Assembly: GCA_036172245.1 (NCBI GenBank) | Contig: JAYWIR010000040.1 | Coordinates: 124,001-188,000 of the forward strand | Direction: 5' to 3' | Origin: Raillietiella orientalis | Lineage: Eukaryota | DNA: 64,000 nucleotides | Part shown: one piece after another, positions 1 through 64,000 of the stretch | Layout of the letters: each line of letters begins with the position of its first letter | Position numbering within the stretch: the first letter of the stretch is position 1 | The notes under the pieces: generated by a model | What the model was told of the DNA's origin: nothing | The model's input: only the letters and a program-made list of their open reading frames with translations | Database searches by the model: none | Made by a program: the position numbers and the translations under genes

Positions 1-803
1 TCTTGAATGGCAAAGCCCCGGAGGAATCCACGTAGATGCTCCGCAGCCTCCGGTTGGCTAAGCCAATCCGCCTGCATCCTCCAGCTTTGCAACGGAGGCA
101 CCCTGCCTGGCGGAAGAATCTCAAACTCCAACCTGTGGTGGTCAGAAAGCTCAGTCAACAATCTTCCTCTCCTACCCACACGCGAATGCAGGTTTTCATC
201 GAGGAAAACGTGATCGAGCGATCTTTCCATTCCAGGATCGCTGACCATCAAGTTGGCGGCGTGCACGGACGCGCACATCTCGATGGGCAGCGCGCGCTCC
301 CTCGGGCGGCTCCAATCGTCGGAGAGCAGGCGGACGTTGAAGTTTTTAGCGACGAGGTGCGCCACTTGGAAGCCGGAGTTGTTGAGCCACTGGCTCTGCA
401 CCTCACCAAAGAAAGCTACTCTTTCTTCGAGGTAGCGAGAGCCACTCGGCGCGTAGACGTTTGTAACGACGAGATCGATGGACTCGGACCACTTGATGAC
501 AAGCTGGCCTATCCGTCCGTTGTCATCGAAACGAACACTACGCACCGCTTTCGCCATTTTTCCTCTTACGAGGAACGCGACGCCGCACGTGTGTGCGCCG
601 CCGCACCGCCAATGTAGCGTTCCGCCTGCGCGCTCCTCGATTTCGGCTGCCTGGTCGTCGGAGATTACGTGAATCTCCTGCAGCAGCGCGAGGTCGAAGG
701 GGCGCAGGGCGTTGGCTACTAATCGCCTCTTCTCGTCGTTCTGCAGTCCGTTCACGTTCCAACACGTTACGGACAGACGACGAGAAGACGCGATTCCCCG
801 CAT
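1..803 (-). CDS. ORF2 of element C, N-terminal apurinic-like endonuclease (partial)
   Basis: Manual translation from ATG 803-801: MRGIASSRRLSVTCWNVNGL..LALLQEIH..CGVAFLV..TNVYAPS..HLVAKNFN..RSLDHVFL..LSDH..WRM. No stop before base 1, so it is absent from the ORF track. GDFN reads KNFN. Confidence 0.92.
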   Translation of the reverse strand, partial: MRGIASSRRLSVTCWNVNGLQNDEKRRLVANALRPFDLALLQEIHVISDDQAAEIEERAGGTLHWRCGGAHTCGVAFLVRGKMAKAVRSVRFDDNGRIGQLVIKWSESIDLVVTNVYAPSGSRYLEERVAFFGEVQSQWLNNSGFQVAHLVAKNFNVRLLSDDWSRPRERALPIEMCASVHAANLMVSDPGMERSLDHVFLDENLHSRVGRRGRLLTELSDHHRLEFEILPPGRVPPLQSWRMQADWLSQPEAAEHLRGFLRGFAIQ

Positions 804-2542
804 TACTGCTGGGAAGGTGGCGGCTTTTTGCTCGCTTTATCCGGCGAGCAGACGGCGAGCAGCACGACTGGCTGGAGGGGACGGTCGCCACCGTCCTCTG
901 TCGTGCTGCATGCATGTAATGCCTCCACGCCAGGCTTAACCCCGTTGGGTTTCGTGGAGACTTCGCGTTGCTTCGCGGCGAGCGTTACCTGGCTGCCTAC
1001 TTTTGATCGGCGCGCACACGCTTTCGAACGAGTTGTCCTCGTCTCGGTGATCGGAACGGCATCCATTTCGGAGTCCGACCGGCGCATGTTCGATCGGGTT
1101 TCGGCCTTCCGCGAAGCAGTGACAGGTTCTGCGGGATTGACAGCTGTCCTGTTTTCGTTTTCCGTCACCAGAGCATCGCTTTTGGTGACGGCTGCTTTCC
1201 CGGCGCGCGCGTTTTCAGCGTGCTCACGCGCACTTGCACGAGGGACCTTTCCTGAAGTCTTCTTTAGTTCATTACGGTTCCTCACTTCGCGTGGCGCCGT
1301 AAATGGAGATTGTGCTCCATGGCCATCTTTGAAGCCATCCGCGTCTTTGGACGGGAGCACTTTCGATGGCTCCGACACGCTCGTCATGGACGCTGCTTTC
1401 GGAAGGGCTTTTAATCCCTTCGTTGGCATGGCATCCGCGCCAGTCGAGAGCTTGCTCTCCGACTGCGACGGCGTGAGATTTTTCTCCGCTTTCGCGGTGT
1501 TGGATCGCGACGCGGATTTTTTTTTGCCGACTTTCGGAGTCGACACGGCACAACCCTTCTTACCCGATTTGGGCTTCTCAGCCACTGCAGGAGGTGAGGG
1601 AATGGATCTGACGTTACTGGAACTGTCCTTACCGCCGTTGTCCATTGGCGTCCCCGCCGGTTGCTCGAACTCCGAGTGAGCCGGGCGTGCTTGGGAAGGA
1701 CATCGATTGCGCCTAGGGGGACTCACCATTGCCCCGGATTCCCCGCACCCTTTCTTTTGCGGCTTCCCTGCCGCGAGAGGGGGCGCGCAGGCCTTCGCAT
1801 GCGAGGTTTCCTGCTGCTTTGGGGCGACATTCCGCTTCGCGTTTTTACGGAATTTCTGCCGTGGGGTCTCCAGGTTTTTCGCAGAGTTTTTCTTTATATC
1901 CGCGCTTTGTTTCTTAAGATGGAGCTCCGCGGCTGCCTTTTTTCGCAAAAGATCCGGGCAATTTTTCAAGTGGTGCCCGGATAGTTTGCAATAACGGCAT
2001 TTTTCCGAGGGGCATTTATCCAAACAATGCCCCTCCTTCCCGCATTGCTCGCACGTTCTTACTTTGCCTACGAACCACAGGTGAACGACCGTGTCTTTCA
2101 CCTGTAGTTTGGTGGGCAGCAGACGGCGGTCCGGCATTGTAAGCCGGACTCTAGCGACTCCGCTGTGTATGGACGAGAAGTCCTTGAGGTTGCTACCCAC
2201 CCTCCACAGCGCATGGACCGTGGCGAATTTCGCCAACGCGTTCCGAATATCAGTATCGGGGATTTCCGACTCGATGTCGAAAATCTCCACCACAAATGAG
2301 TCGTCCATGGCGGCCGGGAAGACCTTTTGGCCACGGATCGACAACGGGGTGCGCAGCAAGCGTTGCACAAGTGCAGCGTCTTTGCAACGCACCTTGAAAT
2401 AGCCCATGTCTTTTACGGGCATAATGGCGAGAAGGTCCTCCTCTCTCACGCCAACACGGGTCAGTTCATCGTTGAACTGATTCCCGTCGCGACGCCAAGA
2501 TGAAGCGGATGAAAGCACGGAGACGAGAGCGAAGAAAAACAC
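803..2542 (-). CDS. ORF1 of element C (RRM-like region, 2 CCHC knuckles, low-complexity basic tail)
   Basis: CEQCGKEGHCLDKC and CRYCKLSGHHLKNC. Aligns with ORF1 of elements A and B. The N-terminus looks shortened and the true start is uncertain (GTG 2542 or a later ATG). Confidence 0.88.
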   Translation of the reverse strand: MFFFALVSVLSSASSWRRDGNQFNDELTRVGVREEDLLAIMPVKDMGYFKVRCKDAALVQRLLRTPLSIRGQKVFPAAMDDSFVVEIFDIESEIPDTDIRNALAKFATVHALWRVGSNLKDFSSIHSGVARVRLTMPDRRLLPTKLQVKDTVVHLWFVGKVRTCEQCGKEGHCLDKCPSEKCRYCKLSGHHLKNCPDLLRKKAAAELHLKKQSADIKKNSAKNLETPRQKFRKNAKRNVAPKQQETSHAKACAPPLAAGKPQKKGCGESGAMVSPPRRNRCPSQARPAHSEFEQPAGTPMDNGGKDSSSNVRSIPSPPAVAEKPKSGKKGCAVSTPKVGKKKSASRSNTAKAEKNLTPSQSESKLSTGADAMPTKGLKALPKAASMTSVSEPSKVLPSKDADGFKDGHGAQSPFTAPREVRNRNELKKTSGKVPRASAREHAENARAGKAAVTKSDALVTENENRTAVNPAEPVTASRKAETRSNMRRSDSEMDAVPITETRTTRSKACARRSKVGSQVTLAAKQREVSTKPNGVKPGVEALHACSTTEDGGDRPLQPVVLLAVCSPDKASKKPPPSQQ

Positions 2543-2554
2543 GTCCGCACTCGA

Positions 2555-3021
2555 TTGAAATCTCCCGCTATCAGGTGATCCTTCCGCACGCTCGTGTTCG
2601 CCAGCTAGTCGCGCTTCAGGGATTCAAGCAGCCTGGTACGGTTGCTGTATCCCTTTTGACCGGTTGGGGCGTACACATTCGTGACGATGAGATCGATCGA
2701 GTCGGACCAGCCGACAGTCAGCTGATCGACCCGACCGTCGTCATCGAAGCGCACGCCCTTCACGGCAGCGTCGATGGCCGGCTTCACGAAGAACGCGACC
2801 CCGCAGGTGTTGCGGTTGCCGCATTGCCAGTACAGCCGACCCCCCGCGATCGTCTCGATCTCCTGGACGTCTGCCGCGGTGATCACGTGGATCTCCTGCA
2901 ACAGGGCCAGGTCGAACTCCCGCAGGGTGTCGGCTGTATCTCGCCTGTTACCGTCGTCCGGCAGCCCGTTGACATTCCAACAAGCCGCGCGAATCCGACG
3001 GCGACTGGCGAGCCCAGGTGT
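2555..3021 (-). pseudogene. ORF2 APE endonuclease of element B, nonsense-mutated and truncated
   Basis: RIRAACWNVNGL..LALLQEIH..CGVAFFV..TNVYAPTG..LKRD*LANTS..HLIAGDFN. The TAG at 2605-2607 aligns with TGG (W) in element C. Confidence 0.9.
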
Positions 3022-4772
3022 TACTCCTGGGAAGATGGCAGTGCGGCGTCCGCCACCTGCTGGGGCAAGACGCTAGGTGGAGCAGGGGGGTCAGGTGCTG
3101 AAGGCACCTGGTCCCCCTCCTCCATCGGTGCCGGCGCGTCGGCCGGATCACCCGCAGGTGGAGTCGCGCCTACCTGTTCGCTCTCCTCCATGGGGGCGGG
3201 CTGTTCAGGGTCGGCGCCTGCAGGGGGGACTTCACCCCCCTGTTCACCCTCCTCCATGGGGGTGGCCGCATCGACGGCTTCCGAGCGTGGGAATTCCTCC
3301 TCGGAATTTCCCACGCTGGCGACGGCTTCCGTCTTCTCCTCCTCGCTGGTGGAGGGGAGGCGCCTCCTGGGCTTCTGGGACTTGCGTCCCGACTTCCTGA
3401 AGGGTGCCTCCGAGGAGGAGGATGTGCTTCCGGCTCCCAGGTCTAGCTCACCTTTGGGGGCCTTCATCGCCGGAGCCGGCCTTCGCACGGCATTGCGCGA
3501 GGGGTTCTCACGCTCGGCCAGCGTGACCGCGAGCTCCTCCGCCGCCTGCGCGAACGCGGCGTCCGCGGCTTCGACCGCCGCTATGTCGCGCGGCTCACCC
3601 TCTGTGTAAACAGAGGGTTCGCCGTCGCGAGCGTCGGGCGCAGCGGAAACGGCAAGGGGAGGATCGACGCTCCGGGTGGCAATCTCGGGAACGACGATTC
3701 GTTCCAGTGCCACCGTGCACTCGCGCAAAGTTTTCGAGCGCGGACCGGGTTTTTTCGGCTTACCGGCCGTCTTGCGCTCTTTGCTCTCCGCGAGTGGGAG
3801 TTTCCTCGGCTTTCTGGCCTCTACAAGCTGCCTTCCCTCTTCGCCTTCCACCGTTTCACAAGGTTTATCCTCCGGCTTACGCGCCGGAGGTTGAGGTGTT
3901 AGCAGCTTGTGCTGGCCCTCTTCTACTTTAGGTCTAGAGACCTTTGAAGCACGTTTCCCCTGCGCTTTTTTCGCGGCAGGGGGAACCGGGGTGGGGCGTT
4001 TAGGGCACACGCGCCGAACGTGGCCCCGCTCCCCGCACAAATGGCATTGTATATTGGGACACCTTTTACGTAGGTGTCCCACGGTATCACAATTCCCGCA
4101 ATACCGGGGCTTCCCTACATACCACAGGTCGACGTTTTCTTGCGCCACCTGTAGTTTGTGGGGAAGCCCACAATTCTCCCGTACGGTGACCCGCGCTGCA
4201 GCCTGCCCACCAAAAAGGCTATCGAAGCCGTCGAAAATGGATGGTTTCGGCCACAGTGCGTGCACCTCACCGTACTTTCTCAATTCCTCACCAACCGCTG
4301 ACCGCGTCATGCGGCTGGTGATGCCAGTCATGTGGACCACCACGGAGCGGTCCATGGATACTGGCAGGATCTTGCTGCCGTCTACGTTCAGCGGCGCATG
4401 GATTAGGCGGTGAGCCAAGGTGACATCTTTGCAGACCACCTCGACCCGCTGCCCGCCGCTGAGGACGGAGAGGCCGTGCAGATCCTTCTCTGTAACATTC
4501 GCGTCCTTCAACGCTTTGCTGAAGGCGCGCGCTGTCCGGCCGTCGAACAAGTTGCCTACCTGGTAGACAAGCGATGGCTTGTACCCGGAGGCCTTGTATG
4601 CGGCCATTTCCGCCATGGCTTCTGCGCTGGGCGCGGCCAACATGGCGCTCCATGTCCTCGGCGTGGCTGGGGATGATTCCGGGGCGGCTGCCCCTGCTCC
4701 AGTAGGCTGTGGGGGCGAACTAGCCTCCCCCACTCCCACCTCCATCGCGGTGTCCTCTGGCGTCGTGGCCAT
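3021..4772 (-). CDS. ORF1 of element B (MATTPEDT...; RRM-like region plus 2 CCHC knuckles)
   Basis: C-terminal half of the 1102-aa ORF, with ATG at 4772. Knuckles CGNCDTVGHLRKRC and CHLCGERGHVRRVC. Confidence 0.88.
   Translation of the reverse strand: MATTPEDTAMEVGVGEASSPPQPTGAGAAAPESSPATPRTWSAMLAAPSAEAMAEMAAYKASGYKPSLVYQVGNLFDGRTARAFSKALKDANVTEKDLHGLSVLSGGQRVEVVCKDVTLAHRLIHAPLNVDGSKILPVSMDRSVVVHMTGITSRMTRSAVGEELRKYGEVHALWPKPSIFDGFDSLFGGQAAARVTVRENCGLPHKLQVAQENVDLWYVGKPRYCGNCDTVGHLRKRCPNIQCHLCGERGHVRRVCPKRPTPVPPAAKKAQGKRASKVSRPKVEEGQHKLLTPQPPARKPEDKPCETVEGEEGRQLVEARKPRKLPLAESKERKTAGKPKKPGPRSKTLRECTVALERIVVPEIATRSVDPPLAVSAAPDARDGEPSVYTEGEPRDIAAVEAADAAFAQAAEELAVTLAERENPSRNAVRRPAPAMKAPKGELDLGAGSTSSSSEAPFRKSGRKSQKPRRRLPSTSEEEKTEAVASVGNSEEEFPRSEAVDAATPMEEGEQGGEVPPAGADPEQPAPMEESEQVGATPPAGDPADAPAPMEEGDQVPSAPDPPAPPSVLPQQVADAALPSSQE
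3100..3265 (-). repeat. 66-bp (22-aa) coding tandem repeat, about 2.5 units, in ORF1 B tail
   Basis: PMEEGEQ / PMEESEQ / PMEEGDQ. The motif cyctcctccat recurs at about 3115, 3181 and 3247. Confidence 0.85.
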
Positions 4773-4851
4773 TGGACACCGACGATTTACACAAAACACC
4801 ACACAGAAGAAAAAGCGCTTTCCTACTACTCTTTCGGGAGTGAAGGAAAAA

Positions 4852-4887
4852 CACGTCCTCCAACTGGCCGCGGAGGGGGCTGGCTGC
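4852..4887 (-). promoter_or_regulatory. Putative internal Pol II promoter (Inr-like plus DPE) of element B
   Basis: GC-A(+1, 4885)-GCC with GGACGT at +28..+33. The +1 coincides with the point where A/B ORF1 homology breaks. Confidence 0.6.
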
Positions 4888-6167
4888 AACGAGGCTGCCA
4901 GCTCCTCCGCGGCTCGCGCGAAGGCTACGTCATCGATGGTGGTGTCGATGACGGACGTCGCCGCCGGCTCGCTCCCCTCGCTGTTCACTGTTTCAACAGA
5001 GGGGAGGTCGTCGGTAGCGGCGAGTTCTTTCCGGCAGCGTTCGGCAACATCGAGCACGCGTTCGACAACGACGCTGCACTCTTTAATTATCGCGCTACCC
5101 TGCTCTTTCTTCTTCTGTTGGTAGGCGATTTTCTTTTCCATCCTCCTCTCCTTCTTTGATTTTTTGGCTGGTGCCACTTGCCACTCAGTCTCCTGGCCGG
5201 CTCCCTCAACTTTTTCGGCGTTGGTCGCCGGGGTCTCGGGTGCGGCCTGGGTCTTGGGCGCGGGTGGCACAGCCTTCGCGGCAGCTTTCGCCGCCAGTCT
5301 TTTCTGCAGAAGCCGGGCGCGTTTTTTAAGGTTTCTCTTGGAAACCACCCGCACAGCTGCTTTTGGGCACACCTCCCTCGTGTGGCCCATTGTGCCGCAT
5401 ACTTGGCACTGCACATTGGGACACCTCTTTTTGAGGTGGCCCGACGTATTGCAGAAGCCACAGTATTTCGGCTTCCCCACATACCAGAGGTCGACGGTTT
5501 CGCCTTCGACCACCAGTTTGTGGGGAAGAGTGCAGCCCTCCCGAACGGTCACGCGCGCTGCAGTGAGGCCGTGTTGCAGCCCCGTGTAGTCCTCGAAAGG
5601 ACTAACTTTCGTCCACTGCGCGTGGACCGTTCCAAACTGTTCCAAAGCGGCGCGAACCTGTTCTTTGCGCATTCGCGCGGTCACGCCTAACAGGTGGACC
5701 ACCATGCTGTGGTCCGCCGTAGTGGGGAGAAGCCTGCGCGTCCCCATCACAACGGGGGTTTTAAGCAGTCGTTGGGCCAGCTCTGCATGTTTGCAGATGA
5801 CCTCAACGTACTGACCCCCGCTGCGGATGGTCATAGCGCTGAGCTCCTCCTCTTTCACATCGAGAGCGCGCATGCCCTTCGAGAAGGCGCGCGCGCTCTC
5901 TAAAGAATATAAATTGCCTACCTTGTAGAACAAAGAGGGGTTGTACCCCTCTACATAGGCCGACAATTCCGCCGTGGTTGTAGGCGATGGCGCCGACACA
6001 ACGGCGCTCCACGCCCGCGCTGCAGCGGGGATTGATTCTGTGGGGGCGGATGCCCCCACCTCCATCGCCTCTAGGGGCGACGTTGTTGCCGTCCCCTGGC
6101 TCTCTATCGCCTCTGGAGGCGGCGTTGCCGCTGCCTTCTGGCCATTCTTGGTAGTCGCGTCAGGCAT
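4887..6167 (-). CDS. ORF1 of element A, truncated and fused in frame to element B 5'UTR and ORF1
   Basis: MPDATT..; knuckles CGFCNTSGHLKKRC and CQVCGTMGHTREVC. Clear paralogue of ORF1 B (VDLWYVGKPKYCG vs VDLWYVGKPRYCG). Confidence 0.85.
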
Positions 6168-6278
6168 CGCTGCCTGATCGACCACCGAACCACACGACGC
6201 TTGCACTGGGGGAGACTTCCTGGCACAAGGAGCACCGAGAAAACACGTCCGCCCTAGAGCGCACAAGGCGATCAACTG
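4887..6278 (-). mobile_element. L1/Tx1-like element A (5' end and truncated ORF1)
   Basis: 5' Inr/DPE motif. ORF1 starts at ATG 6167 and is interrupted after AAEELAASL by element B. Confidence 0.88.
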
Positions 6279-6279
6279 C
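6244..6279 (-). promoter_or_regulatory. Putative internal Pol II promoter (Inr plus DPE) of element A
   Basis: GCAGTT with A(+1)=6277 and GGACGT at 6250-6245, exactly +28..+33, which is the canonical Inr-DPE spacing. Confidence 0.7.
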
Positions 6280-7163
6280 GTAAAGCAGGACCTTCTCCTC
6301 TCTTGGGATTTGGAGTCCTGCCAATGCACCTAGTTGCTTACTTGCGCTACTGCTGGTACCGTGCGTTATGCTGTAGTTGTTTCAGAGACTGTCACATGTA
6401 CGGCGTCCCTATACGGCTGGTCATAAGGCAAGGGGTCATCTTGAAATCTCTGGTATTCAGCAGTTCCTTTGAGCTGGTGATGTCGTTTTGTTTATTACGA
6501 CTTTCTCGTTGCATTTGTATTTTATATAGAGGTTATTTTTACAATATGTTTGTATAGTTCAATTTCAGAGTAGTTTGAATTGTCTTGGAATACACAGCTG
6601 TTGATGGTGGAACATCAAAAGAGTGTTAGTGTATTAAAATAGCACTTACAGGGTCGTTGGCAGCTAAATAGCTTGTGCTATCGGAGATGCGAAAGATGCG
6701 TCCATAAGGATGTCATCTTCTTGCAAATCTACACTGTGATGGGGAAGGACTACTGTTTATATTTGGGATATAGAGTAAGGCTGAGGTGTTTGGTGCATAT
6801 GCTCATGGCGAAGATTTCGTTGGAAGTTTCTTCTGGTTACGCAGAAGGTTTGAAGTATATGTCCCGGGAAAATTTCAAGATTTCCGTTTATAGATGCTTA
6901 AAGATCGCGGTAATTGTTTTTGCAGGGATTACGAGCAATTTTAGGAGCTTATTATGTTAGAGATCTCATTATCCGAGAGCACCAATTACAAATGCTTGGT
7001 TAATGATGCGCAAGTCTTGATTTCTGAGGGTGGTCTTGATCTCTGCGTATTTCAGGATTTTGTTTTGTTTTCTTTTGCAAGCTGTAGCGATCATATGCGA
7101 TTTTTAAATGAGATGACAACGTCAATTATAACTGCTGTAGACGTATTCTGTGAAAATATGAGG

Positions 7164-7327
7164 AAGCAAGAGTGAAGTTTAACACATCTACTCGTCGACA
7201 CGTTGTTCAAGATCCTTTGCCCTCAATGGCCCGTTACCCAAACGGATCACCGAGTAGATGTGTTAAACTTCACTCTTGCTTGGGTAACGGGCCATTGAGG
7301 GCAAAGGATCTTGATCAACGTGTCGAC
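7164..7327. repeat. Permuted inverted duplication (X-Y-spacer-X'-Y')
   Basis: 7164-7194 is the reverse complement of 7251-7281. 7194-7241 is the reverse complement of 7280-7327 (1 mismatch). Confidence 0.92.
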
Positions 7328-8400
7328 AACAACGTTATGTCGTTGGGTGATCATTGTCTCAAGATAAACGGGACAGTGACACAGTACATGCGCCAATGTT
7401 TCTTTTACATAACCACATCTTCGGCAATGCTCAGTTTCACTAATCGTTTTCCGATTTCCGTTGAGGAATAACAGGTTCAAACGGGCACATTGTATAAAAC
7501 ATAATGGAATGGAATCCATCACATGCAGACAGGAATGAAATGGATGCTTCGCGGAGGGCTACACATTCTATTATTCTACCTGGGTCTGGCTTGGTAAAAA
7601 GTGATAAGCGTTCTTTCTCTCTAAAGTGAGCACGTGTCCTTCGTGCCACTTGTCGCCACTGCGAAAAAAAGAGAATTCTAACGTTTTCATGTTCGGGGAA
7701 GGATAAAGAGAGAGTCACATTATTGTCATCAAAATTCCACGTTATGGGAAGGTGCTTCGTAGCTTCCCGTAATGTGAACCACTTTGTGAAGGGATCACCA
7801 GTTGGGCGGTCTAAGGAGGATGAACAGCATCCATTGAGTAACCGAATTAACAGAACCAAGTTCCGAGGTACGAGTCTTCCTTCGTATGGCCTCGGAAAGG
7901 GAGGCAAAAAGCGAGATCAGTCACATATGAATCCGGATACGCTGATAGCTGGAACGCAGATTCAGCGATGATTGTTTGTGCTTCTTTGAGAAGAAGCATT
8001 ATCCCGAGGCATCCACCACGAACAATTCCGTTCACACTTACAGTTGTTAAATTAAATGGAATTCGGGTGAAAAAGAGTGCGAATGGCTTGTTTTCGGCTT
8101 CGCCGATACAGGGATTGAACTAGTTTTGGTTAGGTAAGGCTAAAGGCATTGGAAGAGGATGTAGGCCTTGTGGAAGGGTTAAATGGGCGTATGCTGAACG
8201 TGGAAGTTATGGTATTCATAATTTTGCTGAGGGTATCTAGGGTACGTTGCCAAGTGTTATTGAACGTCGATTGTGTAAGAATGGTAGTGAGGATTGGAGT
8301 GTAAGAACTAAGGACGGATGTGAGGTGACATCTGTAGAAAAAGGTCGAGTCGGAGGTCATCTGCATTCTGAGTAGGTACGGAGAAAAAATAAGCAATCGA
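7247..8400 (-). mobile_element. Internally deleted RLE-type non-LTR retrotransposon remnant (NeSL/Utopia-like)
   Basis: LYRRSRKQAIR (~8100), FTKPDPGR, FIQCARLNLLFLNG, CRRCGYVKETLAHVLCHC..QRHN. No RT motifs were seen between these. Confidence 0.8.
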
Positions 8401-8599
8401 AAGCACCCATACCTTAGCTCACACCGCCCTAATTTATTCATATATTGTTTTCTTTCTTTCTTGTCCTCACGACTTTGATCACCAATCTGCTTGTCAGTAA
8501 ACCCGTTTATTGCACTCCATTTCTTTGTTTGCTTCGAGAGCTTTGTTCTTGAGTTGACTGTTTATTTGTTTCAAAGAAGGTCCCTGGAGCGACTTTCTC

Positions 8600-9810
8600 A
8601 TTCTGCATAGCCAGACTTTTCATTTCAAGTTATGTAAATCCCGGAAGACACTGAAAAGCAGAATCCTGGGTGTGCACATTGAATTCATGGAGGCCAAGGG
8701 AGCAGGCAGCGCCGCAAAACTCCGTACTTTCCTCCTGAATGGCAACCGAGAGTTGCTTCGATGCGGGCACCAACTGAGGCAAATGGTAGCCTTGGCTCAG
8801 AAGACAGGTAGATTTCCTGCCGCCCCGTCAACTGTGGCACCCGAAAACAGGAAACGGCTGAGGCGTGAGCGGAAAGAAAAGTCAGGAGTCCGCTGCAATC
8901 TCGATGCATGCGATTCTTGAACTGCAGTTCTTGCTGCTTACTGCAGGAAATCGAGGACTGCCCACAGAAGACAATCTGGGCATGGAACGCTTCACTTGCA
9001 GGCACACTGCACACCATGCGACAAAGTAGAAACTGCAATTTCCAGGAAACTCTGGAGACTTCGCATCTCGCCCTGCGAGATGGGAAGTCCCCAGAGAGTT
9101 AGCGGGAAAAAAGAATCAGCTGGAATGTTGGAAGGCGCATCCACTGAATGACACATGCAGCCCCGCCGTCCTCCCCAAAGGATTTAGTCGCTGGGCGAAA
9201 CTCCTGGACATTCCTCCTGACAAGGTAGAAATTTCCAAATTGTTTCTGGACAGCCCAACGCTTCCCCTGAAGCGGCAGAGCTCGGCACTGTAGTTACTGA
9301 GCTGGAGGATTTCTTGCAGAGCACAAGTTCACCAGTGGACGAGCGGGAATATGGCCTCAGACTGTACCAAGTGCGGGGAACAGGAATCCCTTCCACACCT
9401 GCCTATTGATTGTGTTACCCTCAGCTCATTACGTTCCTCAGCGACTCTATTAGCACTGGCGGACAATCCCAGAGACTTGTTTAAGCGCCATTTCGTGTGT
9501 GATGCCCTTTCACTTGCTGCAGCCCTAGCAGCTCTGTGCTGCCTTCGTGGGATTGTGATGGGCTGGAGCTACGCGAGAGGAGGACTGCGCGATAGGGATG
9601 CCATCCGCTTCTCCCTACGCTTCCTAAGGGCGGCAATATGATGGACCTATGTAGGACAAAAGCAGAAGGAACTTGCCTGCATCCTGGAAAGGATGCCGAG
9701 GATGGCCTCCAGCGAAATGTGATCCTTTTACTAATCCTTTAATTTTTTTAATATACAGTGTCTTTTTATGTTTTATTTTTCTTTTTGTTTGCCCTCTCCC
9801 CCTCCTCTGC
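8600..9810 (+). mobile_element. Decayed 3' part of Tx1/L1-like ORF2 with T-rich 3'UTR
   Basis: C-terminal Zn motif CTKCGEQESLPHLPIDC. Homologous to 54963-55304 (CAGCRDRKTFNHLPIEC). T-rich tract at 9740-9790. Confidence 0.75.
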
Positions 9811-10916
9811 AGAGGCAAACCTCGTCGGCCTAGGTGCCGCTCACTCGGCAAAGTTCTAAACATTTTGTCATGTTGTAGGGTCGATGTTATAACATTTTGT
9901 GTGCTTATTTCTAGAATAAACGCCCCGGCGCAACCGAATGATAACGCACTCCCAATGGACAACGGCAGAGAGGTCTTGCGGCGCCCCTTCGCAAGCGACT
10001 TGAAGTCTCCTGCAGCTTCTCTCGCAGCTCCTTGCCTTCGCGAGATTGCGACTTCAAGGGGATGTCCGAAAAAGGCCAGTCGCTTGCTCCTTCACGAAGA
10101 AGTCGACAAAGTGGCCACATCTCTGCCAACAAAAGGAGGAAGTTTTCTTCTTTTTTTTGAATAATGAAAAATGAAAAAAAAAAAAAAAAGAGGAAGTTGC
10201 CAACATTCCTTCGAAGGATGCTGAGGATGCTAGAAAGAAATCGGCAGCCTCGTACTTTCCCAGCACATTTTAAGGAAGGACTTTTGTGTTTTTCCTTTCC
10301 TTTTTCGCTCCTTCGTCCACTTCTGAGGTGGCTGCATCGGGAAAGCTGCTCAGGAGAACCAGCACGGGAGAAGTGCCTCCGAGGTGGTGTGGATGATGGA
10401 ACAGCAGCGAGAAGGAAGGCATTTTTTGATCTTGCACATGACTATTCTTTTAGAAGGTACTTTTTACAACAAATTCCCTAAGCGTGACGGGGTTCAAATA
10501 AACGGTCAAAGACGAGAGGTGGATGCGCCCTGCGTTTCGAGTCTCTACCGCTGGATGACGCTAGTTGTCCCACGGACCTCAGGTGCGGCAATGGCAGAAG
10601 CCAAAAAGCGGTTGCTCCTGCTGACTATCTGAGATTCTGACCCTCCGGGGTCCCTCTGGGAACCAAGGTTTCCTTCGTGGCAGTCACAGGTCCCGAAGGC
10701 AGAGGACAGAATAGCAGAGAATCCGTCTTCGTCGCCTTCTCGTTCCTAAGAACCGCGATGAGATGGCAGCACCTGTGACACAACCATGACGAAGCTGCCG
10801 GCATTTTTGAGAAGATGCAGAGTCCATCAGGAAGCAATCTGTGACCCCTAATCCCACACTGCAAACATTTATTATTTTTTATGGCGAAGGAAACAGCAAC
10901 CTGTTAAGAAACAACA

Positions 10917-11955
10917 CTTGAAGATCATCCCAAAGAGCAAAGAACTCTGGCAGGAGGAATCCATCCTGGTTATCCCGTGGATGCTCCCCGTGCAGGATGA
11001 AACCAGGAGATCGATACACCAGCTGTTCGGAGTGACTTTGCGTGATAATGAATCATGGACACGACGACGACACCTGCATCATTCTTGGGTGCTGCGTTAT
11101 GTCGAAAGGATTTCTGGCAGCTTCGCATCCAGGACCCGCGAAGTGTGGAAAAATCATCGCGACTTCGCATGGTCCAGAGTAACGAAAAGGAACATTCTCC
11201 AGCTATTAGAAGGAGAACAAGACATCAGCACCCTCCAAGATGTTGCGGACTGTTACGCTAGTAGGATTTAATCCACTGGCGATTGGAACGGTGCTCTGGA
11301 AGAGTGATTTATTACCGAAAACTCAGGATAACCTCCTCATGTTCTTCCATGGAGTCATCCTGAGTGGGTGCAGAGTGAAGCTCTTCACGGGAAGAAGGAA
11401 GGAAGAAATCTGCTGAGCATGTGGTGGAATAGATACAAGACGTCAAGTACTGACCTGCCCCACATTTCAAGTCGAGTGGATCACTCTGAAAAGGGTCATA
11501 GGGCTGTCCAACGCCTCGACGATGGAGGTTTGGGCAGGGATGTTCCAGAGAACTGGAACGGTTCCTTGCTATAACCCTATGGTAAGAGTGACGATCGCCC
11601 TTTTCATCACCGCCATTATTGTAAGGTGGTGGAAGATGATGACAACGAGGACCATCATAACCCCCCTGGGGAACCTGAAAGGGCTCATCCAGAAAGAGAT
11701 TGGCATTAAAAACTGCGGACCAGTGCAGGTCTGGAACTACCAAAACATCCTGAAAAGGATTGGAGGAGGAAACCAGGCCCAAACGACACTCAGGTGATTA
11801 ATGCAGGGTACTTTGCAGAGACCCAGAAAAGCAGACTCAAAGTGAACACCAGCAAACTCATGTGCAGTCTTTGTGCAATTTGCATGAATAAAATTGTAGT
11901 ATGAATGAAATAAAAAAGAGAAAATAAATTAACCCCACCCCTTGTAGGACTTGGG
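10917..11955 (+). mobile_element. 5'-truncated LINE 3' end, same family as 24520-26545
   Basis: KIIPKSKELWQEESILV and CYNPMVRVTI.LFITAI.VRWWKM are shared with the inverted copy. The 3'UTRs are also homologous, ending AATAAA..CCCACCCCT.GT.GGACTT. Confidence 0.85.
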
Positions 11956-14879
11956 GAAACATTAATAATTTTTTATTTTCTGCTTATTCACTCTCCAGTG
12001 CGCGGACCCTTTCCGGCGACTGCTCCGGAAAGATGACGCCTCCGGAACATCCGAAAGTAATGGCAATATAGCAATACTGGAAGATTCCTGAACAACAGAT
12101 GTCACAGCTTGGAAAACAGCTTGAAGTACGAGTTCACCAGGGTGATTCGGCGCCAGTTGTTGAGATGGCGGAAGTCTCCTTTTTCGGGCACAGGACTCAC
12201 CTTTGCTGAGCGAAAGGAAGCCGTGACATGTCGAACTCTCCTTCTACGTCACTATTTTTTGTATGTCTGCCTTCTTCCGTGAAGACCTGTGCGTAGCGCC
12301 TCCATCGGAAAGCCTAGTAAGGTGGTCGTACCATTAAAGTGGCCCCAATTTGCTGCGAATTTGAGTCCATCACGTGACGATCTGTCATCGTGGCATGAAT
12401 GTAACAGATTGCTGCAATCACAGCGCTCGTTCGCTCTTCCGGCTGGCGATCGCTGGCAAACGACTAGCAACCCTGTTTGCGTGCCATCACCGCCGCCTCA
12501 CATCTAGCAGCTTCCCCTTTCGGTGCGTCAATACTCCGGAGAGAGAGAACATGTGGATTTCGCGACCCCCTGCGAATGCCTTGGTCTAGCGGCAAAAGAA
12601 AGTGAGGACGTAGGCCCAGCTCACCCGAATCCAGCAGGAGAGCGTTTCAGCAGAACGGAAGAACATTGGAGGAGGTGGGTAGTGAGCTAGCTGACTTTGC
12701 TGGGCTAGCCACCAGCCACCCCCTTCACCTCAGCGGTGTCCTCCGCTATCAGGGTACATGCCACCGCTCTTCTCCGGCGAAGTGGGAGGTTTGCTGCGGG
12801 ATCTTATTCCTCATAAAGTCTGTGGGTGGCTGGAATCCTGCTGACACAGCAACACCAGGAACCCTCTCCAAAGAAATGCAGCGTTGCAGCGGAACTCTTC
12901 TCCATTCGGCCCGAAGAGTTGGAAGTGCCATCTGTGTTTAGGGATAGTAACCTGCTTCGTCTCAATTGGCTGCAATCGTCGCAGCTGATACTGTACTGGA
13001 TCTCCCGTGCAATGCGCGCAGGGACCACTGGACGAGGGGAAGCTCATTGACGAACTGCGTCAGGTGAGGAGAGAAGAAGACTTTCCCCCACCTATTAGCG
13101 CAGTGCTCCGCCCTACGATTCCTGTGAGAATATCGGCATCGCTTTCTTACTCCGTGGACGATCCTCGTTACTCTTTGAGGCATCTCTTCGTGCGAGACGC
13201 CATGACGCCCGCGGCCGCAATAGCAGCGCTGTGATGAGTTCGCGGTGTGGTTGTGGCGAATGGGGGAGGCGCCTAGAAAAACCGGAGCAACGCCGGAGCT
13301 GTCTTGCCCTCCATTGGCTTCCTAAAGACAACTTTGAGATGGTGCCATCTGGAAAGGGAGGAGGAGCACACCGGCATCCTTCAACGGATGCAGAGGCTTC
13401 ACCCACCACTAAATGCAATCCCTTCCCTTCTCCTCAACTAATTGAAGTTTTTTTTCCAGTTCGTTATAGTTTGTTTGATTGTTTTTCTAGTTTTGTTTTA
13501 TCCCCCTTCGTCTTCGTGGACGTGATCGACCTCTCCCACCTCTCCCGAGTTTTAGTGTTATAATTGCAATCGGTGAGCCCTTTGGCTCCATCGATTTCTG
13601 CAAGGGGAATAAACTCTCCGGCGCACGCGGGTGTGAAACCACAGCGCTCTTCCTGACTCAGCCTTCCGCGAACGAGTCTCGCAGAAAGTCCGAAGTGGGA
13701 AGGATCCTGCGATTGTCTGAGCCCTGAAGGGAGTTCCTCCGCAAGCTTTCCACGAAACCAAACTCCAGCAAAAGGTGAGGTAGCAATTCCGTCGTTCGCA
13801 ACTTTCAACAGTTCGGGGAGACAACTCTTCCGGAAACCAGGAACCTTCTCTAGTTGTATCAGAATTCCCCAACTGAAGAAACAGATGGCATCCTGCTGCC
13901 AACGGAGCTCGAACACGGAGGTGTCAACCACACAGAGGAGTAGGACCACGAATATTTCTGGAGGCACATCAAGTAGGTCACTCTACTGAAGCGGTCCCTT
14001 CGCCCAAAAACGAGGGGTGGCGACGTACACCTACTCGATCGTATTGCAGCCGTCCAGGAATGCTTCGACTACTGCCGTTTTGCCGAAAACTCTTATCACC
14101 CCAGTTGGCTGCTGTCCTTGCTTGCCCTAATGGAAGACAGTGCTGCAGCAAGCGATTTGACCGCAATGTGGGACCACTGCGTCCAATCGTGCGGGGGATT
14201 TTTCAGCGGTTTGCATGAGAGTTTGTGCAGCGATCGCAGTTCCTCTGGGTGCGGTTCGAAAGAGACGGACCGGAAATCCAGCCTCCTGCCGCCAGAAATT
14301 CCAGCTCTGTGGAAAATTATTGTACGCAGCACGTGGGGTTCCCAGGAGGTCGTCGTCCATCCAAGTAGCTGACCTGGTGTGGAGATGCTTCACTTCGCCA
14401 ATGGAAAGCAAGGCGGTGTCGCGCAGTGGCGGCACCGCCTCTCGTTCGATAGTTCCATTTTTTGCCCGATGGAGTCCTTCGACCTCACTCTGCTCCCCTT
14501 GTGGCGGCTTCTACCAATGGAAAGATGCGATGTGTGTCGACCAAATTTATCTCCGGATTCAAAGTTTCAACTTTGTTCTGCTTCTAACGCGTGTGGTTAC
14601 CTTCCACTGCCTGTTTTCGCTGGGCATATAACTTTGCCCTCTTTTCCTTCTTCTTTGCTTCTTCTCTGCTGTGCGACACTGATTTTCAAAAACTATTGCA
14701 CATATTTCGACTCAGTTTACTCAGAAACGACGAACCGACACTGCAATGTGCTTACTTTCCGGGCTATGGATGACACATCCTTCATTAACGTGTCTTTCTA
14801 TAACGAATGTATTTCTCGGATAATTTTAAATCCAATGATACATCTCCATTGCGAAATAGAATTTATTGCTGAGTGGCGG

Positions 14880-15300
14880 AAGGAATATTTCGGGGGTAGG
14901 CACCATTTCCACAGCTGAGGCATCGGATTTCCTTCGAATGCCCCTGCTTGCCGAAGAAGCGGTTTTGAGTCTTCGATACCCTCCTCATTCGAGAGTGGAA
15001 GTCATTCCATGGAAGATGGCGACAAACCTTCACAGGACGTGCCTGGAAAAAGTATCTCCAGCCTTGCTCACGCATCTGTCTGAAATCGTGGTCTTTTACC
15101 TTGTCAATTGTCAGGAGGAACAGCGCAAGTTCCTTGATGACGTCATTGTCACACGCAGCTGCGAATCATCGATTCGTTTACGTGTTAGGCAATCTATTAG
15201 TCTCGGCGAGAAATTTCAGCTTTTTCTCACTGCTTCACTGGGCAATTTCCCACCAAGGTCATCTGTGTCCACAAGGGATCACTGGCTTCACAACTAGTCT
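14880..15300 (-). mobile_element. Possible decayed tyrosine-recombinase (DIRS/Crypton-like) remnant
   Basis: Only weak motifs: GNCPVK, and HSRMRR..GHSKEIRCL..GAYPRNI, which resembles the HSxRxG..I..LGRW.S.AY.RY box. Confidence 0.3.
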
Positions 15301-16322
15301 CGGGTAAGCCTGGCGTTTAAGATGTTCTGATGTGAAACAGAGGAGAGAACTGGGATGGCGGGAAGGAATCTGACCACAAAAGTGCAGGAAGCTTTCCTCT
15401 CGGAAGGGGTGACGGCATGAAAAAGTAAATGCATAACGTAGCCGCGGACCAGCACGCTCCATGCGAGGTAGTTGAGAGGAGAACCAAATTACACTCAACC
15501 CTCATTTCAGCACGAGCACATCACCTGATTTTCTGCTACATGTGGAGCTCTTGTGGTGCTGCTTCTGGAGTATCCTTGGCAAACGATGCTGCAAGCAGTT
15601 ACTCGACATTCCCAAGAGAGCCTTCGTGATTAGTACAAGGAGGTGGCCACAAGGAATGACACCGTCGTTTCAGAGTGGAGACAATCTTGTGCTGGTTCTC
15701 TTCTTTCCCTGGAATAAACCACTCCCGTTCGCATAGCTACCACATAAGCATCCGAGTACGCAGTTGTGTGCATTCTGTTTCCATTTCGCCCTACCACAGC
15801 ACTGACTAGGTGAAAAGGGTGCTCTCAATTCGTGACATGAAGTTGGACTGCGTGGGAAGTGTGCGGCTTACGAGACGTGCTTCTTTTGAGGTTTCCTCCA
15901 TATCCACGGTGATGCTGTCCGGGAAGAGGGTAGTGTTGGGATAGGAAATGGCGGGAGGATAGGTGGAGTGATTCTCAACGGATACTCATATTTAGAGGGG
16001 GGCAGCTAAGTAGAGGGAAGGTCAGGTGTGGAGTGGATGATTGGGTAGAGAGGATGCACCAGCCTAAATGAGACGGAGGATTCTCGCAACTTGAGGTCTG
16101 GTTTCCGGGCAGTGCAAGGAGCATCGCAGGGATTTGCGGAGTAGGGGTAGAGCAAAGCTCCTAGAGATCGCTTCCTGTGTTGCAGCTTTAGGATTCTTCT
16201 TGATACTGAAAAAAAGGAGTGGGTGGGGGCGGCGCCACGCTGCATGCAGGACGGCGACCAGCTTCAACCAGGAACCACTTTTTCGGAAACCTTCTGCTAG
16301 ACAGAAGAGGCCAAAAAGGGGG

Positions 16323-16441
16323 AATTCACGGCACCCAGGTTTCCCAAGCGTTCGCCCATCCAAGTACTGATCAGGCCCAACGCTGCGTAACTTCGCCGAT
16401 CGAACGTGAGACGGTGCTTTCAGCGTGGTGTGGCCGTGAAC
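16323..16441 (-). rRNA. 5S rRNA: 5S rRNA gene or variant
   Basis: Reverse complement GTTCACGGCCACACCACGCTGAAAGCACC..GATCGGCGAAGTT..AGTACTTGGATGGGCG..GCCGTGAAT, followed by CCCCCTTTTT. The terminal stem pairs. Confidence 0.92.
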
Positions 16442-17576
16442 GGAGGGCTTTTCCATGGAGGCACTATTTGTGAAACTTCTTCAAGGGCACCATCTCTACT
16501 GCGGCTGCGTGTACTGCCGCAATGCGAACGTTTTCGTAACGCGGGTTCGTCGTTGCATCACATTTCTTCGCCGTGCTCCGCTACTGTTCCACCTGAGCCT
16601 CCAGGCTTCGTAGGCCAACAGAAGGCTTGTTATTCTCTGAGGTGTAGCAGCAACGACAGGACGTGGGATGTTCTGGGCATCCCTCGCTCGCCACAGACGT
16701 TCGTCCAGCATGAAATGCTCTCTCAATGTGCATGCCAAACCCGTGCGTCTGATTTCGCTGATCGTAGAACGGAATGTGCAGGAGGCTCGTGGAGACCAAT
16801 TGGCAAGGTGAGGGAGCGGTGAAACTGGAGTCTGATAGGAGTGCGGGCGTGTGTCAGACGAATCTGACTTCCGGAAGATTGCCCTCAGTCACAAAGAATC
16901 TTCGGATGCCTCTTGAAGACACCGGCTTACATCGTTCTATACAATGAAGAAGCGTTCCTCTGTACCGCAAGCCACGCGTGCTCTTCTTGTTGAGAACGGT
17001 CGATCAGCCACTTAGCTGACACGAGCAGCTGCTTGGCCCGTGAGGGAAGGCCGGAGTACCGGAAGGGCAGCTTACTGTCGGATGCTCTCTTGACTCTGGT
17101 TGTTGCTCTGCACGCCTGTGGAGATGCCAGCGTATCTGAAGGCCGCACTGGAAGCAAGCCCCCATCTTTAGCATCGCTGAGCTCTCTTACCCGCTGAGAG
17201 CAGAAAGCAGCATGGTGCGGCGTGCACCACATAGAAACACCAGGAACAACGTCAGGTGAGACCACGACGTACCTGCACGCACATGTAGGCTGACAACTGC
17301 GAGCAGTCGACAGGATGTTTGCAGAGTGGGTAGTGCCCCGAACGAAGAGGAGAGAGTGAGGTGCAGAAAGAGCAACAAAGGGTGCGAGGGAACTCTTCAG
17401 AGAGAGTCGTCGTGGTCGCTCAGGAGGAAGTGTAGCGGAGCACGGCGAAGAGAATCCGAAGACAGGACGAACGTGCGTAAGCAAAACACTCGCACTGGAG
17501 GAGAATACGCTGCTGCGGGGGCGGGGAGCGCCCTTGGGGGAGTGTCACAAAGAGCGCCATCAAGGGTACGGCCGTC

Positions 17577-17694
17577 GTGGACGGCCACGTCTCTCTGAAA
17601 GCATCGTTTCTCTTCCGATCGGCGAAGTTAAGCAACATGGGGTCCGGTTAGTACTTGGATGGGCGTCCGCCTGCAAACTCCGTGCTCCGTGAAT
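17577..17694 (+). pseudogene. Degenerate 5S rRNA copy
   Basis: GTGGACGGCCAC..CCGATCGGCGAAGTTAAGC..AGTACTTGGATGGGCG. The terminal stem and helix II are disrupted. A T-run follows. Confidence 0.85.
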
Positions 17695-18002
17695 TTACTC
17701 CTTTTTCCTTTTGACTGCGCTGTGCGTCTCTGAGCAAGAGGACTTCCAAGTTGAACGCGAACTTGCTGATTGTCCTTTCGGTTTGGATAAGCAGTTCCTC
17801 CGACAAGGGACTTGACCTTTTCAAAGGCTTCGGCGCGGCAGATGAGGACGCCTGTGCTTTTGCTGATACGATGCTCGTGGCGCTGTCGCCATTTTGTGCT
17901 GCTCCATTGGATGCCCGCCCGCGCGGGTGCAAACTTCTGACATACTGGTGCTTAAGTTGGGTCGTTTAGCGTCAGAAAGGAGCCATTAACAGAATACTTG
18001 TC

Positions 18003-18121
18003 GTTCACGGCCACACCACGCTGAAATCACCGTCTCTCGTTCGATCGGCGAAGTTAAGCAGCGTCGCGCCTGATCAGCACTTGGATGGGCGACCGCCTGG
18101 GAACCCCGGGTGCCGTGAACC
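18003..18121 (+). rRNA. 5S rRNA: 5S rRNA gene (best-preserved copy)
   Basis: Perfect GTTCACGGC/GCCGTGAAC terminal stem, box A (AGTTAAGC), box C (TGGATGGGCGACC), about 119 nt. Confidence 0.95.
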
Positions 18122-18125
18122 AATC

Positions 18126-18130
18126 TTTTT
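18126..18130 (+). terminator. Pol III T5 terminator of the 5S gene
   Basis: TTTTT lies 5 nt after the 5S 3' end. Confidence 0.85.
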
Positions 18131-18739
18131 GCGCCCGCGCCTGTCCAGAAAATTCCCACTTGTCGTAACCAACCCACGATTTTTTGCACACTTTTCCTTT
18201 CATACTTTCGTTGTGCTCTTCTGTGGACTGCTTCTTGAGTACTCAACTCTTCGTAGTCTCTCTAAAAAACCTGCCACCAATCATCCGTTTGGAAATTCAA
18301 ATGTCTTCTTGGGGAGAGTGATGGTGGAAGCTCTTTTTCTGCTCCTCGTTTAGCGCTGCCTTTGATTCCTCCTGTCATTCGTCCTTGAATCCGTCCGCTG
18401 TCTGTCCCCAGGGTTGCTGCGGGTGTTGTTCCTCTGCGTGCAAAGCCACGTGGAAATTGGCATGGAAAGCACAACTCCAATGGAGCTTTTCGTTCCGTGT
18501 GCCACCGTGGTAAGCAACGGTTCCACTCCGTCGAGATGTATTTTAGAAATCTTCCATTGTATCTCTTAACTAGGAAATAGTGCCATAGTTACTATGACGA
18601 TCATCCCGTAAATTGGCTGAAGCAGAGCGCAACCAACGCAGGTTCAAGTAAAGCAACACCCGAAGCCAAAGACCCTAGGAAGGTAAGTGGGATCGGGCCT
18701 CATATTAGGACCGTCAAGTGATTTCGGTCCTTAAGCAAT

Positions 18740-18880
18740 TCTCCAGCATCCATGCTCGGCAAAGGAAATGGAACCCTGTTATGTAGTTTGAAGACGTCTA
18801 CAGCAGGTTTGCTATAGTGCTAGTGACATCAGACAATCAGTGCGTAATCCTTACTCTTCTACAGGTGGAAGACTTATGTC
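18740..18880 (+). mobile_element. Possible DIRS-type RNase H remnant
   Basis: IVLVTSDNQCVI resembles the DIRS V.V.xDN..VV motif. Nothing else is recognisable. Confidence 0.3.
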
Positions 18881-19549
18881 TCTTCGTATGTGGTTTGCAG
18901 GTCACCCGGGCGTCTGTATTCGATGCAACAAGAGACACCGAATAATAGAATGTCGCCTGTTACATTATTGCTACTGTTACGAGCACGTGCGCATCAAGCA
19001 AGCGTGTCCGTAGCTCCTAGGAAAAAGGGAAAAGCTTGGAATAAAAATCCGCGAAGCTTGGCGTAAACAGAGCCGCCATTCGGGGAATATAATAGGCGAT
19101 AGCATTCCAAAGGGAAAGGAACTGGGGCGAATTTCGTCGCGTCAACTCGGGAGACTGAGAATCTTAAAGAATAATTCGTAACGGGCTAAATCCGCGCATC
19201 TCCTCTGAATTTCACCAAAGCAAAAATGCATACATAGTCAGAATTTTGCCGACGAGGATAAATGGGTTTGCTCCATCGTTGCCGATACAGTGGCAGCAAG
19301 AATGATCACCTTCGAAGCACAACAGCCTTGCGTCAACGCCCCTGAAGTAACGATGCCTTTAGACTCCTTCCGTGAGACGCGGTAAAGCCCGACACGCAGA
19401 AAAGGGAAGCAATGCTATATTGACGTCAATTCGCACATTATAGAAATGTTTCCTTTAGAAAGGTTAGGTTAGGTTACGTTCAGAAGGTTAAATTCTCTGA
19501 AATAAAACAATAAAAGTTTTACGGCTGCAAACAGGGTTCTGAAGAGGCA

Positions 19550-20850
19550 GAAAGTTTGTTTGTTTCTTGGATTGATTTTGATCAATGCTTTTCCATCTTG
19601 CTTAGGTAATCCAATCTTTTCCGGGGATGAACTCGCCGCACTCCTCAGTATGGTTACTATCTCTTCTATCCCAGCCTAGTTTATTACGTGTGGCTGGGAA
19701 CTCATCGAAAAGAAAAATGGCAGCATGAAGACGAAGAAGTCAGGAAAAAAATAAAGAAAACCTTTCATCTACCACCCTAGGCAGTGAATGAGTACTTGTA
19801 CGGAGAAAGGAGTAAAAACTGCCTAGGACTAATGGAGCAAGCTGGAGAATCTAACCTCCTCACCATGCATAGCCTCTTCAAACTTCTCATTCCACCAACT
19901 CAGTAAGGAAATTGGCACACTATACTCTGGAGAAAATAGTTTAAAAACGAACACACGAAGTCCTGACAGATGAAAACCTCAGGGATTTAATGGCAGGTAC
20001 TCTACACGAGACCACACAACCCGGAAATGATATAGAGAGTCTCTGGACGATAGGAAAGAAGGCCTCTTGAAGAGTCAAACTCCGCTGGGAATTTCAACAA
20101 GAAATCCGCATTGCATTTGACGGCGTAATCTTCACCAGCGCAACAAGAAGGAAGATCACCTCCGGCATGAGATCATTGCAGAAGGAACAAGCATGGCAAT
20201 CCCTAATCCAAAACCAAATTAGTCAAGAGAAAGCCATGCATCACTCCTTAAGTTTTTTTCAAACGAACGGAATTCACCTGAGATTTCAGGATTACAAATT
20301 TATCCATGCAAAAATACTAAACTTACTGTTAATCAACGCTGCACCAACCAAAAAAGGAGATGAACGCACATGGCGATGTGGGACAGAGGACGAAACGTTA
20401 TCCTTTATACTGAACACATGCAAGAAGCACGTTCCTCTAACGATGCAGCGCCATGATTCGTTCCAGGAGATCATTAGGAAGGCCACAGCGAATGAAACAA
20501 AGTGGAGTCTTATCTTAAGCAACCGGAGAGTACCAGGAACCACTTCGAGCCTAAAAGGAAACCTAATTTCAGAGAAGGAAAATCGGATAAGTGTGCTGGA
20601 CTTCTGTTGCCCATATGAAAATGGCGAAGAGAAGTTTGGCACAACCAGAGGAAACAAGATATCGCATTACAACTCGGAAGTAGTGGAAAACAAGGGTACA
20701 TGCGATCATCGTCGGCTCTCTGAGAGCATGGGATCCTGGTAATAAGTAAGTAATGCAGTTCATAGGAATACCGAAAAGAAAGCTTGTGGAGCTCAGACAC
20801 AGGATGATGGCTACCTGTGTTCGGTACGCAAGCTCCATTAATGCAACACA
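19550..20850 (+). mobile_element. Decayed RLE-type non-LTR retrotransposon (NeSL/Utopia-like), 3' part
   Basis: LRFQDYKFIHAKILNLL, RCGTEDETLSFILNTC..QRHD, VLDFCCPYENG..K..HY, then SLRAWDP in another frame (RLE domain). Confidence 0.85.
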
Positions 20851-21599
20851 CGTGAAGAAGAAAAACGACTACCTCCTCGAGGACTTACATGATTTTCCAC
20901 CGGAGGATTTCTAGCAAGTCAGCGAGGTCCCATGAAGAAAACATCAACTGCGGAAGACTGTCCAGAGCTGCTTGCATACATGGTTTGCAATCACACAAAG
21001 TGAACAATAAATTTCTTTGAGAAATGTACAGCTGATGGGACATTCTTTGATTATGCGTACGCAAAGATAGTCAAGCTTTCACGGATCCTAGAGAGCAGTT
21101 CACTCAGTGATAGATGCCGATCTGTTGCCTGGACAGTTAGTGGGCTGGCAAAGCAGGTTGTGCTTGCAGGCCGCATCAGATCATCTGCCTCGGTGGTGCG
21201 AACTTGGGAACGATTCAGGGTGTTCGGAAGGGTGTTGTTGATAACTGACGCACTTTTGCTATCGATATGGACCACGCACATATCTCTGGAGCTTCGATCC
21301 ACCTCAACTACTATGAAATATGCAAGTTCCTTAAGACTGTATCAAGAGAAGCCGGAAAACATTCGTACTTTATAATTTCCTGAGCCTTACAATTCAAAGA
21401 ATCCAAAAAGTATTGTATCATTGTAGACAAAGAGTCCTTCTTGTACTGAAGAGTCAGTAATTGTTCTCTTTTTTCCGCTGGCATCCAGCGCGCGTTGGAA
21501 GGAACCTATTCTGTCATGAGCGACTACTACGTCATAGTTTGGGTTAGATTCTGTAGAAGTAGGTGTGTCCGCAGTGTGAAATTTCAAGTGGAAGTTCGA

Positions 21600-24450
21600 C
21601 ATTCAGTAACATAGAATGGCGATAATGGAGGAAGGATTCGCTTCACGAAGTTAAATATCTCATTATTACACTGAGTTATGCTTAAACTCAAGCGAAAGCG
21701 ACAGTGAGATAGAACATGAACTGAGGCTTTCTTACGGTAGTTATAAGGTCTGAGATTCTTAAAAACTCCCGATATTTTGCTATTTTCGCTGATAGCGAAT
21801 TGGTTGAGTTTTGCACTATGGATGAACCGCCAGTCAGCAAATCGTAGGACTCTGCACTCAGGTAAGAATGACATTGAGTTCTTTTGCAGTTCCACATATT
21901 CCATAAATTGATGTTGGTGGGCATGGCTAGTAAGGAGGTTGCTTAGTATCTCCGATGTGAAATCTCACTTTTTGCCACCTCAATGAGACAGACAGCGTTT
22001 TCTGGTTCTTATACTGGGTTGATGGGATTGAGAGTATGCTAATAAACGAACCTGTTCATCACGTCAAGAAAGGTAGATCAGGATGGGTTCAGTTGCTTGG
22101 TTGGATGCACTGGGAGGGAAACTCTGTCTTACACTTGAGTCCATAAGTATTGCATGGGTCATATCGTGAGAGCAGGTCATCAGAGATTACGATTCTGAGT
22201 ATAGATCCCAGATCAGCTCGGTAAATTGTATGCCTATACCAAAGTGATACAGGAAAGCTAAAATCAGGGAGTAAGGGACCGACGAGAATGCATGCTTGAG
22301 ATCCAGCCAGCACATTACGATAACCTCATGGTGAACTCGTGACTTTTAGACTAACGTTGCAAACGCAAAGTTTTCTTCCGGCACAACATTGTATGGAAAG
22401 AATTCTTTCACCAAAGGAGATGTTCAGTAGAGGATTTCAATCCTTTTCATCGGTAAAAGGTTCCAAGTATGAATTTTCCCAATATCCAGGTTCTCAGTCT
22501 TATTGCGAGGATCCTAAAGGAATCTCTTCCGAGTGTACAAGTGAAGGCATTCTAACGACATTGGAGACGTTGCTTGTATCGGTAGTTTTTCCTTGGAGAG
22601 TAGCACTGTTTTAGAGTTTTCGCATCCAAGGGGGCTACTCTTGTGTTGTAAACGCAAAGAGAATAGTGTTGCTAGTCAATATTCTTGGAGTCTGAGGTTT
22701 TGGCAGCAGCATATGGATTCCCTTGAGTCCATGGGTAAATTTAGAAGAAGCGTTTAAGACAAGCTCAACTTTGAATGAAATGATTGTGGAGGCTGAAAGT
22801 GGGCTGCAACTTTATTTTCAGGGAAGTATATGTTTCATTGATTTGGAGGAAATTTTTTTTTCATATAATGCATCCATATCTTCTGTGAAGCTCGAATATT
22901 GGGGACGATTTGAATTGTGGATCGCTCTTATCGCGAGTTTACGGTTTCTGCAATGTAACGATTATTATATTCCTAGCATTCGGGACATTCCTGAAGAACC
23001 TGCGAGGTCTAAAAGTATAAGGACGAATGCGATATTTTGCAAGTATTTTTGCATTGATGTCGTTGATGATCATCGTGGCATTATATCACGTATCAAAAGG
23101 CGCAGGTTGGTCGCACAACCGTTGTAATTTCGCAATCTCTACACTTAGATAGTATCGTCTGCAGTAATGAAGGAGACTTTGAGATGTGTGATGGGGTTTG
23201 CAAAAGTCGTTACGGGCTGTCGTTGCTAGTATGAGAGAGGTTTTGTGTTCATTCGGTTTGGTTGTTGAGCGTTTCCACTTTCAGATGGTGTTACACTCAT
23301 GAATTATTGATTCTGAAGCTCGGAAAAAAAGCAAATCTGTTGTGCATGGGAAGAGGCGGAAGTGATGATTTCTGAACGTGAGAGGAAAAAAGAGTCTCAT
23401 CCTCAGTAACTGCTTCTGGTGCCATCTTAAGTGGTTGCTGGATCCTTCAAAACTAGTAAATCTTCTTGAGTGGCTGGGTATTTGTAAGAAAATGTTTGAG
23501 AAATTGAGATCTCATTTGGGATAGTCCTTTGCTTCCCATTGGAGAATGAGTTTGTTGCATTGGAGTACAAACTTCTCTTGAGCATGCTCTACATATTCGT
23601 TCGTGCTGGCGGAAGGTTGAATAGGTGAAAAGACTAACTTTCTCTTTGACGATGCAAGGGTAAGCTTTGACTTAAGCACTCTGGTGCACCATTGACATGA
23701 ACTCAATTATGCATTTTAGGGTCTTTGGAACAGAAATCCTAATAAAATATTGCCACTCTTTAGGGTTATGTGATTGTCAGAGATAAGAGAGATCGGCATC
23801 TCTGTGATCGGGGTGTAGGGACGTTTTTACCTCAATACATTGTCTTGCTCCAAACGAGGAAGAAGGTTAGAAAGACGTTTCAGGCTACCTTCTCTAAATA
23901 CAGAAGTCGTTTGCAGCAGCGGCAGCGTACTAGTTGCTTCTATGCAAATAGGCTCATGAGGTCTTTGTCCAGACATCGAGGGCTGGTAGGACCCTGGGAG
24001 TATTAGGCTTCGCTTGAGGCAACCGATTTCGTTTGGGGCTTCAAGAGTTCATCGGTCAAGGGATCTTTTTCAACGTTGTTGCACTTCTCGGAGCTGAAAG
24101 TTTCAGTCAGGTTGCTGTGAGGGTTGTTTATTCCTTGTATAGATGTCAAGAATTACTTGATTTTCTTCGAGCAGGAGAGCTTTATAAACTCGCTGAATGA
24201 TGGTCGCGAGTTCAGAGAAGAAGGGATTTGAGCAGGTTAACATTTTGGTGTTCATCATCGTGTCAGAAAGTGATAAGCACATTGGGTTATCGTTGTTAAA
24301 ATTCAAAGGTTTATCGAGCAAAATTGAATGCCCCAGAGAAGCAGCAGTCGAGAAACCGCTGAAATCTCATTCATTAGAACGAGCTGGAGTGAATATGGTA
24401 AATGTCACAAACTTGCAAAACCGCGAAGGAAACAGCACTCACCACTCTCT
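21600..24450 (-). mobile_element. Decayed RLE-type non-LTR retrotransposon, convergent with the previous one
   Basis: RT motif WLDLKHAFSSVPY (~22270-22308) and LRFADWRFIHSAKLN (~21810-21850). Many stops and deletions. Confidence 0.75.
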
Positions 24451-24519
24451 GTGAATCAACGAGGAATGCTCGTACAAAATCAGGAACGAGCTTCCATTAC
24501 AAGTCTTTTTTCAATTTCC

Positions 24520-26545
24520 GTAAGTCCCACTAGGGGTGGGATGAATTTATTTTCTTTTACATTCAGACTACAATTTCATTCATACAAGTTACACAGAAAA
24601 ACTTCATCACACTTCACGAGTGTTCCCTTGAAGTCTATTTCTTTAAGTCTCTGAAAGTTCACTGCACTTTTTCACCTGGGCATCGTTTTAGCCCAGATGC
24701 TGCCTTCAATCCTTTTCAGGATATGACGGTATTTCCAGGCCCGGACTCTTTCACAGTTCCTGACTCCTTCTGGTAAAGCCCTTTAAGGATGCCCATCAAA
24801 GATACGGCAGTCCTGGTGGTCTTCATCTTCCACCACCGCACAAGAATGGCGGTGATGAAGAGGGTGATGGTCACTCTTACCATTGGGTTATAGCATGAAA
24901 CAGTTCCATTTCCTTGGAACATCCCTGCCAAGACCGCCATGGTCGAGGCATTTGCAGCCCGATGGCCCTTTACAGGGTATATCACTTGTTTGCAATGTGG
25001 AGCAGATCAAAACATGCCGTCTTATATTGATGCCACCACATGTCTGCAGATTTCTTCTTCCCTTTTGCCCGTGAAAAACTTTATTCTGGATCCACTCAGG
25101 ATGCCAACATGGTAAAACATAAGGAGGTTATCTTGAGTGTCCGGTGGGAGGTCACTCCTCCTGGGCAACGTTCCAATCGCTAGTGGATTAAATCCACTGC
25201 TTGCGTGGCGGTCGGCGGCTTCTTGGAGGGCACTGGTGTCTTGTTCTTCGACTATTAGTCGGCGAACGTTGATCTTGGTTACCCTGGACCACGCGAAGTC
25301 GTTATGGTTTTTCCAGACTTCTCGGGTCCTATGGGTAAAGCTGCCAGAGATCCTTTAGACGTAACGGAGCACCTTGGTATGATGTAGGTATCGCCGCCGT
25401 CTCCATGTCTTAGTGGCTTTCAAAGTAACTCTGGACCGCTGGTTTATCCAGCTCTTCGTGTCATCCTGCACGGGGAGCATCCACAAGATAACCAGGATGG
25501 ATTCCTCCTGCCAGAGTTCTTTGCTTTTAGGGATGATCTTCATTTGTTCTTTGCTTATTAGTTGCTGTTTTCTCCGTCATGTTGGGTCAATGGTGGACCA
25601 TTCGCCCAATCTGCCGAGCAGCGCAGTCATCAGGCCTCTCAAGTTGTTCAACAACAGCGAGTACGCCCTGTGCGCTGCGTACGGTCAGTCGTTCCAGTTG
25701 GAAGACATGTCCAGGATTTGTCGCACGTCCATGATGTCCACGGCGTGTGCAGGCGACTTCATCCCGGTCCTACCTTCTTCCTTAGGGCTATATAGTGGTT
25801 TGAGGCGTACTCTCGGTCGGTATCCTCTTCAAAGGTTCTTTTTCTGAAGCTTTTCCACCTCTCTCTTGGTATCTTTGAACATTCTATAGAAGGCTGCTCC
25901 AAAGAGTATCTTCGGAAGGAGTACTCCATTCCAAAGATTAGCCCTCTTCATGTTAAAGTCCGAACTGGTATACTTCGCTCCTTCTGCTGCTGCTTTCCCC
26001 AGGATTTCTTTCCACAGTAATTGGGATGCTGGTGCTCCGCTAATGTGGACACCTAGGTACTTCACTTGATCCACCGTGCGGAAACCTTCCGTTGTAAGAT
26101 GGAGAGGTCCAGGATTCCGACGGGCAAAAGCTGGCTTTCTGGGGCATTGATTCTTAAACCCATTCCTTGTTCCATTAGCTCCACCACATGCAGAAACCCT
26201 CGCTGATCTCTCTCCCTTTTTAGGAAGAAGAGAAGATCATCTGCGTAGGCTAGATGGGTGAGCTTTTGTGTATCCATTGTTATTCCGTGAAGGTATTCAC
26301 TTCTCTCGATGAGGCCTCCATGCACATGACAAACAGCATTGGACTCAGAGCATCGCCCTAGAGGACTCCGCGTTCCATCCGAATAGCTGTTGTTGATTTC
26401 ATCATTAATCTTGATGTGGAAATTTTGTTCTTCGAGTACCATCTTCACGAAGTTGCCGAAGTATTCCGGGAGGCCCAGTTTTCCTAGAATCTTCAGCAGT
26501 ATCCCATGGTCCACCGTATAGAAAGCCTTCTCCATGCCGGTAAAG
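24520..26545 (-). mobile_element. 5'-truncated Tx1/L1-like LINE: RT, C-terminus and 3'UTR (frameshifted)
   Basis: MEKAFYTVDHGILLKILGKLGLP, LAYADDLLFFL, VKYLGVHI, WNGVLLPKILF. Confidence 0.9.
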
Positions 26546-27379
26546 TCCAGTACTAAGTTCTCGCCGATATATCGGCTGAGCCTAGTCTGTTAGCTGCTAA
26601 GTTGTCCATGCATTTAGAAGGTTTTTCCTGACTCCAGTATGACAAAACACTTCCCAATTTTTCCGTTTCTTTCCACGCCTGGCGTTTCTGAGTGAGAGCC
26701 GTATTGGGGAAAGGGCATAAACGAAGCCCACAGCAGTTTGCCCTGGTTGTAGACAATCTTCCACAGAAGCTGTCGAGCATTGATTTCCGTTTGGTGGCAG
26801 GAGTACTCTGCATCGTTCAAACCGCAGATAGTTTCCAATGCGAAAACTGACTCCTGAATCTAGAAATTGCAGTTCACGGGGTGGCCGGACTTCCTGGAGT
26901 TTTCCTGCACTAGGGCAACCATCTGACGCAGCTGATGGTCACAATGCCTTAGGCTGCGGTCGCATGTTGCGAGGATCGATTATGTTATTCCTTTGCAGTG
27001 GGTCGCTCTTCTGGCGTGGAGGCTTGCGGGTTCGCACCATGACGTTGTCCAGAACTCTGTCGCGAGGGCATTTTTTTAAATGGAACTGCTTCATCCGCTG
27101 CAGCTTGAGAAGGTCCAGTCCTCTATCCTTACGCGGAGCACACGAGTCTTTTAAACGGACTCTACATCTTCTCATTGTGCATAGGAATTTCCTCAGGAAA
27201 CCCCCTGTCTGATTTTTGATCTTGGGTAGAGAAGGGAAAAGAAAAAGTAGAGTATGGAAGAGGAGGGCCGCGAACGCGTTTCACACCGCCGCCCGTTCCT
27301 GCAAGTACAAGTTGCCGTCCTGGAACGAACCGAGCACCATGCCTATCTTCTGAAGACGGTCGGATCAGGCTCCTGCTGT

Positions 27380-28900
27380 GCAAAAGTCCCCCAATGGCTG
27401 CATTGTAAAACTCTAGTACTTCACGCTGTACGCTGAAGCGACGACGGAGATCAGTCTCTCAGAGCTACTCTTGTCGCAGGATGCGCCTGTCGTTGGGAAG
27501 AAGGAACTCTCATGTGTGGACGAGCCCTTCGCAGCGGAGAAAATTTCTTTCTCTATCACAGAGTTCAAAAGACGAGAAGAGGCAGAGGAGTATGGACTTT
27601 TAGCAGTTTCATCCATCTTTGCTTTAAGAATCACTCACCTGTTGCTGAATTCTTCGTCGCTAATAAGAGAGAGGCGTGAGATGTTCTTGCCTCGTTTTGC
27701 TTAGCAAAAATGTATCTCCTCAAGAAAGGCAGTGATTTATGCCTGTTTAACAGCTGTCGTCCGATCAACTTAATGAATTCGGACCTCAGGTTGTTTTCGA
27801 AGCTTTGATCACACATCTAGGGATGGCCGCGGAGTTCTTGGCAAGCTCGGAGCATACCTAGGCTGTTTGCAGCAGGTCCTTGGATAAGAACCACCTTTTA
27901 CGAGAACATGGCTCGAACTGCAGGAACGAGTTGTGCTGCAAAGCCTGGCGGTGAAAGGAGCTGCAGCCCCAGACAAGCGTAGGTGTATGGAGCTAGACGG
28001 AACGCCGAGTGCCTTGGCAGTGGTGGTTGATCTCTACAATTCGTTCGACTGCATCAACCATGTGCTCCTTCTAAAGCTCTTGAGATGTCTCTGTCTTCCG
28101 ATGCACAGTCACCTACCGGCGCTGCTGCTGAAGATCCGCGTCATGTCCCATTACCTTTAATGGCCCCCAACTGAGGCATCCCAGCGCTGCAGGAATCAGC
28201 CAGAGCAACAGCATAAGCCCTTTGCTCTTTAGAATCTTCTTCAAATTGTTGCTGGTGACGTGCAGGCTGATGCTGACTGACCTGCCAAGCACCTGTCTGC
28301 CAACGTCGGCTGTAGCTACCTATGCCGACTATCTGCTTCTTCTGCTCGTCTTGTTTACCTCAGTGTCCAGCCTTGAGGATTTTTTCGAGCTAATTCGACG
28401 GGAAGCGTGCGTAAGCGTAAACAGGAGCAAGAGTGTGGTCGCTCTTGTAAATGCGTCGTGGAAGGGGTAGTCCGACTGGATCAACTTAGAGATTCCCACA
28501 ATCAGGTACTTCAAGTACTTAGGCTTACTAGTTGGCGACTTCTGCGCAAAGCGTGATCCAGATGTTCTCAAATAGCAGAGAAAGCCTTTAAGTGTATTTT
28601 GGGGTATTGACTGTATCTTCCGGAACAAGCCTCAATGTGGAACTTTCATGGCTTTCCTCTACTGATCGTTTCCTTATGTTTGTGCTCCTCCCTATGTGGC
28701 AAGATAACGGGCTTGGGGACAATCGAGGAAAGCCCTCTAAGACATCTTGCACCTTGCTTTCTTTTCTGCGTCTCCTTCAAGCACATTGCTGCGTGTCGGA
28801 AGGCTGCGTGATATGGCATATGGCATCCTCACACTGGCCAACAAGTTGAGGGCGCGCAAGGACGCGCATATCTCGTTCATATTTTTGTCAGGAAACAGCT
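27380..28900 (+). mobile_element. Decayed Tx1/L1-like reverse transcriptase
   Basis: KKGSDLCLFNSCRPINLMNSDLRLFSKL, VVDLYNSFDCINH, ATYADYLLL, FKYLGL. Confidence 0.85.
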
Positions 28901-29149
28901 CTCGTTAAAGAGTAAGTCAACATTGAAACCCCTTGCGCAGATTGCGCTGCGCTGGCAAAGAAAGTCTCAAGTTATCGGCTTTTCAGCGCTCCAAAACCCT
29001 GCAATTTGGGCACCATTAGCATATAAAGTTCAATACGACCAGATCGATTGAATCGGGCTACTTGTGTGCAAGTTGATCGACTATCCCTAGTTCGTTGAAG
29101 CAAACGCTACGCCCTGTTTACAACATTTTGCAATGTGCGTGGAACCTGA

Positions 29150-30400
29150 CACCGCACGTTAGTGCTGTGTGCCGCCTGAGACTTCCCAGAGCTGGTGAAC
29201 CTGCTCATCGGCGATACTCTGAAACTTCTGCAGAATTGAGAACTCAAAACGGGTCCAGAGCATTCTCTTTGCTGTGCTACTCATCGTCGCGCAATCCGTT
29301 GACATTCCAACAGGCTACGCTGAGAAGGCGACTCCTCGAATCACTGCTGGGGAGACAAATGCGAGTTTATCGCTCCGTCCGTCGATTGGGAACGAGGTAG
29401 CGCTACAGTTTTCGAAGCGTGCTTCCATGCCATGCCGTGCTGCTTTTTCCCGATTTCTCAGAAGCAGTGATCATCTCTACCTCTCAGCTTTCATCAACAG
29501 TGATGCCCTTCATAGGCTGCCTCCTACGCACTGTCGTCATGCGCTCTCACGTTTTAAGTCAGCTGTCCACTAGCGGAATCGGACCCCTGATTAGCATCCG
29601 CGTCTCAAGCAAAGGAGATGAGTTCTGTTTGTCTAGGTTGCGAGAGTTTGACTACCTCTCCCTTAGAGCTTTCTGCTACTGTTAGTGGATTCGTTTTTTC
29701 TCCAGCAATAGCATCTTCTATCTGCTTCTAATGTGCGATTGCAATGGTGCAAGGGGCGTATGCTGCGACCTTGTTCTCCGTAAGTTTGTAGGCAGAAAGT
29801 TTTCTGAGGCCACTTTCTTCTATACGAAGTTAAGGGGAATTCGCCTGCTACTTCTCCTTTCTCTCCCTCAACTCTGTGCAGCCCTCCTCGAAACCGTCAC
29901 TGCGTTTCTCTTCCTTCAGAAATGACGCTGTATGCGGAGGCTACAAGCTGCATTCTCTGTGGCTAAAAATGCTATCTCTGCGACGGTGGGAAGTCTTACC
30001 TTTTCGTCAACATGAAAACGTCGCATTGTCTGTGCGGATACTGGTGACACTGCTTCTGTGGCCGTAATGGCATATATACTTTACCTTAGGACCGCGACTG
30101 GCCCTGCTATTGCGCACGCAGTAAAAAGCTCCGGCGCCTTTGTCTTTGCAGTTAAGCTGTCTTGGCTGTGGAAGTTAAAGGCTTGCTCTCTGAGCGTGCA
30201 GATGCGTTACTGACTGCAACGCACGTTCTGCGCGGGAAGCAAGCAGTTTGGGCATCGGATCGGTGCGTGCCCAAGAGCACGCTGTTTTCAATGTGGTCAG
30301 CAGAGTTACTTCATCATAACTTTCGCGAGGTCCCCAAAATGCCATTATTGCAAAGAGTCGAGGCACATCAAGAGGGAGCGCCCAAATTTTTCCAAGTGGC
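29150..30400 (-). mobile_element. Old copy of the element-C family (decayed ORF1 and ORF2 start)
   Basis: ..PQQ* followed by RLLSVACWNVNGLRDDE (~29280-29350), matching the element C ORF1/ORF2 junction. Confidence 0.7.
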
Positions 30401-30539
30401 TGGTGGAACATGAATTCGACCCGCTCCCTGCAGTTCACCACAAGGAAAATGAAGGAGAAATGGAGAATCCCAGCGCAAGCGCAGCTGTAATCTCCACAGC
30501 GGTCAAAAAGGAGTAGGAAAAAAAGAAACAAAAAGCCGC

Positions 30540-31950
30540 GTGCAAAGAGCTTCTTCCATTTTCAGCAGCATCGGAGAAATTGAGCACAGCGGAAAAAGAG
30601 AAGCAAAAAAGATAGAGCTGGGAAGAGAGTCAGCTACCCCAATGGAGGCAACCTTCCCGAAAAACGCAGAGGACAAAAAGATGGATGCGCTGCTCACCAC
30701 CCCATTTATCCAGGAAGAAATGTTTGCTATGGTCGTGATCAACCGTATGGAAGTCGAAGTGGGGGACGTCTTGAAGGCAGCGAAATCCGGAAGTATGGCT
30801 TTGGAGAAAAAAGGAGAAATCCCTGTGAGGCCAATTAAGTGGACTGGCCGGGAAGAACTCTTCAGAGAAGAATCTCGCGCCGAAGACACCGCGGATTACG
30901 AGAAGTAGATGAGCGAGACCGAGGACGACACTTTTGTTTCCAGGAAGCCCACGGCGTCCTCCAAGCAGAAAAATACGAGAGCTTTAAGAAGCAAAAAATA
31001 ATTTCTCTTGGAATCTTTGCTGCCTTCCGTCAGGAGCATCAAGATCTCCTCTTGGAATGTGAATGGGATGTCCAACCAGGAGAAGAGGAGAAGGATCACG
31101 CGCTCCATCGAGCGTGATGACATCATCTGCCTGCAAGAAATTCACCAGACGGGAGACAAGATCTGCCGCGAACTCGAACGGAGACTGGATTTCATATTGT
31201 TCTTGAGCCCGGGAGAGAGGCAGACCAAGGACGTAGCGATCCCCATCAAGAACAGGGTTCTGGAACATCTGCACACATTGTTCTGGAATCCTTTTCTCCG
31301 TGGCCCAGCCGCATCCTCAAAGTTCGGATGTCCTGATCCGGCGCAGTTCGCCTATTCCTTGTGAACGTGTACGGACCCCACCTGGAAAAGCATCGGTGCT
31401 CAGGGACTGTGCGCGTTCTACTGCGCAGCAAGGCCGCATCAAAGGATATCGTCGTCGTCGTGGGAGAACTGAAAATCGAGAGCGTTTGGTTCTAGCGGAC
31501 TGCTGTTGAACTACCAACTGGTATTCCTGCAGGTCTGCAAGTCAAATAAAAGACGGAAACTAATGATTAACATCCTTTTCCATTTGAAGCCATCAAGTTC
31601 TAGCTAAATAAGAAAAGAGGTTCAAAGTTTTTTTTCCTTGGCAAAATAGATCGTCTGGATGCGCTGGCTCCCATGCAACTTTATTTTATAAAAGGCAAAG
31701 GCTTTTTTACCGGATTGCGCCATGGATTCACTTGAATAACAAAAGAGAACTACAAAGCGAACAAGGAAAGTGATTTTTTATGAATTTAAAAAAAAAAAGA
31801 AACAAAAAGAAGCTATGCTGGTGATAACCGACTTTCAGGGCAGGGAAGGAATTTGCTGTAGCATTGAAAGTATCAGAGAAAGTATTTGTTTAAAATACAA
31901 ACTGATGTGTGGGGATAGAGTCACAAAGATTGCTGCTGAAATCTATCTTT
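30540..31950 (+). mobile_element. Decayed LINE 5' part with APE endonuclease
   Basis: IKISSWNVNGMSNQEKRRRI..DIICLQEIH (31008-31364), with LVNVYGP in another frame. Confidence 0.8.
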
Positions 31951-32509
31951 TAATTTCTTCAAGCGATGCTACTGATCTCTTTCTTGAGTTCTTGTTTTAG
32001 ATAATGCCACCTATATGCTCTCTTTTGGGAGATTATAGCGACACAGGCAGGCTCTCGATGCTGTCAGTGCAGCTTCAGCGACTATTTTGTCTGAAGATGC
32101 CGCAGATGCAACACAAAAATGAGATAACAACTACAGATCAGAGCGTCTAGGCTGAATAAGAAATGTAGCAGAGCAGCCGGCTGTAACTATCCAGAAAATT
32201 TGTGGTCGCTTGATATGCCCTCCAAATCCTGCATTTCCTCCGGAATGTGACTGCATTGAGCATTCGCAATGAGCTTGTGGAGTCTGTTTTAAAGCGAAAT
32301 GCGTTACGGCTTCCGATAAGTGTGGCAAGTCAGAGTGCAATTGCAAGGAGAATGCTGACTGCCACGGAGAAAGCATTTGCAGCAAATGTTACTGTCAAAA
32401 CTGCAGATATGCTTTTCTTTACGGCAATTCCTCCGGAGCGAGGCCTGGCCATTACACGCCGGCGGGGATGACCTCCGCGATAACCTGAAATGCGGGATTA
32501 AAAAAAAAA

Positions 32510-32700
32510 AAACAATCTGGGTGTCATCCGGCTGGAGAACAGGGAAGCAAGCCTCTTCCATGATGGATTTCCACACCTCCCTGCGTCGGTAGCAAGGCAT
32601 AGCCGCGTCAGGTGGCAATTTCGTATAGTATTCCTCTAGAAGTTTTTCCATTCCCTCGATGGTGCAGGAGAACTCTCGCCTGGACTGTAGTCATTGCTGT
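32510..32700 (-). mobile_element. Short LINE ORF2 linker-like fragment
   Basis: EGMEKLLEEYYTKL resembles the EN-RT linker motif (..YY.KLY). Confidence 0.4.
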
Positions 32701-33169
32701 CCCATGAGGTAGACAACTCTGCAGCCAAAAGTGTGGCAGAAACCGAGCTCATTTTGTCGGTTCTTTGATGATCTTTTGCATATATGTCCTGCCTAAGCCC
32801 TAAGCCGGCACGGGATCTTCATGGTTGATACTGTTTAAGCAAGCTGAAGTGTCCACATAATACATACGTCAGGCAAAAAAGTTCGTAGGGCGATATGAGA
32901 TACACTCTATGGATTTCAGCAGAAAAGAAAACAGCATCAAGAGAAACCTCGAGAGATTCATCCATTTCCAGTTGCAAAAAAGCAGGGATGCTGAAAGACG
33001 GAGGCTGTGTGAACCCAAGCTGTATTACTGAGAATAAGGCTAGAGCAACGTTCATCCACTTGATTTGTTAAGCAAAATTTTCAATGGAATATTTTTGCAT
33101 TGATAGACGATGTAGTGTTCTCTAACTGTCTGTTCAGGGAGGAGGCAACAAAGTTATTGTCAGAAGCAT

Positions 33170-36100
33170 GGGAGTTCTCTTGAACTAATGAGCAGCCGTT
33201 GCAATCCCTTGTGGAAAAACTCTGCGAAGAAAAGAGAGATTGAAGGTTCTGCGAGTTTCTTCACCGACAGTGAATGAAATTGCAGAACATGCTCTCATAG
33301 CTTTAGACCACCTTAACCTGGGACAATGAGGGACGAGTTGTTTGAAAGGAGGAAGCAAGGGGGAGAACCTAGACAAATGCTTGAAATAGTTTAAAAAACA
33401 TCATCGGGCAAAAAGTGACCACGCCAACGCGTAGTTCAGATTTTTCAGGTAATTAGCAATTGTTCTGCTCAGGAACATGCAAATTGTTGCGCAGAGCGTG
33501 CTTTTTATGTCACATTATGTGAAGCGACCAAGATAATCTCTTACAGATAGTTTACTCACAGGGCTCAAGGTCAGTGTGCTTCCGCTTTGCCAGAAAGTAT
33601 GAAGAAATGGAATTTTTCGGATGACTAAAGATAAGACCTCCAGGACTCCTACGAGTCCAAATGCAGGACTGCTGCTCGGTCCAATTTTCCGCTCACGAAG
33701 CCCGCCGGCCGTTTCTACAAACAAGAAAGGCTGGTGCCAATGCTCCCAATGAGCGAAAAACAGGGTATTTGTCAGGTTTAAGAACACATGAATGCCAAAG
33801 CCACTACTACCCTGTTTCCTCGATGCTTCTGTTGAAAGACCTTGGGCTTCGATTTAGCATTCTGGAAGATTAAGCAAAAATTCTTTGGATGGTAAGCCGA
33901 AAGCAGGAAATCGCTTGCTGAATGCAGCACTAAGCTGAAGACGTAAGCAGCTCAAACGGAGGCTTCAATGCAGCTGCAATTCATTCCTACTTTGTCGACT
34001 ACTTTGTCACCAAGCCCGCAATGTGACCCTGATTGCGGGACTGGCAATCCTTCTTCTGGCGGAGTGCGAACCTGCGGAAACTTCGATCTAACATCGCGAC
34101 TCTCTTTGTAGGTTAAGGAAAGCACCAGCAGACAAGGCTTGGCTTTCTTCGCACTGCTGACATCTTACAATAAATCGCTTCAAGAACGAGCTCAATTGAT
34201 GCCAGGATTGACAAAAATGGGTTTCGCTTTCATGTGTCAACTTGTTTATTGGTTTGCTGTACAGTGGACATTTAGGATCTTGTAGAACCCTTGGGACGGT
34301 ACTTTCAGAGTGCGCAAGACCTAAGAAAAGGAACGTGCCAAAGGGTATCTTATTTTTCGTCTTGCATTGGCTATTGTCCGCAAGCAAGATGGAGAACCAA
34401 TCGTTTATTTTATTTTTCCGATTGACGCTCCAGATTGCGATCATGGAATCCGGATTATCATTTAATGGCAATTCAAATAGTGTTTCATGGTTGTTGCAGA
34501 GTGAGTCCACCTACATGCTACTGGCACATACCATCCCATGCTAAGGATTTAGCACGCGGTGCCCTATTTCCAAAGTATTCGTCAATTGTTCATGCTGATC
34601 CTCTTACCGATGTTAATTTTTTTTCTTCTGTAATCAAAAACTGTGCGATAGTGTTTGCCGAAGAGGTCTCCTAGGATGATGGCCGTTTGGTGTGTATCGG
34701 TAGCGGTTATCAGAGTCTCACAAATAGGTTGCTGTGCACTGTAATCAGGCACCTGAAAATTTTTTTCATTCTGACAGAGGCGGAATATGTTGATTACCTC
34801 GATCAGGAATTCTTCCGGGAAGAACATGAAGACTTTGCTACTGATGGTCATTGTGAGGTTATCATTTTTACAGTCACAAGGTACCTAAGCGTCTTTTGAT
34901 TTTACAAAAATTCACAAATGCTTACTTACTAGTAAAGGATTAGCTAATTCGCATTTTTCGTTCAGAGCGGTAATGTATTTTCTGTGTTCCTTTTTGGAAA
35001 GGCCAATACCTCTGAAGCCAAAATGGAAAAATGCAGTACATCCACGACAAATATAATGTTTGCCTAATTTTAGACTGAAGGACGAAATTTCCAGCGAGTT
35101 TCAAGTGCACACTTGCATCATCGTACCTTTCCACTGGCAATGCCCATTGTGAGTTGTCGGCAGTTTTTTGATGTAGAAAAGGTCTCGCCAAAATGGGACG
35201 TCCGAAAATCAGCATTCCAGCATGCTTTTCCCAAGGATTCCTGCAAAGTTTGTTAATTACACTGTAATCTCATCGATGAAAAAGTGTTGTCAAGCAGTTC
35301 CTCGCTTTACTTAGTCATTCTCCCTTCAGCACATATGACGATATCGCACACAGTAAGCAATGATGACGTCAGTGAACCTGTGGTTCACTTGGTAGAGGGT
35401 GTATCTAAAGCACACATGCCCGCATTGACACAACTGAATCATTCTACTGATGTGGCAACCAGCAATGCCTCATTTGTGCAATCAATTCACATATGGGATG
35501 TGGCAATCAGCAATGCACGTTGATGAGCCTAAAGCATTTTCTCGCTCTGCCTTCCGCGGAAATTTTTCGTACTGCGCTCTTCTTTGTTACACGTTTACTG
35601 CAACATGCAATCCTCTCCGTTTTTAAAGATTTGCTTGCATTCCGGGCTTGCACATTAGAATTTGGCAACGATTTTCCTCTAAGGAGGTGCTTTCTTCTCC
35701 ATCACTGGTGCTAACAAATGATAGAAAGCAGCTGCTACGGCAAAATAACCAGATGGAAGATTAGCTGCTCCTCTGCAGACGACTCGTTTGGGAAGAACAT
35801 GTGGAAAGACCGTACCTAATTCTTGATGAGGTGCTTTCCTTTCTATCATTTGTTCAAACAGCCCGTGAAACTGCAATGCAAACGCACTGTATTGCCTGCA
35901 GATCGTATCCTTCGCAATGTCAGTATTGTCGTTTCGTGCAAAAAACGATGCTTGGAAAGCGACCCAATTCGAGGGCACTTCCAACTACAGGCAAACGAGA
36001 AGAAATCCCGGTTTCCCACTACCCAGTGGTTCAGAAAGGCATAGCTCCACTGATGCTCCTAGAAGTTCTATTCTCTCGCACTGAGTTCTGACGATGCGCA

Positions 36101-39100
36101 AGTAGAGATATTCGCCCTGCAGACAAGAAATCAGATGGAAAAGCTACGTTCTCATAGTAAAAAATTCACTTCATCTCTCAGTAATCTTGATCGTTCCAGG
36201 AGATTTCACTTTGCACATTCACAGAACAAAAGTGCCACAAATTCGAGTTCAAGGATGGCTTCTGCTTTTTTATTGTGGACCAAGCGGAGAAGAGTCACTA
36301 TGGCTTCAACCTCCTTCTGACGCTTTGGGAGACATTCGTATTCTACAATGGTGGAAATGAGAAGTAACATCAAAGAATGCGATGGAAGTCAGTAAAGAAG
36401 AATGCAGACGAAATGACCCAATGAATAGTCTGTTATGTCGAATGAATCTTGCATATGATTCCAGATAGTATGGAATCAGAAAAGAAAATTATCTTCTAAG
36501 GGATGAAGTGAACTTTCAAGAGACACTGCGCTCAATTTGAAATCATGCACACTACACGAAGTTCTGCATTTGGGCCATCATACGAGATCTGGTGAAATGG
36601 CTGCATCATCAGATTCAAAGTTGAAAGAGTGTTCAACAAGCATAGATAGTACGTGCAGCGAAAATTTGGTTTTCAGCAATTTCCCGGCTTGGGCAGCGTG
36701 GCTCGTTGATGACCGTAAAGCCGTGACGAATCCCTGACCCAACCTAATTTCGAACGCGCTTTCTGAAAAAAGATATTGTGCTCAAGGAAAGCCGTGTCGA
36801 GTACACTAGTGTTCACATAAAACCGAGAGAAAAGGAATCGTACGCAAAATAAAATTGTTCCTGTTCTGTTACAAATAACAAATTCATCCAACCGTGTAAC
36901 GACAAATTTGTGCTGGAGCATTACCTGCCATGATCAATGGAAATCGTTGGAGGCATTTTTGGATTCATGGATTTCAATCTCTGAAACCACGACGTGTTGG
37001 TGTATGCTTTGTCTAGCAGCTTCGGAGCGACTCCTAAGAATCCTTGGTGAGGGAAGGAAAACGCGTCCACAAGAATGGATTCAGAAACTTGCCAGAATTT
37101 CTGATTTATGAGAAGCTGATTTCCTATCTGGAAGTAAAGGACAATTGCTCTCACAAACTGACAGTACAAATTACTATGTGCCGTGCATCAAGGTGCCAAA
37201 AATAAAAAAACTCAATGTGGTATACAAAAGATGCTCTGAACTTCCACTAATGTCTGAGGTTAGCAAGAGCAGAGAAGCAAGCCTCTTGCTGTTCAAATCT
37301 TATTTGCTGATTTAATAAATTACTTTGTTCCACCAACCGTGCAAGAACTCTGTAACATTGTTCTGATGCAGATCCCCTTATCAGTCGGAAGATTGCAAAT
37401 TTATTGGGCAACAGAAAATGCTTGAGGAGATAGAATGATATCTTTTCCTGGCTGCAGTTTACAGTTATTTGTGTGAAAAGTAATCCTTTTTGTACAATCA
37501 ATTCACATTTGGGAGCTCACCGTAATGTCGTCTTCTCCTAAGATGAGGTAATCGCCTATATTGCTTCGCAAGTGCAATTCTTTTGAACGTTCACGGAAGC
37601 TACGAAAAGTGCAAGAGTCCACCAGTGAAAATTCTTTACAACACAAAATGTAATGACATTAATACAAGACAGAATTTCCTCTTACCAAGAGGCATGCTCA
37701 TATCCGATAGTACAATGGAGTTCAAAGTTCCATATGGAACTATAGACATGTCTCTCTCCGGAATTCCTACTTTTATTTGAAAATACAAATGCTGAAAAGA
37801 AAATAGATAAACAGCTTTCAAGTCAATACGCGGAACTTCCCATTGCTCGCAACCTAGTTTGACATTTCTGATTTCCGAATCCCAATGCTCTGCTAAAGAG
37901 AGCAATGGCTTCTCATCTGACTCAAAGGAGCGAATGTACCTGTTTATCAGGCAGCTCGTATGTTACACGTTCACTACCTTCAAGCCGCCATGCCCAGAAA
38001 ATTTTACATTTGAGTTAGGAAAAGAGGTTGCTCTTGGGTTGAAAAGCTTGCTTATCTCCGAGAATGATGCAAATATACTAACTAAGAAACTGGTTGCATT
38101 AGTCAGGCTAAAAGTCGAGTTTGTGATATATCACTGCAGAGAAGCCAATTTTCTGGGTTCAAGAACTCGTTAAGCGACAAGACGCTTTCTGTCATCCATG
38201 CACCAAACAGTCCAAGCGGCTGTGTCCTTTGCAATTTTCCCACTCCTCAGCTTCGATTGCATCCACAGTCAACCCTACCACAGTTAACGATGTATGTGCC
38301 TGGTACAACACACCGTGAACACTCATATCAACAAATTCGGCCTCGCTTTAAAATGACAGTGCAGACGTCACCCCGTATTCTTCTGCAAGTCTAAATGCAA
38401 AAGCGAGCGCAATAATCCCAATTTTTAGGGATATAAACTCAAATTAGCATGCAAATGGAAACGCAACAGAAAAAAAACACAGCCCAAACAAAAGTCACTC
38501 CCGATATTTGGAATAAATGTTTGATTGCTAAGAAGGCAACAGATCTGTGGCAGCACGTTGTGGGTAGAGCACTTTTATTATGTAAAACTAACATGAAATT
38601 GACACAACGAAACAAGGAAAGAATGGTGACCGGATTTCTTACCGCACCATCAGTGAATAGGGGAACCTCGAACCATCCGTCCTTTTCCTCTGGTGATTTC
38701 GCTCGTGCATTCCAATTTCCAAGTTGGCTTGCATGAGACCTCTTGAGTTCGACAGAACCATCCCTTTTTTCCTCACTACTCATCAGGAAGTGTGCGGAAG
38801 CGTGGGGTGTTCTGCGATGAAGACAATCGGTGACAGTGTTTTCAATATTTGAAATCCATTCAAGACGAAATTCGATACAGCATACTCCTCATCGTGGTCA
38901 TCCTAACTTCTATAGAATTACATAGCAACATGATTTGATATGCGATCGTGCATGGCTACTTCTGGGCGCGTGTCCACCCAGTTCTTTTCATGCATTTACC
39001 GATTGGGATGGACCCATTCAGCCAAGCAGCATCAACCCACAATAAGGAAATTTAGCATCAGGCCAAAATACACGCATGAAACGCTTGAAAATACAAAGGA

Positions 39101-41640
39101 AACGATGACGCAAAAAGAAAAAGGCATCAAATAAACTGGGTTCCCATCTAGAATATTGGCACTGCTCCTACTGCTACGGTACAAAGGACTACTGAAGGGA
39201 GAGCAAGCGGCTTTCGGCTGACCTTAAAAGCACAAAAGAAAGATTCCAACATGGAAAATAGAAGCTTCTACAGACGAAATGACTCTTGCGTCTGATGCTT
39301 CCACGAATTCACTGCAATCTGAAATGCGAAATGGAAGGCAGCAAACGCGATGGTACGAGAGGTCGCAAGAAGTTGATGTGCACTGCAAACATTGAGATTG
39401 CGGATGTGCAGCAGTGCGATAGTGTTGGAAATGTGTCGTAATGACCTCAGTAGACATTAGCGTGGTATCCACGAAGGCACTTGTGTGCCATTGGAATATA
39501 AGCCATCAGAGTGTATCGGTGAACTAAGGCCTTCATGAATTCGATACACCATCGATATTTGAGCTGATGAGGCAGAACTAGTCTTCTGCGAGGATTCCGT
39601 CGCGGAAAGATGACTTTTGCAAGAGCTCTAGGAATTCGCGGATAGAATCCACTCCAAGTTTCGCCGTTCTGGGGATCAGAATTTCGAACTCCACTCGGAA
39701 TTTGACATCATGTTAATGTGGACCCCATCGTGCAAATTTCTCAGGTAGATTGCATGTTATGTTCCAAGTGGAACGAAGCTTTGTGGTCTACTTTGTGGTC
39801 CTCGGTCTTCCGCGTTCAAACGGTCAACTGCAGCATTCCTATAAATTTATATGTTGAATGCACGCGGAAATATGGTAGAAAAGTACCCAGTTTCCTTGGT
39901 CGGGTTTTCGAAAAATGGAATTGTTGTTCTTTGCTTTGCAAAGAGAAATTGTCACCGTTTCACTCTTTAATGGAGAGATCTGAGAGATACGCGGAAGAAA
40001 CCAACCCATGTTCTGAACTCAAAGTTCTAAAATTCGGCTGAGCATCTTCAGAGCAAGATTCGAATGCGGAGACGTACCTTTTTATTTCGCTGCAGGAATG
40101 TAGAATCGCTATTGCAAAGATCAGGAGCTTCATTCCTTCCCAGCTACTGCAACTTTTTCCGGAAATTTCGATGTGATTGGCTGAAAAGAAAAAAAGACTT
40201 TTCGCTGTGGAAAGCAAATTCTGAATATGTTGAACCTCGCAAATGATTGAAGGTCGTGCTAAAGAGTAAATGTTACGTTTTTTTTCTACTCTAATGGGCA
40301 TTGGAGGATTACACTGATAACAGTGCTGTAATTTTAGATAAACCACAAAGTCGTCTTAGTGGTTTTCATTGACCCCGACTTGATAGCAGTTGAGAGTCTA
40401 CTGCTGTCGATCCGAATGACTATGCCTCGGTTGCATTGGAAAGTACTTTAAGATAGAAGTTCATCCGGAAATTTCATCAGGTGACCGAAGTGTGGTGCAG
40501 AATATCGCTGAAGCGGTGCAAGGTTTCGTCGCGATGTGGTTTCTTCCATCCCTTTCGTAAAAACGACTGAGCTTAAACTTCCAGGTAAAGTATAGATTGT
40601 AAACCTCTTCAAAGCACGAATCCTGAAGAAAGCACCCCATTTTGTCTTCAGAAACTTCTCTTGCTTTGCATTCGTGGAGATATGTTCGGTGCCTTGAAGA
40701 GCAGCTGCTTGCATTTGTGTCCAATTTCTGATTTGCTTCTGTTGTGAGGCCACGTGGTCGCAAAACTGAAGCAAAAATCTCTTTAGGCAGAAAAAAAGGA
40801 CACTTTGCAATGCTTTATCTTCATCTATATGTTAGCTTGTGCATCATTGGCTGCACCAAAATGTACACAATGCAGCAACCCAAAAGAAGTGTTCTTCATT
40901 GCGACAAAGTCTCTACTGAGGGGTTTGACCAGGAGGAGAAATTAGTTTCTTCAGCGATGCGCTCAGCTGCTAAGATCCCTTCTCAACTGAAGATGATGGT
41001 GGTCGAACATAAGCTTGTCACCGTTGAAAATCATCAAAGTAAGCGCACTGCTTTGTGGTTTCCATGCGACGCGGGGTGGTGCTCTTTTGTGCCGTCAAGA
41101 TAACAGGCAGCTGTAGGTATTGGAGTGGTAGCTGTAGGGCTAGATAAACCAGTTTAACGGATCAATCTCTGTGCGAATTCCGGTCACCAGGCGAAATCAT
41201 TTGCACTCGTTCGTATGTACAAGTATCAGTTTCATCATCGGAAATGTCGGAAGCGCATATTTTGCGGCGATTGCACTTTGGAGCAGCTTTGTGCCGTCTT
41301 TGCACATACATGATCTGAGTTTGTTTGCGCCTACTGAGCAAGCGATTGGCAAAACTAGTGTAAATAATCATTTTGTCATAATCATTTAAATAATCATAAT
41401 CATTTTCTCACGGGCAAAAAGGTGTCACGCGTCTGAATTTTGAGAGGTTATTCATGAAGTAATCAATTTTCAAGCTTATACACACCTTCACTCTACATCA
41501 ACTGCAGTGATGTTGGTAGCCACACGGAGGAACAGTGTACAGCAGAACTTTTTCTTAGAAGCTGCAGGCACGGAAGCACAGAAACCGTGCGCAGATGAAT
41601 GAGAAGATGGGGAGATGTGAAGGAAATTTGAATATGAAGT
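33170..41640. repeat. Segmental tandem duplication, copy 1 (partner ~56300-64000)
   Basis: Near-identical blocks: 33658-34656/56845-57843, 36470-36990/59690-60210, 38197-40235/61445-63484. Diverged homology lies between and beyond them (41530-41630 vs 63890-63990). Confidence 0.95.
34582..40133 (-). CDS. Secreted pepsin/cathepsin-D-like (A1) protein lacking both catalytic DTG motifs; 9 exons, about 356 aa
   Basis: Manual GT-AG model: 40133-40078, 37939-37864, 37791-37686, 37633-37521, 37127-36925, 35240-35127, 35074-34930, 34884-34798, 34752-34582 (1071 nt, open). Motifs: MKLLIFAIAIL signal-like; YFQIKVGIP; LGEDDITIG; QGFLGVAP; GMLIFG; QWALP; ICRGCTAFF; VPC; IILGDLFGKHYRTVFD. Exons 3-9 are secure; exons 1-2 are less so. 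Confidence 0.87.
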
Positions 41641-41939
41641 GAAGTCTTTATTCAGAACCTCAGACAGTTATTCGACACTTTGCGGTGACAGTGAAAATGA
41701 GATTCATATGATATTCGACAGCTGTGCATTGGTAACGTAGAACTTTTTACGTTGCATTTACTGAAACGAGCATTTTTTTTTCGTATGAATCCAGCTTTGC
41801 TCTATTCTCAATGCACGCATGACCCGGGACTCTTGTGATAGTCTCAATGCAAAAAGGAGAGCGGTCCGAAATTTTTTTTGGTCATTTCGGATTCTCTGTA
41901 GACGGAAACACTGCAGAGAAAGCAAGGGTAGTGCCTTCC

Positions 41940-42160
41940 AAATGATTCCTTCCAATAACTTTTGGAAACTTTTGATTTCTTAGAAAGCCACAGGTCTGTG
42001 GCAGCACGTTGTAGGTGACGCACTCTCGTTATGTGGAACTAACGAAATTAGTACAAGCAAACAAGGAAAGCAAGATGACTGAATCCCTATCCCTCCATCA
42101 GTGAATAGAGAAACTTGGAACCATCCAAACCATTTAGACATGCTTGGAAATGTTTTGCAC
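41940..42160. repeat. Third, diverged copy of the 38490-38700 / 61740-61950 segment
   Basis: Shared tctgtggcagcacgttgt, aacaaggaaag, ccatcagtgaatag and aaccatcc. Confidence 0.85.
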
Positions 42161-44659
42161 CTAACCACCCAAGTTGTCGTTCTTTGGTAACAGCTTTCCA
42201 GTGTTCAATTCCTTCAGCATTCATGACTCCGTTTGACTGCAGGTACACTGTATCCCTGAGAATAAACAGAATTCTCTTTAAAAAATGATGCACATCCGCT
42301 GGATGCTAGAATACGAAGCCACTTGTAATCATCTTAGGGTCTTTTAATGTTAGCAGATTTTCATGGATTTTTCTAAAGCACTTTCACGTTACAAGTATTA
42401 GCTTTCTATAGTAGAACTCAACAACATGCGTTCTACAAAAAAACACTCCTACTGAGTATTCAGTTTCAAGTGGTCCAAATCTTTCATGAGTAAAAATTCC
42501 TTAACGGGCTGTTCAAGGCACGGCAAGCGATGAGTGTGATGAGCAAATAGTGATTTCCATTTTGTAGGGAATATGCAGGGTGGAGTCCGTCTCCTTTTAC
42601 GTTTCTTTATTTACTTGATACAAAAAACACGTGTGATGGTTTCTACAATTTTGCTCTTCAAGAAGAGAAATCACTTGCAAATTTACCTTTAGACTAGTAG
42701 TACCTTTAGACCTTAGGACTGTGTAATTCAGAATTCATGCTAATTCAATAATAAAGAAGCATTCAAATAATGTAAATGAGTAGTAATGTGATTTCATAAA
42801 ATATGGTTATAGGGATAAAGTGCAAAATAATACTGCAAATATGGCTTGTCTCCTGTCCGGTTCGCCTTAAGGTGAATTCATTACACAATCGCAACGAATG
42901 AAATCGAATAAATAAACAGTTTTACTTTAACGATTGGTGGTCCTCGCTTCCCGCGCGAGTGAGCACTACACCGTCCCGACTTCATGTTTTGCAATCCTCA
43001 AGCAGTGCTAAAGAACCCAAGAAGGTACTCTGCCGCACGCACTGATGTTGGTTTCTTTTCTCAAAAGTCCTTGCAGAATATCTCTTGAGTTGCATGGTGG
43101 CCACTAGTCAGTTTCGTCTTGATGAAAATGCTCTTTAACAAGAACGTTATGATCATCTGCATGTCAGAGTTCTAGCTTCACACATCAACTTGAACATCGA
43201 ACAGACCTCTCAGGATCTCTAGTTTGGCTCCTTAGTACATTGAGGTGATCTATGGAACCACTTTTCACTCCTAGACAAGGGTTACGAAGGTGTAGGCATG
43301 TAGTTGGTCTTCGGTTGACCTGCATACCGGGCGCTGGCCGTCGTCGGGTTTTTCAGACTGATGTTGGAGTCACGTACCGCATAGGATGCTTCCATGGTAA
43401 AACATCAGGGGCTTCTGGACAGACACACCCTTCCATTTAACTGCATTAGTCAGTGTTGATACTTCTGTGCTGAAGTCTTTCGTCCAACGCCTGCTGGCAT
43501 TGTTAACCACAGGAATTTGTCAACACGATCTGTGCCAGGTGTGAGGAGAGGGAATTCCTCTCCCATTTGCGTGTGGATTATGTTGCTTTCCGACTTTTCT
43601 GGACACGTTTTCCCGACACCCTAGGCACCCCGACGACAACCTTGGGATGCTCTGAAACCCCTCCTCGATCGCGATACATCAGGTTGGAAGCCTTGCTAGC
43701 AGCCCGCTGCTAGCGTCGCGGAATTGCAGCTATCTGAAGCAATGCAAGTGAAAGGCACAGCGACAGGGATGTCAGCCACTTTGCTATGCGATTTGGATTT
43801 GATTTTTGGCCCCATTAGGAAACTCAGTCTCTAGTTTACTGGCAGTGGAGCATCTTCATCAGTAGTGGTCCTCCATCTAAATATGTCTATCGAGTTCTGA
43901 AACGTTAACGAGATAAGGCCCTATCTCGGCTCTATAAGCGAAATTCAACACTCCTCTTAGTGTTGAGTTAGATGTATGATTCTTTTTTGAAGCTGCATCA
44001 CATGTGCGATAAATAGCTCTTTATATCTTTAAATTGGCAGAGGTAGCTGTAGTCGAAGCCCACGGACCAATATGAGGGATAGAAAGCGTCTGTTTACACA
44101 TTCCAGCGGTCTGCAAACCCTAACACACCACAAAGGTCTTTACTCTGTTGCTGCATCATCCGGAATATCTTTGAGGATTTACCTGCTCGGCTATCATAGT
44201 AGAGGTATAGCAACAGCGATTAATGGATTTTCAGAGTGTCTCCAATATTTGTGAACATTTATTGCAGTCGGGAAAACTGAAATATATCTTTTAACATCAT
44301 TACCATTTTAAATTTCATTATTATCCATCATTTAATAATCAATTATTCAGCTTACTGTAATAATCGATAAATTGCAATATTTGCATATTATTATAATCAT
44401 TAACTCTAACTAATTACTATAATAATTTACAAAGACAGGTGTAGCTATCATGGAAATAGCAGATGTGCTGTGAGTTCAATGTTGTTTTGAAAATTTGCAT
44501 CAGCATGTGGGATTCTCAAGGGAATGACGAAGCTCAGCTAGACTGAGATTTTGTAAATACAAAGGACCAATACCAGTACCGGATCGTGCTACAAAATCAA
44601 GTGTGGCTAATTTTAGGACCTTATTACATATTTAGATTGATATCTACCTCTTTTTCCCT

Positions 44660-45130
44660 ACAGAGCATGGGCCGTTTATGAATAGAACTTCAAGCTATTC
44701 TGTAAAAGTTTGCGTGTCCAATGTCTATGAAGCAGTGGAACAGAGGATGAATCACTGTCTCACGTGTTGAAGAGATGCAAAAAACACGTTCCTCTGACTA
44801 TGAGACGCCACGGTGCGATTCAAGAAATAGTCAAGAAGCCCGCAGTGGATAAAGCCAAATGGAGTCTTGTATGAAGAAATCGGAGATTGCCAGGAACATT
44901 TACCACCCTAAAACGGATCTAGTTTTACAAAAAGGGAACCGGATTTGTGTGATAGACGTCTGCTGCCCATACGAAAGAAAACGTTCAGCATAACCAGGAA
45001 GAAAAAAGAAGGAAAATACAAGGAGGTTGCAATGCAACTGGGAAGTGGTGGAAAACAAAGCAAAGTACGAGCGTTCATCGACGGCTCTCTGGGAGCATGG
45101 GACTCTGAGATCATTTCTTTTGTAACTTTT
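44660..45130 (+). mobile_element. RLE-type LINE 3' fragment, same family as 19550-20850
   Basis: GTEDESLSHVLKRCKKHVPLTMRRHGAIQEIVKK..KWSLV..RRLPGT; KEGKY; FIDGSLGAWD. Confidence 0.85.
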
Positions 45131-45859
45131 CTTACTGTTTCAGAATGCCACTCTTAAAAATCAAAATATTTTTCCCACTAGTTGGTCGAGGAGTCCGAAA
45201 TTGGACACACAATGGTGACTTTGAAATGTATTTGAATTTGCTGCCATCTTGCGTGACTGCTGAGGTATAATGTGCCTGCGAACAAGGTTGGGCAACTTGA
45301 ATCTGTGGAGATCTGTGAGATGAGGTTCCAGTGAGGACGGACTGTTTTGCATCTTCAAGCAAGGATGATGAGTCGTTGGAATTTTGATTCCCCTTGTATT
45401 CACTCTACAATTCAGTTTCTGCGTTATGAAGGCGTTATCGTGATGGGAATCAGCGTGTGACTTCGAAGAAGCTTGCGCACCAGCATGGGACGTAGTTGTT
45501 TTTTTTTTTTCATACAAGAAATTTGCATGTGTCCTATTAAATTGCGTGCTGTGGAAATAAATTCTTATTTTCAGTACTGGTAATGATAGATCCATTGCAC
45601 TTTGCGCCTTTTTCTGATGATCGTTGTCTATCTTGGTCTGTTCCTCTGCTAGCTTGAAAATTTGTTATCGAACGAACCTGTTTCGAAACCGTCTATACCG
45701 GTTCTTCACAACCGATTGCTTCGAAGTGTTTCTTTAACAAACACAAGCCAAAGTCGGTGCCACATTCTACTGAGGGAGGCGACGAGGTTCCCAACAGCAC
45801 GAAGGATACGAAGGACAAGATTGGAAAGGATAGAAACTCACTGTTTACAGCACCAAACG

Positions 45860-46460
45860 TCTCAGTGCTCGCAAAGTCGGTTGTGTGCATCCTTCGCTTT
45901 GGCTTAGATGCCAATGACCTCCTCATCGCTCCACACGTGTGTCCACATTGACGTTTTCGTAAGGAACTGTCCAGTCATGAGGATGTTGTTGCAGCCACTG
46001 TCGGTGTAGTATCTTTCTGGAACAACATCGCTCAGGCAGCACAGCTCTGCAGCCGCGCCTGCGGATGGCATGCAATCCTGCACAATGAGGAACTTCAATA
46101 CATGAGTTGGATTGTCCAGCGAGTAGTGAAAAGCTACAAAAAAGCGTATTTATGAGTCCTGAAAGGCATCACAATTCGAAATCAGGTGCGCAGGGTTTAC
46201 TTCTGACACTTCGCAGAGTTTGAGGATGCAGTTTTCAAGATTGATCCGCAGCTCTGAAACAGCAGCACAGCTTGTTTCTCAACTAGAAACAACACCGGTG
46301 TGTTCAGGCAAAACGAAAGTACTGCTGGCTAGTCGAGGCTCGCAACTTAGGGTTGTCACCGCGGAAACGTGGTATGTTGACTTGGAAACGAGGACCAGGT
46401 TGCTCTTCGTCCAGCCATTCAAGATAAGCTTGAGTGCCCTCAGCTTGAAAGGCGAGGACA
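45860..46460 (-). pseudogene. Possible terminal exons of a further, very divergent A1-fold paralogue
   Basis: LCCLSDVV..NILMTGQFLTKTSMWTHVWSDEEVIGI*AKAK loosely matches the C.SG..WILGDVFL..YTVFD....IG.A.A pattern. Confidence 0.35.
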
Positions 46461-47199
46461 AGAGGAAAAGCTGTAGCATCTAGGCGCAGCGAATCTTTGA
46501 GAGGAAAGAAAATTACAGCTTTTCCACAATAGTGTTGTGTTCTAATCAAGTGATCCCGATTGCAATCGTCATGACATACACCGATATTAGGCTATGTAAT
46601 AAAGTCTGAATGCAAACAGACACTGCTTACTTGTTGTTTTGGGACATCGAGATATTAAGTGAAATGAATGCTCAATATCACATGGTCTAACTTAGGTTTT
46701 GAGTCAATACATTCAAAGAATATAAGAGGCAACTTTATAGTTTTGGGAAATCTTTATCAATGGCCCTATCAAGTTTGCTCATTTCTTTCGTTGTTTTTCC
46801 CCTGAAGTCCCGGCGCAGGCAATCTGGTCTGGCAATCCTAGTCGTGCGCTACAGGGCTCGGAATCGGAAATTGCACCTTCCACACAGGAGAGAAATTGGT
46901 AGCATGAACTTATCGCGTCATGGAAGAATTGCTTTCTTTATAGTAGATAGCGTTCTGAGCACAATAAATGCAGAAGCTGACGACATTGGGTAGGAAAAAG
47001 AACGGAGGGCTCCAGTGCGAAAAAGAGCACTTGTAGCAAATACTGAACTGATAGTGTTCACTACTGATAAGCACTTGTATGCACTCGATATACAAGACAG
47101 CAGTTCCGCTTTCGGTTCATTAACATGGTATTAGTGAGACTGAAGGTTTACATTGCATATTGTTTACAATTCAAATGAGAAAATATCTTCATTAAAAGA

Positions 47200-47770
47200 T
47201 ATTATAATACCTTTTAATGAAAATGGTGAAAAATTATGGAGCCAAAAATCAGCTACAAAACTTTTGAGTTTACGCATGTCACAAGTACAGAGAGAGTGGT
47301 TGGTGATATTTCAATAGCTACAAAGAATTATCACAGCATTAACATAAAATCAGGAAACCACTGTAAATGTAGGCACAGTTACCGCAAATAAAAAGGGGTT
47401 GAAATGTATCATATTACCGTTCTTTCATGCCTGCCAAGAAACAAACATCTCGTGGCAAAATTTTTGTACTTACTATAGATAATAAAATAATCGGTATCGA
47501 CATAGAAAACAAAGAAACAGTCTAAATGTCCGATTAAATAGAGAAAGCACAAATATTGACTTCATTATTAATTATGTATGCTCATATGCCATGGGTTACA
47601 AGTAGTAAAGAATCGATGTTTGCCTTTCCTGGGTCTGAAAACACAGGAAAGCAATCCAAATACCCGGTAATGTGTTTCACACTCTAGTGTTTGCCCATGA
47701 TGAGGTATACATGACATCTGAGAAAAACAATGTTTATTTTCTAGAAAATGGGTTTGCTTTCTATCAGTGA
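47200..47770 (+). pseudogene. Bacterial-type PQQ/beta-propeller (BamB-like) gene 3' fragment, decayed
   Basis: FNENGEKLWSQK; GKIFVLTIDNKIIGIDIENKETV*; IMYAHMPWVTSSKESMFAFPGSE; IPGNVFHTLVFAHDEVYMTSEKNNVYFLENGFAFYQ*. Intronless and AT-rich, and its stop overlaps the start of the next gene. Confidence 0.65.
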
Positions 47771-48300
47771 TTATGACCTAGTTGTTATAGGTGCCTGTCA
47801 AGGTGGCTGTAATTGTTCTATTACTGCTACAATGCTTGAACTGAAAGTTGCCTGCATAGACAAAAACAGCATTTCTGGTTGCACATGTTTGCTAGTTGGA
47901 TGTATACCTACTAAAGCATTACTTCACTCCTCCTATCAGAATGTTCACACAAAAATGATCTTTGAAAAGTTTGCATCAAAACTTAGGGATGCTGATTTCG
48001 ACTCTGAAGAAATCTGAGACTATTAATATATTAAAGTTCATGAGCTTGGAAAAGATATAGAATATCTGCTGAATCACCACAGGATCACTAAACTTAATAA
48101 ACTTGAAGAGATGCTTATGCTTTACTGCTGGTTACTGCTTTTAATCAAAACAACCTCGAATTTTCAGCTAAAGGCAAGGAACTGAATGCAAAATATGAAG
48201 TATTGCAGCCGTTTCTGATATTCGTTCCCTGCCAGGGATTAACATGGAAAAGAAAAATATCATTCCGTCCACCAGTGCATTATTCCTGGTTGAAGTGACG
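47763..48300 (+). pseudogene. lpdA: Dihydrolipoamide dehydrogenase (E3) 5' fragment, decayed, bacterial-like
   Basis: SDYDLVVIG..GG..KVACIDKNSISGCTCLLVGCIPTKALLHSS; ELGKDIEYLL; SLPGINMEKKNIIPSTSALFLVEV. Has stops and frameshifts, and the start position reads ATC. Confidence 0.88.
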
Positions 48301-49784
48301 TTTCGCTACCTCAGAGCAAATGTCACCCTATGCGGTCCTTATGCAACCTACAAACATCAGTGTATTCATGCTGCCAACTACGTCCTTGATACTTAAAGGT
48401 ACACGGAGAACATGAGTCCTTATTAGTAAACAGCATGCTTGCACTTTTCGCATATGCAGTTGTTCATACCACAATGGTTGACGGTCAGCCAGTCCCTGAT
48501 GAGGATTTATACTATTTAACCGAGATAAAGCATCCCTCTGAATCCCAACGAGCTAGAATATCATCCCAGACAAACCATCTAACTCCCAAGGGAACGTTCA
48601 TGCAGCCATTTTACCACCAGTGCTTTCGACTGACCCTGCAGACACCACGTCGGTATGTAAGCACGCGATTAGCGTAAAGCAGAATACCCTATAAAGGTAT
48701 AGCTCAAAGAGAAAAAATAGTGTAAGCAGCACGCACCTCAGACCATTAAGAAAGTACATTTTCAAAGTGGAAGAAAAGCCGATATCCCACTGCACTTATC
48801 AAAATGGAGACTTGGCAGCGGATGCCATAATTCGATTTCTCTCTCCACTGGCTGGAATCCATCGCAGTACGATTGCGTTCCAGCAAGTAATTATACTCTT
48901 TAATTACATCTTGGCGCAATACTGTTTTCATCTTGAGGAAATTATTAGTGTCGCCAACTCATTTACCAATATCATGCGGCTGTCCTCAAAATATCAGATC
49001 CAAGCTCGGTATGTAACCGGTAAGCGAAGAACTCTTTTCAGTTACGCAGATGCAGAATTCTACCTTGGAAACCTGGTCTTATTCATATTAGCAGTGGCAT
49101 TCTGACACACATGCGTAGAGGAACATCTGATGGACACCTTAGTTTGAACAACATTGAAAGTTTGTACGAAATCTTGTACCATGTCATGTCATCTTCAAAA
49201 TATCCTTGCAAATCATTGGACACGAAAAAATTTAGTTAGCACACATTAGCAAGCATACGCAATCAACATTTATGATGAGTCTAACCACTTATTTGTTACA
49301 TGGACTGAAAAGATTTAAGATTATATATCAATTAGAAAAAATTACACTCCATTTCATTGCCATCATGACTAATCAGCAATACCGTACAGCTTCCAACAAT
49401 TTCATGCGGCGATATCGTACGAGTCCAATTGTGAAAAGGAAGATTCGCTGGTTGACAGATTTCCGAGGAGTTGTTTCCACAAAATCCTCATCAGTAGTAA
49501 CATGCAATCCATCTTGCATGTTGCTTCCTCTACAATCAAGTTCATTTTAAAATTCAAAAGGTGTCTGCTATTATGCATATTTTGCAGAATTCTTTCCTTT
49601 TCTGATACTGACCAACCTTTCTAATGCTCATGTTTCATAAGAATAGGCTAGAGCTGGAGTTCGGTTTCAAGAATACATCTGCTTGGATATGTCTTGGTGC
49701 AAAGAGTATTTCCATGTTTAGCACCCTACGCCTACACAGGAGTACTTTCATAGCTAGAATGTAAATAAATAAATAATCTGGAGT

Positions 49785-49905
49785 CGCCCGCGCCGGAGAC
49801 CTTGTGGTTAAGGCTTCCTCGTGTGGCACTATGCTTCACTCCTGCAGAAACTCTGACGCCACTGCATCGTCGGGTTCCGAGTTTCTCCTGCGATGGCGCT
49901 GGTTG
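49785..49905 (+). other. tRNA/SINE-head-like structured sequence
   Basis: A-box-like TGTGGTTAAGG, B-box-like GGGTTCCGAGT, and a GAAACTC..GAGTTTC stem. No full cloverleaf was established. Confidence 0.3.
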
Positions 49906-50539
49906 GCCTAATCATTCGGGCGTGGCACCGGCGATGGATTAAGCCGGAGGCCCCAGATGAAGGCCGGAACAATGGGGGTCGACCTTCGGGTCCTTGCAGG
50001 AATCAAGGAGTGGGGAGTTTCCCTCCGGTCGTACAACGGAGAGCGCCTCCCCCTCCCCTCCCCCAATGGGGGACTCCTCCGGTTTCAAGATGGAGCAGGA
50101 GCCCTCACGGGCACCTCTCCAGCTGTTCAAAGGAGCGCACCTTCCCCGTTGCGGGGGGGACCCTCCGAGTCGTCGCCTCTTTACAGAGTGAAAGGAAGCA
50201 AGAAAGAGCGATTCTGCTGCGGGAAGCTGCAGCGCCCCTTCTGAGTTTTGAAAGGGTATCTTCGGGGTTCTCTTCAGAGAAGTGAACAGGAGCGGTTCCC
50301 TCCAGGTTCCCTCCGGAGAAGAAATTCCTGCTAGCGGATCCCTTTCTACGTTCCCTTCAGAAAAGTTGAAATCGAGAGACCCCCCCCCCCCCAGGGAGTG
50401 TCCCTCTGAAGAGAATGAGGAACGAGATTCCCTTTGGGTTCCCCTTCGGAGACAACCAGGGTTGGAGGTGCGATCCCTCCCAAGCGTGAGAGGAACGGAC
50501 TCCAAAGCCTCCCTGGATTCATAGGGCGGACCCCCATCC

Positions 50540-50900
50540 TAAGGTGTCTTAAATAATCTGATCATTTTACCACGAAGACTCCCGTGAGAAGATAAAGATC
50601 TATCTTCTAAACAGTTTTGAGAGCAAGCAGCGACTGCCCGCGCAATGAGCGATTGGTGGCAGTCGAGACAAGGAAGAGAAATGGCCTTTATTTTAGCAAG
50701 GATTGCACAAGTGAATCCACGAACCTCAGGACGCATCCATTCTTTCCGATGCTGACCCACGGATCCGAATATGCATGTCAAGAGATACCCCAGTCCTTCA
50801 AACCTTCTCGTTGATCTAGCAGAAAAGAAAGCATTCATGGTCATCGAGTTAAAAGCGCTCGTAATAGACCAGGTCCTCGTGTCATAGACCGGAAAGTATG
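50540..50900 (-). mobile_element. Possible DIRS-like RT remnant
   Basis: LKDWGIS*HAYSDPWV resembles DIRS L...GI....YLDDWL. Confidence 0.35.
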
Positions 50901-53900
50901 GTGCTCTCATTGGTTTCGTAGCATTGGCTCAGTGACCTTGACTAAGAGAATGCACCTCTGCTCACTGGAAGCTGGTACACTTGAGTCCCCGCACGCGGCA
51001 AGCAGAGCACCGCCGAGTGATCGCAAATTGCTCTCTTTGCTCACGCCTCTCAGGCATCGAACGTCGGTGAGAGGTCTTTACTGTTCCAAGCAGAATTTCC
51101 AATTGCGTCGGATCTTACGAAACCAAGGACCTCTTTGTTTTTCGAGAGCCGCAGCATTTACATGCTGCTTTTTACCTTTCTTCGATTGGAGCGTCCGTTT
51201 CCGTGCTGCTCTCTGCTTTGTAGAAGAATAGAGAAGAGCAGTCGGGACAACCTCCCCAGAAAGCGCAGCATGGCGACTCTTTGGAAACTTCAACTCCCAG
51301 CGCTAGAGAGAAGCGGAGAGAGGCGCAAGTTTCACGCTTTCCTCGGTAGATGGACAGATCGGGCGTGTCTTACCACGGGGAGGATGCAAGCACCACTGGA
51401 TAGGTGAGAAAGTCATACAAGCTCGCTGTTTTTGCTTCCAGTGACCCTCTTGAATAGGACGGAAAAGTACGCAAAAGTGGAGGCAATGCACCCATTGCGT
51501 TGTCTGTGAGACGAGGAACCTGCGTCGGAAGGGAAGTGGTGCTTCCCATCGAGAAACTTCTCCGCCACTCGGACACTTACTGACATAAATATGCATGGCC
51601 GAATGGCCGGATCTAACAGCTCAGAAGAGTAAGCCACCTTTTCTCTCCGCATCGAAATCCGAAAATCCTTCCAGACACTCTTTCAGAAGATACGTGAGTG
51701 CAATTCCTGCTCCCCACGCTGGCCGACGTGCGGAAAAAAAAAGGAACTTTAAAAGCAAGGTTATTCAGTCACAATTTCATTTTCATGAAACCGAGAAGAA
51801 TTTTGGATCATCAGTCTTAATGTGTGGTAATTAAGGAAAGCTATGTATCTTTCTCAGGAAATGTTTTGTCAGACATACAAAACTTTTACGCTCATTCGTT
51901 TCAGTCTGTGCTCTCTGAGATACTGAGATCAGTCCGTCGTGGCGGCCTTGTGGTTGCCGCTTTTGCGCACAGCAAGGTGTCGACGAATGCATAAAGTGAA
52001 GACCATAAGTTGATGACCTGAAGGAAGTTACAAGGCTGGGTGGGCCACCCGGCAAGAACTCAGAGCCTCATTTTCAACAAAATATTTGCATGGAACAAAA
52101 TGCTTAAACAGAAAGATGCAACAGTTGCAGATATTTTACTTTCAGAGTTTTTCAGACCGTTTACAGCCGAGATAACACTTATGGTTCATTCCTTAATGCA
52201 ACGAATTCAAAAGACAGGCCAAGCGCTTCCATTTCCCTGATGAGCCTGGTTGCGCCTCCTACTCAATAAAGAAGATCTTCTCTGACTTTTATCAGTCTGA
52301 TGTTTAAATGTGATCCCAGGAGTTTCGTCGATTTGCTCTGGTCTTTGAGCTGATGCTGAAAGTTTGCAGACACACTCTAGCCTCTTTGCTGTCCAACTCT
52401 GTTCGCATGTCTGCTATAGCGACTTTCTTCGATGAATGGTTTTTTCTTTTACCTATGTTGACTAGACAAACCGCTGTCGTAATCTCCCTCGCATTCATTT
52501 GGTTGCCTTGGTGAGCAGGCAAAAGTATGGAATGGAGACTTCCGTTGTTCACTTGCGTTTTTGGTAAAAATTTCCAAACAGAAGGCCTTGCGTCACCAAG
52601 GATCACACATGGGTTTCTTATTTCCTGAAAAAAATGGTCCATCTGTTTGGAAAACGCGCATTGTGCCACGAACTTCTTTCATTGCTTCAGAAGAGCACAG
52701 TAGATGAAATGTTCTTGTGAGACTTTCTTTCAATTCTTTATTCTGTGGATCTGAGAATGTCTTTGACGACTGAGCTCTTTAGCATACTGAGAAAAAACGT
52801 GGGTTTCTGAATGCCCCGTGAGCTCTTCCTCGATTTTGGATGTTTTATTCCATATAGCTCGATGTGTTCGTGTGCTGAAACACGATGGGCTGCTTCCTGC
52901 TGTAAGGATACACACAGAAAACTGACCTACATTCCTTGAAAAAAAAAAAGCTAGTTAGAAGCAAGAAATTCTATAGTTGATCTGTGAGTTCTTCCAGGAG
53001 TATTAAATGTGTATCACTGTTTCTTGGGTATTGATATTTGCGAAGACTGCATATGCTCCCAAGACTGCATTCCATAGCGCACTTCATTTTTAGATGCCGA
53101 AGTTCCGCGTTGCAGTTTTACTATGAAAGTGATGTGGTAGAAGTGGCATCTGCCAAAAGGGCTCCCAGGTTAGGACAGTACGAAATGTGACTGGTAGGTA
53201 CATGAATTTAGTAATCTTTCCCCACGAGCTTGCCTTCTTCAGTCACAGAGTGAAGACTCTTGTGTAATTCTGCATTTGAAGACAGAAAGATGTTCTGAGT
53301 ATTCTTGGATATTATCAGCGGTTGAGTGATGACTCTTAGAGAACAGTTTGAATTGATTAAGAATCATGGACACACTGGATAATCTTTAAATCAATCAGAA
53401 AATGCATCACTGTGTTTCAATTTTTCCCGGGCATCGTGATGTAATCTCCGAAGAGTACATAAAAATGCAACTTTTTGGCATGTGTACAGAATGTGTAGAC
53501 TTTGTCAGAAAAGTTCCTTGTTTTTCCTCCATGTGGATTTTCACACGTTTTTAACGAGGACAGTGCAACCCGGGGATTCATGCATTCGATGTACTTTCAG
53601 ATCGACAGTAAGAAGCATAGCTAGTGCTTCTATGCATGCCATATGAAAAGTGTAAGTATATAACTTCTTACATAACTCGCATGCTTTTACTTCACCAGCA
53701 TCACCATTGCACTGAAAAGCAATGTGGAAATGTGGAGAGATGTTATGTTGGAGCTCTAATGAATTCAGCAAAGCTTTTTATCATTGTGTTGCTAAAGGAT
53801 CTGTCTCTTTTTGCTTTCCACTGGCCTTGTTCGTTACCCACTACTTCCTTCGAACGATGTAGCTTCTGCACGTAGCTAGTTTCGCCATGCTCTTAAGATG

Positions 53901-54619
53901 TGCCATTCAAGGTTCTATTAAGCTTTCATGATGCTTTTGACAAATAGGGTATTTCCCACGAAAAAATTTCCTTTCACCAGTTATAGATTCCATTTTATTA
54001 TTTTCCCATGTTTCATTACGGTTTTATCTCTTCTTAATGCGACTGATCGCGCAAAGAGAACAAGTGCAGATCAGAAGCTCTTCATGGAGCTTATCTCCTT
54101 GTAACACATACTAAATGCCCTTAAAATTCACATACATTGGATCTCAGGATTCGTTCCTATGTATGTCAACACAAAGTCACATTTGTCAATCTCCAAGGTC
54201 ACGATCTGTGGAAAATTTTGCTGAAGGCGAGCAATAACTCATCATCGATCAATACTTTTGTGATCACACATTTCAATCTTCACAAATCGAGCACCCTGTG
54301 TTGTAGTAAATGCACCTGTATCCTGGATGTGCAGGTCCCAATATTTACATTTCTCATAGCTTTCTTTTTTTCGGTAGGGATGATTGCTTGCGTTTAATGG
54401 AGAAGTAAATGCAGTGAGAAACTTTAGTATTGATTACTTTAGTATTGAGTTTACTCTCGAGGAAGAAATTTCCCCAAGAAACTGTAAAATCTCTCTTTTA
54501 CTTTTACGCTCAGGAGAAGGCAAAATTGAGCCATCGTACCCATGAAAATCAGAACTGAGTTTTTCACCCGGATAAGCGGGGACTTTTATTTTTAAAATTC
54601 TACATTATTTGTTACAATT

Positions 54620-55560
54620 AAATTTAGTCTTTTAAGCACTGTTTCTTCCAGAACACATGGTTCTGGAAGTGTTTTTTCACATACCGACCCGCTGGCCGGT
54701 GTGGTACTCTACACGGACGGAAGGGACGGGAAAAGAAAAAAGAAACAAAAGACAAAAAAAGAAAAAACGCTGGGGGACAAAGTTTTATGGGGTGGAGAGG
54801 AATGGGATGGGATCACTGCTTGCCGGAAGGAGTCCCCTGCATCCGGTTTCGGGCAAATGCCGGTTGAATTGCCCTTAACCGGCGCCATCGGCATGCTTTC
54901 TCCATGGAGAGGAATGCCCAATGAATGGCGTTCCGGCTTCTACGTCCTCTCCTCGATGCCTTTCACTTTTCCAGTATTCCGCGTATGCAGCGGAGAACTG
55001 CAGCACACGCGGCTGCTGGCAGGGAGTTCCGCGTCATGAGACGACGGAAAATGTCTTTTGTGTCGCCCACCGGAATGTTCACAATCGACGAGAGTCGATC
55101 CCACATGCGGCGGAGGGCGACACACTCGATAGGTAGGTGGTTGAAGGTCTTCCTATCCCTGCACCCTGCACAATTGGCATCCACACTCTCTGATGTGCAG
55201 TGGAAGAGGCGTGCTCTGTCAAAGAGCCCCCAATGGAACACTAGCAGCGCTATCTCTTGCCGCTCTAGGGGGAAAGTGCTGTTGTCCCAATGCGTTGGGG
55301 CCACTTCTCCTCCTCCGGAGGTATGCCGAGTAGCTCGCCCCAGCGCACAAGTCCGTTAGGCGGGATACTAGGGGTTGCAGCGTCCTAATATTCCCGAGAT
55401 GTCCACACCTTCAAGAGTTTTCTTCTGCTTCTGATGAGGTAGAACACTTCCCACGATGCCTTCTGTCGGCTGTTCCCAGCGTTTATTAGGGTGGGCAGCA
55501 AGGGGGCAGAACTGAGTTACATGTGGCTTGCAAAGCTTTTTGCCACAACTCTTTCTTTAC
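54620..55560 (-). mobile_element. Tx1/L1-like ORF2 3' end with T-rich 3'UTR and terminal hairpin
   Basis: ALLVFHWGL..CAGCRDRKTFNHLPIECVALRRMW. T-rich tract (A-rich on +) at 54730-54768. Hairpin cttccagaac-acatg-gttctggaag at 54645-54669. Confidence 0.8.
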
Positions 55561-56299
55561 ATACCAGAGTTTTCAAAATCATCAAAGATTTCATGCAGCA
55601 TTAAATAGCTACTCATATCTCTTCAAGTTCGCGAGGCAACCAACAGCATCTGAACTAGGCTTTCTGTCTTTTTAAGACACCATACTTTACGCATCACTAC
55701 GCACCTTACAAAATGATGCATTCTGGTGAATATCGCCATTTCTTGCACATTGCTACAAATCGCTACGCGCTGAGAAGTCCGTGTTGCAATTTGCAAAACA
55801 GGACGCACCTTCTTGGTGCACCCGCCTTGAGCTTTATTTTTATCCAAGTGATGGTGCAGGAGAGATTCCACTTCACCTGTAGGCAACTGCCACTGCTTTC
55901 CCACAGGGAATACAGTTCTTTGGTGGAACACGTGGCAAACGAACGTGGCCATTTCGTCGGTTTGTCTACGACTCTGTGCAAATATAGCCTATCCAGCCGC
56001 AGAAGAGGCACGGAATTTTCAGAGCTCATGCTGTTTGAGCAACATCACTTGGCCGCGATCACTGCCGCCGAGCACGAAAAAGTATGCAAGGTGGCAGGTG
56101 ATCGATTCGTTAAGATTCAGCAGGGTGGCAACCTGCATAAGGGTAAACCACGAGAGCTTTATGCATTTCCTGTAGCGAAAAAAGGGCATGCTAAAATACG
56201 AAGACAGTGGATACCTGGGACGTAACAATGGAGATTCAGAACAGAAAAAAACCTTCCTTCTCCTTGGTGATTTACACGCAACCTCTCCCTGGAAGATCT

Positions 56300-59200
56300 G
56301 TTGCAACACTGGGCAATGAGTGGTCTTTTAACTGCTCCTCTTCCGAGCAGCCTACGGAGTTACTTATGGAAAGCGTGAGAGTTTTTCTGACCTACCGTTC
56401 CCCCTATGCAACTCTGTGCTGTTAATCTACAGAAGGAGCTGCACAGTTGAAAGGCAGTGGCGACCTTGAATGAGTTCGTTGCACATGCTTTCAAAGCTTT
56501 GGACTCATTAGATGACAACAGGGAGAAACTAAGGAAAACAATGTGGTTAACTGCTTCTAGTAGTAAAAAACCGCACTATTGAAAGTTAGTTTGCCATCGC
56601 TGTGTGCGGTTTTCCGAATTCCCAGGTGATTCCTAAAAATTCTGCTAAGGAAGATGCTAAAGGTTTCGTAGAGACTGTTTTAAATGACGCAGCTTCAGAG
56701 GCAGCCAAAATAATATCTTACAGTTTGCTCACAGGGCTTGAGGTTAGTGCTCTTCCGCTACCCTGCAAAGCATGAAGAAATGAAATTCCCCTGTTAACTG
56801 CAGCAGCAACTTCCAAAATGAAACTTCCACGGCTCTCGTGAGTTCAAATGCAGGACTGCTGCTCGGTCCAATTTTCCGCTCACGAAGCCCGCCGGCCGTT
56901 TCTACAAACAAGAAAGGCTGGTGCCAATGCTCCCAATGAGCGAAAAACAGGGTATTTGTCAGGTTTAAGAACACATGAATGCCAAAGCCACTACTACCCT
57001 GTTTCCTCGATGCTTCTGTTGAAAGACCTTGGGCTTCGATTTAGCATTCTGGAAGATTAAGCAAAAATTCTTTGGATGGTAAGCCGAAAGCAGGAAATCG
57101 CTTGCTGAATGCAGCACTAAGCTGAAGACGTAAGCAGCTCAAACGGAGGCTTCAATGCAGCTGCAATTCATTCCTACTTTGTCGACTACTTTGTCACCAA
57201 GCCCGCAATGTGACCCTGATTGCGGGACTGGCAATCCTTCTTCTGGCGGAGTGCGAACCTGCGGAAACTTCGATCTAACATCGCGACTCTCTTTGTAGGT
57301 TAAGGAAAGCACCAGCAGACAAGGCTTGGCTTTCTTCGCACTGCTGACATCTTACAATAAATCGCTTCAAGAACGAGCTCAATTGATGCCAGGATTGACA
57401 AAAATGGGTTTCGCTTTCATGTGTCAACTTGTTTATTGGTTTGCTGTACAGTGGACATTTAGGATCTTGTAGAACCCTTGGGACGGTACTTTCAGAGTGC
57501 GCAAGACCTAAGAAAAGGAACGTGCCAAAGGGTATCTTATTTTTCGTCTTGCATTGGCTATTGTCCGCAAGCAAGATGGAGAACCAATCGTTTATTTTAT
57601 TTTTCCGATTGACGCTCCAGATTGCGATCATGGAATCCGGATTATCATTTAATGGCAATTCAAATAGTGTTTCATGGTTGTTGCAGAGTGAGTCCACCTA
57701 CATGCTACTGGCACATACCATCCCATGCTAAGGATTTAGCACGCGGTGCCCTATTTCCAAAGTATTCGTCAATTGTTCATGCTGATCCTCTTACCGATGT
57801 TAATTTTTTTTCTTCTGTAATCAAAAACTGTGCGATAGTGTTTTGTGAAGAGGCCTCCTAGGACGATCACCCCTTCCTCTGCTCCGATATCTTCCATGAG
57901 GAATTCACAGATGGGTTCCGTTGTACTGTGATCAGGCAGCTGAAAATATCTTTGATTCTGCCAGAGGTGGGAAATATTACCTCTACTAGGAATTCGTCTG
58001 GGAAGAACGTAAAGACTTTGCCACTGATGGTCAATGTGATATTGTTATTTTTACAGGCACAAGGTACCTAAGCGTCCTATGTGTTCGAAAAAATTCATAA
58101 TTGCTCACTTACTAGAAAGCTATTAGCTGTTCCGCATTTCCTATTGAATGAAGTGACGAATATTTCGTATTCCTTTTCGGAAAATCCGATTCCCCTGATG
58201 GAAAAATCGAAAATTGCAATGCACGGACGACAAATATAATGTTCGCCTAACCTAAAACTGGAAGACGAGATTTCCATCTGATTTAAAATGCACACAATCT
58301 TTAATGTACCTTTCCACTGGCAATGCCCATTGTGAGTCGTTGGCAGTTTTTTGATGTAGAAAAGGTCTCGCCTCAATACGGCGTCCGAAAATCAGGGTTG
58401 CATCATGCCTTTCCCAGGGATACCTGCAAAGTTTGTTCAATGCACTGTAATCTTATGAGTGAAAACCAAAATATTAAGTAGTGCTCATTTCCTCTTAAAA
58501 TTTTCTAACGATTAAAATTTGCATAGAAGTTTGTGAACGATGTGCTTCCCCTTCCATCATTGGTTCTAAGAAATGACAAAAAGTGGCAGCGAAAGAATAG
58601 CTAGATAATGGATGAGCTGTGTGTCTCCGGAGGTGTTTTAGCTCCATGGAATGGGACGGCAATCACCTCTCTAGGAAGAACCTCCTTCAGAACTGCAGCC
58701 ATTTCCGATGAGGTGCTTTTTTTTTTTTGATTTGTTCCAACAGTCCGTTGAGGCGCAATGCGAACGAAGTGTATTGCCAGCGATTCCAATCCTTCTCTTC
58801 GTGCAAGAAAAGATACTTGTGAAGCCACAAAATTTGATGGCACTCCGATTTAGGGTAAATAGAATGAAATTTCAGTTTCCGTTTACCTAATGTTTTAGAA
58901 TGGTATACACTTAATTGTACCTCTTGAAAATACCGCACACAAGATGGCAATCCATCTGATCCGTCTGAGAGCAGCCCGTCAAATCCATAGGTTGCCAATC
59001 AAGGAAATAGAATTAAGTTATAGAAGACTCGCTTCCTAGCCGACAACCCTCACGAGGTAGTGCAGAACGTGGATCTCTCTTTGCAATTGTTCTTCCGTCT
59101 TTCCGACATGGGAAGTAGTGGCCGATTTCGGAGGTGCACCAATACCGGGTCAATTCGCGACAAAAGAGGAGCAAGTATCAAGCATCCCTTTCATTTCAAA

Positions 59201-62200
59201 AACGTAAATAATTTACTGGCTTCCAGATAGGCGATGTATCAGATATCAAGCTGATAAGAAGAGATTTCGTTTTATCAATCCTACAGTTCATTTTAGAAGT
59301 TCGATAATGTGGCTCTGCCGTAGAAGAGCTCTGCCTATGCTGTCTTTAGCACTGAGTTCAGGAGGAACTCAAGTGAAAGAATTTGCTCAGTACATTCGAC
59401 TTTAGATGGGAAAATACATTTTTAATGTAAGGAAATCATTTCATCCATCAGGAAATTTTCATCGTACCAAGTAGCGTATACTGCCCCCGATCACAAAAGA
59501 AAAAATTAACAATTTGAGTACGAGCACTGATCCTGGTTCCCTATTGTAGAACAAGCAAAGTAGAATCACTTTTGCTTCAATCTCCTGATGTTTTGGCATA
59601 TGTTCGTATTGTGCTTTGGTGGTAATGAAAATTGTCATCAAAAGTTGCGATGAAAGCCAGTGCGAATCTTGCATGTCATTCCAGATACCATGGAATCAGA
59701 AAAGAAAATTATCTTCTAAGGGATGAAGTGAACTTTCAAGAGACACTGCGCTCAATTTGAAATCATGCACACTACACGAAGTTCTGCATTTGGGCCATCA
59801 TACGAGATCTGGTGAAATGGCTGCATCATCAGATTCAAAGTTGAAAGAGTGTTCAACAAGCATAGATAGTACGTGCAGCGAAAATTTGGTTTTCAGCAAT
59901 TTCCCGGCTTGGGCAGCGTGGCTCGTTGATGACCGTAAAGCCGTGACGAATCCCTGACCCAACCTAATTTCGAACGCGCTTTCTGAAAAAAGATATTGTG
60001 CTCAAGGAAAGCCGTGTCGAGTACACTAGTGTTCACATAAAACCGAGAGAAAAGGAATCGTACGCAAAATGAAATTGTTCCTGTTCTGTTACAAATAACA
60101 AATTCATCCAACCGTGTAACGACAAATTTGTGCTGGAGCATTACCTGCCATGATCAATGGAAATCGTTGGAGGCATTTTTGGATTCATGGATTTCAACCT
60201 CTGAAACCACTACATGTTTCTGCATTCTTTGTCTAGCAGCTTCGGAGAGACTCCTAAGAATCCTTGGTAAGATGTGTAAAACGCTCCCTCAGAGCTAGAA
60301 ACTTGCCAGAATTTCTGATTTATAACAAGCTGATTTCCTATCTGGAAGTAAAGGACAAGTGCCTTCATCAACTGAGAGTACAAATTACTATGTGCCGTGC
60401 ATCAAGCTGACAGAAATAGAAAAATCACATGTATACACAAAAGATGCGCACAACTTCCACTGGTGTCCTAGCTAACTTTGCATAGAGACTTTCATCTCTT
60501 GAGGGTCCGGTGTTAGTCGGTGCTTTAGAAAGCTAGTTTGATTCGCCAATAGTGCAAGTCATTTGAGAAACTCTGTATAACGTCGTTCTCTGATGCAAAC
60601 ATGATCACCAGCTGGCAGATTGCAAATTCGTTATGTAAAAGAGAATAACACGAGAGATGGCATGGTATCGTTTCTTGTTAGTATCACTTACAACTACTTG
60701 TGGGAAGATTGATTCTTTCAGTGTAGCAATTTACGTATGGAATCTCACCGTGATGTCGTCTTCTCCCAAAGTGATGTTATAGTTGTCCGTATCGCTTCCA
60801 AAGCTCTCTTGGAAACTGCTCCCTTTGAAGTTGATGAAAGTGCAAGAGTCCTCTATTGAATGTCCTGGAAACCATAAAATGTAACCACAAACTATTCTAA
60901 GCCAAAATTATCTCTTACCATGAGCCTTGTTCAATGAAAATAGAATAATGGAGTCAAAAGCTGCATGAGGAAGCAAAGCCATCCTTAGTTCTGGAATTCC
61001 TATGTTGAGTTTTAAATACGAATGCTGAAAAAAATAAAGATGGACAACTTTGAACTCAATATGCACACTATTGGGCTTAATTATTGCTTGCAACCTATTT
61101 TCACATTTCTTATTCCCGAATTTGCATATTATACTAACAAGATCAATGGTCTGTCTTCCGAATCAAAGGATGGAATATACCAGTTCCACAGGCTTCTCGA
61201 GTGTTAATCGTTAACTACGTTTACACCTATGTGTTTGAAAAAATTCTTATCTGAGTGAGGGAAAGGGAAAGACTGTTGTTCAGCTAGAAGGCCTGCCTCA
61301 CTCGGAGAATCTTGGAAACAAATAAAAAAGAGATCTGGCCGCAAGGAACAACACCCTCAGTCAAGATATTCGTGATACTTTGCTGTACAGAAGAGAACTG
61401 CTTACTCCATAACATTATGATACGACAGCGCACTTGGCATTATACATGCACCAAACAGTCCAAGCGGCTGTGTCCTTTGCAATTTTCCCACTCCTCAGCT
61501 TCGATTGCATCCACAGTCAACCCTACCACAGTTAACGATGTATGTGCCTGGTACAACACACCGTGAACACTCATATCAACAAATTCGGCCTCGCTTTCTA
61601 ATGACAGTGCAGACGTCACCCCGTATTCTTCTGCAAGTCTAAATGCAAAAGCGAGCGCAATAATCCCAATTTTTAGGGATATAAACTCAAATTAGCATGC
61701 AAATGGAAACGCAACAGAAAAAAAACACAGCCCAAACAAAAGTCACTCCCGATATTTGGAATAAATGTTTGATTGCTAAGAAGGCAACAGATCTGTGGCA
61801 GCACGTTGTGGGTAGAGCACTTTTATTATGTAAAACTAACATGAAATTGACACAACGAAACAAGGAAAGAATGGTGACCGGATTTCTTACCGCACCATCA
61901 GTGAATAGGGGAACCTCGAACCATCCGTCCTTTTCCTCTGGTGATTTCGCTCGTGCATTCCAATTTCCAAGTTGGCTTGCATGAGACCTCTTGAGTTCGA
62001 CAGAACCATCCCTTTTTTCCTCACTACTCATCAGGAAGTGTGCGGAAGCGTGGGGTGTTCTGCGATGAAGACAATCGGTGACAGTGTTTTCAATATTTGA
62101 AATCCATTCAAGACGAAATTCGATACAGCATACTCCTCATCGTGGTCATCCTAACTTCTATAGAATTACATAGCAGCATGATTTGATATGCGATCGTGCA

Positions 62201-64000
62201 TGGCTACTTCTCGGCGCGTGTCCACCCAGTTCTTTTCATGCATTTACCGATTGGGATGGACCCATTCAGCCAAGCAGCATCAACCCACAATAAGGAAATT
62301 TAGCATCAGGCCAAAATACACGCATGAAACGCTTGAAAATACAAAGGAAACGATGACGCTAAAAGAAAAAGGCATCAAATAAACTGAGTTCCCATCTAGA
62401 ATATTGGCACTGCTCCTACTGCTACGGTACAAAGGACTACTGAAGGGAGGGCAAGCGGCTTTTGGCTGACCTTAAAAGCACAAAAGAAAGATTCCACCAT
62501 GGAAAATAGAAGCTTCTACAGACGAAATGACTCTTGCGTCTGATGCTTCCACGAATTCGCTGCATTCTGAAATGCGAAATGGAAGGCAGCAAACGCGATG
62601 GTACGAGAGGTCGCAAGAAGTTGATGTGCACTGCAAACATTGAGATTGCGGATGTGCAGCAGTGCGATAGTGTTGGAAATGTGTCGTAATGACCTCAGTA
62701 GACATTAGCGTGGTATCCACGAAGGCACTTGTGTGCCATTGGAATATAAGCCATCAGAGTGTATCGGTGAACTAAGGCCTTCATGAATTCGATACACCAT
62801 CGATATTTGAGCTGATGAGGCAGAACTAGTCTTCTGCGAGGATTCCGTCGCGGAAAGATGACTTTTGCAAGAGCTCTAGGAATTCGCGGATAGAATCCAC
62901 TCCAAGTTTCGCCGTTCTGGGGATCAGAATTTCGAACCCAACTCGGAATTTGACATCATGTTAATGTGGACCCCATCGTGCAAATTTCTCAGGTAGATTG
63001 CATGTTATGTTCCAAGTGGAACGAAGCTTTGTGGTCTACTTTGTGGTCCTCGGTCTTCCGCGTTCAAACGGTCAACTGCAGCATTCCTATAAATTTATAT
63101 GTTGAATGCATGCGGAAATATGGTAGAAAAGTACCCAGTTTCCTTGGTCGGGTTTTCGAAAAATGGAATTGTTGTTCTTTGCTTTGCAAAGAGAAATTGT
63201 CACCGTTTCACTCTTTAATGGAGAGATCTGAGAGATACGCGGAAGAAACCAACCCATGTTCTGAACTCAAAGTTCTAAAATTCGGCTGAGCATCTTCAGA
63301 GCAAGATTCGAATGCGGAGACGTACCTTTTTATTTCGCTGCAGGAATGTAGAATCGCTATTGCAAAGATCAGGAGCTTCATTCCTTCCCAGCTACTGCAA
63401 CTTTTTCCGGAAATTTCGATGTGATTGGCTGAAAAGAAAAAAAAGACTTTTCGCTGTGGAAAGCAAATTCTGAATATGTTGAACTTTGCAAATGATTGAA
63501 GGTCGTGATAAAGAGTGAATGTTACGTTTTTACAGGATAACACTGGTAACAGTGTTGCAGTGTTAGACAAACCACAAAGTCGTCTGGTTGCTTGGCAGCA
63601 ATCCCAACTTAACAGCAACTGTCATGCGCAGCGAAAAACCCTGCAGCTATTGCTCTCGAAGTGGTAGCTATTGGACAAGGAAAATTGATACATTCTCTTA
63701 GTCTGTTTGTACCTTCTGAGCAAATGGGTACAAGCTTATCTTATAATCAGTCGACGTAAATTTGTAGGAGGTAAAGGTTATGGAATGATTGTAGTTTAGA
63801 AAACCCTTCCGTCAAGCAATCAACTTCGAAGTTCGTACGCACCTGAAGTCCACTGTACACGAAATGCAGTGTCGTTGCTTACCAAATGAATGAACAGTGT
63901 ACAGGAGAACTTTTTTCTGAACTTGGATGCACGCAACCACACAAACCGTGCGCAGATGAGTGAGAGTTTAGGGCGATCTGGAGGAAAGCATGGTTTCAGG
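56300..64000. repeat. Segmental tandem duplication, copy 2
   Basis: See copy 1. Offsets for the three near-identical blocks are 23187, 23220 and 23248. Confidence 0.95.
57769..63381 (-). pseudogene. Paralogous 9-exon pepsin-like pseudo-protease gene with premature stops
   Basis: Same exon layout: HSYLKLNIGIPELRMALLPHAAFDS; LGEDDITIG; YQGFLGVSP; ICRPCIAIFDFS; IVLGGLFTKHYRTVFD. In-frame TAA at 61129-61131 (exon 2) and TAG at 60210-60212 (exon 5). The exon-2 acceptor reads CTG instead of CAG. Confidence 0.82.

Follow-up and report, generated by a model that had tools for sequence, protein, structure and literature searches.

A tandem pair of nine-exon pepsin-type genes in Raillietiella orientalis, one of which is predicted to encode an inactive A1 homologue

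Organization of the locus

The window analysed here is a stretch of 64 000 nucleotides of Raillietiella orientalis DNA (assembly GCA_036172245.1, contig JAYWIR010000040.1, positions 124,001 to 188,000), and it carries on its minus strand two paralogous genes, designated copy A and copy B. Copy A (40133..34582, minus strand) was rebuilt from stop-to-stop frames and GT/AG sites on the genomic DNA. Its nine exons splice into 1071 nt that encode 356 amino acids followed by TGA; all eight introns are GT-AG (16/16 splice sites canonical), with phases 2,0,1,0,2,2,0,0 and lengths of 115, 2095, 52, 393, 1684, 52, 45 and 45 nt. A first-pass annotation had claimed nine GT-AG exons, an open 356-aa frame, these same phases and a 145-nt exon 7, all of which were reproduced by the rebuild.

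Exon 1 of copy A (40078..40133, 56 nt; this and all the following exons are on the minus strand) contains the ATG and a signal-peptide-like stretch, MKLLIFAIAILHSCS, and ends in phase 2 at the donor AG|GTACGT. Exon 2 (39887..39962, 76 nt; ETVTISLCKAKNNNSIFRKPDQGNW) has a weak acceptor, aaagag|T, which is devoid of a pyrimidine tract and is the sole in-phase AG within the open frame of this exon, as read by eye. Exon 3 (37686..37791, 106 nt) has a strong acceptor, ttttcttttcag, and its sequence, HLYFQIKVGIP...IVPYGTLNSIVLS, includes a degenerate first catalytic site. The flap region lies in exon 4 (37521..37633, 113 nt), and exon 5 (36925..37127, 203 nt) carries QGFLGVA, which corresponds to the psi-loop motif FDGILGLG. 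Exon 6 (35127..35240, 114 nt) is followed by exon 7 (34930..35074, 145 nt), where C232-x-x-C235 precedes AFFHFGF, a degenerate second catalytic site, then by exon 8 (34798..34884, 87 nt) and by exon 9 (34582..34752, 171 nt including TGA), which holds IILGDLFGKHYRTVFDY, a conserved A1 C-terminus. The N-terminus, previously called secreted-type, does look like a signal peptide, since residues 3-11 are hydrophobic (Kyte-Doolittle mean of 3.5) and exon 1 pairs with A1 signal peptides in global hhalign alignments.

Copy B (63381..57769, minus strand) is a tandem paralogue located 23 kb upstream of copy A. Its exons 1 to 9, all on the minus strand, lie at 63381-63326, 63210-63135, 61024-60919, 60864-60749, 60341-60145, 58423-58310, 58257-58113, 58067-57981 and 57939-57769. 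The phases are those of copy A and all introns are GT-AG (16/16 splice sites kept), with one in-frame TAG at 60212-60210 (codon 162). Copy B was missing from the first-pass annotation.

The two copies form a mosaic, as seen from identity in 100-column windows and from blastn of the window against itself. A tract at 38284..40283, covering exons 1-2 and most of intron 2, is near-identical between them (~97-100%), as are tracts at 36535-37000 and 33775-34690; between these tracts identity is 60-80%. Such values over long tracts, together with many indels, are too low for A and B to be mis-assembled alleles.

Homology to the A1 aspartic proteases

Metagenome contigs supplied 35 full-length A1 ORFs for a profile HMM, all confirmed as PF00026 (35/35, E-values from 3e-81 to 4e-125); these ORFs were picked by exact motif, so the profile is biased. 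Spliced copy A scores 48.1 bits against it (E 4.5e-17, Z=1), compared with a top score of 4.1 bits among 1000 shuffled sequences, which rules out chance ORFs, and copy B scores 48.2 bits. In local hhalign, copy A aligns with 98.0% probability (E 2.3e-13) over 306 columns, from residue 41 to residue 350, and copies A and B together reach 99.3% (E 7.8e-20, 343 columns) in global mode, where A alone scores 95.9 versus at most 8.3 in 60 shuffles. For the C-lobe by itself the probability is 97% (E 1.1e-10). Copy A is ~20% identical to the profile, and exon junctions are crossed free of gaps except at the variable loop of the exon 3/4 junction. To judge from these alignments, copy A is an A1 (pepsin/cathepsin D) homologue along its whole length, and the pepsin-fold homology proposed earlier is borne out by both the HMM and hhalign.

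The signal is unevenly distributed among exons. Among 20 unspliced stop-to-stop frames searched against Pfam, the frame of exons 8-9 was the sole one to pass, matching PF00026 at profile positions 263-313 of 315 (E 4.4e-4, 20.2 bits for a cut-off of 19.9), and the other 19 gave nothing above cut-off. In a PDB sequence search, this same frame matched A1 proteases at their C-terminus in 21 cases out of 21. Exon 5 alone retrieved PF00026 clusters in 24 of its 30 matches in the Atlas feature search (top score 0.94) and TAXi_N clusters in three others; its single match in the PDB sequence search was unrelated, with no A1 protein. Exons 3 and 7 of copy A, searched singly against PDB sequences, found no match, and with profiles of A and B exon 7 again found none and exon 3 one unrelated entry; exon 3 of copy A gave no usable match in the Atlas search either. 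Residues 1-118 reach 2.5 bits, a score that ranks 6th of 2002 when placed with shuffled sequences, and hhalign gives E 0.0045 (7.7% probability) for residues 19-185 and E 0.1 for residues 19-120. Taken by itself, the N-terminal part of copy A is barely recognisable as A1.

Hydrophobic-hydrophobic-Gly motifs in the psi-loops and disulfides in the C-lobe are features of the A1 fold. Copy A keeps both motifs: FLG (147-149) is aligned with DGILG, and ILG (326-328) with WILGD. Of the three classic disulfides, two retain their positions, C232/C235 and C274/C311 being aligned with Cys columns in the reference ORFs; the loop of the first is missing, with C87 as the sole Cys there. The C-terminal TVFDY block is retained.

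Conservation of the exon-intron structure

Pepsinogen and cathepsin D genes have an exon 7 of exactly 145 nt. The earlier assignment to the pepsin family called on this length and on the intron phases, for which published support was found: exon sizes of four mammalian PAG genes give the same eight phases, 2,0,1,0,2,2,0,0 (PMC5561160, Table 3). In PAG genes exon 7 measures 136-148 nt and exon 2 measures 151-166 nt, and the catalytic sites sit in exons 3 and 7, the exons that hold their remnants in copy A (PMC5561160). The Bombyx cathepsin D gene is likewise described as having nine exons.

Junctions of the beaver PAG-L gene (PMC5561160, Table 2), once translated, agree with those of copy A residue for residue. 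In both genes exon 3 opens with xxYF, exon 4 ends within D-x-[IL]-T|[VI], exon 5 ends at GGCAG|G and exon 6 ends at [IV]E-(split codon)-[FL]x[VL], and exon 8 ends at the same position, I-I-S|D in one gene and L-I-E|V in the other (PMC5561160). Copy A therefore bears the hallmark of animal A1 genes, namely nine exons with phases 2,0,1,0,2,2,0,0 at conserved positions, and on the strength of this comparison its structure is the ancestral A1 structure.

Loss of the catalytic sites, the flap and most of the propeptide

The hallmarks of active A1 enzymes, namely two D-T/S-G triads and the flap Tyr75 in a Y-G-x-G hairpin, are lacking in copy A. The first site reads IVPYGTL (residues 61-67), with P63-Y64-G65 encoded at 37737-37729. 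Local hhalign sets the D-T-G of the profile on P-Y-G and global hhalign sets the Asp on Y64, so that the alignment of this site is uncertain by one residue. The second site reads AFFHFGF (residues 237-243), with H240-F-G in place of the triad and His240 encoded at 35025-35023. Asp is found at neither catalytic position in any alignment made (Pro63 or Tyr64 at site 1, His240 at site 2). The flap YGSG of the profile becomes S103-N-I-G, in which Tyr is replaced by Ser. The loss of both Asp motifs and of the flap YGxG, claimed in the first-pass annotation, was thus recovered with the motifs exactly as quoted there. Copy B differs at each of these sites: its first site reads LLPHAAF (P-H-A, devoid of Asp), its second site, AIFDFSI, keeps the second Asp (D239-F-S), and the profile flap YGSG becomes F-G-S-D.

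The zymogen propeptide of A1 proteases (PF07966, ~40-50 residues) has no full counterpart in copy A. Exon 2 is about half as long as mammalian exon 2 (76 versus 151-166 nt), which implies that most of the propeptide is missing, and hhalign opens ~22-25 gap columns in this region; the TVTISL of exon 2 aligns to the pro-strand 'lvriplkk' of the profile. By alignment, ~25 propeptide residues are deleted in copy A.

Selection acting on the pair

Comparison of A and B gives a dN/dS of 0.68 (bootstrap 0.48-0.95) over 273 diverged codons. Gap events amount to 5.4 per kb in exons versus 15.3 per kb in introns, and exon lengths have changed by a net +3 and -6 nt. In the diverged tracts identity is 75.4% in exons versus 71.0% in introns. 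One stop is observed in the diverged codons, compared with 7.3-8.3 expected in neutral simulation (P(<=1) = 0.003-0.006). Purifying constraint on the pair is weak but real, which argues that selection maintained both A and B through the greater part of their past and may still act on copy A. A dN/dS near 1, coupled with a lack of spliced transcripts, had been named beforehand as the sign of a dead gene, and the estimate lies below it, yet with an upper bound of 0.95.

Interpretation and alternative explanations

The reading that best accounts for the locus, with a probability of roughly 0.55, is that copy A is an intact nine-exon gene derived from an ancestral animal gene of pepsin/cathepsin D type and encodes an inactive A1 homologue. 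Its reading frame and all its splice sites have been preserved despite heavy divergence from copy B. The protein would be secreted via its N-terminal signal peptide and would fold as a bilobed pepsin scaffold; peptide hydrolysis by an aspartic mechanism would be impossible and zymogen activation unneeded. It may act by binding some ligand within or close to the cleft that once held the substrate, as other inactive A1 homologues do, and by analogy with them we infer a possible role as decoy, inhibitor or effector. Gene conversion would have partly homogenised this fast-evolving pair, in which copy B would now be inactivated by its TAG or carry a null allele.

The best-placed alternative is decay of both copies: A and B would be relics of a duplicated A1 gene, copy A merely not yet disabled and nothing functional being made. 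The TAG in copy B and a dN/dS of 0.68 that extends to 0.95 keep such a dying-gene reading in contention, and it gains from the loss of both catalytic sites and the flap, from an exon identity that, in the diverged tracts, is only ~4 points above that of introns, from the weak acceptor of exon 2 and from the lack of relatives in the protein libraries searched with exons 8-9 and exon 5. However, copy A is open across 356 codons with 16/16 canonical splice sites, copy B keeps 16/16 splice sites and an in-frame length at ~25% exon divergence, one stop is seen where neutral drift predicts 7-8 (P 0.003-0.006), indels are rarer in exons than in introns and in-frame on balance, and the two Cys pairs, FLG/ILG and the TVFDY block are retained. 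Decay is a serious contender on this balance, with clearly less weight than an intact gene.

It is rather improbable that exons 4-9, the 3' two-thirds, are a real A1 remnant but exons 1-3 are misassembled in the model, the true gene, if any, starting elsewhere or lacking a signal peptide. The 118 N-terminal residues are not significant alone, intron 2 is long (2095 nt) and leads up to exon 3 from an exon whose own acceptor is weak, and exons 1-2 lie within the ~97-100% A/B tract, where conservation cannot separate exon from intron. Against this, exon 3 begins two residues before the YF of Y-F-x-I-x-I/V-G-x-P, as does exon 3 of beaver PAG-L (PMC5561160), and has a strong acceptor. In addition, local hhalign reaches back to residue 41, exons 1-2 present the expected order (signal peptide, pro-strand-like TVTISL, N-terminal strand) with the family phases 2 and 0, and no other Met-initiated hydrophobic start occurs upstream of exon 3 in the frames examined.

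The Plasmodium histo-aspartic protease (HAP) uses His at position 32 together with Asp at 215. That the A/B protein has retained enzymatic activity through a non-canonical active site of this kind is very improbable: the Asp of copy B site 2 (AIFDFSI), its His64 (LLPHAAF), which stands opposite the first Asp in an ungapped profile alignment read by eye, and His240 at the second site of copy A would fit, but copy A has a carboxylate at neither site, the adjacent Thr/Ser-Gly and the flap Tyr are replaced as well, the His/Asp pair exists only in the stop-bearing copy, and the alignment of site 1 may shift by one residue.

Returning to copy A as an intact gene for an inactive protein, its relatives were sought with the exon 8-9 frame in an exhaustive HMMER search, which covered 1.84 billion representatives and found one match, a junk tandem-repeat protein, and no relative; a word-index protein search with exons 8-9 and exon 5 also found none. 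The earlier proposal of an undescribed lineage-specific family is plausible in view of these searches, although inactive A1 homologues as a class are well known. An extended version, speculative and on the whole unlikely, would regard the pair as an undescribed, lineage-specific and fast-evolving family of secreted pepsin-fold binding proteins without propeptide, in which the cleft exons are under diversifying selection, gene conversion keeps the flanks and 5' exons identical, and members sample active-site chemistries, copy B with a HAP-like His/Asp pair.

The locus provides one more case, unannotated and very diverged, of the inactive pepsin-fold proteins, a group of still unknown function in arthropods, and it illustrates how a gene family can be identified by conserved intron positions though most exons are unrecognisable by sequence. 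If copy A is expressed, the pair would offer a convenient system for studying the reuse of a protease scaffold and the coexistence of gene conversion and divergence within one gene. By itself, the copy A finding raises no new question.

Comparison with known inactive A1 homologues

The triads of cockroach Bla g 2 are altered but both catalytic aspartates persist in them, whereas none persists in copy A. No specific sequence affinity emerged here, Bla g 2 being absent among the 21 PDB chains matched by exons 8-9, a comparison that concerns these two exons only. In PMC9541408, Bla g 2, Per a 2 and Lma-p54 are described as secreted arthropod A1-fold proteins that have no proteolytic activity and an unknown or presumed binding function; copy A resembles them as an A1 homologue predicted to be secreted and inactive. 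The inactive class is well known in arthropods too.

Many PAGs are described as presumed inactive (PMC5561160; PMC2682831). Their genes resemble copy A in having nine exons, identical phases, near-identical junction positions and catalytic sites in exons 3 and 7, and resemble the A/B pair in tandem duplication and fast evolution (PMC5561160). Unlike copy A, PAGs are placental and mammal-restricted, possess a full propeptide exon 2 and usually retain both Asp; the PAG-like gene structure is due to the shared ancestry of all animal A1 genes and not to PAG membership. Plant TAXI-type xylanase inhibitors (PF14543/PF14541) also reuse the pepsin scaffold as a non-catalytic binding protein, but they belong to a plant lineage and to a different A1 subfamily. 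Active cathepsin D, or lysosomal aspartic protease (PF00026), is homologous to copy A over its whole length and shares its gene structure, whereas copy A has lost the catalytic Asp of both sites and the flap Tyr, together with the first disulfide and the larger part of the propeptide. Among the inactive A1 homologues, a class already known, copy A is a strongly diverged new member.

Gene model and genomic surroundings

Copy A, the nine-exon pepsin-like gene on the minus strand, was rebuilt from stop-to-stop frames and GT/AG sites, and this reconstruction returned the model of the first-pass annotation unchanged, including its 356 residues, intron phases and 145-nt exon 7. The exons, all on the minus strand, lie at 40133-40078 (exon 1, 56 nt, with a phase-2 donor), 39962-39887 (exon 2, 76 nt), 37791-37686 (exon 3, 106 nt), 37633-37521 (exon 4, 113 nt), 37127-36925 (exon 5, 203 nt), 35240-35127 (exon 6, 114 nt), 35074-34930 (exon 7, 145 nt), 34884-34798 (exon 8, 87 nt) and 34752-34582 (exon 9, 171 nt). 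Spliced, they yield 1071 nt encoding 356 aa followed by TGA. Each of the eight introns has GT-AG ends; their phases are 2,0,1,0,2,2,0,0, and introns 3, 6, 7 and 8 are short (45-52 nt).

The window around the gene is eukaryotic and rich in LINEs, at ~41-46% GC. A GC-rich block at 1-6329 (58-62% GC) carries LINE fragments on the minus strand, namely an APE-type endonuclease (3-836, PF03372), a second copy of it recognized by eye (~2605-3072) and, at 3021-6329, an ORF1-like frame of 1102 aa that contains CCHC knuckles. Further fragments correspond to a reverse transcriptase (26062-26589, minus strand; PF00078, 26 bits, below the cut-off) and a retrotransposon endonuclease (31002-31364, plus strand; PF03372). 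An inverted repeat of ~1.08 kb (76% identity) pairs 10881-11959 with 25580-24515, its arms 12.5 kb apart. Three 5S rRNA matches occur within 1.8 kb: two in inverted orientation (16323-16441, minus strand, 91.0 bits; 18003-18121, plus strand, 91.8 bits) and a degenerate one between them (17577-17695, plus strand, 52.3 bits).

Homology to A1 proteases

Among 20 minus-strand frames scanned unspliced against Pfam, the exon 8-9 read-through alone matched PF00026, the peptidase A1 (pepsin/cathepsin D) family (E 4.4e-4; 20.2 bits, with a cut-off of 19.9 bits; profile positions 263-313 of 315); the other 19 frames had no match above cut-off. In the PDB sequence search, the 21 matches of the same piece were all A1 proteases aligned at their C-terminus, with cardosin A on top (E 0.0031), and exons 3, 5 and 7 taken singly gave no A1 match. 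In Atlas, a protein-cluster feature search, exon 5 alone retrieved PF00026 clusters in 24 of 30 matches (best score 0.94), and exon 3 alone retrieved nothing.

For the spliced product, metagenome contigs were scanned with a degenerate pattern for a ten-residue motif of the A1 active site. Of the 120 loci, 35 were kept, each with an unbroken ORF of 360-460 aa running from Met to stop and carrying the motif 60-140 residues into the protein; the other 85 were dropped. All 35 ORFs belong to PF00026 (E 3e-81 to 4e-125). The HMM built from them, which is biased because its members were chosen by exact motif, gave 48.1 bits for spliced copy A (E 4.5e-17, Z=1) and 48.2 bits for its spliced tandem paralogue, copy B, and among 1000 shuffled versions of A the top score was 4.1 bits; the match spans profile nodes 113/118-380 of 383. 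Against the same set, hhalign aligned copy A locally over residues 41-350 (98.0% probability, E 2.3e-13, 306 columns), a joint profile of both copies globally (99.3%, E 7.8e-20, 343 columns) and the C-lobe alone (97%, E 1.1e-10). In global mode copy A alone scored 95.9, versus at most 8.3 for 60 shuffles. These scores bear out the pepsin-fold homology claimed for the gene. By itself the N-terminal part is weakly matched: residues 1-118 reach 2.5 bits (rank 6 of 2002), with the alignment still collinear, and residues 19-185 give E 0.0045 by hhalign.

Active site and N-terminus

The A1 profile alignments confirm that both catalytic aspartates are lost from copy A, as is the YGxG flap, where S103-N-I-G faces the profile's Y-G-S-G. 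At site 1, local hhalign sets F-D-T-G-S-S-N-L-W-V opposite (gap)-P63-Y64-G65-T-L-N-S-I-V, and global hhalign sets the profile D opposite Y64 with T deleted; no Asp is present under either mode. At site 2, A-I-v-D-S-G-T-S faces A-F-F-H240-F-G-F-R. FLG (147-149), ILG (326-328) and the cysteine pairs C232/C235 and C274/C311 are kept. The protein has three N-glycosylation sequons, and its signal-peptide-like N-terminus, MKLLIFAIAILHSCS, has a hydrophobic core that averages 3.5 on the Kyte-Doolittle scale; the residues at -1 and -3 are small.

A tandem paralogue

Copy B (63381..57769, minus strand) was located 23.2 kb upstream of copy A by tBLASTn and self-blastn within the window. All 16 splice sites are present, with the phases of copy A, and exon lengths differ in frame (exon 4, +3 nt; exon 5, -6 nt). 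Exon 5 contains one in-frame TAG (60212-60210), where copy A has TCG. Site 1 (60976-60950) reads LLPHAAF, with P-H-A-A and the Asp gone; site 2 (58217-58197) reads AIFDFSI, with D-F-S and the Asp kept.

The duplicated segment covers ~7 kb (33435-40356 versus 56612-63585, period 23.2 kb). Three tracts, 40283-38284 (exons 1-2 plus most of intron 2), 37000-36535 and 34690-33775, are ~97-100% identical; elsewhere identity is 60-80%, with many indels, among them intron 5 gaps of 370 nt and 246 nt. This mosaic looks like old paralogues with patchy recent gene conversion. Intron 2 also holds a 149-aa open frame, identical in both copies (38442-38888 and 61687-62136, minus strand); Pfam gave no match to it, and its origin is probably by chance or from a repeat.

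Selection and interpretation

A possible, if doubtful, reading is that copies A and B, the latter with its TAG, are both relics in decay. Across the diverged tracts, identity stands at 75.4% in exons and 71.0% in introns, with 5.4 versus 15.3 gap events per kb. By the Nei-Gojobori method, dN/dS comes to 0.68 (bootstrap 0.48-0.95) for the 273 diverged codons; a value near 1, together with a lack of spliced transcripts, had been named as the mark of a dead gene. A crude simulation of neutral drift, set to the divergence between the copies, predicts 7.3-8.3 stop codons, and one is present (P(<=1) = 0.003-0.006). From the stop deficit, the fewer exon gaps and this dN/dS, it follows that coding capacity was kept in both lineages over most of their history; the constraint is weak or mixed.

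Copy A is predicted, with a probability of roughly 0.55, to be a secreted, non-catalytic pepsin-fold binding protein needing no zymogen activation, whose tandem sister was recently disabled. The pseudo-enzyme reading of the first-pass annotation is supported at the sequence level by the absence of both aspartates and by the A1 homology; any present function of copy A is putative. An error at the 5' end of the model, where the exon 2 acceptor is weak (aaagag|T), is improbable; since the exon 1 donor is phase-2, this acceptor is the sole in-phase AG of the open frame. A non-canonical enzyme is highly improbable: the His/Asp combination recalls the catalytic pair of the Plasmodium histo-aspartic protease, yet sits in the TAG-bearing copy B.

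Relatives

A word-index protein search with exons 8-9 and exon 5 found no relative; its library includes cathepsin D from arthropods and from other animals, so the blank does not stem from missing animal proteomes. When exons 8-9 were searched exhaustively against 1.84 billion representatives, the one match was a spurious repeat protein; in a library of this size even true A1 enzymes would fall below significance with a 100-residue query. One DNA run yielded six short pieces, of which four match the window exactly, including one that falls within a diverged tract (34824-34974). A 151-nt contig (run X1, record 1) is ~82% like 34566-34680, the 3' end of exon 9, then unlike the window; its source may be a third member of the family at another place in the genome.

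Comparison with known pepsin-family genes and inactive homologues

In Table 3 of PMC5561160, exons 1-9 of four mammalian pepsin-family genes measure 53-59, 151-166, 118, 119, 194-200, 117-123, 136-148, 99 and 147-156 nt. Phases computed from these sizes are 2,0,1,0,2,2,0,0, exactly those of copy A and those that the first-pass annotation gave for vertebrate pepsinogen/cathepsin D genes. The beaver PAG-L junctions (PAG, pregnancy-associated glycoprotein) of Table 2, translated here, agree with copy A to the residue or codon in five cases: the exon 3 start, two residues ahead of YF (ATYF versus HLYF in copy A), and the ends of exons 4 (TLT|V versus DIT|I), 5 (GGCAG|G in both), 6 (IE-(E)-FLV versus VE-(S)-LKL) and 8 (IIS|DDG versus LIE|VPD). 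The remaining junctions lie within a few residues and adjoin loop indels. According to PMC5561160, exons 3 and 7 encode the catalytic aspartates, and the degenerate motifs of copy A likewise fall in exons 3 and 7. The Bombyx cathepsin D gene is also described with nine exons (PMC1629011). Against these tabulated mammalian genes, the sole large structural difference is exon 2, half the usual size; by hhalign, ~22-25 propeptide residues are absent and a pro-strand-like TVTISL is retained. Gene structure is evidence for a pepsin-family origin independent of sequence score.

Known analogues of copy A are Bla g 2, Per a 2 and Lma-p54 of cockroaches, as presented in PMC9541408, the PAGs of the mammalian pepsin family and plant TAXI-type inhibitors; in the comparisons made here, none of these showed a specific affinity to it. 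Copy A is a new, highly diverged case of the already known inactive A1 homologues.

Follow-up and report, generated by a model that had tools for sequence, protein, structure and literature searches.

A mosaic of near-identical and diverged segments in two tandem, predicted pepsin-like genes of Raillietiella orientalis

The window, a 64,000-nucleotide stretch of Raillietiella orientalis DNA, carries two copies of one duplicated unit, both on the minus strand and about 23.2 kb apart. A repeat search, blastn and a global MAFFT alignment each recover A and B as collinear direct copies, with an offset of 23183-23248 nt, and the MAFFT alignment of the unit holds 1413 differences in 6985 aligned columns. 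The unit extends beyond the genes into flanks that are homologous between the copies and diverged.

33528-41626, minus strand: copy A
56705-63987, minus strand: copy B
33528-33657: distal 3' flank of the unit in A, homologous to B and old (92 of 144 columns identical, 64%)
40236-41626: upstream flank of copy A, homologous to the upstream flank of B and diverged

Within the upstream flank, 40236-40356 is 73% identical to B and 41489-41626 is 77% identical to 63851-63987, with about 0.9 kb of extra DNA in copy A between these two stretches. No third copy is present within the window, none of 19 plus-strand ORFs exceeded a Pfam cut-off, and no coding was found on that strand. The window also holds a LINE ORF1 whose look-alikes are mostly from arthropods.

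The gene model comprises nine exons (E1–E9) with canonical splice sites, TTTCAG-type acceptors and several introns of only 41-54 nt; such introns and acceptors are reminiscent of nematode genes.

34582-40133, minus strand: copy A gene from ATG to stop; E3–E9 encode 312 residues plus stop
57769-63381, minus strand: copy B gene; E3–E9 span 936 nt in frame, with one internal stop
E1, minus strand: A 40133-40078; B 63381-63326
E2, minus strand: A, candidate acceptors at 38107, 38089 or 38077 and end at 37978; B, candidate 61300-61225
E3, minus strand: A 37791-37686; B 61024-60919
E4, minus strand: A 37633-37521; B 60864-60749
E5, minus strand: A 37127-36925; B 60341-60145
E6, minus strand: A 35240-35127; B 58423-58310
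E7, minus strand: A 35074-34930; B 58257-58113
E8, minus strand: A 34884-34798; B 58067-57981
E9, minus strand: A 34752-34582; B 57939-57769
60210-60212, minus strand: in-frame TAG in E5 of copy B; TCG in copy A (36990-36992)

In both copies the seven exons E3–E9 have GT..AG ends and splice together in frame; the E6 frame, set by the phase of E5, is open in copy B. Exon lengths differ between A and B by 0, +3 or -6 nt, and intron lengths differ by amounts that are not multiples of three (52/54 and 45/41). Because intron 8 is 41 nt in B and 45 nt in A, the frame is maintained only through splicing. E1 encodes an 18-residue hydrophobic leader, as judged by eye. E2 has many frame-compatible candidates, and a homologous candidate can be built in both copies; the predicted precursor consists of the 312 residues of E3–E9 and about 45-60 more from E1 and E2. 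An apparent extra exon resembling a mature N-terminus (A, ~37939-37864) was rejected, because its counterpart in B lacks an acceptor and is interrupted by a stop. The in-frame stop in E5 suggests that copy B may be a pseudogene.

The C-terminal end of the protein points to the aspartic protease family. The E8–E9 ORF of copy A matches Pfam PF00026 at 20.2 bits (E 4.4e-4), where the cut-off is 19.9, and that of copy B falls short of it at 13.9 bits; this last-exon ORF gave the only aspartic protease match when the minus-strand ORFs (80 in A, 54 in B) were compared with Pfam. When a profile of E9 was compared with the PDB, all 28 matches at E<=1 were A1 aspartic proteases (best E 0.0013), each aligned at the C-terminus of the protease, and 22 of 30 feature matches in the Atlas were aspartic protease clusters. 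E3, E5 and E7 gave no aspartic protease match in Pfam, in the PDB by single exon or, for E3 and E7, in the PDB with two-sequence profiles. E5 had one unrelated PDB match (E 0.085) and the E3 profile another (E 1.6); none was returned for single-exon E3, for E7 of A or of B, or for the E7 profile. Searches of very large protein libraries for homologous longer proteins yielded 6 word-sharing candidates for E9 and 23 for E5, none of which scored. A 739-residue protein, the sole match at E<=0.001 to the 100-residue E8–E9 ORF, is internally repetitive and was taken as spurious.

Neither copy retains the two catalytic Asp-Thr/Ser-Gly motifs of the family, which occur one per lobe: D[TS]G[ST] is absent from every minus-strand frame of A and of B. 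At the places where we would expect the motifs by analogy with pepsin, copy A presumably reads PYGTLN and FHFGFR, and copy B PHAAFD and FDFSIR; the putative former catalytic sites in A, so assigned, lie 176 residues apart, as against 183 in pig pepsin. The loss of both aspartate motifs in A and B, and the in-frame TAG in B, contradict the idea of functional proteases with a catalytic cleft. The genes are best described as encoding a predicted secreted, pepsin-like (peptidase A1-like) pseudoprotease, with membership assigned from exon 9 alone. Judged by these searches, it is an unplaced pseudoprotease family.

Alignment of the two copies revealed the three near-identical blocks that the first-pass annotation had described, with the contents it gave: the C-terminus and 3' flank, the end of E5 with the start of intron 5, and the signal-peptide exon with most of intron 1. 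The limits of that annotation, 33658 and 63484, coincide exactly with the start of block 1 in A and the end of block 3 in B. Two islands of diverged sequence lie between the blocks.

A 33658-34656, B 56845-57843: block 1, 999 of 999 identical; last 24 codons and stop of E9, plus 924 nt of 3' flank
A 34657-36469, B 57844-59689: divergence island II, 65-88% identity in exons and 37-59% in intron 5; 5' part of E9, E8, E7, E6 and the distal part of intron 5
A 36470-36977, B 59690-60197: block 2, 507 of 508 identical; last 53 nt of E5 and first 455 nt of intron 5
A 36978-38196, B 60198-61444: divergence island I, 61-81% identity; 5' part of E5, intron 4, E4, intron 3, E3 and the E2 region
A 38197-40235, B 61445-63484: block 3, 2025 of 2040 columns identical; 102 nt upstream of the ATG (promoter edge), E1 and 1881 nt (~95%) of intron 1

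This mosaic is not a chance arrangement of differences. The longest identical run is 999 columns, whereas in 1000 shuffles of the columns it averaged 34 and never exceeded 58. Blocks 1, 2 and 3 are diverged by 0%, 0.2% and 0.7%, respectively. The differences in block 3 are 14 substitutions and one 1-nt indel in an A-run (40188), with 9 of the 15 clustered in A 38928-39317. At five of the six block ends the transition is abrupt, with identity falling from 100% to about 60-65% within a few bases; the upstream end of block 3 fades gradually, and the 5' end of block 2 does so more weakly. Two blocks terminate inside exons, and the TAG of copy B, read in gene direction, precedes the block 2 edge by 13 nt. 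GC content is 0.41-0.45 in the blocks against 0.39-0.43 in their surroundings, which gives no clear sign of biased conversion.

Outside the blocks, A and B match at 61-88% of positions in exons and 37-78% in introns. The low residue identities counted by hand in the first-pass annotation were reproduced exactly (11 of 35 in E3, 21 of 29 in E8), and its view that the cleft-forming exons are diverse stands: the most diverged are E3, E4, E7 and the 5' part of E9, which by position carry the former catalytic sites and the flap. Synonymous divergence (dS) over non-converted coding DNA is 0.43 and falls into classes, at 0.16-0.19 for E6 and the 5' part of E5, which form patches of 81-88% identity, and 0.41-0.84 for E3, E4, E7 and E8. 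Island exons are not more diverged than the adjacent introns, so that age alone accounts for the exons as well as active diversification would. The suggestion that these exons "stay or become diverse" is supported in that they are diverged.

Codon comparison of the islands fits weak constraint and gives no support for diversifying selection. Between A and B, dN/dS over 268 non-converted codons is 0.67 (bootstrap 0.48-0.94), and the upper limit below 1 argues against diversifying selection overall. Only E3 (1.14, 35 codons) and the 5' part of E9 (1.07, 32 codons) approach 1, from which they are indistinguishable. Differences are spread evenly over codon positions (74/62/72), which fits weak constraint. 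Placing 208 random differences in the 804 non-converted coding nucleotides would create about seven stops and one is seen (P ~0.005). The reading frame is kept, then, while residues change almost freely.

We consider it likely, from two sequences in one assembly, that an old tandem duplication has been overwritten by recent interlocus gene conversion in at least two or three tracts. A single duplication, as the first-pass annotation recognized, cannot give both ages, given the diverged but homologous outer flanks, the mostly abrupt block ends and at least two age classes among the blocks; segmental gene conversion, its favored process, is likewise our best explanation, set on an old tandem duplication. 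Several observations indicate more than one event. Block 3 carries 15 differences in 2040 columns and block 1 none in 999, where about seven would be expected at the block 3 rate; blocks 1 and 2 are parted by 1.8 kb of diverged DNA; and the exons fall into distinct dS classes.

Under this model, A and B would be old tandem paralogues that had diverged to about 0.4 substitutions per silent site before conversion. DNA would then have been copied between them at least two or three times, each time as a break was repaired with the neighboring copy as template. The newest events would have left the tracts of 1.0, 0.5 and 2.0 kb, mostly non-coding and ending soon after they enter an exon; E6 and the 5' part of E5, at 81-88% identity, would record older events. 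Strand invasion is inefficient between sequences 60-70% alike, which makes first-time conversion into old DNA awkward; we therefore infer continuous homogenization, in which the blocks would have been held alike by repeated conversion. The two islands with the mature-domain exons would have escaped it and then become too different to convert again.

The same two-sequence mosaic would also be predicted by a recent duplication of the whole 7-kb gene followed by replacement of inner segments through conversion from diverged members elsewhere, and more paralogues may indeed exist outside the 64-kb window. We regard this history as improbable. Both outer flanks are homologous but old (64-77%), where a young duplication should leave them identical or unrelated; at least four long imported tracts would be required, the flanks among them; and block 3 is measurably older than block 1. 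An assembly artefact is very improbable, whether as a false tandem arrangement of haplotypes or collapsed repeats or as polishing in which mis-mapped reads turned moderately similar stretches into identical ones. Over-polishing could yield 999 nt of perfect identity, and the sole indel-type difference sits within an A-run, but the window contains no N bases, and the 15 kb spacer and the DNA 3' of each copy share only a 210-nt repeat (73%, blastn). Surroundings so unalike indicate that the copies are not two versions of one locus, which weighs against the tandem-haplotype scenario that the first-pass annotation had named among its refuters. Polishing cannot have turned old DNA into abrupt-edged blocks, since reads fail to cross-map where identity is 60-70%; the most it could have done is remove a few true differences within them. 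The DNA sequencing run X1, which may derive from the assembly's own sample, contained 0.07 of the sampled words and gave 12 matching pieces of ~151 nt at a depth of 2-4. None of the 12 spanned a block edge and none showed joints, but pieces match the diverged part of A exactly (34824-34974) and one has the extra A of copy B at 40188.

Conversion could also be combined with selection for different binding surfaces, with converted variants of the mature-domain exons removed and islands of divergence left behind. The tracts contain 181 of 992 coding nucleotides, against 556 expected under random placement (P = 0.029), although this test is weak with three tracts only and clustered exons. The two block ends within exons point the same way, as do dN/dS values of about 1.1 in E3 and the 5' part of E9 with the frame kept, and such a pattern is described for other paralogue pairs (PMC3728101). 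The overall dN/dS, its bootstrap limit below 1, and the stop codon in copy B weigh against it, and island introns as diverged as the exons are what is expected if the islands simply escaped conversion. On balance, this combination is possible but on the unlikely side. More speculative still, and in our judgment doubtful, is a fast-evolving secreted family of pepsin-fold binding proteins in which conversion keeps the promoter, leader, intron 1 and tail uniform, selection keeps the former cleft different, and the disabled copy B may store variant segments. Were this true, a dead protease would have become the basis of a constant-frame, variable-core system. The cassette-like exchange and the parallel with antigen, effector or toxin families put forward in the first-pass annotation are conjectural, with just two copies visible in the window and an overall dN/dS of 0.67 in the variable part.

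Interlocus conversion between an old tandem pair, our preferred reading, has familiar counterparts. Human CYP21A2 and CYP21A1P, an active gene and a pseudogene in tandem, exchange patches by short conversion tracts. The present copies are likewise in tandem, a few tens of kb apart, and one carries a disabling change; pairs of that type, however, are ~98% alike throughout, whereas the present background reaches just 60-70% and near-identity is confined to three blocks. Another counterpart comes from the copepod Tigriopus californicus, whose duplicated genes GOT1p1 and GOT1p2 alternate between stretches of very low and of high divergence, a pattern explained by ongoing conversion that misses some regions (PMC3728101). 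By contrast, the low-divergence regions here are mostly non-coding and reach 100% identity over 1 kb, and the comparison on our side is of two sequences from one assembly.

At the protein level, Bla g 2, a cockroach allergen, is an inactive pepsin-like protein, and some pregnancy-associated glycoproteins have altered catalytic sites, are inactive, and are thought to bind rather than cut. Our product resembles Bla g 2 in being an invertebrate protein that is predicted to be secreted, pepsin-like in fold and inactive. The pregnancy-associated glycoproteins of ruminants form a large family of placental pepsin-like proteins, and peptidase A1 proteins are made as secreted precursors of about 370-400 residues with a signal peptide, from nine exons in the mammalian members (PMC2682831). 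The genes described here are also secreted in prediction, pepsin-like, built from nine exons and locally multiplied, but they have lost both catalytic motifs in both copies, and their sequence relationship is undetectable beyond the family's C-terminal signature. Their introns, at 41-54 nt in part, also set them apart from the mammalian genes.

The locus is a new case of a known process, since patchy gene conversion between tandem paralogues is textbook, and the mosaic itself changes nothing in what is known. Its distinguishing features are the extreme contrast between 1 kb without a single difference and adjoining DNA ~65% alike, the almost wholly non-coding tracts, and a pepsin-like protein that lacks both catalytic motifs and has relatives undetected in very large protein libraries. 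For annotation, the locus warns that neither one identity value per gene nor one date of duplication has any meaning here. If the family proves large and expressed, it would offer a useful case for weighing conversion against selection in secreted pseudoenzymes.

A repeat search of the window returned five families of direct repeats, every one with a spacing of 23183-23248 nt. Comparison of the two window halves by blastn gave three strong collinear matches between two minus-strand tandem gene copies, A and B.

Strong blastn matches between copies A and B
33653-35282 vs 56840-58465: 91.1% over 1636 nt
36444-37248 vs 59664-60461: 93.9% over 808 nt
38194-40282 vs 61442-63531: 99.0% over 2090 nt

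Weak blastn matches carry the unit further in both directions, as far as 33528 on one side and 41626 vs 63987 on the other. In a global alignment of A with B, the strong matches reduced to three near-perfect blocks, five of whose six edges are abrupt.

Near-identical blocks (coordinates in A)
Block 1, 33658-34656: 999/999 identical
Block 2, 36470-36977: 507/508 identical
Block 3, 38197-40235: 2025/2040 identical

In the stretches separating the blocks, exons are 61-88% identical, the short introns and intron 4 are 66-78% identical, and mid intron 5, at 37%, is effectively unalignable. The copies differ at 1413 of 6985 aligned columns, and the longest identical run is 999, vs a mean of 34 and a maximum of 58 when columns were shuffled (n=1000). 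These results confirm the three blocks that the first-pass annotation had described, and its coordinates. Self-comparison of the whole window revealed no third copy, nor did tblastn with the joined proteins, whose other matches in the window all had E >= 0.58.

Combining splice signals and reading frames with the A/B comparison, we built a model of nine minus-strand exons (E1-E9), in which every exon end from E3 to E9 follows GT..AG. Intron 1 together with the E2 region takes up 2.0-2.3 kb, and the introns from E3 onward measure, in order (A/B), 52/54, 393/407, 1684/1721, 52/52, 45/45 and 45/41 nt; the very short ones are reminiscent of nematodes. Exon 1 encodes a hydrophobic 18-residue leader and ends in phase 2. 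Candidates for exon 2, with provisional acceptors, lie at homologous positions, ending at 37978 in A and spanning 61300-61225 in B. Once joined, E3-E9 stay in frame in A as in B, giving 312 residues plus a stop in A and 312 codons in B with a single internal TAG in exon 5 (60210-60212, TCG in A). This TAG may have disabled B recently, or it may be polymorphic or an error. The model is supported because exon lengths differ between copies by 0, +3 or -6 nt and intron lengths by 2 and 4 nt, because exons 8 and 9 of B lie in different frames reconciled by splicing only, and because stops are scarce: about seven are expected if the 208 differences fall randomly on the 804 non-converted coding bases, and one is seen (P about 0.005). 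Between E2 and E3, an open stretch in A (37864-37939) with a usable CAG acceptor resembles the mature N-terminus of pepsins; its B counterpart (61135-61195) has CTG at the acceptor position and a TAA inside. The ancestral exon 2 may have been longer and left this stretch as a remnant.

Each copy has a single ORF that matched Pfam. The family is PF00026 (eukaryotic aspartyl protease) in both, and the match spans positions 263-313 of a profile 315 positions long; A scored 20.2 bits (E 4.4e-4; cut-off 19.9) and B 13.9 bits. None of the 19 plus-strand ORFs in the gene region exceeded a Pfam cut-off. A two-sequence profile of exon 9 drew 28 matches from the PDB at E<=1; every one is an A1 aspartic protease aligned at its C-terminus, plasmepsins, phytepsin, cardosins and pepsins among them, and a single exon 9 sequence gave the same outcome. 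In a protein-cluster feature atlas, Asp clusters made up 22 of 30 matches (top score 0.94). Exons 3, 5 and 7 had no aspartic protease match in any sequence search; from the architecture, we infer that the N-terminal three quarters is pepsin-like as well. The D-T/S-G-S/T motif is absent from all minus-strand frames of both copies. At the places expected, by comparison with pepsin, for the two catalytic motifs, A reads PYGTLN and FHFGFR, and B reads PHAAFD and FDFSIR. These positions in A are 176 residues apart, the second 116 residues before the end; the pepsin counterparts are 183 and 111. Both copies are predicted to encode a dead protease. A cockroach allergen is a known inactive pepsin-like protein. 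No relatives were found in two large protein libraries, which may be poor in animal proteins.

Divergence between the copies is stratified along the gene.

Protein identity between A and B
E3: 11/35
E4: 17/38
E5: 52/66
E6: 29/38
E7: 25/48
E8: 21/29
E9: 38/57

The earlier hand counts for E3 and E8 proved exact. Silent-site divergence (Nei-Gojobori) has three levels: the converted ends of E5 and E9 show 0, E6 and 5' E5 range over 0.16-0.19, and E3, E4, E7, E8 and 5' E9 over 0.41-0.84. Over 2040 columns, block 3 carries 15 differences; the 999 columns of block 1 carry none, where about seven are expected at the block 3 rate, and the two blocks are therefore of different age. Flanks beyond the blocks are homologous at both ends yet old (64%, 73%, 77%).

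An old tandem duplication followed by patches of copying between A and B accounts for all of these features, and the recent segmental gene conversion proposed from the sequence gains support from the near-identical blocks, their mostly abrupt edges, their differing ages and the old homologous flanks. Interlocus conversion would have followed the duplication, leaving a minimum of two or three recent tracts as well as older ones over E5-E6. Recombination is inefficient between DNA only 60-70% alike, so repeated conversion since the duplication would have kept the blocks alike, while two islands (A 36978-38196 and 34657-36469) would have escaped and then turned refractory. Flanks that are old but still homologous argue against the alternative in which the duplication is young and third copies supplied its inner parts. 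Haplotypes placed in tandem, or a mosaic produced by polishing, fit poorly with a window containing no N, with unrelated spacer and 3' sides, and with abrupt block edges against a 60-70% background, although a few genuine differences within blocks could have been lost to polishing. The sole public DNA run with the sequence, which may be from the same sample as the assembly, holds 151-nt pieces at depth 2-4, none crossing a block edge; one matches the diverged part of A exactly (34824-34974), and another has the extra A of copy B at 40188.

Whether selection holds the island exons apart is a separate matter, for which the evidence is partly suggestive. Although the three tracts make up 52% of the unit, they include only 181 of its 992 coding bases; random placement gave a mean of 556, and counts as low as 181 or lower came up in 2.9% of 20000 trials. 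Two of the tracts stop within an exon, and the most diverged exons are those carrying, by position, the former catalytic sites and flap. Against it, the 268 non-converted codons have a dN/dS of 0.67 (bootstrap 0.48-0.94), and only E3, at 1.14, and 5' E9, at 1.07, reach 1, on very few codons. Differences are also spread evenly across codon positions (74/62/72), and island introns are as diverged as island exons. Cassette-like exchange or diversifying selection, as suggested earlier for the variable exons, would go beyond these data. The reading frame appears to have been kept while residues changed almost freely, which would fit either relaxed constraint or constraint plus positive selection, inseparable with two sequences only.

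Elsewhere, the window contains many LINE-type remains, with ORFs for endonuclease, reverse transcriptase and zinc knuckles, as well as 5S rRNA genes.

Features outside the gene copies
3-836 and 2608-3072, minus: endonuclease-type ORFs
3024-6329, minus: 1102-residue ORF with CCHC zinc knuckle
16323-16441, minus: 5S rRNA gene, strong (91 bits)
17577-17695, plus: 5S rRNA gene, weaker (52 bits)
18003-18121, plus: 5S rRNA gene, strong (92 bits)
26065-26589: reverse-transcriptase ORF
31002-31361: endonuclease ORF

Positions 1-6329 are G+C-rich (58-62%) and probably represent one or two LINE-type retroelements; atlas look-alikes of the 1102-residue ORF1 are mostly arthropod. The three 5S rRNA genes are packed into 1.8 kb and differ in orientation; self-blast shows them as inverted and direct repeats. 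A 1.1-kb inverted repeat (10881-11959 and 24515-25580, 77% identity) and the last two ORFs listed, which lie near it, are likely more retroelement copies. A repeat of about 160 nt in intron 1 of both copies (38520-38678, 61768-61926) recurs once, at 78%, in the spacer upstream of A (41971-42126), and is probably a small dispersed element. Between upstream homologous patches (40356-41489 vs 63585-63851), A is about 0.9 kb longer than B (40357-41488); either A gained DNA here or B lost it.

Ruminant pregnancy-associated glycoproteins include inactive pepsin-like proteins (PMC2682831). Copepod GOT1 paralogues form a conversion mosaic of low and high divergence with islands of divergence (PMC3728101), a pattern that A and B resemble, and further titles point to other mosaics of this kind. 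The present family is not placed, and a few keyword searches of the literature do not make it undescribed. The A/B locus is a new case of a known type of event, in an unplaced gene family.
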